From Octopus vulgaris (Eukaryota), in contig OX597834.1 of the NCBI GenBank assembly GCA_951406725.2, positions 36,518,001 to 36,582,000 of the forward strand: a DNA stretch of 64,000 nt, in the 5' to 3' direction. The notes under the pieces are model-generated. The model was not told where the DNA came from. It made no database searches and was given only the letters and a program-made list of their open reading frames with translations. Below, piece by piece: positions 1 to 64,000 of this stretch (within the stretch, counting starts at the first letter, position 1; every line of letters starts with the position of its first letter). The translations under genes were made by a program, and so were the position numbers.

Positions 1-104
1 TGTGCCCAGAGTAGAAAAGAATATTGTTAACAGAAAGAATGGTTCAATTCGATTCCTTTGTTATTAGTCAATTTGGTTAACAATCCAACGAACTAATCAA
101 CTGT

Positions 105-345
105 TTATTCTTTTATTCTTTCATATGTTTCAGGCATTTGAATGTAGCCATGCTGGAGCACCACCTTTAGTCGAGAAAATCGACCCCAGGACTTATTCTT
201 TGTAAGCCTACTACTTATTCTATCAGTTTTGTTCTTTTGCTGAACCGCAAAGTTATGGGGGACGTAGACATACCAACATTGATTGTCAAGTGATAGTTGG
301 GGGACAAACACAGATACAAACACACAAACGCATACATACATACAT
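105..345 (-). mobile_element. SINE family A, 3' half
   Basis: Reverse complement of the ...cttgacaacc...gataGAATAAGTA...ggtgctccagcatggc...ctgaaac tail seen in the full copy at 21301-21743. Confidence 0.85.
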
Positions 346-362
346 ACACACACACATATATA

Positions 363-588
363 GGCGGCGAGCTGGCAGAAATGTTAGCGCGCTGGGCGAA
401 ATGCTTAGCAGTATTTCGTCAGCCGTCACGTTCTGAGTTCAAATTCCGCTGAGGTCGACTTTGCCTGTCATCCTTTTGGGGTCGATAAATAAAGTACCAG
501 TTTCGCACTGGGGTCAATGTAATTAACTTAATCCCTTTGTCTGTCTTTGTTTGTCCCCTCTATGTTTAGCCCCTTGTGGGCAGTAAAG

Positions 589-592
<4 letters not shown>
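363..592 (+). mobile_element. SINE family B, full-length tRNA-derived SINE (tail type 1)
   Basis: Head ggcggcgagctggcagaa, B-box-like gagttcaaattcc, central gaggtcgactttgcct(t)tcatcc..ggggtcgataaa..aagtaccag (resembles the shared central domain of MetaSINE-type SINEs), tail tagccccttgtgggcagtaaagaaat. More than 10 copies in the window. Confidence 0.9.
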
Positions 593-628
<36 letters not shown>

Positions 629-831
629 TCATCATCATTTAGCGTCCGTTTTCCATGCTAGCATGGGTTGGATGGTTTAACTGGGGTCTGTGAAGCCGGA
701 AGGCTTCATCAGGCATATATATTTAAGTAGGTGAATGAATTATCCTATGTTTATCGTCAGCATGGAAAATTTGTTTAACCGAAACCTGGGTAGCAAATTC
801 AAGTCAGAAACACGTTCGACTCCATTCTTTC

Positions 832-880
<49 letters not shown>

Positions 881-1659
881 AATCTAAATTTTGCTGAACT
901 TATATATATATATATATATATATGTAGTCACTACCACCACAGCAACCACCACCACCACCATGACCACAACCACTGCCACCAGCACAACCACCACCACCAC
1001 CACCACCACCACCATTAACATCAATATATCTATTTAAAGAAACGATGCCAAAGAAAGGAGTAGGAAAACAAAAATAAACCTAACAAAAAACTGAGAAACT
1101 TTTGAACTTAATGGTTAAGTCGAGGGAAAGGAATGGAAAACACACACACACATGCTGATCTGCATCTACATGTTTTAAATATACACGAATACACACAGAT
1201 ATATAAACAAAAGCACGCACGTACGTTCACCCGCCCACACAGGCCCACACGAATGCTTACACAAAAGCAAAGCACCGCACAAAATATGCTTTAATTAACT
1301 GATTAATCAACCATCATATAACGAGTTTTAAATTGAAATACAAGCCACAAGTCGAAACATGTCACACACACACACACACATACAGGTGTGCATGTGTGTA
1401 TATATATATGTGTGCGTGTGTGTGTGTGTAATTTTGTTACTTAACACCTGGCTGTTTACCTTGCTAACAAAAACAACCAACCAAACAAGAATAAAGCATA
1501 AACGATATGCAAACAACCTGACTAATTTTCTACTTTTTTATGAGAAATAAAATGGCCAAGTGGTTAGAGGCATTGGCTTATCGTCTCAGAGACAAGGGTT
1601 TCAAATTACCAGCAAGGCATTTCATTTTATCTCCCCTTTCATATGTATATCATAGGAAA

Positions 1660-2010
1660 AGCTTCTTTCTTGTCCAGTCTTGTAACGGCATCCATCAGGG
1701 AGGTATTAAGCCAGTTGCTATTGAGTTCGCTGTATCGCAGGTCAACACACGTCTGTCCATGCATGTCTGTCAGTGACCGATTCTGCAATGAGCCGAATCC
1801 ATTCCCGGTTCCAGTGATGAGTGCCAAAGACATGAGGGCCAGAAATGATCTCCACGTCTGCTCTGACTGTCATGAGCCACGTCTTCAGCTGACCACCTCT
1901 CAGTGGAAATGCTTTCAACAGCTCAGTAAATCCTTCTCCCATCAGGGGATGGGGACAGGGTTTTAACACCAGTGCCTGGTGTTAAAATGATTGCCATGTT
2001 AGCCATAGCA
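1660..2010 (-). mobile_element. Degenerate RTE-clade LINE, ORF C-terminus
   Basis: Translation RGGQLKTWLMTVRADVEIISGPHVFGTHHWNREWIRLIAESVTDRHAW matches the RGGQxKTW...DRxxW C-terminal pattern of RTE reverse transcriptases. Frameshifted. Confidence 0.7.
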
Positions 2011-2207
2011 CCCAGAAATGTGTCAAGTAGTCAGTGTTCTTCTCATGGAACAATATCACAAGACAGTGAGGGGAATCAGTCACTGAACATGTATGAAATA
2101 ACAGCCAAATCTTCCTCGTATCACATCCTATTGTATCACTTTAACAACCTTGAATGAATCTGAATTCTGAAATAAGAAAAACTTACACCTAACATGGTGT
2201 GAAGCCA

Positions 2208-2530
2208 CATGGCTCAGTGGTTAGAGCATTGGGCTTACAATCATGAGGTCCTGAGTTCAATTCCCAGACCAGGCTGTGTGTTGCGTTCTTGAGCAAGACA
2301 CTTTATTACCCATTGCTCCAGTTCACTAAGCTGTAGAAATGAGTAGTGATGGCCAAGGTGTTTCGACCCCTTTGTCATTCCCTTGGACAACATCAATGGT
2401 GTGGAGAGGGGAGGCTGGTATGCATGGGCGACTGCTGGTCTTCCACCAAACAAACTTGTCTGGACTTGTGCCACGGAGGGGAACCTTCTAGGTGCAATCC
2501 CATGGTTATTCATGACTGAAGGTGGGGGGT
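2208..2530 (+). mobile_element. SINE family C (tRNA-derived)
   Basis: A box tggctcagtggttagagc, B box gagttcaattccc, then ttgagcaagacactt. Related copies at 25290-25615 (-), 2712-2770 and 2835-2890. Confidence 0.8.
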
Positions 2531-2574
2531 TCTTTACACTTTTACACCTGACACATACGAACAATTGAACTTAC

Positions 2575-2626
2575 CTGCTTTTCAATCTTGCTCTTTTGCA
2601 TGTTTGCAGGATAATCATCAGGTATG
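2575..2626 (-). CDS. Candidate internal exon 3 (52 nt, phase 2-0): (S)IPDDYPANMQKSKIEKQ
   Basis: Minus strand reads tatttgttgtttttgtag|CATACCTGATGATTATCCTGCAAACATGCAAAAGAGCAAGATTGAAAAGCAG|gtaagt. Consensus sites, open in the frame continuing from exon 2. Confidence 0.75.
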
Positions 2627-2892
2627 CTACAAAAACAACAAATATAGAAATAAATATATGCTGCAACAATAACAAAACACATTCATATATACATAACTTT
2701 ATACACACATATGGTCTAGTGGTTGGGGTGCTGCGCTCACAATTGCAAGATTGTGGGTTCAGTTCCCAGACCAAGCCCTATGTGTGAGATATATCATCAT
2801 CATTGTTTAATGTCTGCTTGCCATGCTAGCAATTGAAACCACGATCCTATGACCGCGAGTCCGCTGCCCTAACCACCGGGCCATTGCGCCTC

Positions 2893-3275
2893 TTGCTAAC
2901 CAACCACATGGTTCCAGGTTCAGTCCCACTGCGTGGCATCTTGGGCAAGTGTCTTCTGCTATAGCCCCGGGTCGACCAATGCCTTGTGAGTGGATTCGGT
3001 AGACGGAAACTGAAAGAAGCCTGTCGTATATATGTATATATATATAAGTGTGTGTGTATATGTTTGTGTGTCTGTGTTTGTCCCCCTAGCATTGCTTGAC
3101 AACCGATGCTGGTGTGTTTACATCCCCGTCACTTAGTGGTTCGGCAAAAGAGACCGATAGAATAAGTACTGGGCTTACAAAGAATAAGTCCCGGGGTCGA
3201 TTTGCTTGACTAAAGGCGGTGCTCCAGCATAGCCACAGTCAAATGACTGAAACAAGTAAAAGAGTAAAGAGTAAG
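2893..3275 (+). mobile_element. SINE family A, 5'-truncated
   Basis: ggttcagtcccactgcgtggcatcttgggcaagtgtcttc...internal (TA)/(TG) tract...gactgaaacaagtaaaaga. Confidence 0.9.
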
Positions 3276-3289
3276 AGTATATATATATA

Positions 3290-3455
3290 CTCTCGGAGTG
3301 GTTGGCATTAGGAAGGGCATCCAGCTGTAGAAACACTGCCAGATCTGACTGGCCTGGTGCAGCCTTCGGGCTTGCCAGACTCCAGTTGAACCGTCCAACC
3401 CATGCTAGCATGGAAAGCGGACGTTAAACGATGATGATGATGATGATGATGATGA
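3290..3455 (+). mobile_element. RTE LINE 3' UTR fragment with (GAT)n tail
   Basis: ggagtggttggcattaggaagggcatccagc...gcatggaaagcggacgttaaacgatgatgat. About 15 copies in the window; linked to RTE coding sequence at 52170-52420. Confidence 0.8.
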
Positions 3456-4029
3456 TATATATATATGCATGTGTATATATGTTTCTCTTCTATTTTTAAT
3501 CATTTAAATTCTTTCTTTGAAGAAGGAGCTGGCTTTTAGCAAAAATACAAAACTCCATCGTCGGAAGGTAGATAACGAAAACAAAGTCACATTTTAGACT
3601 TGAGAAAAGTCTTGCAGAGTTTTACTGTTCCACTTACAGATTCTATTTGTAATGTGTGAATCAGGGGCCTGATTTCTTTTTCTGAAAATCCAAGCTCATC
3701 CAGACAGTTAGGTGTTTACCCACAAATTCAAGTGATCCAATTATCATTGGTTAAAAATGTGAATTTGTAATCCTGAAGCAGGAGATTTCAAAGAAGTTTT
3801 CCATGTATGTATGTGTGTGCGTGTGTAGTCATGTAATGTAAAAAAATGGGGTGTATTGAACTGTGAAATTTAAATAATATCAATTATGCAATTATACCCT
3901 TATGGATCACAAGAAGTCATTACCCAATTGACTAATCATGGTTCAGAAATGGTGACACTCTAGAATTTAAATTAATTGAACATAGAATACAGTGTGGTGT
4001 GAGTCTGATCTTTGGTAGTATGGTGACAC

Positions 4030-4070
4030 CTACAGACATGCTTCAGTCTTATGAGACCTCATCAGTGAAG
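4030..4070 (-). ncRNA. Degenerate minimal type I hammerhead ribozyme motif (Penelope-like)
   Basis: CTTCA CTGATGA GGTCT cata AGACT GAAG CATGTC TGTAG. Core CUGAUGA intact, 5-bp stem II, GAAA mutated to GAAG, near-palindromic stem III, GUC triplet, stem I with one mismatch. Confidence 0.6.
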
Positions 4071-4119
4071 TCTGGATAACTGTTATTGTAAAAATCTGAG
4101 AGCAACTCCAGAGATATAG

Positions 4120-4495
4120 GAGTTTGTAAGGAATATGTTCTGAACGACAACTGAAAATAACAAATGAATGTAAATAAGTAAAATGAATGGGGGAAAAGTT
4201 CCTAAGGACTTATGCTGCATAGAAAATTAATAGTGAAGAGTGTGCTAAGGAGGTGAAACTATTATGGAATTTTATCATACGGACAGACCACAAAATAGAA
4301 CAGAAGGAACCTGACATCATTTTCATTGACAAAAATCATAATGGTGCAATTAATTATCAACATAATTAATACCAAAATAAGTTGGAGAGCTACAAAAGTA
4401 TGCCATTCCAACATTTGATTAAAAAAAAAGAAAACAAAATATTATGGCAATTAAGGAATGTGTGAATGCATCAATCATCCCAATTGTAACTGACA
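4120..4495 (+). mobile_element. Relic of an R4/Dong-type (restriction-like endonuclease) non-LTR retrotransposon
   Basis: From 4256: KLLWNFIIRTDHKIEQKEPDIIFIDK, matching the KxLWDFxIxTDxxIxxxRPDIVxxDK RLE motif. Later an IIPIV-like remnant. Multiple stops. Confidence 0.75.
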
Positions 4496-4607
4496 TTTCT
4501 GTAAATGTATCAGAATGAAGGATGGTTAACCCACATAAATTCCCTGTTCTTCTGCACCCATTCACTTCTATTGGCCTTCTTTTACCTTGATGGTCCACCC
4601 TGACATC

Positions 4608-5220
4608 TCTTTTACTTGTTTCAGTCATTTGACTGTGGCCATGCTGGAGTACTGCCTTTAGTCGAGCAAATCGACCCTAGGACTTATTCTTTGTAAGCCT
4701 AGCACTTATTCTATCAGTCTCTTTTGCCAACCGCTAAGTTATGGGTATGTAAACACACCAGCATCAGTTGTCAAGTGATGTTGGGGGGACAAACACATAC
4801 ACACACACACACACACATATATATATAAATATATATATATATACATACGCATATATATATATATATACATACATACACGACAAGCTTCTTTCAGTTTCCA
4901 TTACCAAATCCATTCACAAGGCTTTGGTCGACCCGAGGCTATAATAGAAGACACTTGCCCAATTTATTGCATCTACATTCCATATAAACATACCATAAAC
5001 GATTGTCAAGCGAGGTGGGGTGACAAACACAGACACACAAACATACACACACACATATATATATATATATCTATGTATATACGACGGGCTTCTTTCAGTT
5101 TCCATCTACCAAATACAATCACAAGGCTTTGGTCGACCCGAGGCTATGGTAGAAGACACTTTCTCAAGGTTCCACACAGTGGAACTGAACCCGGAACCAT
5201 GTGGTTGGTAAGCAAGCTTC
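4608..5220 (-). mobile_element. Two adjacent partial SINE family A copies
   Basis: Reverse complement of the family A body at 4608-4960 and 4998-5220. Confidence 0.85.
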
Positions 5221-5479
5221 CTGAAATTCACCAACAGAACACCTGATGCTACCCCTTCCCCCTTTTCTTAACAACTCATTCACTGCCCATTTCCTCTGCA
5301 TATTCTAAGAGCTGTTCACGCAGTTTTGGTTGCTGTTTCGCATAATTTGTAGTGCACATGAGCACTGTATACAATGAGCTCCTTATCATCATCATCATCA
5401 TCATCATTATTATTAGGAGTCAATGTAATCGACTATGCCCCTCCCCCAAATTTCAGGCCTTGTGCCTATAGTAGAAAGC

Positions 5480-5494
5480 ATTATTATTATTATA

Positions 5495-5538
<44 letters not shown>

Positions 5539-5663
5539 CATCATCATCATTATTATTATTATCATTATTATTATTATTATTTTTATTATTATTATTATCA
5601 TTATTATTATTATTATTATCATCATTATCATTGTAATTATTATTATATCATTATATCCATGCA

Positions 5664-5697
<34 letters not shown>

Positions 5698-5829
5698 CAC
5701 ACACACACACATATATATACACACACATATATATATACACACACACATACATACAATGATGCATAAACTCACACCCACATACCTAAACACACAGATGCAC
5801 AATAAGTAATCTAAATGAGACAAAGACAC

Positions 5830-5923
<94 letters not shown>

Positions 5924-6025
5924 GTGAGAGAATAGAAAGGCAGGTAAGTAGAGAGATGATTGTTCAGACAACTGATGGACAGACAGAGAGAGAAGTACAG
6001 AAAGTTACATGCATGCATGTATGTA

Positions 6026-6104
<79 letters not shown>

Positions 6105-6270
6105 ATGTATGTATGTATGTATGTATGTATGTATGTATGTATGTATGTATGTATGTATGTATGCATGTATGTATGAACGTGTGTGTGTGTATCGTTTTTG
6201 TAGCGAGTGTAATTAATTAGGAAATAAAAATGCAGAACAAAGTGGAAAGATTCAATAATCTAATTAACAA

Positions 6271-6333
<63 letters not shown>

Positions 6334-6430
6334 AATAATAACAACAACAATGATAATGACATGAGCAAGAATAATGATGACGATGATAATGATTAAAAAT
6401 AATAATAGTAAAAATAATAATAATAATGAT
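5480..6430. repeat. Compound microsatellites (ATT)n, (TA/CA)n, (AG)n, (TG)n, (TATG)n, (AAT)n
   Basis: Directly visible. Source of the poly-I/Y/RE ORFs in the track. Confidence 0.97.
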
Positions 6431-6985
6431 ACCAACCACAGCAACAACAATAATTGACTAAGTAATAGAAATTATATATGTACAACAAAATGCAAAAAAA
6501 AAAAAATCCATTTAAAAATGGACATATTTGTTTATTTTTTTTTGTGTTTCACTTCTTTTCTTATTGTAAAAGAGATGAAAGATTTGTTTCACTGCTCTCC
6601 CCCCTCTTCTCCTCTCCTCCCCTTTCATTTCATTGCTCACCTCAATCTCTCACCCACCCCCCACTCCGCTCCTCCCTCATGAAGAATTTCTCTTTTAATG
6701 TAGCAAAAAACCAACACCGAAATTATACAGTTGCACAGATTTAAATATTCCATTACAAAACCAATTCTCATTCAATCACATCACTCTGTGGAACTTTCCA
6801 TGTGTGTGTGTGTGTGCGTGTGTGTGCATGTGTGTGTGCATGTGTGTATTATATGCATATTAGATACTATACATATTTCATAAATGTATTATACATATAT
6901 ATATGTGTGTGTATATATATATATATATATATAAGAGAAAGTCTATATTACATTTTGTTAAACATTGCTTTTTATGCATTTGATC

Positions 6986-7039
<54 letters not shown>

Positions 7040-7086
7040 TGCATATATATTCTTTTACTTGTTTCAGTCATTTGACTGTGGCCATG

Positions 7087-7119
<33 letters not shown>

Positions 7120-7126
7120 GCATACA

Positions 7127-7158
<32 letters not shown>

Positions 7159-7264
7159 CATATATATACATACACATATAAGCATTTATAAATTAGTTCC
7201 TAATAAGCATCATAAATAGAATATATATATATACACATATATATAGGAACACATACACACCCAC

Positions 7265-7307
<43 letters not shown>

Positions 7308-7773
7308 CACACATACATGCACATAAATGCAAGCATGCATTTAAATTTGCCATATATTCATATACACACACATATACACATACAAGTATGTGCTGGCATA
7401 TCTGTCTACTGGATGGTGCTACCACACAGCTGGAAAATGCAATAAAGTGTAGGAATTGTACTCAATACTGTGAACTTGAGTGGAATATTATTAACTTAAT
7501 TACCTTAGCTTTGGGCAAATATAACTCATCTACCCATGCATGTATCTGTCTGTCTGTCTGTCTTTCTGTTTACTCATATATCCTGCTGCCTATTTACCCA
7601 TCCATCCACCCATCCATCTTCCACCTTTATTACACCTGCCCTCCACCTGTTTCCCTTTATTACTGTGGTGAGCCCCAAAATCCAATCTTGTTCTCAGGTG
7701 TTTTGAACGGAACAAACCAAACGAATGCAGAAATAAATAAATAAAAAAATAAATAAATAAAATAAAGGTGAGA

Positions 7774-7837
<64 letters not shown>

Positions 7838-8050
7838 AGGAGACATTTTATGTGTCTTTTTCTTTTTTGTTGTTGTCGGGTGGTGGTGCGAATGGGATGC
7901 ATCACAAAGCATCGTGAAATGCAACGAACTGGTTCTTAACTCTTCATCATTGCACATCGGCTTTATAAGATGATGAGATGAAAAAAATAAAATGTGTGCG
8001 CTTGTGTGTGTGTATATATATATATACATACATATATATGTGTGTGTGTG

Positions 8051-8082
<32 letters not shown>

Positions 8083-8191
8083 CACACACATACATATATA
8101 TGTATACATATATATACACACACATACACACACGTGTATATGTATATATATATACACATACATATATATGTATACATATATATATATATGC

Positions 8192-8251
<60 letters not shown>

Positions 8252-8961
8252 GCTATGTATCTATCTTTGTCTGTCTCTTTCTCTCTCTGTATAAATATAT
8301 ATATATATATATGTATGTATATATATATATATGTATATATATATACACACACATACATATATACACACATATATATATATGCATATATATATACACACAC
8401 ACATATGTAAAAACGCATATATATACACATATATGTGTGTGTGTGTATCTCGACAGAGAGAGAGAGAGAGGGAAGATTGAGGGTGTGATTAAATTCTGAC
8501 ATAGTGGCAGAGGTGAAGATGTCAGTTGGTGGTGGTGATGGTGTGTGTGTGTGAGATCTGATTATTACAGAGTTCAACTAAGTTTGATCCAATTTGCTAA
8601 GGTTTCTGTACAAAATTAACCAGGTTATAGGTTAGCAATGGTTTATCGTTGAAAGTGGGGTGGGGAGGGCACTTGGGTGGGGGGACATCAGTCTTTCACC
8701 CCCACCCATCTTGAAATTCAGGCCTTCCTTAATCTGCTACCATGACACCACAAATACCACCACCACCACAGACACCACCACTAAAACCACCACCACCACC
8801 ACCATCACCACCACCACCACCACCACCACCACCACCACCACCACCATCACTGCAACCACCACCACTACCACCAACACCACAATCACTGTAACCACTACCA
8901 TCACCATAAGTACCATCACAGTACCACCATGACCATTAACAAAACCCCTAACTCATACTAC

Positions 8962-9002
<41 letters not shown>

Positions 9003-9210
9003 CAACAACCACCACCACCATAACCAGTACTACCAACTACCAAAACGCTCACTACCACAACCTATACCACTTCACCATCATCATCGCAACCACCACCAGC
9101 ACCTCCACCACTACAACTAGCATAACAACCACTATTGCCACCACCACTACCACTACCACTATGCAAAAAAAAGGAGAGTTTGGTTGGTTCCACCAGTGAG
9201 GAATTGCAAT

Positions 9211-9252
<42 letters not shown>

Positions 9253-9423
9253 GTTGATTCTGGTTGATTCACGTGTAGAAATGGTTGAGTCATATTTCTG
9301 TCAGTGACATAACACTAAGTAATAATAGATGCATGTATGTATGTGCATACATACACACACATATATATATAAAAACATACATATATATACATATACATAT
9401 ATTTAAGTAAGTAAGTATGTATG

Positions 9424-9483
<60 letters not shown>

Positions 9484-9529
9484 TATACATATATTTAAGT
9501 AAGTATGTATGTATGTATATATATGTATA

Positions 9530-9810
9530 TCATCATCATCATCATCGTTTAACGTGCGTTTTCCGCGCTAGCACGGGTTGGACGGTTCGACCGGGGTCTG
9601 GGAAGCCAGGGGCTGCACCAGGCTCCAGTCTGATCTGGCAGTGTTTCTACAGCTGGATGCCCTTCCTAACGCCAAACACTCCGCGAGTGTAGTGGGTGCT
9701 TTTTACGTGCCACCTGCACAGGTGCCAGGGGGGTCTGGCATCGACCACGATCGGTTGGTGCTTTTAACGTGCCACCGGCACGGAAGCCAGCCATGGCAGC
9801 GCTGGCATCG
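9530..9810 (-). mobile_element. RTE LINE 3' UTR copy with two internal hairpin repeats
   Basis: Reverse complement of the gtgc..gtggcacgtaaaaagcacc repeats, the ggaagggcatcc block and the (GAT)n tail. Confidence 0.8.
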
Positions 9811-9817
9811 ATATATG

Positions 9818-9868
<51 letters not shown>

Positions 9869-10116
9869 GTGTATATATATATATATATATAATGCTGGAA
9901 ATGAGGAGTCGATAGATACCCAACAACTGATGAAGGGTCGTTCTTTATGTTACTTGTCCTGCTTCCCATTTGTTTCTCTTATTGTTTGCATTTTGAACTC
10001 ATTTGTTTTTGTATTTCATGTTGTCTACTGTTGGTGACATCCTGTACCCATATATGCATATGTACGTATATATACATAGATATAATCTATGCATATATAT
10101 ACATAGATATAATCTA

Positions 10117-10181
<65 letters not shown>

Positions 10182-10245
10182 TATGTATATATATATACAT
10201 ACACATATACATACATTCACACACACACACACACATATATATATG

Positions 10246-10299
<54 letters not shown>

Positions 10300-10647
10300 C
10301 ACACATACATATATACACACACACACATACACATATACATACATACACACACACATATATATACAGTTTATAGATTCAATATAAATAGAATCAAGAAAAA
10401 GCAGTATTCCATCCAGCGAGAGATAAACATCAATTTAAATACACAACTGAAAGAGCTACTGATAGTTCCATGCTTTTATGATACTTTAAATTGGCACATT
10501 TATAAAATATGGCATGTATCTTCTAGTAATCTTTTAGGCTCTGTTTATGTGTTAGATATAGTTTAAAAAACTAGGATGCTGTGAAGAAGTTTGATGCAAA
10601 AAATGGAATGAGAATAAAAAAATCGAAAGCAAGAAAATTTGTTTTCA

Positions 10648-10702
<55 letters not shown>

Positions 10703-10819
10703 ACACATAAACAGAGCATAAAAGATTGCCTGGAGATATGTGGTGTATTTTATAAATGTGCCTATTTAAAGTATCATAAAAGCATGAAACTGTCAGTAGC
10801 TCTTTTGGTTGTGTATTAA

Positions 10820-10859
<40 letters not shown>

Positions 10860-10979
10860 AGAGATTTTTTTCTCAAAGGGTTAAGATTAAGAAAAGGACC
10901 TAACTCTTTGAGAAAAAAATCCTCTCTCCAAATTTTATAACTGTGTCAAGGAATTTCCCAAACACTCTAAATATATATA

Positions 10980-11018
<39 letters not shown>

Positions 11019-11049
11019 ATATATATATGTATATATATATATATGTGTA

Positions 11050-11296
11050 TGCCCCGTGCCGGTGACACATAAAAGCACCATCAGTTCGTGGCCGTTTACC
11101 AGCTCTGTCTAGCACCTGTGCAGGTGGCACGTAAAAAGCACCCACTACACTCACGGAGTGGTTGGCATTAGGAAGGGCATCCAGCTGTAGAAACACTGCC
11201 AGATCTGACTGGGCCTGATGAAGCCTTCCAGCTTCACAGACCCCAGTTGAACCGTCCAACCCATGCTAGCATGGAGAACGGACGCTAAATGATGAT
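11050..11296 (+). mobile_element. RTE LINE 3' UTR copy
   Basis: Same family as 3290-3455, with two internal repeat units. Confidence 0.8.
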
Positions 11297-11348
11297 ATAT
11301 GTATGTATATATATATATGTATATATATATATATGTGTGTGTATATAG

Positions 11349-11382
<34 letters not shown>

Positions 11383-11964
11383 ATATGTATAATTATTGTA
11401 ATTATTGTAGTTTGTTTTCATCATTGTCCTGTACATTTGTTGGTTATTGCTAGTGGGTTTTTTGCTCTGGCGCCTCTAATAAAGCAGTAGTTTCAACAAT
11501 AATGGCATGAAACTATTTTGACCTCTTGGATGTTGACTAATGAGGAACTGGCTATGAATTTTCAGTGTGTTTGGTTTTGTCAAATTTTCTTGTTGTTATT
11601 TTTTTTTTAAAATCGTTTATATATATATATATATATATATCTATATATATATATCTGTAAATTTAAAAAAGAAGATAGAATAAAAAGGTTTTAATAACAA
11701 AACGCAACAATTGTTTCTGTGCAATGGTAGCAGTTGTTAATTGCTGAGTTTTCTATATTATACTATAGCATAAATTATAATATGGATAATTACATAAATA
11801 AATATGATCCAGCAATAGCTATGTACCGGAACTTCATCAGGGGAGTGGCATTGGTAGCACTGATATCAAATATGTATATGTGTATACATATAGAAACAGC
11901 TGTAGGAGACTATTTATCATAACAACTCTGCACTATGTTTATATTCTCTATATAGATTATATGT

Positions 11965-12830
11965 TTCACCCATCCATCCACCTGCCCTTGCATCCACCCA
12001 GCTACTTACTATAGCCATCCATCACTCATCCATTATACATCCATCTATATCCATCCATATATCCACTTACTTACCCAATCATACACCCTGTCATCTATCT
12101 ATCCCATTACCCATCAATCCATCCATCTTTCTACTTATCCATTCATCTTTCCATCCACCCTCCCACCCATCATCTATCCATCCTCCCATCCATCCACCCA
12201 CACACCTATCTATCTTACCCACCCTTCCATCCATCTACCCATCTGCCTTCCCATCCATCCATCCACCCACCCATCCACCCATCCATCCTCATACCAACAC
12301 ACCTATCTACCTACCCACCCATCTATCCATTCTCCCACACACCTATTTATCTACCCACCCATCTATCCATCCATACTCACACCTATCTATCTACCCACCA
12401 TCTATCCTCCCATCAATCCTCCCATCCCCCATCGATCCACCAACACACCCATCTATCTACCCTTCACCTATCTATCCAACCTTCCAGCTATCTATCCATC
12501 CACGGTTCCATCCATTCATCCACCCATCTATCCATCCTCCCATCCATCCAGCCACACACCTATCTATCGACCCACCCATCTGCCCACCCTTCCATCTATC
12601 TATCTGTCCATCCTCCCATCCATCCAGCTACACACCTATCCACCTACCCACCCATCCATCTTCCCCTCCATCCACCCACCCATCTATCCGCCCTCACATC
12701 CATCCACCCAGCTATTTACTTAGGTCACTCCCCATTGGGTTATACATGCAAGTCATCCATCCAAACATGCACTTAACCACCATCCAGTCACCCATCCACC
12801 CTGTCACCAACCACCCACCCCTATTGTCTC
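11965..12830. repeat. Degenerate (CCAT/CTAT/CCAC)n tetranucleotide satellite, about 860 bp
   Basis: Nearly G-free + strand built of ccat/ctat/ccac units. Confidence 0.9.
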
Positions 12831-12915
12831 ACTAACCTCTTAGTCTCTCTGCTGTCATCACAATAAACTACACATTACCTTAAAATAACAATTTACAAAG
12901 ACAGGTTGGAACATG

Positions 12916-12953
<38 letters not shown>

Positions 12954-14387
12954 TGCTGGTGGTTTTCCGTTACTGAGTGTGTGTATATGTGCGCGTGTGC
13001 ATGCAAGTGATAGTGAGAGGTGTTATTGTTGCTGGGGGCTGGTGGTAGTGGCTTGAGGGGGTCACATAACAGATAGATAGATAGGTAGAGAGAGAGGGGG
13101 GAATATTTCTGGGGTATAGGTGGTGGAGGGTAAGGGGAACAGAGGTAGTTGTACATATGCATGAATGTGTGTATGTATGTACTGTACATATGTATGTATG
13201 AATGTACTGTACATATGTATGTATGCATGTACCTATGTATGTATATGTATGTGTATATGTATCTAGATGGGTGTGTGTATGTATCTATGTATGTGTGAGT
13301 ATATGTATGTATGTGTGTGTATGTATATATGTATGTATGTGTTTGTGTGTATGTATGTATGTATGTATGTATGTAGTGTATTATTTCAAGGGTAACACGT
13401 TCAAAGAGATGCTATAAGTGACCACAAAGTACTTCAAGAGAAGTCTGAGAGCGGACAAAAAATATTTAATCTATAATTGTTAACCTGACAAAATATATAC
13501 TGCTTCACCTATGGCTCACTAGGTACTTTCTCTCTCTCTCTTTCTCACACACACACACACATGCATATATACAGCACAGAATTTTGTCAGTGAACAGGTC
13601 TCGGTTTCAAAGCACCGAAAATATTTTAATATTTTGACAAATTAAATTTAAATGTTGAAGTGAATCTAACGGTTTTTGTGTGTTTTTAAAAGGGCTTATA
13701 AACACCTTCCACACGCTGCAATTGCTTTTGTTTCTTCACACAATCTCAGATCAGGTCACTTGCTATGCAAGTACATCTCCATAATATATATATATATATC
13801 TTTTATCTTTTACTTGTTTCAGTCATGAGACTGCAGCTATGCTGGGGTACCCCCCACCCTTGAAGAAGTTTTAGTTGAATGAATTAACCAAAGTATTTAC
13901 TTTTTTTTTTATAGCCTGAGACTTATTCTATCAGTCTCTTTTGCCAAGCTGCTAAGTTACAGCGATGTAAACATACCAACAGTGGTGGAAGACAAAGATA
14001 CACGCACACATATGCAAGCCTCTTTTAGTTTCCATCTACCAAATCCACTCATAAGGCTTTGATCAGCTTGAGGCTACAGTTTCTACAGCTGGATGCCCTT
14101 CCTAATGCCAACCACTCCGAGAGTGTAGCGGGTGCTTTTACGTGCCACCAGCACGGGGGCCAGTCAGGCGGTACTGGCAACGACCTCGCTCGAATCTTTT
14201 TACACATGCCAATGGCACAGGTGCCAGTAAGGCGATGCTGGTAATGATCCCACTCGAATGGTGCCTCTTACATGCCACCGGTACGGAAGCCAGTTAGCCG
14301 CTCTGGCAATGATATATACATACATATATACGATGGGCTTAAATGATTAGAAATGTTTAAATGATTAGAAATATTTGTTCAGCTTAC

Positions 14388-14438
14388 CTTCCAGGAGGGC
14401 CACTCATTGTGCACATAGATGGATTATGATCTGGCAAT
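14388..14438 (-). CDS. Candidate internal exon 2 (51 nt, phase 2-2): (R)LPDHNPSMCTMSGPPG
   Basis: Minus strand reads ttctttctttctttgttgtctag|ATTGCCAGATCATAATCCATCTATGTGCACAATGAGTGGCCCTCCTGGAAG|gtaagc. Strong polypyrimidine tract, AG/GT sites, open in the frame set by exon 1. Confidence 0.75.
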
Positions 14439-14529
14439 CTAGACAACAAAGAAAGAAAGAACAAACAAATGAACTGATGAATAAACATGGAGACAGCTGG
14501 TACTTATAAACAGGGTTCAAATATTGGTT

Positions 14530-15135
14530 TCGACGTTTTGGGGGTGGGTGGGGCAAATTGTTTACACTGACCTCAGTGTTCCACTGGTACTTATTTTATC
14601 AACCCCGAGAGGATGAAAGACAAAGTAAACCTCAGTGGAATTTGAACTCAGAATGTAAGGACAGATGAAATACCTATTTCTTTACTGCCCACAAGGGGCT
14701 ACACAAAGAGGGGACAAACAAGGACAGAAAAACGGATTAAGTCAATTATATCGACCCCAGTGCATAACTAGTACTTATTTAATCGACCCCGAAAGGATGA
14801 AAGGCAAAGTTGACCTCGGCGGAATTTGAATTCAGAATGTAGCGGCAGCTGAAATACCGCTAAGCATTTCGCCCGGCGTGCTAATGATTCTGCCAGCCCG
14901 GTGCCTTAATATAATAATAATAATCTTTCTACTATAGGCACAAGGCCTGAAATTTGGGTGAGGGGACTAGTCGGTTACATCGACCCAAGTATGCAACTGG
15001 TATTTAATTTATCGATCCCGAAAGGATGAAAACAAAGTTGACCTCGGCGAAATTTGAACTCAGAGCGTAGTGTCAAACAAAACACTGCAAACCATTTTGT
15101 CCAGCATGCTAACAATTCTGCCAGTTTGCCGCCTT
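14530..15135 (-). mobile_element. Cluster of SINE family B: a dimeric copy (14530-14906) plus a monomer (14920-15135)
   Basis: Reverse complement of the family B core three times. Dimer junction aaagaaata|ggtatttc. Confidence 0.85.
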
Positions 15136-15398
15136 GGCAGCAGCAACAACAGCGATAATGACAACAACATTAATCCTTTTATTCTTTTCCACATTTCAGT
15201 CATTTTGATTGTGGCTGTGCTGGAGCACTGCCTTTTAGTTGAAGAAACCAACACCTGGACTTATTCTTTGTAAACCTGGTACTTATTCTATCAGTTGCTT
15301 TTCCTGAACTGCTAAGTTAAAGGGATGTAAACACACCAACATCAGTTGTCAAGCGATGGTAGAGGGACAAACACAGACACAAACATATATATATATAT

Positions 15399-15496
15399 AG
15401 GGAGAATTCACAAAAAAAACAAAAGACGAAGACAGGTGGTGTAGACAACAAACAGATGTATTAGTTTAACGCTCGGGAAGTGAAAATGTCTTTTAC
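15399..15496 (-). mobile_element. Penelope-like terminal-repeat fragment (same family as 26760-26935)
   Basis: Minus strand gtaaaagac...gagcgttaaactaatacatctgtttgttg..tacaccacctgtc...ctccctata aligns by eye with 26835-26936. Confidence 0.65.
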
Positions 15497-15812
15497 CATT
15501 ATCATCATCATCATCGTTTAACGTCCGTTTTCTGCATTAGCACGGGTTTTATATATATATATATATATATGTATTTGTGTGTCTGTGTTTGTCTCCCACC
15601 CCCACTGTCGCTTGACACCAAATGTTGGTGTGTTTACGTCCCCGTAACTTAGCTGTTCGGCAAAAGAAGACTGACAGAGTAAGAACTAGGCTTACAAAGA
15701 ACAATTCCAGTGGTCGATTAATTTGATTGGAGGCGGTGCTCCAGCATGGACGCAGTCAAATGACTGAAACAAGTGAAAGAATAAAAGAATATACGACTGC
15801 ATGTATGCATAA

Positions 15813-15843
<31 letters not shown>

Positions 15844-16364
15844 TTCATGCATACATATATATATAGATAGATAGATATATACACACATACACAAATATAT
15901 ATGTGTGTACTCACACACGTGTGGGTGCACACACACACACACAAATACAAATTAGATTAGCTGAAACACTTTTAGCATGTTTGAAATCCATGATAGATTT
16001 CAGAAATCTTCCGAGAAGATGTTAAAAGCTTTTGTGTAGAATTATTCTGCTGTAGAAGTTGAGATCTGCCATGCACACACACACACACACACACAACACA
16101 CACACACACATGGCTATATCCATAGGTATCACGCATACGCATAAACACTCACACCTATACATCCATGTGCATATACGCACCTAACCAAATACAATTCTTT
16201 GAAAACGCTTTCCGAAATTCCATGCAGTTTGGTTACATGTAAATAAACTTACGTTAAGCGAGACAAGAACAAACATGTATACACACACATGCATATACAT
16301 TCATATACACATACATTTACATACACACATAAGCCTACATTCATACATGTATAAATATACACAA

Positions 16365-16413
<49 letters not shown>

Positions 16414-16704
16414 TTCTTGCACATACACACATGCACACACATTTATACACACATACACTCATTCACATACACACACGTCTACATTCATACACACATACAT
16501 ATATATATAGACACATACATTCATGCACATATACATATGCACACATTAATACACACATACAATCATGCACATATGTACACACGTAGATAAGCATACACAC
16601 ATGTAGGAGTACAAACCACATGGTAGCATTCAGTTGATAAAGCACTCCAAAGAAACAGAATACATTGTGGAGTTGTGAGTTAGGACATGTGTGTGTATAA
16701 AAGT

Positions 16705-17310
16705 ATTTGGACATGTAGCAGTGTGCAAGTTCACATGTAACAGGGTGTCAGAACACATGTAGTAGTGTTAGCTCACATCCAATGACATGTTGGTCCACAT
16801 GTAAGAGTGTTAGTTGACCTGCACTGGTGCATTACTCAACATGTGGCAAAGTTAGTTGACTTGCAGAGGTGCATCAGTCCACATGCAGCAGTGACAGTGT
16901 ACTTGCAGTGGTGTGTTAGCCTACATGTTGTAGTGATAGTTGACCCAAAGTAGTGTGTTGCTCTACATGTAGCAGTGTGATAGAACACATGTAGCAGTGT
17001 CAGTGCACTTGCAGTGGCATATTAGTCCACAGGTAACAATGTTGGTTGACTTGCAGTGGTGCAGTAGCCTGCATGTAGCACAATCAGTTGATGTGCTGGC
17101 CCACATGCAGATGTGTCACAGATAACATGAAGCAATGTGCTAGCTAACATGTAGCAGTGCTAGTACACTTGCAGTGCTGTGTTAACCCAGCACATAGCAG
17201 CATTAGCTGACTTGGAGTGGCGTGTTGGGCCACAGGCAGTGGCACCATAGAACACATGTAGCAGTGTTAGTGCAGTTGCAGTTACATGTAGCAGTACCTG
17301 CATACATGTG
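16705..17310. repeat. Degenerate minisatellite of 20-22-bp units (ACATGTAGCAGTGTTAG... / ACTTGCAGTGGTGTG...)
   Basis: About 25 diverged units, often alternating two types. No ORF of 60 aa or more. Confidence 0.8.
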
Positions 17311-18119
17311 CATGGGTGATGTTTTTTAGATGATGTTTTTTTTATTCAATTTGTCAGGAGGAATGACAATGCAAGGGACCCATTCCAGCCAGGTCCCTGA
17401 GGTTGGGGGACAAGGAAAGAATCATGGGTGAATGTGTGGGGCAAGGAGAGAAATTATCTTTGAAACTGAAGAACAAGATAGGCTTTCAGTTCTAATCCTT
17501 TTGACAATAGAGTGGGCTTCACTGAATGCCCTTAAGGGCCAAGTGCTCACAAGAGAATGTGAAAAAAGAGGCAGTTAAAATGAAGATGAAGATGATGATA
17601 ATAATGTGTGTGTGTGTGTGTGTCTATGCATGAGTGTATGTGTGTATGAATGTATGTGTATACGCATGAATGTATGTGTGTATATATACATATATGTGCG
17701 TGTGAATCTGGGCATGTGTGTGTATGTAAATGAGTGTATGTGTGTGCATGTGTGTATGTGCATCTGCAAGTCATCACTGTTTAACCCTGGGTCGTCCCTA
17801 AACAGGTAGACCTAGTGGTCAAAATCCACTGAAGTCTCATGTTCACCTCATCCTTCTGCTTCTGCTCTTCCAGGCATAATGTATCTAGGAATACACTATC
17901 CTATGTATTTTTTTCTCCAAGACGATGGCATGCAATTTGAGGCAGATTTCGTTGCTATTTCTAGCATGCTGAAGAAGAACCACATGGAGGGGGCAATGGG
18001 ATTTTACGCAACTCCACAGTTGGCAGAATATATAGGTTCCAACATCTTTGACATGCAAACCGAGATTCCGTTTCTACAGACATGCATTGTATAGTGGCAG
18101 CAGAAGCAGCACCAATTAC

Positions 18120-18758
18120 TGGTGTTGTTGTTGTTGCTGTTATTGTTGCTGATGTAGCTGTGGTGGGGATGATGCTAATGGTGGTGGCTGTGGTTTTATT
18201 GATGGTAGCAGTGGTGACGATGGTGGTGGTGGTGGTGATGGATGTGGTGGTGGTAGAAGCGGTGGTGATGGTGACAGTGGGGATTATGATGTCTGCAATG
18301 GTGGTGGCAGTGCTGATGGTGGTTGTGGTGGTGACAGTGGTGGTGGTAGTAGTGATGGTGGTGGTGGTGATGTCAGTAGTGGTGACAGTGGTGGTGGTGG
18401 TGATGTCAGTAGTGGTGACAGTGGTGGTGGTGGTAGTGATGGTGGTGGTGGTAGTGATGATGGTGATGGTGGTTGTGGTGGTAGTGATGTCAGCAGTGGT
18501 GACAGTGATGGTGGTGGTGGTGGTAGTGATGGTGGTGATTGTAGTGGTGGTGGTCACAGTGATGGATGGTAGTGATTGTAGCTGGGGTGGCAGGGATGGT
18601 TGTAGGGGTGGTAGTGTTTGTGGTAGCAGTGATGACGGTGGCGGTAATGGTGGTGGTGGTGGTTGTGGTGGCGGTGAAGGTGGTAGTGGTAGTGATGGTG
18701 GTTTTTCATTTTATATATAACTTTAAAAAAATTTACAGCAGCAAACAATAGTAACACC

Positions 18759-18789
<31 letters not shown>

Positions 18790-18840
18790 GTAGTAACAGC
18801 ATTAACAGCAGTAACCCTAACTACAGCAAGAACAACAACA
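18120..18840. repeat. Degenerate (GTG/ATG)n and (AAC)n trinucleotide tracts
   Basis: Directly visible; give the poly-V/T pseudo-ORFs. Confidence 0.95.
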
Positions 18841-19184
18841 ATAGCAAGTGAACTATTGTGCAGTCCATTAGCAAAGAAAAGTTGAATATAATACTTTACA
18901 ACTCAATACTTTGTCTATCAAGGAATCAAAGAGAGAGAGAGAGAGTGAGAGGGGGAGAAGGGGGGAGAAAGGGAGAGGAAGAGGGGGAGGAAGAAGAAAG
19001 AGCAAGGGCAAAAAAGGTGTGAGAGGCACGAAAGGAAAGACTCACACACGCACGCACATGTATGTTGTGTGCATATTTATTTTGTATGTATATATACATA
19101 TATATATGTTTGCATTTATATATATATATATTTGTGTATATATATATATATATGTTTGCATTTATATATATATATATTTGTGTG

Positions 19185-19229
<45 letters not shown>

Positions 19230-19370
19230 CTTGATGTGTAGCTATATATATATATATATATATATGTTTGTATGTATTTGTATATATATATATATATATG
19301 CAAGTTTGTGTATATATATATGCATGTATATATATATATGTGTGTGTGTCTGTGTGTATTGATGTGTAGC

Positions 19371-19406
<36 letters not shown>

Positions 19407-19409
19407 TAA

Positions 19410-19478
<69 letters not shown>

Positions 19479-20096
19479 AGGAGGGGGTGATAATATGAAA
19501 TATCATACAGTTAAAGTAGTTCCCAGCTGGAGCTATATAACCACATTTAAGTTGTTAATCCCTGTCTCTATAAAATTGCCACTGCTGCGTTTAGCAGGGG
19601 TGGGGGGTAGGTGGAGACTGGAGCGGAGGGTGGGGGGGTAAATAGAAGAAAATAATTTTAAAAAAAAGAAGAAAAAACCCACGAAAACCCCCCACCATTC
19701 AAAGAAACACAACACACACACACACACACGAAACTTATCCATTTCACAACCGCATACATCCTATGACAAACACACACACACACACATATATGTTGTGCGT
19801 GTGCGTGTGTTGAGAGCCACAGCGGTGCGTCAATTACCAAAGACTGGAATTACTGCAGACAAATTCATTTCCTCCATCAAAAAGAGGTGTGGGCGGTGGG
19901 GTGGGGTGGGGGTGGATGGAAGAAAGCAACAGCAACAACAATAACAGGAGAGATTAAAATACAGAAGGAGAAATTCTAAACATTAAGGAAAATAAATAAA
20001 TAATGGCTATACATACACACACACATATATGTATATATATATATATGTGGGCTATATGTACATTTAAATATATGTGTGTGTGTGTATGTGTGCCTG

Positions 20097-20129
<33 letters not shown>

Positions 20130-20133
<4 letters not shown>

Positions 20134-20362
20134 CTTTACTACCCACAAGGGGCTAAACACAGAGGGGACAAAACAAGGATAGACAAATGGATTAAATCGA
20201 TTACGTCGACCCCAGTGCGTAACTGGTACTTAATTTATTGACCCCGAAAGGATGAAAGGCAAAGTCGACCTCGGCGGAATTTGAACCCAGAACATCACGA
20301 CAGACGAAATACAGCTACGCATTTCGCCCGGCGTGCTAACGTTTCTGCCAGCTCGCCGCCTT
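20130..20362 (-). mobile_element. SINE family B, full length
   Basis: Reverse complement of 363-592. Confidence 0.9.
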
Positions 20363-21300
20363 ATGCATATATGCATATATATATGTATATACATACATAT
20401 ACATATATATATGTATATACATACATATACATATATACATACATACCTATACATACACCATAAAGCCAAACCCTTTATGGAAGAGAAACCTAAGGTAATC
20501 CAGTAAACTGGCATTCCCTATTTTTAAAATATACATACATATATATACATATATATATATGCATGATGGGCTTCATTCAGTTTCTGTCTGCCAAATCCAC
20601 TCACAAGGATTTGGCTGACCCAATGTGGAATTTTTTCTGATTTGATGTTCTGATTTCAAATTCTGCCAATGCAAACTTTGTCTTTCATTCATTCAGGGAT
20701 GGTTGATAAAATAAGTACCAGTTATGCACTGTGGTCAATGTAATCAACTAACCCCACCCCACCCCACTCCCTCAAAATTTCAGGCCTTGTGCCTGTAGTA
20801 GGAATGCTTAACAACAACAAGGCAGCAACATGGGTGAGCGCACAAACGCAGAGAGATACAGGAACTGTACCAAATTCCGGGTCCTAATACAGCAGCGATG
20901 ACAATGGGGGAGGAGATGGGTCTGAGTGAAAGGTCATAGTGCTACTAAGAACAATGACACACACACTCAAACATAGACACAAACGCAACATATATAAGGA
21001 TACACATCGTAGAAGAACAGAATGAAACAAGTGGAGTAAAAGCACACCTGAAGATGAAAAGTGTCACTGAAGAGGTCACAGGTGTGTGACAAAAGATTTC
21101 TGGACAATGGAACATGTGTTAGAATAAGAACATTAACAAACAAGTGAAGAACGAATATATAGAGCGTGTTTTTATTTGGTTTAAAAAAAAAATGATCATA
21201 CTGAAAATACAACAATATATAAATTCTTTCTTTTGTTTTCGTTTCAGTTATTTGACTGCAGCCCTACATGTATCTACACAAACACTCTCAAACAATTGCA

Positions 21301-21456
21301 GGAGTGGCTGTGTGGTAAGTAGCTTGCTTACCAACCACATGGTTCCGGGTTCAGTCCCACTGCGTGGCACCTTGGGCAAGTGTCTTCTACTATAGCCTTG
21401 GGCCGACCAAAGCCTTGTGAGTGGATTTGGTAGACGGAAACTGAAAGAAGCCTGTC

Positions 21457-21529
<73 letters not shown>

Positions 21530-21743
21530 TGTGTGTGTAAGTTTGTGTGTCTGTGTTTGTCCCCACCATCGCTTGACAACCGATGTTGGGGTGTCCATGT
21601 TCCCGTAACTTAGCAGTTCGGCAAAAAGAGACCAATAGACTAAGTATTAGTCTTATAAAGAATAAGTCCAGGAGCCGATCTGTTTGACTAAAGACGGTGC
21701 TCCAGCATGGCCGCAGTCAAATGACTGAAACAAATAAAAGAAT
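21301..21743 (+). mobile_element. SINE family A, full length (tRNA head, CORE-like block, internal microsatellite)
   Basis: A box ggagtggctgtgtggtaag, B box gggttcagtccc, CORE-like caccttgggcaagtgtctt, internal (TG)n, 3' gactgaaacaaataaaaga. Correspondence to the published Octopus OK/OR1/OR2 SINEs is not verified. Confidence 0.92.
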
Positions 21744-21939
21744 ACATGCGTACCCATACACACAAACACGCATGATGAAGAGCTTTAGTTTGAAGACAAA
21801 TTAACGAACATTATATATATATATTTAATTAGTAACAAATGTACTATTTATAATTACAACTTCCATTCCACTCCCTCATTGTATATATTCAACAATCTAT
21901 CATGTATGTTTGCATGTATGTGTGTGTATATAACGTCGT

Positions 21940-21978
21940 AAGAAATTTGAAAAGCTAAACGCGAAACCGGTCTTTCTT
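21940..21978 (+). ncRNA. Degenerate minimal hammerhead motif
   Basis: AAGAAA tTTGAAAA GC taaac GC GAAA CCGGTC TTTCTT. 6-bp stem I, palindromic stem III (ACCGGT) and GUC are intact; the CUGANGA core is mutated. Confidence 0.5.
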
Positions 21979-22091
21979 CTAAACTATGTCGTTGTAAGGA
22001 AAAAAATTTTTTAATATTCTTCAGACATATTGACGCAAATATATATTTTTTAACCTTTAAGCCTTCTGTAGTTTTTCCACTTTTTACTATT

Positions 22092-22131
<40 letters not shown>

Positions 22132-22319
22132 ATACATACATATATGCATACACACACACTCACATATATTCATACACACACACACACATATATATATACA
22201 TACATATACATATGCATGTATTACTATATGTACATATATATATGTATGCATATATATATGTACATACTTATATATACATATATTTATACATACATACACA
22301 CACGCACAAATATGCTCAC

Positions 22320-22354
<35 letters not shown>

Positions 22355-22697
22355 TGCACCCTGCCCCCACATATACATATATACACATACAAACATACGT
22401 TTATAAGCTGCCAGAAAGAGCAGCCAAATTTCCTTCGGACCACAACTTACCCTCTTAAAAAGGAACAGACACATTGGGTATCTATCTCAAGTTGCAAACC
22501 CCACCCACCAATCTCCTCCCCTCCTCCCCCTCCAAACCTTTATGCAATTATCCAAATTGTACATCCACCTTGCTTGCTCTCCCTGTTTTATACCCCACCC
22601 CACCTTTTCTTCCCTCGGTAACTCTGTCTCTCACTCCCTTTCACCCTCTCTCTCTCTCTTTCCCTTTCACCCTCTCTCTCTCTCTTTCCCTTTCACC

Positions 22698-22728
<31 letters not shown>

Positions 22729-23409
22729 AGAATCTGATTCCCTCTTCCCCAACCCCAACACAAGCACTCTGCTCTCCTCTCCTCTCTTTCTCTCACTGAA
22801 ATCTCTACTCTACTTGCTCATAATTTCTCTCTCTCTCTCTCTGTTCTACTCTTTCTTCTTCTTCCTCCTTTTCTGCACCCCCCCTGTCTTTCTCTCCTTT
22901 CTTTTCTCTAAATCTATCAATGAAATAAAACGAAGAAAGAAAGAAAGAAAGAAAAAAAAACTAATAATCAATAAATCTAACACCGTTTGTGAGGTGGTTG
23001 TGGCGGTGGTGATTGCGCGGGGGTGGGTGATGGTGATGTCGGCAACGGTGGTGGTGGTGGTCATGGTGGTGGAAGAGGCAACAGTGGAGTGAAGTGAGGC
23101 GAGGCGCGGCGAGGTGAGGTGAGGTGAGGTAACGAGAGATGAAAGAAGCAGCAGTGATGGTGGTGGTTGCGGTGGGTGGAAAAGTGCATTAAATATGCAT
23201 AGATAGATGTGTTTGCAGGGCGCCTCGGTGCTGCGTTGTGGTCAAAGTTCTTGTTTAAACCACAGTCTGTGACCCGCTTTCAACTTGCTTAACAACAAAA
23301 ACGACAAAAACAACGACAACAACAACAACAACAACAACAACAACATCACGAAACATAAGAAACAATCAAAACATCCGACACATTCTAGATTTTTCTTAGA
23401 TGTCAAGCC

Positions 23410-23665
23410 GAGCTAATGAGCAGAAATTGGTACAATCTGATATGTTATCCCACAAAGTACTAGAAAGAGTAGACAAATATCCCTTAAATACAAGCCTAAA
23501 AAAAAGAGAAAAAATAATAAGAAAATTGAGGGCACATTAGATAATGTAGTCCTAGGTACATTTAGTCCAAATCAGAAAAGATGAGATTAGAAGATGCTTG
23601 AGGTGGTAAAAGTTTTGATAGTAACTCTAATGGATCAGAGCTGACTTGGAGTCAAACAACAATAA
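23410..23665 (+). mobile_element. Older unclassified interspersed repeat (family D)
   Basis: ctagaaa.ag.agccaaat...gacacatt.gataatgtagtcct...ctgac.tgg.g.aaacaacaa shared with 17778-18000 (-), 22410-22480, 43385-43470 and 59550-59680 (-). Confidence 0.55.
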
Positions 23666-23924
23666 TCATCATCATCATCATCATTTAGCGTCCGTTCTCC
23701 ATGCTAGCATGGGTTGGACGGTTCAACTGGGGTCTGTGAGGCTGCAAGGCTTCATCAGGCCCAGTCAGATCTGGCAGTGTTTCTACAGCTGGATGCCCTT
23801 CCTAACGCCAACCACTCCGTGAGTGTAGTGGGTGCTTTTTACGTGCCATGTGTATATATATATATATGTATGTATATATATATGTATATATGTGTGTATA
23901 TATATATATATATGTATATATATA

Positions 23925-23957
<33 letters not shown>

Positions 23958-24008
23958 ATATATATGTATATATATATATATGTATATATGTATGTATATA
24001 TATATATG

Positions 24009-24056
<48 letters not shown>

Positions 24057-24074
24057 CATATATATGTGTATATA

Positions 24075-24478
24075 TGGCTGTGTGGTAAGGAGCTTGCTTC
24101 CCAACAACATGGTTCCGGGTTCAGTCCCACAGCGTGACACATTGGGCAAGTGTCTTCTACTATAAGCTCAGGCCGAACAAAGCCGTGTGAGTGGATTTGG
24201 TAGAAGGAAACTGAAAGAAGCTCATCTTATGTGTGTGTGTGTGTCTATGTGTGAGCATCTTTGAGTTTGTGCCCCCCCCCACATCACTGCTTGACAACAA
24301 GTGTTGGTGTGTTTATGTCCCTGTAACCTAGCAGTTCTGCAAAAGAGACCGATAAAATAAGTACCTGGCTTAACAAAACAATAAGTACTGGGGTGATTTG
24401 TTCAACTAAAACCCTTCAAGGAGGTGCCCCAGCATGGCCACAGTCAAGTGACTGAAACATGTAAAAGAATAAAAGAAT
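24075..24478 (+). mobile_element. SINE family A, full length
   Basis: Same structure as 21301-21743. Confidence 0.9.
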
Positions 24479-25289
24479 GTATATATATACACACACACAC
24501 ACACACAACCACACACACACACACACACAGACACACCCACACATATATAAGGTGCAGGCATGGCTGCGTGGTAAGAAGTTCGCTTCCTGACCCTGTTTCT
24601 GGGTTCAGTTCCACTGTGTGGCAAATAAGGACAGACAAAGGGATTAAGTCGATTACGTCGACCCCCAGTGCACAACTGGTACTTAATTTATCGACCCCTA
24701 AAGGATGAAAGGCCAAGTCGACCTCGGCGGAATTTGAACTCAGAACGTAACGGCAGACGAAATACTGCTAAGCATTTCACCTGGCGTGCTAACGTTTCTG
24801 CCAGCTTGCCGCCCTTAAAAGCACTGGTGATGGTGCCATGTGAAAAACAGCCAGTACAGTATGTGGAATGGTTGGTGTTAGGAAGGGCATCCAGCTGCAG
24901 AAACCATGCCAAAACAAAGGAGCTTGGTGAGAGCCCTGGCCTTACTAGCTCTGGTCAAACCATCCAACTCATGCCAGCATGGGAAATGGATGTTAAATGA
25001 TGGTGATGATGATGAGGAGGAGGATATATGTGTGTGTGTGTGTCTAAGTGTCAGTGTTTGTGTCTCCCCCTCCCCACCACTTGATAACCAGAATATGTCC
25101 CTGTAACTTAGCAGGTCAGCAAAAGACATCGATAGAATAAGTAGCAGGCTTAAAAAAAAATAAAGAGACAAAGTGCTGAGGTCAATTGATTCGATTAGAA
25201 ATTCTGGAAGGTGGGAAACACATGAGACTAACCACGGCTTTGTGTTTCACTGACTTTGTTTCCTCAACAAGGGTAAAGGGTAAAGACCC

Positions 25290-25615
25290 CCTTCGATCAC
25301 GAATGACCATGGGATTGCACCTAGAGAGTTCCCCTCCGAGGCACAAGTCTGGGCAAGGTTGCTTATGGAAGATCAGCAGTCATCCATGCATAGCAACCTC
25401 TCTTCTCTACATCAGCAATATTATCCAAGAGAAAGACAAAAGCTGACATGACTTGGCACCAGTGATGATGCAAGTCATTTCTACGGGTGAGTGGAACTGG
25501 AGCAACATGAAATAAGGTGTCACGCTCAAGAACACAACACACTGCCCGGTCTGGGAATCGAACTCACTACCTCATGATTGTGAGCCCAACGCTCTAACCA
25601 CTAAACCACGCACCT
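25290..25615 (-). mobile_element. SINE family C
   Basis: Reverse complement of a tRNA head (ggtttagtggttagagcg...gagttcgattccc) and the body shared with 2208-2530. Confidence 0.8.
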
Positions 25616-25616
25616 T

Positions 25617-26482
25617 GTTTGCTCATAACTTTTTGAAAAATCGATGCTTTTAATTGAAATTTTCTACAAAACACTACACTGTAGATTATGATTAAATTGG
25701 AATTTGGTTTGAACAAACACAAAATCTTGGAAGTAATGGTGGATAAGGGCAGATAGTTTTAATTGCTTAACTTTGTTTCCTCCTATGTCTTGACGAGGTA
25801 GGTGGATTATCACACACACACCTACCCCAACCCACCACCCAAAATTTTTTACCTCCCCTACCACCCAACATCAAGTTCTGACATAATTGTATCGTATTCT
25901 ATACTGTCTGAAATGTATTTGTAAGAAATTTAATTAAAAAAACATAATAAAACACAAAAAAAAAAAAATATATAAAATCCATTTTCCAGAAAGTTCTGAG
26001 GAAACAAACAAACAAACAAACAAAAAAGCTGAGGTGTGCAAATTATCCAACACTCACCCTTCTCTCTTCAAAAGAAAAAGAAAAAAAAAAAAAAAAAAAA
26101 AAAAAACGTTTTTCCACATCAAATTCTGAATATATTTGTAATCTACAAGATCAGCAACAATGCAACGTATTTGAGGGAAATTTCATTAAAAAAAAATGAA
26201 AAAGAAATAAAAAAATCTATTTTTCTGAAAGTTATGAGCAAATAAAAATCGATGTGAGCATGTGAATTAAACTGAAACTTCCCCTCCCTAAACACACCCG
26301 CCCATCTCTGTTCCGCCCCCCACCTCTTGAAAAAGAATTGTTTTTCACATAAAATTCCATCATAATCGTAATCTACATGATCTGAAATGCATTTGTAGAG
26401 GAGTATATTACAAAAAAAAAAAAAAATAAATAATAATAAATAAATAAATATACATTTCTCAGGAAAGTTATGAGGAAACAAA
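25617..26482. repeat. Four diverged ~100-135-bp subrepeats (one inverted), probably from a DNA transposon
   Basis: Unit aaatt...gtaatctac...atttgt..aaat...tttt..gaaagttatgag.aaacaaa at about 25869, 26117 and 26348; reverse complement at about 25617. Confidence 0.6.
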
Positions 26483-26759
26483 GTCCTGGGAGTGGGGCAT
26501 ATATTTGCTGTTATGTCAGTCATCACAACATTCATAGCACTCACACACACACACATATATATATACATAAATATACACACACACATAAACATATAAATAT
26601 ATACATATATATAAATATATATACACACACACACACACACATATATACACACACGCACATATATAAATATATATATACACACACACATATAGATACATAA
26701 ACATAAATATATACATACATACACACACATATATACATTCACATACATAATAGATCATT

Positions 26760-26935
26760 AGCCACTACACACATTTTTTTTCTCTCCTTATTTTTTTCTA
26801 TGTACCTTTCTGTAGAAGAGCGTAGGCTCAAAACGTAAAAGACTTTTTCTATTCCTGAGCGGTATACTAAAACATCTGTTTGTTTTGTACACCACCTGTC
26901 ATCGACTTTTGTTTTTTTTTCGTAAACTCTCCCTA
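26760..26935 (+). mobile_element. Penelope-like terminal repeat carrying a hammerhead-like motif (26806-26841)
   Basis: CTTT CTGTAGA A GAGC gtag GCTC AAAA CGTA AAAG. The second copy at 57271-57305 (-) reads CTGTTGA A GAGC acag GCTT GAAA CATA AAAG. Confidence 0.6.
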
Positions 26936-26941
26936 TATATG

Positions 26942-26972
<31 letters not shown>

Positions 26973-27021
26973 CAATAAACAGACAGAGTGGGCGAGAAAG
27001 AGAGAGATATAGGTGTACATA

Positions 27022-27882
27022 TGAGGTGGTACCAAAAAGTTCCCAGATTAGTCTTGTAGTGTACCAATAGATGGCACCACATGGTTACATGTGCAATGAG
27101 AGCCAGCAATGACCTTCATGGGGCAGTGTACTGGATGACATTGCTGTGTTTAGTTCGCAAGTTGTGAAATTTGTGTTTTTGGGATCAACATGTAGGCTGT
27201 AATCTGTGATTTTGTCATGGACAGGAACTAAGTGTCAATGTGAAATTTTGCGTTAAACTTGGGAAGTCTGCTACAGAGACATTGAGTATGCTTCCACAAG
27301 CTTAGGGCGATAAGGTAATGGATCGTATGCAATGCTTCAAGTGGCATGGGCACTTCAAAAGCAGAAGGACATCCCTGGAAGATGCTGAGTGATCTGGAAG
27401 ATCTGCCATGAGCATTACCCCAAGAAATGTGGTATTGTGTATTGAAAATTTCTTCCCCCACCTCAGGCTAGAGCATCAATCGAGAGTTCTACTGCGACAT
27501 TCTGTGGAGCACGAAGAATTAAATTCTTCATAGTGACAATGCATCCTGTTACCAAGCTCTCATCACTTGTGAGTTTCTCACTAAAAACAACATGGTATCA
27601 CCAGATTTAGCACCTGTGGACTTCTATCTCTTCCCCAAAATGAAAACGCAGCTCAAAGGTCACCGTTTTAACACCATTGTCAAAATCCAGAGCAAATCAC
27701 AGAAGATCTTTGACTTACAGAAAATGACTTCCAGGCAGAATTCCAAAAGTGGCAGGAACACTGGGACCTGTTTACTGCTACACAAGGTGAGACCATTTCA
27801 AAGGAGATTAGGTTAAAACTTTGGTAAATAAGTTAGTTTATATTAAACATGATTAGTCTGGGAACCTTTTGGTACGACCTTG
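27022..27882 (+). mobile_element. Internally deleted mariner (DD34D) transposon with transposase pseudogene
   Basis: TIRs tgaggtggtaccaaaaagttcccagattagtc / gattagtctgggaaccttttggtacgaccttg with TA/CA flanks. Translations NVKFCVKLGKSATETLSML...FKWHGHFK...LED, LHSDNA and SPDLAPVDFYLFPKMK (YSPDLAPxD motif). Stops and deletions. Confidence 0.93.
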
Positions 27883-29845
27883 CACCTAAATCATAAATTT
27901 ATGATGATTTGGTGTGAGCAACTAAATCATAAACTTATGATGATTTGGTGCTAGTGGCCAGGTCATAAATTTATGATAAAAGTCTTGTAGTCACGCTAGT
28001 ATACAATACAACCACATAAACACAAATACTTATTACTGTGTGATTTTAAAATACTAAAATACAAGTTTTAATTAACAAAACAAAAAATAGAGAACCCCTT
28101 TTTTTTTTAAGCCCCTTTCAAGTAAGATTGAATTTTGATAAAGAAAAAACATAGACATCTATTAACATTATCAAAGATTATTATCAATTTAAAAAACTCT
28201 ATTGAACATATCTTTGTCTAATGTAGATGTTTGCTAGTCTCTTTGATGTGTCTAAAGATTAATTAAGGATGTGTGTATATATCTATATCTATCTATCTAT
28301 CTATACATATATATATATATATATTTGATATTAGAAACTATATGATATGGTATATAAACACCAAAGGTCAGTAGAAAGCAGTAATAGAAGTGTCTGTGTA
28401 AATATCATCATCGTCATCATCATCAACATCATCGTCACTGCCATCACCCTCATCATCATCATTGTTATCATCGCCATCATCAATGTTGTCATCATTCTCA
28501 TTATCAGTTGTCAGCATTGTTGTCATCATCATCAACGTCATTGTTGTCTTATCATTGTCATTATCTTTCAATGTCCATTCTCTATGCTCAGGTGGGTCAG
28601 ACAGAATTATTCAAGGCAGATTTTTGTACGGTTGGATGCCTTTCCTGTCACCAACCTTTGCTTGTTTCCAACCAAGGAGATGTTCATTTCTCTGCTGGCA
28701 GACATGTTTTCATGGAAGATTGGTAATGAATGATGCTGCTTGAATAACTGTGACACTCATTCACAAGCATCAAGTGCCATCATGACAAGGTGCCATAAAC
28801 ATACACACAAACATAAACATGCACACTCACACACAAATGCACACACACCCACATATATATATATGAAATCGATTTTTGTAATTTTTTCAAGACTTATACA
28901 CGCCCTGATACCGTCGGTATCCACATATCAAATTTGAGCGCAATCAGATGGAGGATGCCCAAGATCCTAGACGACACACACACACACACCTGTCCTCTAC
29001 AGCAGAAGTGTTAAGGCAACCCCCCCATCCCCGAAGAGGATTGGTTAGCAAGAGTCATGTGCCAGTGCCACATAAAAAGCACTCATGTCAGTGCCACATG
29101 ATAGTATTCACACGGTGCCACATTAAAAAACATCCAGCACACACTGTGAAGTGGTTGGCGTTAGGAAAAGTATCCAGCAGTGGAAACCAAACCAAACCAG
29201 ACTGGAACTTGGAGTGGTTCTCCGGCTTGCCAGCTCTGGTCAAACCGTCCAACCCATGCCAGCATGGAATACAGAATTTGGAGCATGATGATGGTGATGA
29301 CACAGAGGTTAAGAGTTTCTTCCGGTTTTAATCTACCATATCCACTCACAAGGTTTTGGTTGGCTCATGGTTATAGTAAAAGACACTTGCCCAAGGTACC
29401 ACACAGTGGGACTGAACCCGGAACCATGTGGTTGCGAAGCAAGCTTCTTACCACACAGCCGCACTGACACCTACCAGAGCTATTTTAAAACTGAATATGG
29501 TAACAAACGAATGAATTGTTATCATAAAACAAAGGTTAATGACACAGTCAAGGGAAGAAACATGGTTCTGTGGACCATTTTAAGGGTCCTTGAGGCTGGT
29601 ACAAGAAATGGAAGTTATCCTTTGATCATAAACCTGATCCAAATACTTGTAAACAGAATGGATGTGGCTTAACATCCAACATTAAAACCACCAGAACAGC
29701 CCCTTGAATCTGCTTACATGCAGTTTCTTTGGAGTGTTTATCGAAGCACAGTGGAATACAATGCAGTCTTTAACCACATCAGCTCTTGTCAAACCACCTG
29801 ACCAACGCGAACATGGAAATATGGAATGTCAACCCTTAATATGTG

Positions 29846-30570
29846 CAGGTGTGGCTGTGTGGTAAGAAGCTTGCTTCCCAACCCAAACGGTTCCGGGTTC
29901 AGTCCCACTGCATGGCATCTTGTACTATAACCTGAGGCTGGCCAAAGCCTTGTAATTGAATTTGGTAGGCAGAAACTGAAAGAAGGTGGCGAGCTGGCGT
30001 AATCGTTAGCACACCGGGTGAAATACTTAGCAGTATTTCGTCTGCTGTTACGTTCTGAGTTCAAATTCCGCTAAGGTCGACTTTACCTTTCATCCTTTCG
30101 GGGTTGATAAAATTGACTTAATCCGTTTGTCTGTTCTTGTTTATCCTCTCTGTGTTTAGCCCCTTGTGGGTAGTAAAGAAATAGGTCTTTCGTCTGCCGT
30201 TACGTTCTGAGATCAAATTCTGCTGAGGTTGGATTTGCCTTTCATCCTTTTGGGGTCAATTAAATAAGTACCAGTTATGCACTGGGGTCGATATAATCGA
30301 CTTAATCCATTTGTCCCCTCTGTGTTTAGCCCCTTGTGGGCAGTAAAGAAATAAGAAACTGAAAGAAGCCCATTGTGTGTGTGTCTTTGTCCACTACAAA
30401 GACCACTTGACAACTGGTGTTGGTGTGTTTACATTCCCCATAACTTAACGGTTTGGCAAAAACAGACTGATAGAACAAATACCAGGCTTTAAAAAGAAGT
30501 AAGTATTGGGGTCAATTTGTTTGACTAAAATTCTTTATGGCTGCAGTCTAATGATTGAAACAAGTGACAG
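29846..30570 (+). mobile_element. SINE A interrupted by a dimeric SINE B with a 15-bp target-site duplication
   Basis: AGAAACTGAAAGAAG at 29971-29985 and 30354-30368 flanks two family B units; family A sequence resumes after the second copy. Confidence 0.88.
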
Positions 30571-30947
30571 ATACAGCTGTCATCAAAGAAAATTAAATAT
30601 TTTACGTCACTTAACGATAATGAGATTTTAAAATTTAATGTGTGAGTGATTAACAATTATTAAAGTTTTTGTGCTCGTTTAAAGTGAAAATAGGTATAAA
30701 AAGTACTTTTAAGAAAAATAGACATTTTCTTTGTGTTTTTGCCCATTTGGCACACACACCCATGCAACTGTTTCCCACCATTTACGGGGTTAAATGGTGA
30801 TGACGATGACGTGAAAAATTGATAATTATGGTCTGACTAATTACAGTCTGTTAATTACGGGCTGACTAAGCAATTATGAAAAATATTCCAAGAGTTAAAA
30901 TGTGTTTGTTTGGATAAGGTAATATGGATATTAATAGACCTCTATAA

Positions 30948-31375
30948 GGTGGTGAACTGATGGAATCGTTAGCACGCTGGACGAAATGCTTACAGTATTT
31001 CACACATCACTACGTCCTGAGTTCAAATCCTGCCGAGGTCGACTTTGCCTTTCATCCTTTCGGGGTTGATTAAATAAGTACCAGTTATGCACTGGGGTTG
31101 AAGTAATCGACTAATCCCCTCCCCCAAATTTCAGGCTTTGTAGAATGTATTACAGGTGAAATGCTTAGCAGTATTTCATCTGTCTTTACGTTCTGAGTTC
31201 AAATTCCACTGTGGTCGACTTTGCCTTTCCTCCTTTCGGGGTTGATAAGTACCAGTTGCATGCTTAAGTACCAGTTGTGTAATTATGTACCAGTTGCATA
31301 CTGGGGTTGATCTAATCAACTGGATCCCGCTCCCCAAAAATTTCAGGCCTTGTGGCTAGAGTAGGAAAGATTAAT
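30948..31375 (+). mobile_element. Two tandem SINE family B copies (tail type 2)
   Basis: Family B core followed by cccc..aaatttcaggc.ttgt tails. Confidence 0.85.
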
Positions 31376-31682
31376 GATAAGGAAAACAAAGATTTTTCAC
31401 ATTCATAATTTTAGTTCACAGTGACTAACAGCATCCTTTAGTGGACCTACGTGCATTTCAACTGCGTCGACTGCACACTGTTGGATATGCAACCTGTTGT
31501 CACGGTTGGTGCAGTTTCACCAGGGTCTTTACTCCCTGCCGCTTCGAAGTGAAACAGAAGGAAACAGCAAAAAGGGTTTTGTAGGTGGTATGGATTCTAC
31601 TATTAACAGGTGTAGGAATCGTGACCTAGGGTTCACCTCTACAAAAAGGGATACACTGGAAACTGTGTGTAATGATGTGTGG

Positions 31683-31721
<39 letters not shown>

Positions 31722-32824
31722 CATATATATATATACACTGAAAAGAGGTAATCTGATGTATGTATATGCACTAGAAACTACGTGCATTGATTTATATACA
31801 TAATGATGCTGTATGTATTGGTGTATGTATACACTCATAAATTGTGTGTATTTGTGTGTGTATATACACTCCAAAACTGTGTGTATTGGTATATATATAT
31901 ATATGTATATATACACACATACATATATAAACATATATATAAATATTTATATATATATATACACACACATACATGAGTGTGTGCATGTGTGTATGTATGT
32001 GTATGTATATATATATATATGTGCGTGTGTGTGTGTATATACATACACATGAACATGCACACCCATGAGTGTGTATTGGTGTGTATATATACACTCATAA
32101 ACTGTGGGTATAGATATGTAGATAGATGCTAAAATCTGTGTGTATTAATGTGTATATACACACTGGAAACGATGTGCATTGATGTGTGTTCAATTTCACG
32201 TGTTTACATATACAGAGAGGAATCTATAATCTGTGAGGCATATGCATATTTGAGTGTGAGTAAGTGTGCACAATGTGTGTAAGTATGTGTGTGCAAGTAA
32301 TGTGTATGTGTGTGTGTGTTGAAACATGCAGTTAAGTGAAATGTGTGTGAAGGTACGTGGTGAAATGTACTTTTAAGCTTTTTTTTTGTGTGTGTGTGGG
32401 TGTATTGAAATTTGCAGTTATATAAAGTGAAACGAAGTGTGTAAATGCTTACTCATCTGTGATGTGTGTATATGTATAGGTATGCAGGTGTTTGCATCTG
32501 CATTAGTGCATGTATGCATGCACATAAGTGCATCTCAGTATACATGTGTGTGTGTATGAAATGTCTGTATGTGTGTGTGTGTGTGTGTATGTATGAACAC
32601 GTGCATATGTGTATGTGTGTGTGTATGTATTAACATGTGCATTTAAACATGTGTTTAAATGTGCGTGTGTTTGTGTGTGTGTGTATGAACATGTGCATGT
32701 GTGTGTGTACATGAGCGTGTGTATTTGAATGTTTGCTTGTGTATGCTTGTGCGTGAATGAATATATATATGTGACTATATATATAAATATATATATCATC
32801 ATCATTGTTTAACATCTGCCTTCC

Positions 32825-32858
<34 letters not shown>

Positions 32859-33039
32859 TTAAATATATATACACACACACACACACACACCTTGACCAAT
32901 CTGTTACTAATAAATAATTGCAAACCTCCTTATCTCTATTTTCTTTTCTTCAATTAACCTATTGTTTTAAAGGAATTTCATTCCCTGACAATGCTAGGTA
33001 TTGAACCAGTATTTCTTTGGATGCAACCATCCCACCATG

Positions 33040-33291
33040 TAATTACGGGGACATAAACAAACCAACACTGGTTGTCAAGCAATGATGAGGACAAACACAT
33101 ACACACACACAACAACAAACAACAATATGCAAACGATGGGACCTTTTTATTAGTTTCCATCAACCATGTCCACTCACAAGGCTTTGGTTGGTCTGAGGCT
33201 ATAGTAGAAGACACTTGACCAAGGTGCCATGCAGTGGGACTGAACTTGGAACCATGTGGTTGGGAAGCAAACTTCTCACCACACAGCCACA

Positions 33292-33327
<36 letters not shown>

Positions 33328-33530
33328 CTTTTATTTGTTTCAGTCATTTGACTGTGGCCATGCTGGAACACTGTCTTTAGTTGAACAAATCAACCCCAGG
33401 ACTTATTCTTTGTAAGCCCAGTACTTATTCTATCGGGGTCTTTTGCTGAACCGCTAAGTTATGGGGATGTAGACATGCTACCATTGGTTGTCAAGCGTTG
33501 GTGGCTGACAAACACAAATGCACAAACACA
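33040..33530 (-). mobile_element. SINE family A fragments
   Basis: Reverse complement of the family A head/body (33040-33293) and 3' half (33325-33530). Confidence 0.8.
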
Positions 33531-33643
33531 CAATACACACCCACATACATACACATGTACACATATACAAGCATGCATATACACATACATACACACCCAC
33601 ACACACACATACACATATACAAGCATGCATATACACACACACA

Positions 33644-33900
33644 CAAGGTGGGGCTGAAAATTTCCTGGCTTTGGGTAAAAGAAAACAAAGTAGGATGAGT
33701 GACTTGTGATTTTATCCACCGTGTTCTCCTATCAAATTTACACACTTAATGCAAGGGTCCTTCTGTTTAACTAAGCCCTGTAAAAAGAACTGGGAATGTC
33801 GGGCCTCCAGCCAGGCCTTTCGCTACATCCCTTAAAGAAGGGGAACTTTTCAGCACCTCCTTGTACATCAAAGAAATAGCAGCCACAAAAGTTTTCCTTA
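33644..33900 (-). mobile_element. 3' end relic of a second mariner element
   Basis: TIR-like caaggtggggctgaaaatttcctggc. Minus strand WLEARHSQFFLQGLVKQKDPCIKCVNLIGEH resembles the mariner C-terminus (FYxxGIxxLxxRWxKCVxxxGxY). Confidence 0.7.
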
Positions 33901-34159
33901 AAGTCAACAAGTTATTAATCATGTTGTGGTTGGCAGAATCGGAAGAGCATCGTACGAAATACTTTGTGGCATTTCGTCTGTCTTTACGTTCTGAGTTCAA
34001 ATTCCACTGTGGTTGACTTTGCTTTTCATCCTTTTGGGGGTCATTGAAACAAATATCAGTTAATCACTGGGGACGGGGGTGGGGTTTCAATTTAATCAAC
34101 AAGGCCCCCTCCCATCAAAATTACTGGGTCTGTGCAACATTCAGAAAGAGACATTACTG

Positions 34160-35290
34160 CAGTTGTAATTAGGTTTCCTGTTGATATTGAGGTGGTGGTG
34201 GTCGTAATTGTTCTTGTTATAATTGTAGTAGTGGTACCGGCTGTTGTAATTGTTATAGTAGCAATTATAATTGTTGCTATTGTGGTGGTTGTAGTAATGG
34301 TGGTAGTAGCAGTGGTGATGACAGTGAGGGTAGTGGTGATGGTGGTGATGGTTGTGATGATAATGATGATGCTGATGATGAGTGTGGTAGTGGCAGTAGT
34401 GGTGGTAATGGTGGTGGTGTTACCGGTCGTTATTGTTCTCGTCGTAGTTGCAATCATTATTGCTTTTATTATTATTATTATTACTATTATTATTATTATC
34501 ATTATTGCTTTTATTATTGTTATTATTATTATTATTGTTGTTGTTGTTGTTATTATTATTATTGAGGTAGTGATGGCTGTAATAATTGATGTTATTATCG
34601 ATATGATTCTTGCCGTTGTTGTGGTCGTCGTCCCGGCGTTTGTTGGTTATTGTTATCATACTTGCAACTATGAATGTTGTTGTCATCACTAAGGGATCGG
34701 TGAGAGTGGTGGTGGTGGTGCTGCTGCTGGTCGTGATGGTAAGGGTTTTAGTGATAGTGGTGATGTTGATGACAGTGGTGGCAGTGTTACAGGTGGTGGC
34801 GATGTTAGTGATGGTGGTGGTGGTGGTGTTAGTGGTGGTGGTGGTAGTGGTGTTAGTGATGGTGGTGGTGTTAGTGGTGTTAGTGATGGTGGTGGTGGTA
34901 GTGGTGTTAGTGATGATGGTGGTGGTAGTGGTGTTAGTGATGGTGGTAGTGTTAGTGATGGTAGTGGTGTTAGTGATGATGGTGGTGGTAGTGGTGTTAG
35001 TGATGGTGGTGGTGGTAGTGGTGTTAGTGATGGTGGTTGTGTTAGTGATGGTAGTGGTGTTAGTTTGGTAGTGGTGGTGTTAGTGATGGTGGTGGTGTTA
35101 GTGATGGTGGTGGTGTTAGTGATGGTGGTAGTAGTAATTACTATTATTGTGATCCTTGTCGTTACCATAATTATGGCACTAACGATCATTGCTGTAGTGG
35201 CTGTTGTTGTTGTAAAATCAATTATGAGAATGTTGCTATCGTTGAGGCAGTGGTGGTGGTGGTGGTGGCGATAGTAATTGTTGTCGTTGC
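34160..35290. repeat. Degenerate (GTG/GTA/ATT)n tracts including a GTGTTAGTGATG(GTG)n minisatellite
   Basis: Directly visible. Confidence 0.92.
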
Positions 35291-36199
35291 GGAGGTAATC
35301 TTTAAGATTACTGTTAATGTTCAAGTTGCAGTGGTGCTGTTGCAGTTGAGGTCATAGTTTTAAAGCAGTTGTGAGTGTTATTGTTGTTGTTGTTGCCATC
35401 ATCACCATTATTATTCATCTCATTGTTGTTATTGTTACCTGTCACAGTTGTTGTCATTACTGCCAATCCAGTTATTTGCTTAAGTTGTTGTGTATTTAGT
35501 CCAGCCATGACCACCATGTTTGTTCTAGCCAAGTACCTTATATCTTGTACCTGTTTCAGCTATTGGACTGCAGCCATGCTGGAGCAACACTGAAAGGTTC
35601 TTATTTAGAAACCAAAAAAAAAAAACATAAACAAAACAAAAAAAAGGTCCTAGTGATTTTTCTTTTTCTTATTTTTAAAGTCTGGCACTCATTCTATCGG
35701 TCCCTTTTGCCAAACTGCTAAGTTGCAGGGACGTAAACAAACTAGCACTGGTTGTCAAGCAGAAGTGGAGGACTAACACAAACACACACACACAAACACA
35801 CATACATATAACCATACAGCCATGCCTGTTCCCAGACATACAAAACAAAAAAAAAAAAGCAAAAAGAAAAGAAAAGCAGCCATGACAGCATGGTAAGAAG
35901 CTTGCTTCCTAACCACATGGTTCCGGGTTCAGTCTCACTGCATGGCACCTTGAGCAAGTGTCTTCTACTATAGCCTTGGACTGACCAAAGCCTTGCGAGC
36001 GGATTTGGAAGATGGAAACTGAAAGAAGCCTCTCATGTATATGTGTGTGTGTGTGCGTCTGTTTGTCCCCACCATTACTTGATAACCAGAGTTGGTGTGT
36101 TTACATCCCTGTGCAAATTCTGTTGTTAAAATTTATCTACAAAGAAATTGGTTATACTTCGATGTTGCATAAAGTATTTTGACAATTTTGTTTCTATTA

Positions 36200-36369
36200 C
36201 AGGTATGGCTGTGTGGCAAGAAGCTTGCTTCCCACCCACAAGGTTCTGGGTTCAGTCCCACTGCATGACACTTGGCCAAGTGTCTTCTACTATAGCCTCG
36301 GGCTGACCAAAGCTTTGTGGGTGGATTTGGTAGACAAAAACTGAAAGAAGCCTGTCACATACATATATA

Positions 36370-36415
<46 letters not shown>

Positions 36416-36748
36416 AATGTATATATGCATGTATGTATATATATATATATGTATGTATGTATGTATGCATGTATGTATATACACATATACATATATGTGT
36501 GTTTGTGTGTGTCTTTGTGTCTGTTTGTCCCCACATCATTGCTCGTCAGCCAATGTTGGTATGTTTACGTCCCCACAACTTAGCAGTTCGGCAAAAGAGA
36601 CTGATAGAATAAGTACTAGGCTTACCAAAAAATAAGTTGTGGGGTCGATTTCTACGACAAAAAAACCCCCCCAAAAACGACCCTTTAAGGTGGTGCTCCA
36701 GCATGGCTGCAGTGAAGTGACTGAAACGCGTACGAGAATAAAAGAATA
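36200..36748 (+). mobile_element. SINE family A, full length
   Basis: Same structure as 21301-21743; lies about 200 bp inside intron 1. Confidence 0.88.
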
Positions 36749-36953
36749 CAATTGCTAATGATATTTAATTAGGAAAGTATATAATAGGATGTTTTGAATA
36801 ACGAACGGCTATGAGAGGGGTCCATCAGAGTGAAAGGGGATAATTGAAAGGGAAGTTTGTAAGTAAAAGAAAAAAAAAAAAATGGTTGAGAACCACCGTT
36901 TTTAAGTGTAAAAAAGCTTGTTTTTTTTTTTCTGTCACTTTGTTTTACCTTAC

Positions 36954-37000
36954 CTTTGTTCGATTTGCGAGAATTCTTCATATTTGTAAACTGGCTCCAT
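36954..37000 (-). CDS. Candidate first coding exon (47 nt) of an unidentified long-intron gene: MEPVYKYEEFSQIEQ+AG
   Basis: Minus strand reads cgtacgATGGAGCCAGTTTACAAATATGAAGAATTCTCGCAAATCGAACAAAG|gtaagg. Kozak A at -3 and G at +4, consensus donor, unique non-repeat context. Ends in phase 2, matching the next exon. Confidence 0.72.
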
Positions 37001-37870
37001 CGTACGTAGAAAGTTGATCGGACGAAGAAGAACAGGAAGAGAGGGAAAGACAGATTCCGAGAAAGAGAGTGAGAAAGATAGAGACAGATAGATACAAAGG
37101 TAGATAGATAGGTAGGTAGATAAAGAGAGAGAAGGGGAGGGATTGAGAGAGTGTCGGAGGAGAAGGAAGAGGAGGATGGATGAGAAGCGAGTGGCACTGT
37201 TGCCGTATGGTGTGGTATTTTAACAAGTTCAGCGGTGTAGAGCACCAGTGCTGCACGCAGTAATGCACACTGGAGTGCAGTATAAGTACACTGCAAGTTG
37301 TACTAGTGACTGGCTGGTTGGCTGGCTGGATAGCTGGATGGATGGATGGAAGGATGGAGGGAGGGATGGAGAGAGAGAGGAGGGCACGCACGATGGATAG
37401 ATGGTTGGATGGTGTGGCGATGAGCATGTAGATGGAAGAGAGCCACAAGGAAGAAGGAGAGAGAGAGAGAGAGAGGAGGGGGAAGAGGAGAGGTGGGAGT
37501 TGATAAATCAATGAAGAAACAGAATTCTGCCACCACCATCGCCACCAACAACAACAATAATGACAACAACATCACCACAACTACCACTGCCATCAGCACG
37601 ACATCAACGAGAACAGCAACAGCAGCCACAGCAGCAGCAACAGTAAAAAGCATCGCTGACAACTGTTTCTATAGTTGCAATGGCGGGTCGTTGGCTGACT
37701 GGTCGACCAGCTGGACAGCCAGTCGGTCGGTCGGTCGGTTCGTCGATTACTACATACATACACACACACACACACAGCATCCCATATACAGAAGGGACCG
37801 GATCCCCCATTTATCAGCACTGACCACCACAGACTGGCGTTATCGTTAACGTGATTTTCACGCTCGATGC
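37001..37870 (-). promoter_or_regulatory. Putative 5' UTR and promoter region of the minus-strand gene
   Basis: Transposon-free and locally CpG-richer (37680-37870), with unique islands separated by (CT)n/(GCT)n/(GTT)n tracts directly upstream of the ATG. The TSS cannot be placed. Confidence 0.5.
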
Positions 37871-38194
37871 AGCCACCACCACCACTGCCGTCATCACCAC
37901 CATCACCATCATCATCACATTCATCATCATCATCGTCACCATCATCATTATCACCATTGGTATTGACCAGTGCTATATAACAATCATTATCACCTGTTAC
38001 TGAAATGTACGATAGAGTGTCCATGTGCATGTGTGTGTGTGTGTGCGTGGTGTGTGTATATACATTTCTACATGTATGCATCTATTTATGAATGTGTAAG
38101 TATATATATATATATATATATATATATAACATGCATACACATATATATACATACAACACATACACACGCTTATGCATGTATGTATTTATATACG

Positions 38195-38232
<38 letters not shown>

Positions 38233-38242
38233 TGTATATATG

Positions 38243-38278
<36 letters not shown>

Positions 38279-39555
38279 TCATCATCACATCGTTTAACAC
38301 ACATATATACATGTATATAATACACACACACATACACACATATACACATGTATCTAATACACACACATATATATATACATACACATGTATATACATATAT
38401 ATATATATAATGTACATATGCTCGTAGTTAGGTAGGCAAGTAGAGAAAGGGGGAGTGACAGCAAGTGAGAGAATGTGTGTGTGTGTGAGAGAAAGAGGGA
38501 GAGAGAGGGAGGGAGAGAGCAGGAGAGAAAGGAAAAGTGGAAAGCCATAAGAAAGACGGTTGGAGTCCCAGTAAGCTAGTAAACTCCAAAGCATTATATA
38601 TTTACGGAGACTGAGTAGTCAATTAGAGCCACAATCGATAGATACGTAACAGCAGCAGAAGTAATAGTGATGGGTGTGGTGGTGGTAGTAGTAGTATAAG
38701 TAGTGGAGGTGGAGGTGGTGGCAGTGATGATAGTTGTGGTGGTGGTGGTGGTGGTGGTGGGAATAGTGGTTGTGATGCTGGTGGTGGTAGTAGTAGTAAT
38801 GGTTGTGGTGGTGTTAGTAGTGGTAGTGGGGATGTTTAGTAGTCGTAATAGTAGTAGTAGTAGCAGAGGTGGTTGTAGTTGTGGTGTTAGTGGTAGTAGT
38901 AGTAGTAGTAGTACTAGTAGTGATGGTGGTGGTGGTGGTAATAGTGGTAGTGGTGATGATAGTTGTGGTGACAATAGCAGTAGTGGTGGTGATGGTGGTA
39001 GCAACAGTGGTGTTGGTGGTAGTAGTAATAGTGGTGGTGGTAGTAGTACCAGAAGCAGTATTGGATTTGTCCGGGGTGGGGGGATTACATTTTGTCCCCT
39101 TCCATTTCATTGCCTGTCTATTCTTTTAACTTTGTGTGTTTTTTGTTTTGTTTTAACTTTTTTGTGTCTGTTTTTGTTTTGCTTTAACTTTTTTCCCTTT
39201 CTTCTTTTCAAACTGCTTCAATAAGTACAAAAAAAAAATCTGATTACAACAACAACAACAACGACAACAACAACAACTATCATTTCTTTCATTAAAAGCA
39301 AGTCCAGAAATTTACAAGGAAGAGGAAAAGTCGACTACATCAACCCCAGTACTCGACTGGTACTTTATTTCATTAATCTTGAAACGACAGGTAAATTTTA
39401 GTGTGTTGTCAACTTAATGTGACAGTCCCATAAAAGGGAAGAATACTACTGTTATTTAACCCTAGGAAACACCGTTTCCTGCTGGACTTGACACATTTCC
39501 TGTGTCCTTATGTTTTCAAAGTGGAGACAAGCACCTCCACCCAGCAAAGCCAGCA

Positions 39556-39598
39556 TCCAGAGACTAGTTTCAGAGTCATTGCTCATCATCAGTCTGGA
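39556..39598 (-). ncRNA. Near-canonical minimal type I hammerhead ribozyme
   Basis: TCCAGA CTGATGA tGAG caatga CTCt GAAA CTAGTC TCTGGA. Perfect 6-bp stem I, intact CUGAUGA and GAAA, palindromic stem III (ACUAGU), GUC triplet. The base of stem II is U-U. Confidence 0.72.
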
Positions 39599-39955
39599 GT
39601 AGCATAACTTTGAAATAGAAGAAGAATTGGAGGAAGAATAGGAAGAAGAAGTAGAGAAGAAGAAAAAGGAGGAGGAGAAGAAGAAGAAGAAGAAGAAGAA
39701 GAAGAACTGGAAGAAGAAGAATTGGAAGAAGAAGAACTGGAGGAAGAAGCAAGAAAAAGAATGAAAAATAGGAAGAAGAAGAAGAAATCTACCAACAAAC
39801 ACAAAACTAATCGCATGGTAAGAAACAAATTTGTTTTTATTATTTATCTACACATTTATTTATTTATTTATTTATTTATTTTGAGACTATCTATTTTCTA
39901 ATTATTCTGGCAACTAGATTGAAGAAGGAGCAAGCTGAATAACGATGTTCTGAGA

Positions 39956-40014
<59 letters not shown>

Positions 40015-40420
40015 TGACTATAACAGAAGGAAAAAAAAAGTCTGTACAGGATTTGAACTTTCAAACCCAGAGTTTATATATACAATGCAGTAACTGCATA
40101 CATTGCTTAGTTTTAGAAAGAAGTGAAAGTGAAGACAAGAACAACAATGATGTTGATGATAATGATGATGATGACGATGGTGGTGATGATGGTGATGATG
40201 ATGACGATGGTGATGATGATAGTGATGGTGGTGGTGATGATAGTAGTGATCATGATGGTAGTGGTAGTGTGTTATATATGTGGGTGTGTGCATGTGTTTC
40301 TCCCCAACACCACCACCACAACCACTTGACCTGAATAACAATAATAATAATAATAATAATAATAAAAATAACATCGAAAAATACCTTAGGAATGAGAACC
40401 TAGCTTCGAAATTTCCCCAA

Positions 40421-40466
40421 GACACCTGATGAAGGCTGGAGGGTATATCAGCTGAAATGTTGTGTT
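40421..40466 (+). ncRNA. Minimal hammerhead motif in a Penelope-like terminal repeat (40370-40520)
   Basis: GACAC CTGATGA A GGCTG gagggtatat CAGCT GAAA TGTT GTGTT. Stems I and II pair; two apparent CpG-to-TpG changes. Confidence 0.62.
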
Positions 40467-40531
40467 AACAACAAACAAGACGAGGACAAATAGCCATCAA
40501 ATGTAAATAATGTAAATAATATATATATATA

Positions 40532-40665
40532 CTTTATTTAAAGCAGCAGAAAATTCTACAAAACCTGTTACTCTGAGTTTCACGTTGCCGTTCATCCGTT
40601 CATGAACGGTAACGTGAAACTCAGAGTAACAGGTTTTGTAGAATTTTCTGCTGCTTTAAATAAAG
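40532..40665. repeat. Long inverted repeat: 64-bp arms, 6-bp spacer, one mismatch
   Basis: 40532-40595 is the reverse complement of 40602-40665 except gttgccg vs gttaccg. Confidence 0.97.
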
Positions 40666-40735
40666 CATATTACTCTACCACTGGTATTTGAGTACTCTTT
40701 TTTTCCACTTTGTTTCACATTTATGTGTTTACTCC

Positions 40736-40781
<46 letters not shown>

Positions 40782-41567
40782 GATTGATATATATATAAAA
40801 TGATTGAAAATATATATATATATATATATATATTAAATGATTGATATATATATAAAATGATTGAATATATATATATATATTAAATGATTGATATTGATAC
40901 AGAAGACAGAATACAGCTAAAAGCTTAATTAGCTCAACAATCGTTTTGGCTTCATTCTGCACTGCTCCCTCATGGGTGTGGGATGATGTAATGACATCAG
41001 ATGCAACACACAGTGCAATAAGCTTCGTCAGGTGATGTAACATGCCTCGAAAGTTACCAGATTTGCATTTTTTTCTTTTCGTTCCAAGTTATATGCTGGT
41101 GGTGAGATGTTAGTAGCTCTGACACATTTTGGTATATATTTATACACTCACACACATGAGATGGCTGGACAGATGGATATGTATGTAATATACAAATGTG
41201 TATATATACTTTTGTACATAATCTTATACACACACAATCCCACATGCATACATGTATGTATGTATGTATATACATGCGCACACACATGGGGAACCACTAC
41301 AAAATGATTTAAGTGTATAAAACATTGAAAAATGTGAACTATAAAAGGCTATAGATTTAACATGCATACATACATATGTATATATACATGCATGTACGCA
41401 TACGTACATACACACAGACACACACACAATATTCAAGAACATATGAACATATTTACACACACTTACACACCTACATACACTCAGACATATACATCACATA
41501 CACCTTCAAGAACACACATACACAAATACATATATACATACAAACATATGTGCATACACATATACAT

Positions 41568-41624
<57 letters not shown>

Positions 41625-42219
41625 CACACAGAATTACATGCATAAATACACACATACACGCATGCATACACACTCATACTTATACACATACATACACACA
41701 CACATATATATATATACATACAAACATACATACATACACGCATACTTTATAATTGTGAAAAAAAAAATAAAATGAAATACGTAAGTGAAAGAGATGAAAG
41801 AGACAAGGGAAGGAACAAAGTTGAGAGAGACAAGAAAGATGAAAGTGATGAGAGAGAGATGAGGAGAGAGGAGAAAAAATAGAGAAATGATAAATGAGGA
41901 AGCGAGAGATGAAAAAAAAAAGGAGGAAAAATAAGACAGGAAATGAACATAAAATGACTTTTGATTAATGGATTTTTCATATAAAAATACTTAAAAATTA
42001 AAAGTGGCGGTAGGAGCAGGCGTGGCTGTGTGGTAAGATGTTTGCACCCTAACCACATGTTTCCGGGTTCAGTCCCACTGTGTGGTATCTTGAGTGAGTG
42101 TCTTCTACTATAGCTTTGGGGCGACCAAAGCCTTATGAGCGGATTTGGTAGACGGAAACTAAAAAAAAGCTCATCGTGTCTGTGTATGTGTGTGTATGTG
42201 TATATATATGTATGTATAT

Positions 42220-43230
42220 AGTGCCACCTGACTGGCTCTCGTGCTGGTGGCACATAAAAGGCACCATTCGGGCATGGTCGATGCCAGTGCCGCCTGATTG
42301 GCTCCTGTGCTGGTAGCACGGAAAAAGCACCCACTACACTCTTGGAGTGGTTGGTATTAAGAAGGACATCCAACTGTAGAAACCTTGCCTGATCAGATTG
42401 GAGCCTGGTGCAGCCTACCGGCTTACCAGTCCTCAGTCAAACCGTCCAACCCATGTCAGCATGGAAAGCAAACGTTAAACAATGATGATGATATACAGAT
42501 ATATCTGTATATCATCTGAGAGAGAGAGAGAGAGAAAGATAGACAGACAGACAGATAGATGAATAGATAGACAGAATATATATATATAGATAGATAGATA
42601 GATGGATAGATGTGTGTATGTATATATGTGTGTGTGATAAAATTCTCACACCACCAGACACGTTATTGCAGAACACTGGAAATGAATAATATTGTTTGGA
42701 TGACATTCTCATTCTTTTATAACTACCACTGGTGCCATATAAAAAGCACCCATGCTGGTGCTGTATAAAAGCACCCAGAACTCTCTGTAAAGTGGTTGGC
42801 ATTAGGAAGGGCATCCAGCCATAGAAACCATGTCGAAAGAGACAATAGAGCCTGGTGCAGTTCCCTGACATGCCAGCTCCTGTTGAACCGTATCTCCTGT
42901 ATATTAAGATACCTGCCTCCATCCCCCTGTTATACCCTAACCTCTCATCTGGCACAAGTCCACTTTCTTCAGTTCCACTCCCTCTCCTAAATGAGAGTTC
43001 TTCATCTGACAAATTACTTGGCGACCCTACTGGTGCTGGTGCCACATAAAACGCACCCACTACACTCTGTAAAGTGGTTGGCATTAGGAAGGGCATCAAG
43101 CATTAGAAATCCTGCCAAAACACAGATGAAACCTGAACAGCTCTTCGTCTGGTCAGCTCTTCTCAAACCGTCTAACTCATGCCCGCATGGAAAACAGATG
43201 TTAAAAGATGATGATGATGATGATGATAAT
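42220..43230 (+). mobile_element. Cluster of RTE 3' UTR copies
   Basis: Three ggttgg.attag.aagg.catc blocks with the hairpin repeats and (GAT)n tails. Confidence 0.75.
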
Positions 43231-43830
43231 GACATCACACTCATCCAGCCAAGGAGAAACAAACAAACATACACAGATACATATATATATATAAATCTAC
43301 AGAAAAAATCTCTCTCACTGGCCCAATTCAGTTTTATGGTTCCCCTGTTGCTGCAGCTACCCTTGCTCCGAGTAGTTGCGTGAACAGCTAGTAATAGGAG
43401 CCAAATCTTCAGAGTTATATCCTATCAACGTAGAATATTGAGGACACATTTGAATGGTGTAGTCCTGAATAAACTATAGTGACAGTGGTGGCGGTGGTGG
43501 TAGTGGAGGTGTGTATGAAAGCTCATGGTTGTAACATTTTCCATCAACGTCTGCTCAAACAGTACAGAGCTGAAGCTAAATACCACTGATTTACACCCAA
43601 GAGAATCTCTAATGATACTAGAGACACTATCGTCTCAGCAATTGCTCATTTTCAAATACTAATAGATACAGACACACACAAACACACATGCAGACACACA
43701 CACACACATACACAGTGACACACATACATGCATGCATACATGTAAATGGGTATGAGTACTTTTAATAATGTACTTCTGCACACTTGAACAAGAAAGGCAT
43801 TTGCATTTGGATTTTAAATATGTGCGTATG

Positions 43831-43873
<43 letters not shown>

Positions 43874-44204
43874 GTGTGTGTGTGTGTGTTTGTACATATA
43901 TATACATATATATATATAGCAAATTATGTGCCAAAAACAAATCTAGGTCAATTTTTTATATATAATGATATATATATACATGATGATATATATATATACA
44001 TATATGTGACTATACATATATATATACATATATGTGACTATACATATATATATACATATAAATACATATATATACACACGTGTATAAGTGTGTATATATA
44101 TATATGTATATTTATATGTATGTATGTATATATTTACACATACACACACACACACATATATATACACACAAACATGCATACATATACATCTGTGTGTGTG
44201 TGTG

Positions 44205-44258
<54 letters not shown>

Positions 44259-44559
44259 TGTGTATTTTGAAAACAAATATAAAGAGAAAAATACATCATT
44301 AACTTTAATTAGAATCGTAGAATTTTTGTTCAGATCGTTGAGCAGTAATTTCCCAGCAATACAGATTCAACAACAAACAAAACGAGGGGAGGTGGGGGTG
44401 AGGGGGTGGGTGGCAAGACGGAGTGAGAGAGAGAGAGAGAGATCAATGGAACGGTGATTATAGAAGCAGTTTAGCCTTGTTTGATGACTATAGAAGATGG
44501 TGGCAAAGACAAAAAAATTGGCTGAGATGTCTGATATTTACATCTACATATGCATCTGC

Positions 44560-44820
44560 GTGAGGACATTTATTGCCAGAGATCCAGAAGAAATTCCAGA
44601 CAATTATAGAAGAAATTCCAGGAATGGAAGCTAAAGCTGGAGTTAAAAGGCCTAAAGGTAAACTTAGCAAAGATGAAAGCTTTATTAAATATGAAATATG
44701 GGATCCTGGTACCTTCAGGGGAAAAGGCCTTGCTTGATATGCTGAAAAGGAGTAGATATAAACTCCATATGATTTACTCAAATGTAAGCTATGGACACAT
44801 GCAAGATGTAGTGGAATCTT
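44560..44820 (+). mobile_element. RTE-clade LINE ORF relic (end of RT domain plus Cys/His cluster)
   Basis: KKFQEWKLKLELKGLKVNLAKMK...PSG.PCLIC*KGVDINSI...CKLWTHARCSGI (GLxVNxxKTK motif followed by CxxC..CxxCxxWxHxxC). Frameshifts and stops. Confidence 0.8.
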
Positions 44821-44821
44821 A

Positions 44822-44989
44822 AGCTGTGAGGTAAGTAGCTTGCTCACCAACCATGTGGTTCCAGGTTCAGTCCCACTGTGTGGCACCTTGGGCAATTGTC
44901 ACTACTATAGCCTCGGGCCAACCAAAGCCTTGTGAGTGGATTTGGTAGATGGAAACTGAAAGAAGCCTGTCGTATATATGTATATGTAC

Positions 44990-45046
<57 letters not shown>

Positions 45047-45260
45047 CATATGTGTTTGTGTGTCTGTGTTTGTTGCCCCAAGATTGACAACCAATGCTCG
45101 TGTGTTTACATCCCCATAACTTAGCGGTTCAACAAAAGAGACTGATAGAATAAGTACTAGGCTTACAGAGAATAAGTCCTGGGGTCAATTTGCTCAACTA
45201 AAGGCGGTGTTCCAGCATGGCCACAGTCAAATGACTGAAACATGTAAAAGAATAAAAGAA
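44822..45260 (+). mobile_element. SINE family A, full length
   Basis: Same structure as 21301-21743. Confidence 0.9.
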
Positions 45261-45293
<33 letters not shown>

Positions 45294-45328
45294 TTTTATA
45301 TATACATACACACAAATATATATATACA

Positions 45329-45378
<50 letters not shown>

Positions 45379-45457
45379 AATATATACAACTTATAAGTAA
45401 GGGCTAAAGAAAATACAAATATGTTAACATAACTATATAGATATATATATATATGTG

Positions 45458-45495
<38 letters not shown>

Positions 45496-45497
45496 TG

Positions 45498-45528
<31 letters not shown>

Positions 45529-45670
45529 GGTAAAACTTGACACTTGAAGCATATCAAATGACATGATGGAAAGGGTGAACTTGGAATTTTCTCTGAAGAT
45601 GCATTTACAGATATATATATATAAAACATACATACATACATATATATTTATTTACACACATATACTTTGA

Positions 45671-45706
<36 letters not shown>

Positions 45707-46649
45707 CATTGTACATGTGCATGTGTGTGTGTGGGGGTGATGTATACAAACAGCCACACACAAAGTTTGAAGCTAGTTTCTTAATCAAATCTCGCAGCTG
45801 CCACACAAATAAGAGAAATGAATCAATAGATTCGGTTCAGATAATAAACACTGCATCTCTTATTGACACTGGTTTCATGGCACCAGCACCATCGGCACCA
45901 CCACCACCACCACCAGCACCATCGGCACCACCACCACCACCAGCACCACCCCCACCACCAGCACTGCCATCATGATCACCAGCATCAGAACCACTACCAC
46001 CACTACAAGCAACAGCACAAGATCCACCCCCACCCCACTTCCTCCTCCACCACCACCCCTTCCACCAACGCCGCCACCACCTCCATCACCACCACCACCA
46101 TGACAACGACCACCACCCATCAGTGCATGTGCAGTAAGCCATTTTGCTTATGGATCTTTTGTGGCAACTAACAAACAATAATCGCGGTTTTTGCTACAGA
46201 CAATGATGATGATGGTGATGATAGGAATTGACAGTGATGAAGATAATGATGATAATGATGATGTTGATGATGTTGATGATGATGGCGACGACGATGAAGA
46301 CGATAATAGTGACGATGAAGATGGTAATGATGATGATGATGATGATAATAAGGATGATGATGACAGTGATGATGATGGTGATGATGATGAAGATGATGAT
46401 GGTGATTGTATTGATTTATTTTTAGCAAGGCACAAAGCTAAGCTTTTTGCAAACGAAATAGTGATCCCAACGAAAAGGCATTGTTTGTCCCAAACCCCTA
46501 CAAGAGTGGAATCACTTGTGAAGGGTGTCAGGCGGTGAGGATAGAACTCAAAACCACACGGTTATGAAGTGTGCTCCATATACGCAACACAGCCATGCCT
46601 GTGCATATTTGTTTCTATGTATGTATGCATGTATGAATGAATGTATGTA

Positions 46650-46680
<31 letters not shown>

Positions 46681-47787
46681 TGGTGAAGGAGTGGCTGTGT
46701 GGTAAGAAGCTTGCTTCCCAATCACATGGTTACAGGTTCAGTCCCACTGTGTAGTATCCTGCGCGAGTGTCTTCTACTACAGTCGCGGGCCAACCAAAGT
46801 CTTGTGAGTGCATTTGGTTGATGGAAACAGAAAGAAGCCTGTCACACACACACACACACACAGTAGAATGATAAAAAGAAAGTTCTTGCTACAGAAAGTT
46901 CTTGAAAAAATGAGCAGAGATGGCGTTTTTGTGAATAGTTTTTATTTCACGTAAAAAACACCCACTACACTCGCGGAGTGGTTGGCGTTAGGAAGGGCAT
47001 CCAGCCGTAGAAACACTGCCAGATCTGACTGGGCCTGACGAAGCCTTCCAGCTTCACAGACCCCAGTTGACCCGTCCAACCCATGCTAGCATGGAAAGCG
47101 GACGCTAAACGATGATGATGATGATGATGATGAATAATGTTTAAAGTGAGTGATTCCGGAGCTGGCAGAAACGTTAGCACGCAGGGCGAAATGCTTAGCG
47201 GTATTTCGTCTGCCGTTACGTTCTGAGTTCAAATTCCGCCGAGGTCGACTTTGCCTTTCATCCTTTCTATGTGTGTCTGTCTACCACACCACCACTTGAC
47301 AGCCAGTGTTGGTGTGTTTACATCCCCGTAACTTAGCAGTTTGGCAAAAGAGACCAATAGAATAAGTATCAAGCTTTAGAAAAAAAAAAAATTAAAGGTA
47401 GTGAGGCCAATTCATTTGACCAAAATTCTTCAAGGCCATGCCTCAGCATGACCGCAGTCCAACGACTGAAGCAAGTAAAAGAATAAAAAAAGTGTGCGTG
47501 TACACACATATACAAACACATTGAGAGAGAGAGATGGGGGGAGAGACTGAGAGGAGGAGAAAAAGAGAGGGGGTAGAGAGGGAGTTGATGTTTTAACCAA
47601 TTGTGAAGCATTCTGAAGATTAGTCTGTTAATTAAATTACAGTACATTTGCATATATGTATGTAAGGACATCTGGTAATTTGACTGACGAAGGAAGGCCA
47701 CGAAAGGCCCGTCCTTTCTTTCCTGTCCCTCTAATTATCGTTTTTCCTCTCTGCTTTTGTATCATCTCTCTGTCTGGATGTTTTATT

Positions 47788-48150
47788 AAAAGCACCATTT
47801 GAGCGTGATCGTTACTAGCGTTGCCCTACTGGCACTTGTGTGAACAAAACATTTCAAGCGAGGTTGTCGCCAGTGCCGCTGGACTGACTCCTGTGCAGGT
47901 GGCACATAAAAAACACCATTTCGAGTGTGGCCATTGCCAGTACCGCCAGACTGGCCCCCGTGCCGGTGGCACATAAAAGCACTCACTACGCTCTTGGAGT
48001 GGTTGGCGTTAGGAAGGGCCATCCAGCTGTAGAAACACTGTCAGATCAGATTGGAGCCTGGCGCAGCCATCTGGTTCTCCAGTCCTCAGTCAAATCGTCC
48101 AACCTATGCTAGCATGGAAAGCGGACGTTAAATGATGATGATGATGATGA
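47788..48150 (+). mobile_element. RTE 3' UTR copy with about four internal repeat units
   Basis: Repeated aaaagcacca../gtgc..gtggcacataaaa units, then the ggaagggc.atcc block and (GAT)n. Confidence 0.8.
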
Positions 48151-48195
48151 TTGATATATATATATATATATGGAAATACATCATTGCTATTATGT

Positions 48196-48423
48196 TAAAC
48201 TGTCGTATGTCCAAATTTGGCCAAATGTGTTTTTTTTTTATTTATTTATTTTTGCCTGCAATAGCCGGTTCTTTTGGCCAAACTATCCCTATCTCCAGCT
48301 GCTTCAGATGCCAAGATGATATCAAAAATTGCCAAAGTGTAGTACAACGGTTTTGCTATGGAATGGTGAAACTATTTTTTACATTTTCTGAAAAACCAAC
48401 ATTTTGGACTTACAAACACTTTT
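48196..48423. mobile_element. Possible old MITE
   Basis: Imperfect terminal inverted repeats aaactgtcgtatgtccaaa / tttggacttacaaacacttt. Confidence 0.35.
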
Positions 48424-49500
48424 TGCATAATTTCAACAATATATATGTGTTTGTGGGGAGGATTACATATATATTATATATATGTGAATGGTGATGTAAT
48501 GTCAATTATATAACTAATATGATTACGAAACAGCTGTAAACTAATGAAATAAGACATCTCTTCTCTCACTTCACTTCTCTTATCTGATCAATTTATGTGT
48601 GTGTGTGTGTGTGTATGAATGTTTTATATGTTTTGCTCACATAAAAAGAAAAGATAAAAGCCTGATGAATTATAGACAACACTGTCTGTTTTTATTTCCC
48701 AGTCACCAAATCATCCAACAAAGACAAATAGAATGACAATGCCTTTAGTTGAAAAATTAGCAAAGGTTAGTGACAGGAAAGGTGTCCACTCGTAAAACCA
48801 GGCCTCAGCAATAAATATGAATTCGTCTAACTTCTGCTAAGACGGAAAAATTAAACAAAACGAATCGTAAATAGAACAAACAAATTCATGGTTTTTTTTT
48901 CTTCTTTTAAATATTACCATTGTTTACGCTTTGTGCTGCTAGCTATGTCTGCTGAAACAACCATAAAAATGTTGCTTTTCATGTTTTGTAGTTTTTATAA
49001 TCACCACAACACCATTTCCTGAGAAGTCCATGGTGGTGTTGGCAGAATTGTTACTGTGCTGGACAAAATGCTTAGCAGCAATTTGTCTATCGTTATGTCC
49101 TAGGTTTAAATCCTGCCAAGGTAGACTTTGCCCTTCATCCCTTTCAGGGTCAATAAAATAAGTGATAGTCAAACACTGGAGTCGATGTAACTGACTTACT
49201 CGCTCCATCAAAATTGCTGGACTTGTGCCAAAATTTGAAACCATTTCCACAAATATTGTTGTGGCTGATGTTTGTTTACCTCCAGGTCGGATCCTGTTCA
49301 TCAACCTTAAGATCAAAAGCAACCATAAAAAATGTTGCTTTTCCTGTTTTGTGGTTTTTTTTAAAGAATTATGACCACAACATTTGCTGAGAAGTCCATG
49401 GTGGTGGTGGCAGAATTGCTACTATGCTGAACAAAATGCCAAAACGCTTAGTAGCAATTTGTCTGTCAATATGTTCTGAGTTTAATCCTTTAGCATTTAA

Positions 49501-49663
49501 CCCTTTCGATACCAATTAAAATCTTCCACCAAACCTTAGTCACAATTTATGTTCCTAACACTAGCTAAATGATAACTAAGTTATTTTCCTAAATTCTTTG
49601 TTGTATTTAAAATTAATTGAAAGAAACACAGAGCATCTCAACAGAAATATGGTAAGAAAAGGG
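49501..49663. mobile_element. piggyBac-type MITE with TTAA target-site duplication; a second truncated copy at 49695-49823
   Basis: TTAA|CCCTTTCGATACC ... GGTAAGAAAAGGG|TTAA. Confidence 0.82.
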
Positions 49664-52169
49664 TTAAAATATATAATAGAGAAACAATTCTTAACCCTTT
49701 TGATATCAACCTGGCTGAAACTGCCTCTGGCAGTTTTGAATTAAAATCTTCCACCAAACGTTAGTCACAATTTATGTTCCTAACACTAGCTTAATGATAA
49801 CTAAGTTATTTTACGAAATTCTTTTTTAGTCGACCCAAGGTGCCATATGGTGGGACCGAACCCAGAACCATGCGGTTGGGAAATATCTGCACAATGCCAG
49901 TTCACCGACACACAGATGACTTACTTCTATTTATAAACCTTGTACATCGTCCAGCCAAAGTGCGGAACTCTGCAGAAATACTACATACATTTGTATCAAT
50001 GGACAACAGTAATGGTTTTGTTCTAACAGCCACACGGATAACAACAAGTCCGTTCATGCCTCACTGACCCAAGTATATATAAATCTTCCTCCACTTTCTC
50101 AAATGGTCAGACAAGTGTATTTGTTAAGCACTTCACTTTTACTTTTTTATTTCCGTAAGTCCTTCACTAATTTTTCCATCATTCAAAATGCTCTCTCTCG
50201 TTCTCCTTTTCTCTCTCTCTATCTCTCACTCTCTCTCTCTCTCTCTCTCTCTGTCTTTCAACACAGTGATGTTTCACTCACTTTATTTAATTTATTTGAT
50301 AACATGCAATTAAAAAAAAACGAAAAAACACCACCGCTACCGTCATACCACCAGCACTACTACCACCATGGCCCAAACTATCACCACCACTACTGCCACC
50401 CAAACTACCACCATCACCACCAGTACCATTACTACCAACACTCACATCATTTTAAAGTCACCATCACCATTAGCACCAACACAACCATCATTTTAATGTT
50501 ACCACGACCACCATCACCAGTGCCATTACCACCACCACCACCACCACCACCACCACCAACAAGGCCAATGCCATTACCACTGACACCACCATCATGTGGT
50601 TGGTAAGCTAGCTACTTACCACACAGCCACTTGTTGTGCCCCAAAGAATGAATGACTGTAATATGAAACATCGTTAAATGTCATTTCCAGGTGGTGCTAA
50701 TTAAGTTGGACATGGCCTGGGCCAATTCTGGCCAAAGCTTTTCTAAGTGTGTGTGTGTGTATGTGTTGGTGCGTGTGCATGTGTTGCTGTGTGCGGTGCT
50801 GCATGTGTTGTTGTGTGTATATGTGTGTTGGTGTATGCGAGTGTGTGTGTTGGTGCATGTGTTACTGTGTGAATGTTGGTGTGTGCGTGTGTATTTGACC
50901 CTGACTTTCAAATTTCAATCCCTAATCAAAGTTTGGGAGATAAGTCATACACGGTTTTCTGCGCATTTTTGAAATTATTTTTAGCAAAAAAAAAAAATCA
51001 AACAAACTGTGACTTATCTACAAATAACATACAACATGTTTTACTAAGGTGGGAAAATAAAAGATAAAACAGTCGATGGGACAGCCTCACATGAAAGTAA
51101 CAAGACTATTGATAATGTTGGAAAAAAAACATATCTTTGTGTGTGTGTGTGTGAAAGAGAGAGAGACAGAGAATGTGTGTGTGTGTCAGTGTCTTCATAT
51201 TTTGACATAATCTGATAGTTGTAAATGAATGTCCCTGTCATACAAACAGTGTTATTTGTTTCCAATATTCCATTGAAAATGTGTCTAGCCATGGGTAAAA
51301 GAAATTACTTAGTTTATAAAAAAAAAAAAGACAGGTGAAAGCGAAGGTTGGTGACAGGAAAAGCATCCAGATTGTAGAAAACCAACATCGACAAATTCGA
51401 ATTCCATCCGACCAATGCATGCAAGCATGGAAAAGTGAACATTAAACCTATGATGATGACGATGATAATGAAGATGATGATGATAATGATGATGATGACA
51501 ACGAGGATGGTAATGATGATTACACAAATTCTCGATCATAAAAGAGGGATATCAAGGCACATTATACATTCCATGTTGTTAGCTTTCTCTCTCTCTCTCT
51601 TTCCTGCCTTATATAATTAAACGAGTTCGTTTTTGCTTCATTTCTTTGCACACCTACATAATTCATTACCGTGTTGATGAACCAGCCAGAAAACTTGCAT
51701 GGAGTGAGTTGCTTCACCTTCGGAACGAGATAAAGGAAACATGTCCACAGCTGACTGAATTCTGTCTGCCTTGCTCAGAGTTACCTGCCAGTCGAGTTAG
51801 CATCTTTCTTAGCCTGCAGCAGCCAAGTACCTTCTCTCTTTGTGATTATACATACATATATACATACATATCTATCTACCTGTCTAGCTATACATAAACA
51901 CACACACACACTTACACATGCAGCCACCGGAAAATACATAAAGCATATACATTAGTATATGTATTTAACAGGGTGAGCGTCCGTTTTTATGTTCTGAGTT
52001 CAAATTCTGCTGAGGTCGACTTTGCCTTTCATCCTTTTGGGGGTCGATAAATTGAGTACCAGTTGCGTACTGGAGTCGATCTAATCCACTGCCCCACCCT
52101 CCCCCAAAATTTTCAGGTCTTGAGCCTAGAGAAGAAAAGAATATTTAAGGCAGCAAGCTGGTAGAAACT

Positions 52170-52420
52170 TCTGGTTTCACTGAAAGCTGGTAAGCCAGAG
52201 GACTAGACCAGGTTCCAATCTGATTTAGCATGGTTTCTATGGCTCGATGCCCTTCCTAATGCAAACCACTCCAAGAATGCAATGGGTGCTCCTTATGTGC
52301 CAGTTACGTAATGCCAGCATCCACCACAAGTATGATTTCACTTGGCTTTATGGGTCTCCTCAATCACAGCATATATCACCAAAGGTCTTGTTCACTTGTC
52401 ATTGCCTCTGCAAGGCCCAT
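52170..52420 (-). mobile_element. RTE LINE 3' end: ORF terminus plus 3' UTR
   Basis: Minus strand GLAEAMTSEQDLW... (DRxxW-type RTE terminus) runs directly into the ggcacataaggagcaccc...ggaagggcatc UTR. Confidence 0.75.
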
Positions 52421-52423
52421 ATA

Positions 52424-52606
52424 TAGCGTGGCCCAGGCACTTTAAATTTCTTTTAAAACATTTTATTACATTGAAATTTCTATTTTACAATTAAATTAGC
52501 ATAGAATAATGGTTTCGTATCTTTTTATAATTAAAATCTAAACTGTTAATATATGAATGCATAAGAGATAGTTGAATAACTGTAAACCTACTTTTGGGTC
52601 ACCCTG
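52424..52606. mobile_element. Probable Tc1/mariner-type MITE
   Basis: TA|tagcgtggccca ... tgggtcaccctg|TA (CAGGGTG-type termini; the left one is degenerate). Confidence 0.5.
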
Positions 52607-53599
52607 TATTTATATTTCCCTCCCACACTTCCTCAATTGCCTCTCTTGGGCCCTGTCCTCTCTCAGGCCCTGTCCTCTCTCGGGCCCTGTCCTCTCTTCT
52701 TCCCCCCCTCACATACTCCTCTACCTGTCCTTCTCTTTCACTCTTCTCCCTCTTTTTCCTGCTCTCATTCTTTACTCCGTCCACCTCTCTTTCTCTCTCC
52801 TACTACATGACCAATGTCCAGTCAAAGCGCGTCATTCTTCTTCGGTCTGCTGCTGACCAAACCAGACACGTTTGTGTTCCGTCTATCAAGGATTTTTTCC
52901 ATTTCTTTGCGCTACCTCACTATGTCTGCCTTGATAGCTGGAAAGGCCTTTTCTGTTTGTATTGTATTGTCTTAGTAATATATACATATAACTATTCCTT
53001 CAGCTCATTGTACAACCCTAAAGCATTTTCTATTGTATCCGTACCATTCCTTGTCTGTTATATCTTGCCATTATTTCTTATTGTACACGCAATGCTATTA
53101 TGTCCAGTTGTTGCACACATTCGTCAGCTTTTTCCTGTAGCTCCTCTATGCTCTGGCATTCCCGTTTGATAACGGTGGTCTTGCTTTGAAATAGCATGAA
53201 AAAACTAGGTTGGCTCGGAAACCAACTGATGAGAAAATCAGCAACGAATGCTCCTTGTATTGTGTTTTTGTTGATAAATCGTGTTTTCTATTAAGCCTGG
53301 TACTTATTCTATCGATCTCTTTTGCCAAACCACTAAGTTATGGGGGACGTAAACACACCAACACCAGTTCTCAAGCTGTGGTGGTGGTGGTGGTGGAGAA
53401 GGACAAACACAGCCACAAAGACACACACACACATATGTATGTATACATATATATGACGGGCTTCTTTCAGTTTCCGTCAACCAAATCCACTCACAAAGGC
53501 TTTGGTCAACCAATGGCTATAAGAGAAGATGCCGGCCCAAGGTTCCATGCAGTGGGACTGGACCCAAGTCTGTTAAGAAGAGGAGGAGGGGGGAAGCAG

Positions 53600-53956
53600 T
53601 GACTGTGGTGGTGGTGGTAGTCATGCTACTGCAGCTGATGATGGTGGTGATGGTGATGTCAGTGATGACGTCAATGATGATGATGATGGTGATGGTGATG
53701 ATGATGGTGGGGTTGGTGGCTGTGGTGGTGACAGCAGCGGTGGTGATGCTGCTCCTGCTGCTGCTGCTGATGATGATGGTGATGACGATGATGATGATGG
53801 TGATGACGATGATGATGATGGTGATGATGATGATAATGTTATTGATGATGATGGTGGTGGTGATGATGGTGATGATGATGTTAATGATGATGATGATGAT
53901 GGTGATGATGATGGTGATGATGATGATGATGGTGATGATTATGATGATGATGATGG

Positions 53957-53987
<31 letters not shown>

Positions 53988-54094
53988 GGTGATGATGATG
54001 ATGATTATGGTGATGATGATGATGATGATGGTGATGATGATGGTGATGATGATGATGATGGTGATGATTATGATGATGATGATGGTGATGATGG

Positions 54095-54125
<31 letters not shown>

Positions 54126-54172
54126 GGTGATGATGATGATGATTATGGTGATGATGATGATGATGATGATCA
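53600..54172. repeat. (ATG)n/(GTG) trinucleotide tract, about 570 bp
   Basis: Directly visible; gives the poly-M/I pseudo-ORFs. Confidence 0.97.
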
Positions 54173-54528
54173 TTAATAATTAATGTCTATATTTTCCTGT
54201 CAAGACAGGAAAAGTCCTTGAAGCCATGGTTCATTGAAGAGTCTGACGTATCCTCTCCAGCATTAAAAGATTTAAAAAAAAAAAATCTTCCAAACAGTAC
54301 AACAGAGAGAAAAAAAAAAAAAAGAGAGAAAAAAAACACATTATTTGACTAAAACTTAAATAGAAATAGACTTTAATAATTAACCAAAGATCGTTACAAC
54401 AACATTACATAACTGAATCAATGGTTTCTTTTAACTCACAACAACCTTCAATTCTTCAATCTATTTTGTTAATGGACTGTTATATAAGCAACAGCCCTTA
54501 AAAATTACATTATTACAATTATTATTTA

Positions 54529-54915
54529 CTAGCAGTATCGCCCGGTGTTGCTCGGGTTTGTAAGGGAAATAACTATATAAGCATTTTTAGAGATGTAAAG
54601 TATAATAGCCATCTCAATATGGCTAACCACAAAGGGGGTGGTGTTACCGTAGCTTTTTACGTTCTGAGATTTAATAATAAATTTTTAGAGAGTTACTTCC
54701 CTTATATATGCCAAAAATGCATTAAAAATGGGAAAAATTGATGGTAAATTTTTTTTGAAATCGTAGACTCATCGTAGATGTGCGCTAATACCCAGAAGGG
54801 CTCGATATGAATCACGACCCAGTTTTGGTTAAACTGCACCGCAAAATGTGGGAGTAGTTAGGAATCTAAATCGTAGGAGACAGACAGCACACAACCTCAC
54901 TTTTATATATAAAGA
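54529..54915 (-). mobile_element. Non-autonomous Helitron
   Basis: Minus strand begins TCTTTATATATAAAA and ends with the hairpin cccgagcaacaccggg then CTAG. Inserted between A and T with no TSD. Confidence 0.85.
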
Positions 54916-55086
54916 TTATATCCTTCCCCTTTTGGGAGCTTTTCATTGTTATATTTTCGTTGTTAAACTGCTTTTTTACTCGATGTTTTCACAAACGGAC
55001 AAAACCCTTTGTAACCTTTCGTCCTGTTTTGTCCCTTTATGTAATAATTGATTTTTCGTCAGCCCTTGTGGCCAATAAAAGAATTA

Positions 55087-55124
<38 letters not shown>

Positions 55125-55128
<4 letters not shown>

Positions 55129-55496
55129 GCCTCCACCTTTGCTAAGGCGGAGGTATTGTTTTCATTCATGTTTGTTTGTTTGTTTGTCTGTGGACAAGAT
55201 ATCTCAAGAACCACTGGATGGATCCGGATGAAACTTTCAGGGATGTTTGGACTCATGACTGACACAAACTGATTTAGATTTGGGGATTGATCAGGTACCA
55301 GACAAGGATTCTGGATTATTTTTCCTGTTTTTAACTTAATTTTTGAGACTGGTCAGGTTCATTTTTAGTATTCCCGTTTGTGAGAGCAGTCGAGTTTATT
55401 TCAGATATTCTCATTTTAAAAATCATCTCTGGCTAATCATTGAGAGGACATTGGTGTTGCCTTGGTGGTGGTCTACGCTCTCTGAGTGCTCTGGTT
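55125..55496 (+). mobile_element. Helentron-associated (HINE/DINE-1-like) non-autonomous element
   Basis: 5' subterminal inverted repeat gcctccacc/ggcggaggt, (GTTT)n, gatatctc...gatgaaactt block, 3' ccttggtggtggt and hairpin gctctctgagt, T-rich flanks. Confidence 0.7.
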
Positions 55497-55509
55497 ATTA
55501 TTATTATTA

Positions 55510-55975
55510 AGGCAGTGAGCTGGCAGAATCGTTAGCATGCCAGGTGAAATGCTTTTCATCCATCCTTATATTCTGAGTTCAAATTCTGTCAAGGTCGACT
55601 TTGCCTTTCATCCTTTTGGAGGTCGATAAATCAAGTACCAGTTGCGTACTGGGGTCAATCTAATTGACTATCTCCCTCTCCCTAAATTTCAGGCCTTGTG
55701 CCTAGAGTAGGAAAGATTAATATTCTTCTTCTTCTTCTTCTTATTATTATTATTAAGGGGGCAACTTAACAGAATCATCAGCACACCAGGTGAAATGCTT
55801 AGCGGTATTTTGTCTGCTGTTACGTCTATGTTCAAATTCCACCAAGGTGGACTTTGCCCTTCATCCTTTTGGTGTCGATAAATTAAGTACCAGAGCAACA
55901 CCAGGGCCGATCTAATCAACTATCCTCCCTCCCCACAAATTTCAGGTCTTCTGCCCACAATAGAAAAGATTATTA
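55510..55975 (+). mobile_element. Two SINE family B copies (tail type 2)
   Basis: Family B core with aaatttcagg..tt.tgcc...gaaaagatta tails. Confidence 0.85.
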
Positions 55976-55989
55976 TTATTATTATTATG

Positions 55990-56330
55990 GAAATTGCAGA
56001 TATGATACCAGTGCCAGGGGCACGTAAGAGAACCATCCGAACGTGGCTGTTGCCAGCACCGCCCCGACTGGCCTCGTGCCGGTGGCACGTAAAAAGCACC
56101 ATCCGATCGTGGCTGTTTGCCAGCCTCATCTGGCACCTGTGCCGGTGGCACGTAAAAAGCACCCACTACACTCACGGAGTGGTTGGCGTTAGGAAGGGCA
56201 TCCAGCCGTAGAAACATTGCCAGATCAGACTGGGCCTGGTGCAGCCTTCTGGCTTCACAGACCCCAGTTGAACCGTCCAACCCATGCTAGCATGGAAAGC
56301 GGATGCTAAATGATGATGATGATGATGATT
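55990..56330 (+). mobile_element. RTE 3' UTR copy with three ~64-bp hairpin repeats
   Basis: gtgcc(gg)tggcacgtaaaaagcacc units at about 56011, 56076 and 56139. Confidence 0.82.
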
Positions 56331-56846
56331 ATTATTATTATTATTATTGTTATTGTTATTATTACTATGTACTGCTTGTGTCCCATTCACTGCTTGTAGC
56401 AGAGCACTACTGCATGCTGTCATCTGAACTGTCCCTGTGTCAACATGGTTAGTAAAAGTCTTGCATCGATTGTTGCATTCTGATTGATTCATTTCATATA
56501 ATCAGTTAATATTGACCCTACACAGTGTATACATGTATATTTACCTGTACTGTCTTGTGTTATCGGGTCTGTTTGTTCAGTTGAGTCAGCTAATATATCG
56601 TTTGTGTGTGTGTGTGTGTGTGTATGAGTCTGGGTCTATGTACACGTGTGCATGTCTCTCCTCTCTCTCTGTCCTATCAATCTATCTATCTATATGTGTG
56701 TATATATATATATGTATATATATATGTATATATATATGTGTGTGTATATATATATATGTATATATATGTAAATATATATATATGTGTGTGTATATATATA
56801 TATGTATATATATGTAAATATATATATATATGTATATATATATATG

Positions 56847-56900
<54 letters not shown>

Positions 56901-56956
56901 TATATATATATATATAACATATATTGTTTTATATATATATATATATATATATTGTA

Positions 56957-57027
<71 letters not shown>

Positions 57028-57204
57028 ACATACATACATACACACACACACATATATCATCATCATCGTTTAATGTCTCCTTTCCATGATGGCATGGGTT
57101 GGGCAGTTTGACTGAGGACTGGTGAGCCAGAGGCTGCACCAGGCTCAATCTGATCTGGTAAAGTTTCTACAGCTGGATGCCCTTCCTAACACCAACCACT
57201 CCAG

Positions 57205-57390
57205 AAATTTACAGAAAAACAAAAGACGAAGATGGGTGTATTAGTTTGATGCTTGGGAAGGTGAGGAAGTCTTTTATGTTTCAAGCCTGTGCTCTTCAAC
57301 AGAGAGGAACACGAGGAAATAAACAGAGAGAATAAAAAAAACTTTTGGAGTTAGCGGTCAATCATGGCGACTGGCTGGACAAAGGTATAT
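57205..57390 (-). mobile_element. Penelope-like terminal repeat with hammerhead-like motif (57271-57305)
   Basis: Reverse complement of the family at 26760-26935. Confidence 0.6.
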
Positions 57391-57549
57391 GTGTGTGTGT
57401 ATGTATGTATGTATGCAAATGGATTGCCTGACCATCAGAACGCATCCTTTCCACAAGAAAAAAGAAAAAAAGATAGATAGATAGACAGACAGACAGATAA
57501 ACTCACTGATTGATAAATGAATGAATAGACAGACACACAGACAAACAGA

Positions 57550-57581
<32 letters not shown>

Positions 57582-58073
57582 TACATATATGCACACACAC
57601 ACACACACAAACAAGCATGCACATACATACACACACACACAGATATATATATGATTGGCTTCTTTCAGTTTCCATCTGCTAGTTCCACTTACAAGGCTTT
57701 GAGTCTACCCGGGCTACAGTAAAAGACACTTGCTCAAGGTGTCACACAGTGGGACTGAACCTGAAGCCATGGGGTTTGAAAGAAAACTTCTTGCCTCACA
57801 GCAATGCTCGACAATCAGTCTGTATTCTGAAAGCGGAGCGAGAACCAAAGACAATAACAACTTGGTGTCTTTTAGAAGAATGTATTTCTTATGAGGAGAG
57901 AGAGAGAGAGGGGGAGATGAAGAGGAAGGATGAGAGTGAGAGAAAATGAGAGAGACAGGGTAAGAGGGAGAGGACAGAAGAGAGACAGAAGAGAGTGAAA
58001 GGGTAAGAGAAAGATGGAAAAGAGAGAAAGGGTGAGAGAGAGGACAAGGGATGGATGGAAAGATATATGTGTG

Positions 58074-58114
<41 letters not shown>

Positions 58115-58850
58115 GGAAAGTGAGAGAGGGAGAGTGAGTGAGAGAGAGACTAAGAGAAAGTTAGAAAAGAGAGAAAGGGTGAGAGAGAAAGAGGGCAAGA
58201 GAGAGAGAAAGAAGGAGAAAAAGAACAAGAAAGAGGGAGAGAGCTAGAGAGAGAGCAAGAGATAGAGAGAGACGAAGAGAAAGGGTAAGAGAGAGATAAA
58301 GAGTGAGAGAGAAGGTAAAAGAGAGAGAGAAAGAGAGAACATGTGAGAAAGAGACAAGAGAGAGAAGAAGGAGAAAGACAAAAAGTAATTTCTTGAAACG
58401 ACTGTATTGCCCCCCACCTCCACCTTTACCTGCCGCCGCCCCCGCCATCCCTCTACATCTGATTCCGTTATTCCTCTCAATATCGTTACAGCTATACTTA
58501 TTTTAGCAGCCAGTACCCAACCCCACCGCAACCCACAACCCACCCACCCCATTTGGCCTCCTCTGACCAAGGAACAAAGGAAAGAAAGAAAGAGAGAAAG
58601 CACAGTCTGACCCTAGCATGAGGCTTGAACTCGGGGTGTCATGGTAACAAGACTAAATACAGTTTCGCAGACATCCGCAGACATCTGCTCCGTCCTATTG
58701 CTCTCCCCCACACCTTTCACCCCCCACCTCCCTCATTTCAAGTAAATCGCCACTAACACATCTTGTAATAAAAATACTGGTTTCGTAATAGCAACAACAA
58801 CAACAACAACAACAATAACACTGATAATAATAATAATAATAATAATAATG

Positions 58851-58953
<103 letters not shown>

Positions 58954-58961
58954 TAACATTA

Positions 58962-59008
<47 letters not shown>

Positions 59009-59652
59009 GGCAAGAGAACTAATCGAATTCTTTAGAGACGTACAAAAACGGAACTTTTAGTTTAAACAGATTTAGCAGCAAACTTCCAGCTTCCGTGTCC
59101 ATTCTTGGTCAGGTTAGGATATTGGTAGTGAGAGAAGAGAAGAGGAAAAAGAAGAGGAAAAAAAAAAAGGAAAATAAAAAGAATTAAGAAAAGAAGGAGA
59201 GAGGGAGGGAGAGAGAAAAAAGGAAATAATTTTCCAATTTTAATAAGAAAGAAAGAAGGAGAAAGAAGGAAACAAAGAAGAAGAAAAGGAATCTCAATTG
59301 ATGTCGATTGAAGAAGAAGAAGAAAAAATTTGTCTGGCATTAATGGAAAGTCTGAGAGATTGATAGAGAGTGGGGGAGAAAGAAAGAGATAGATAGAGAG
59401 AGAGAGAGATGGCTAGATAGAGGGAGGGAGAGAGAGAGAACAGTCTTGGAATTTCACTGTCAAAAAGTCTTTTATTTTTAATGAAACTGTTTCATGTATT
59501 TTGATGAAAGTTTAATATAGATAGCTTGTCGTTGTTGTTGTTGTTGCTGTTGTTTTAGCCCCGAGTCAAAATCATTTGCATAGACCTATGATAAAAAAAG
59601 AAAAAGAAAATAGACATTCCAGATGTGACCATCCTGATTCTTAGCATATCCA

Positions 59653-60655
59653 AAGTGTTCCTACATTTTTTTAAAGACCATCCATCAATCCATCCATTCA
59701 CCCATCTTCTGCCTCCCACCCACCAACTATTTCTGGGAGGGTCATCGGGGTTATAGTCCTCAGGCACCTTCTCCTCCTCCACAGAATCCAACAGAAGCAA
59801 CCATCATTATATATTCTGGTTGGATTTCCAAGCATGACCAACTGAAACAATGGATGTTATCCAACAAACCCCGTTTTTGGCCTGCCCTAGAGTTTCCTGC
59901 CAGCTTGAAGAATCTTCCTTGTGATTCTTCCTTGAGACATTCTAATCTCATGTCCATAGTGATGGAAGCACTCCGTCAGTTACGACGATGAGGGTTCCGG
60001 TTGATCCGAATCAACGGAACAGCCTGCTCGTGAAATTAACGTGCAAGTGGTTGAGCACTCCACAGACATGTGTACCCTTAACGTAGTTCTCGGGGATATT
60101 CAGCATGACACAGAGAGTGATAAGGCCGGCCCTTTGAAATACAGGTACAACAGAAACAGGAAGTGTTCCTACATTTTGTTTAAGACCATCCATCCATCCA
60201 TTCACCCATCTTCTTCTCCCCCACCACCAACTATTTCTGGGAGGGTCATCGGGGTTATAGTCCTCAGGCACCTTCTCCTCCTCCACAGATTCCAACAGAA
60301 TCAACCATCATTATATATTCTGGTTGGATTTCCACGCATGACCAATTGAAACAATAGATGTTATCCAACAAACCCCGTTTTTGGCCTGCCCTAGGGTTTC
60401 CTGCCAGATTAAAGAATCTTCCTTGTGATTCTTCCTTGAGACATTCTAATCTCATGTCCATAGTGTCAGAGCTGGGACCTCTGAATACAGAGAAATAGCA
60501 GTTTGACCTACAGAGACTTCCTGATCTCTAAGCAACACAGCCTATCGAGTAACACTACTCTAGAGATCCTTTCACAGGAACCCCATCTTGGTCATTTGCA
60601 CACAAAATTGTACTCTTTTGGCCATTACCCAACATTCATGACAATGGGGTGAGCA
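59653..60655 (-). mobile_element. Rex3/Expander-like RTE LINE relic with a duplicated 3' end and a repeat fragment between the copies
   Basis: Minus strand CHECWVMAKRV...MGFL..ISRVVLLDRL..EIRKSL.VKLLFLCIQRSQL*HYGHEIRM...GRPK...LDNI...SWSCLEI, ending in a (GATG)n tail. 59653-59961 duplicates 60161-60465. Confidence 0.82.
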
Positions 60656-60919
60656 TTGAGGAAGAATTTTTTCTGGGCATTTAAAAATCTATTTGCTCCA
60701 CATCAGATAGTTTGAGAAGCACTGGTCTAGATGACTCGTTGTCATAAATATCTGAACTAAATATCAGGTTCTTCTATAAGTGAAGGTGTGTGGCTGTCAG
60801 ATGAGGTAAGTTAGAGTGCTGTGGTCGCTTCCCAGTGAAGTTTGTGTTCACTTCACCTCGGTGTCATGATTCGATGATGGTGAGGAGTAGTATGAAGAAG
60901 TCACCTTGTCTGGGGTGCG

Positions 60920-61440
60920 GGAAAGAAAAGATGGGGAAAAGAAAAGAAGAAAGAGGAACAGAAGAGAGAGGAGGGAGGAAAAAAGGGGAGCAATAAAGAA
61001 AAAGAGAAAAGGGAGAAAAAGAGAGTGGGGTTAGGAGATAGAAACAGAGAGAGAGAGAGAGAAAGAGGTAAATGAAGAGAAAGAAAAAGAGAAAGAAAAA
61101 GAGAGGGAAAGAGGGAGAGGAAAAAAGAAGAGAAAAGAGAGAAAACGGAGACTGAAACAGAGAGGGAGGAGAAAGAGAAAGGGAAGGAAAAAGGAGAGAG
61201 AAATAGAGGGTGAGACAAAGAGTGAGAAAAGAGAAGGAAAGAGGGGGAAAGAAAGAGAAAGAGGGAAAAAGAGGAAAGAGAGAGATGGAGAAAGGAAGAA
61301 GGAGCATTGAAGAATGGAAATGAAAACAGGGAAGGAGAAGAAAAGAGAAGAGAAAAGGGGATTGAAGAAAATGAAAGTAAGAAACAAGGGAAGAGAGAGA
61401 AAAGGGAGGAAAGAAGAAAGCAAGAAAGAGAAAGGAGGGG
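60920..61440. repeat. Polypurine low-complexity tract (GA-rich)
   Basis: About 500 bp almost entirely of A and G. Confidence 0.92.
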
Positions 61441-62239
61441 GTGACGAGATGGCGAAGGGGCGATGGGGGTTGGAGACAATGGCAATAGAAGTTTGACGAT
61501 GATGGAGACATGGATGATGATGTTGAGGGTCACAATGACGGTGGTGGTGTGTAAAATTGATGGAAAAGTTAATGAAGCTAATGATTGTATTATAAATGAT
61601 GCTGCTGCTGCTGGTGGTGGTGGTGGTGGAGGTAATAGTGACTTTCAGTGAAGATAATTATGATGGTGATGATGACAGTGGTGGTGATGATGATGCTGAA
61701 GATATTGATGATGATGATGATGATGGTGGTAGTGGTGGCAGTGGTTGTCGTGGTAATAGTGACTTTCAGTGAAGATAATTGTAATGATGACAATGGTGAT
61801 GATGGTAATGATGATGAAGGTATTGGTGGTGGTGGTGGTGGAGGTGATGCTGATAATGATGATGACGATTGTAAAAACAATGTGGATGGGGAAGAGAAAA
61901 GGAGAAAAAATAATTAATACCCTCCAGGCATTAAGGAGTGTGTCGTCAATAGCTAGTTTATATACATACATGCATATATATATATCTTTATACACACACA
62001 CACACACATATATAAATACATACATATATATACATACATATATACATACATATACATATATACAAATATATACATATATATATATATATGTATATATATA
62101 TATGTATATATACATATATACATACATATGTACATACATATAAATATACATACATATGCAAACATATATATACATACATATACAAACATATATATATACA
62201 TACATATACAAACATATATATATACATACATATACAAAC

Positions 62240-62282
<43 letters not shown>

Positions 62283-63358
62283 TATTCACATACACATACT
62301 CATATATACATGGATGGCTAGATGGATATGTATGTAAGCATTTATAGCAGTTAGGACGAGAATGGTCAGATATTATCGTCCCGACTACAATACAAGACAA
62401 ATGAAACAGAAGGGGAGGTCATTAAGAGACAGTATTATTATGACTAATTAATTAATAATAGATTCGGGTCAAAAGAAATACACACACACACACACACATA
62501 TGCATACACATACAGGTACACACAAAATGGAAATCCATACACACACACACACACACACACACACATGAACAAGGCATGCAGTAAATGCATAAACACACAC
62601 ACATATATAAATCTGATGGAGCCCACATGTATATAGAGACATGTGGCAATCCCATACAAGACAAAAATGAGGGGACACACACACACACATACACATACAC
62701 ACACACATATTCAGCCATACATACTCGGACATATATACACGCACAGGCAGATGTACACAGTTATGCACAAAGACGTATACACATCGAGATATATTTCTTT
62801 ACTACCCACAAGGGGCTAAACACAGATGGGGACAAACAAAGACAGACAAAGGGATTAAGTCGATTATATCGACCCCAGTGCGTAACTGGTACTACATAGA
62901 GATATACACACTCAAACATACATTCAGACACACAAGCACATAGACGTATACAAACACAGCTACACACACGCACACACAATCTCACACAAACACACACAGG
63001 TATATGCATTATCAGACATATATACATACACATAGACACACATACACACACATACACACAGAAATATACAAACATATACAGTCACACACACACACTCAGA
63101 AATATGTACATACATACAGACACACACATTTATATACATACACACACAAGCATATAAACACTCAAAGACATGCACACACATATACATCCACAGAGACGTA
63201 TACATATACCTAGACACACACACACACACACACACAAATATACCTACAGAGGTGCACACACACACACAGACAAATACATATACCTACAGACACACATACA
63301 CACACACATATACAAAGAAATACAGACACAGAAATATACATATACCACCAGACACATG

Positions 63359-63393
<35 letters not shown>

Positions 63394-64000
63394 ATATAAA
63401 GGTAAATGAACAACCATTTACTTTGACAAGTATTTCAATTATTCTATCAACTAAATTCCCCAGTCAATGCATTACAGTGGCCGAGTATACCACAGACACG
63501 TATATTCTTTCCTGTAATCATACCATCACCACCACCACCACCATAATCATCATCCTCATCATTTCACATCCACTTCCCATGCTGGCATGGGTTGGTCAGA
63601 CAGGTTGCCATGGTTTCACTCATTTCCTGTTGTGGGTGGGGTCCCGCTGCTCTCATGGATTGGTGTCTGTCTGTCTGTCTTCCTTGTTTCAGTCATTGGA
63701 CTGCGGCCATGCTGGGGCAGCATCTTGAAAGGTTTTAAGTTGAACAAGTCGACCCCAGGGCTTTTCTTTTCTTTATTTATTTTTAGTTTTAAAGTCTGGT
63801 ATTCATTCCATCAGTCTCTTCTGCTGAACTGCTAGGTTCAGAGGACGTAAACAAACCAACACTGGTAGTCAAGCAATGAGAGGCAGACACAAAGATGTGC
63901 GTGTGTGTGTGTGTGTGTGGGCGTGTGTAGGCATGTGTATGCGTGAGAGAGAAAGAGAGAAAGAGAGAAATTATGATAAGTTAAGTGATGATGATGATAA

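Follow-up and report, generated by a model that had tools for sequence, protein, structure and literature searches.

Three small, widely separated exons form the start of the Tubby gene in Octopus vulgaris

The Tubby locus

The window, a stretch of 64,000 nucleotides of Octopus vulgaris DNA (C21:36,518,001-36,582,000 of a 2.8-Gb assembly), was analysed with 200 kb of flanking sequence added on each side. It holds the 5' part of a Tubby gene (TUB/TULP3/king tubby), which lies on the minus strand and consists of 13 exons with a coding span of about 73.5 kb. The coding parts of exons 1 to 13 measure 47, 51, 52, 166, 138, 113, 198, 113, 121, 99, 88, 84 and 134 nt, all junctions are GT-AG, and the spliced exons encode 467 amino acids followed by a stop codon, with no mismatch to XP_036367842.1 (P0032), tubby-related protein 3 isoform X1 of Octopus sinensis. 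The latter belongs to another species and the two proteins do not differ (467/467 residues identical).

Three segments of the window, 37000-36954 (47 nt), 14438-14388 (51 nt) and 2626-2575 (52 nt), are coding exons 1 to 3 of this gene. The original prediction had placed three exons here, and the AG acceptors of exons 2 and 3 were found, as were the GTAAG donors; the phases (0-2, 2-2 and 2-0) are compatible and joining the segments gives the same 50 residues. Exon 1 (36954..37302, minus strand) comprises 5' UTR from 37302 (at least) to 37001, followed by the codons for residues 1 to 16, and ends in a GTAAGG donor in phase 2. Its ATG has the strong context that had been claimed for it, with A at -3 and G at +4. 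The large introns that had been put at about 22.5 and 11.8 kb are 22,515 nt (intron 1, 14439..36953, GT-AG, with many simple repeats) and 11,761 nt (intron 2, 2627..14387, GT-AG). Between them lies exon 2 (14388..14438, 51 nt, phase 2-2, residues 16-33), which carries an SGPPG motif common to other molluscs and sea urchin. Exon 3 (2575..2626, 52 nt, phase 2-0) encodes residues 33-50, and the first 2,574 nt of the window (1..2574) form the start of intron 3, which is 4,431 nt long in all.

Exons 4 to 13 run from C21:36,516,143 down to 36,481,456, to the left of the window on the same strand, and encode the rest of a predicted N-terminal helix, a linker and the Tub domain. The exons for this domain are 11.6 to 36.5 kb past the left window edge, where a conserved domain had indeed been expected. 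Three of the left-hand exons each match the Pfam Tub model, one above the cut-off and two just under it. With exon 7 as the query, a protein search matched 29 of 32 candidates; every match has a Tub domain, and O. vulgaris CAI9738555.1 ranks first. O. sinensis P0032 is a member of the cluster to which this best match belongs. Genome-wide, five of the ten scored candidates in a family search were matches, three of them here and two on C3. The C3 matches represent a more divergent Tub-domain gene, presumably TULP4.

Splice-like islands do arise by chance in such DNA. When the minus strand of the window and of the 200 kb to its left was scanned for splice sites, 19 candidates emerged; the best 11 of these 19 were examined and represent eight distinct sites, of which five are Tubby exons 2, 3, 7, 8 and 10 and three are not Tubby. 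A strict scan of the window picked up exon 2 and a plus-strand island (21248-21314) and missed exon 3, and the 92 six-frame ORFs of at least 120 aa in the window are mostly simple-repeat frames. Candidate exons at window positions 58562-58418 and at C21:36,363,006-36,362,866 had no significant match in a Pfam scan. It might be supposed, then, that the three segments are a chance splice-like combination, or that they come from a separate gene of another kind. However, the 50 amino acids are residues 1 to 50 of the independently annotated P0032, to which the whole spliced product is identical, and an assembled contig (X4, below) joins 36954 to 14438. These two results rule out both suppositions, leaving them a vanishingly small probability, and the argument that compatible exons would not occur together by chance is borne out.

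The locus had been described as a hidden gene with an unrecognised product. This is not the case: it is Tubby, annotated in RefSeq for O. sinensis with the exact N-terminus and already present in O. vulgaris with exons 2 to 13. The gene is thus not new, and as gene discovery the result carries little weight.

Transcripts and alternative first exons

Transcript evidence for the first junction came from sequencing runs; a search listed 24, none of which is recorded as RNA, so that their RNA nature is a guess. Four of the 24 runs were aligned, over the stretch 36700-37760 only. Contigs from X1, X2 and X4, which belong to three studies, are colinear with the window over 36954-37302, 36954-37291 and 36954-37276, respectively, the alignments skipping a repeat at 37059-37135, and all three end at 36954, the predicted donor. 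Beyond this point the X4 contig continues with 25 letters, all of which match the opening 25 nt of exon 2 (window positions 14414-14438); intron 1 is absent from the contig. The predicted junction 36954>14438 is therefore seen, the splice letters having been read in the X4 contig alone, at a depth of 2. According to the record coordinates, the X1 and X2 contigs carry 28 unplaced letters at their 36954 end. A contig from X10 (organism B) covers only 37142-37302 of exon 1, with the splice site outside its cover. As the reads were aligned over 36700-37760 only, the basis for the junction of exons 2 and 3 is annotated and transcript-derived proteins.

These contigs also alter the picture of exon 1. 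The claim of a 47-nt exon was exact for the coding part; because the X1, X2 and X4 contigs run on into the 5' UTR, the full exon is at least 323 nt. An extra G beside a template-switch oligo is a signature of the cap. Upstream of 37276 the X4 contig has 17 letters whose reverse complement is the 3' end of the SMART template-switch oligo with one additional G (oligo sequence from the oligo table of PMC8579666). The tail identifies X4 as a cDNA library and marks 37276 (minus strand), where this one cDNA has its 5' end, as a probable transcription start. Since the X1 contig reaches 37302 and that of X2 37291, transcription probably begins at more than one position.

The gene probably has two or more 5' starts, of which exon 1 is one. 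The O. vulgaris model CAI9738555.1 (P0001; Tubby-like protein in UniRef) is a model of this locus and differs only in its first 15 residues, residues 16-467 being identical. Those 15 residues are not from exon 1, which is missing there; they are built from 7 nt at C21:36,650,845 and two pieces near C21:36,604,430-36,604,311. Read as one exon, the latter region (approximately 36,604,430-36,604,311) contains an in-frame stop, which is avoided only by cutting a short, weak intron. Because of this stop, the upstream pieces are best regarded as 5' UTR exons that the predictor forced open, and the start of the model can be corrected to that given here. The first residues of the model also resemble another Mytilus N-terminus (P0006); the model start nevertheless looks forced.

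Exon 2 carries in-frame Met codons which are the start of shorter isoforms. Transcripts lacking exon 1 would start at such a Met, as does O. sinensis isoform X2 (P0030). Isoforms annotated as starting in exon 2 are also found in Mytilus (P0053), Haliotis (P0095) and Liolophura (P0091), and all three of these genera have annotated isoforms both with and without an N-terminal extension. From such annotations it could be argued that exon 1 is transcribed, but that translation mainly starts at a Met within exon 2, making the 16-residue extension a minor or incidental feature. This is unlikely, given the strong context of the exon-1 ATG, the frame that stays open from exon 1 into exon 2 and the similar peptides of three other mollusc classes, which suggest selection at the protein level.

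The peptide was compared with 102 proteins, 24 of which passed the threshold (query included). Without gaps, it shares 8 of 16 residues with the Mytilus extension (shuffle p at most 1e-4), 5 of 16 with that of Liolophura (p about 2e-4) and 4 of 16 with that of Haliotis (p about 4e-3). The Mytilus match is free of selection on the exon-1 peptide since the Mytilus proteins were found via exon 7 and a cluster listing. The Haliotis and Liolophura proteins were retrieved with residues 1-110 as the query (four matches among nine candidates) and so were selected on the peptide. No protein from outside the molluscs carried the peptide among those compared. The exon-1 motif was found in none of 150 cluster representatives (first 120 residues), a weak blank because each 50% cluster is represented by one sequence. 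As the peptide recurs in isoforms of mussel, abalone and chiton, exon 1 is probably a first exon of long standing in molluscs. More tentatively, and with clear doubt, it may be an alternative first exon that molluscs in general have retained since chitons, snails, bivalves and cephalopods diverged, with the peptide M-E-P-x-Y/F-K/R-x-x-x-F/W serving as a functional motif through which one Tubby isoform acquires a partner or location of its own; octopods would separately have retuned the IFT-A-binding helix through a tryptophan at the position of TULP3 K41.

The Tub domain and the N-terminal helix

Membership of the Tubby family is clear from the C-terminal domain and its functional residues. 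The Pfam Tub model (PF01167) matches residues 216-462 of P0032 at 321.5 bits (cut-off 27, E 6e-96) over model positions 2-256 of 256. The six matches in the PDB are without exception tubby, TULP1 or TULP3, the tubby chains having E 5e-128. In the alignment to human TULP3 (8fh3_I), K268 and R270 correspond without gaps to octopus K291 and R293, and K389 to K414. TULP4 has WD40 repeats and a SOCS box before its Tub domain, and plant TLPs an F-box. None of these was matched in P0032, where a Pfam search with E values up to 1 gave only Tub, Tub_N and DUF3527; the octopus gene is therefore not of the TULP4 or plant TLP type. In human TULP3, K268 and R270 bind PI(4,5)P2 and K389 binds cargo (bioRxiv 10.1101/2021.05.25.445488).

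The N-terminus is less conventional. The Pfam Tub_N family (PF16322) was not reached, with 13.7 bits against a cut-off of 28.4 (E 0.082, residues 59-97). Mytilus is likewise below the cut-off (15.9 bits), and sea urchin (34.5) and marsupial (233.6) pass it. The alignment to TULP3 covers octopus residues 23 to 467 and is free of gaps over residues 23-80. Human TULP3 docks on IFT140 and IFT122 through a helix (residues 19-44) and a loop (residues 45-54), and mutation of K41/K42/R43 or of F47/V49 reduces both IFT-A binding and ciliary cargo traffic (PMC10066299). TULP3 19-54 falls on octopus residues 38-73, in exons 3 and 4; given this gap-free mapping, the predicted helix would be split between exon 3, for its first half, and exon 4, for the remainder.

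Exon 3 also appears to be shared with vertebrates. Marsupial TUB isoforms (P0007, P0017, P0065, P0067, P0076) share a 17-residue block and part from one another immediately on either side of it. From these divergence points, marsupial TUB presumably has the same 52-nt, phase 2-0 exon.

At the five TULP3 interface residues, only K42 and R43 are identical in octopus, K41 being replaced by W, F47 by G and V49 by M. The tryptophan, together with L in place of R after the exon 3/4 boundary, is confined to Octopus and Argonauta, two of the 26 distinct motif-matched segments. Together with the Tub_N score under the cut-off, these substitutions could mean that octopods have Tubby with lost or weakened IFT-A binding, and that the protein acts mainly outside cilia, for instance in endocytosis or microvillar photoreceptor membrane traffic, or in the nucleus. 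Fly Tubby does have a non-ciliary role, in rhodopsin endocytosis, which favours such a reading. Nonetheless it is quite improbable: many residues occur at the K41 position across the family (K, R, Q, E, H and N, with R in the cluster of the cuttlefish protein, P0002), K42, R43 and the Q-P after them are retained, chiton and abalone also have G at the F47 position, and the segment aligns with TULP3 without gaps.

Proposed function and significance

Retention of the lipid- and cargo-binding residues makes a ciliary trafficking adaptor the likely role of octopus Tubby. By homology, its N-terminal helix would bind the IFT-A transport complex, its C-terminal Tub domain would bind PI(4,5)P2 and membrane cargo, and the protein would thereby act as an adaptor that carries receptors and channels into cilia. 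That exons 1 to 3 are the start of octopus Tubby, and that its 467-aa protein likely is such an adaptor for IFT-A, PI(4,5)P2 and cargo, is given a probability of about 0.9. The suggestion of a developmental or neural regulator fits Tubby biology loosely, in that this concerns sensory cilia and receptor trafficking, but nothing in the analysis links the intron size and microsatellites, from which it was drawn, to that function.

Like human TULP3 and vertebrate TUB, octopus Tubby has a Tub domain, the lipid and cargo residues and a predicted basic N-terminal helix. It differs from them in that the helix is shorter and less basic, with W at K41, and in that the N-terminal linker is below the Tub_N cut-off. 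Among invertebrate Tubby proteins it can be likened to Drosophila dTULP (king tubby), by description rather than by sequence. In dTULP, the IFT- and phosphoinositide-binding regions are both needed for placement of TRP channels in auditory (sensory) cilia (PMC3778012). A literature search of titles and the starts of abstracts, in which few subscription papers were included, gave no paper on octopus or cephalopod Tubby. If the exon-1 peptide or the octopod tryptophan is functional, it would point to isoform-level control of ciliary receptor traffic in the sensory cells of molluscs.

Probable upstream exons and 5' UTR variation at the Tubby locus

The predicted O. vulgaris model of the Tubby locus, CAI9738555.1, starts upstream of exon 1 in two pieces on the minus strand, both lying to the right of the window at G000:C21:36,650,845-36,650,839 (stretch L028) and 36,604,430-36,604,311 (stretch L024). 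Both are probably 5' UTR exons served by a second promoter that lies roughly 96 kb upstream of exon 1. The same model seems to excise a weak, short intron to dodge a stop.

The 5' UTR of exon 1 itself was matched over 161 nt (window 37142-37302) by the contig from run X10, presumed RNA of organism B, with one difference. At window 37270 (plus strand) the contigs from X10 and two further presumed RNA runs, X1 and X2, carry T vs C in the window, and the contig from a fourth, X4, carries the window base. This is probably a polymorphism within the 5' UTR; the change reads G to A on the transcript strand and so does not correspond to A-to-I editing.

Exon-like and repeat-like segments

The sole Rfam match within the window is a weak tRNA match inside intron 3 (2210-2267, plus strand; 30.2 bits vs 29), likely a tRNA-derived SINE. 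Two isolated exon-like islands with open frames, at window 21248-21314 (plus) and 58562-58418 (minus), are probably due to chance; a Pfam search of the latter gave no significant match. A unique open segment of 141 nt with good splice sites lies on the minus strand (L017:4866-5006; C21:36,363,006-36,362,866), some 118 kb downstream of the Tubby stop codon. A Pfam search of this segment found no significant match, and it is maybe an exon of an adjacent gene.

Tub-domain relatives and the exon 2 motif

Another contig of the genome, G000:C3, carries a second, more divergent Tub-domain gene near 105.52 Mb (L042:7188-7328 and 2577-2672, minus strand; 44 and 46 bits), which we take to be probably TULP4.

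In exon 2 of Tubby (window 14438-14388) the residue directly preceding the Met-Ser motif is C in Octopus but W in Argonauta, in chiton and in the cluster that includes the cuttlefish protein. An H-S-D-W motif that may be homologous occurs at the N-termini of the sea urchin and marsupial proteins.
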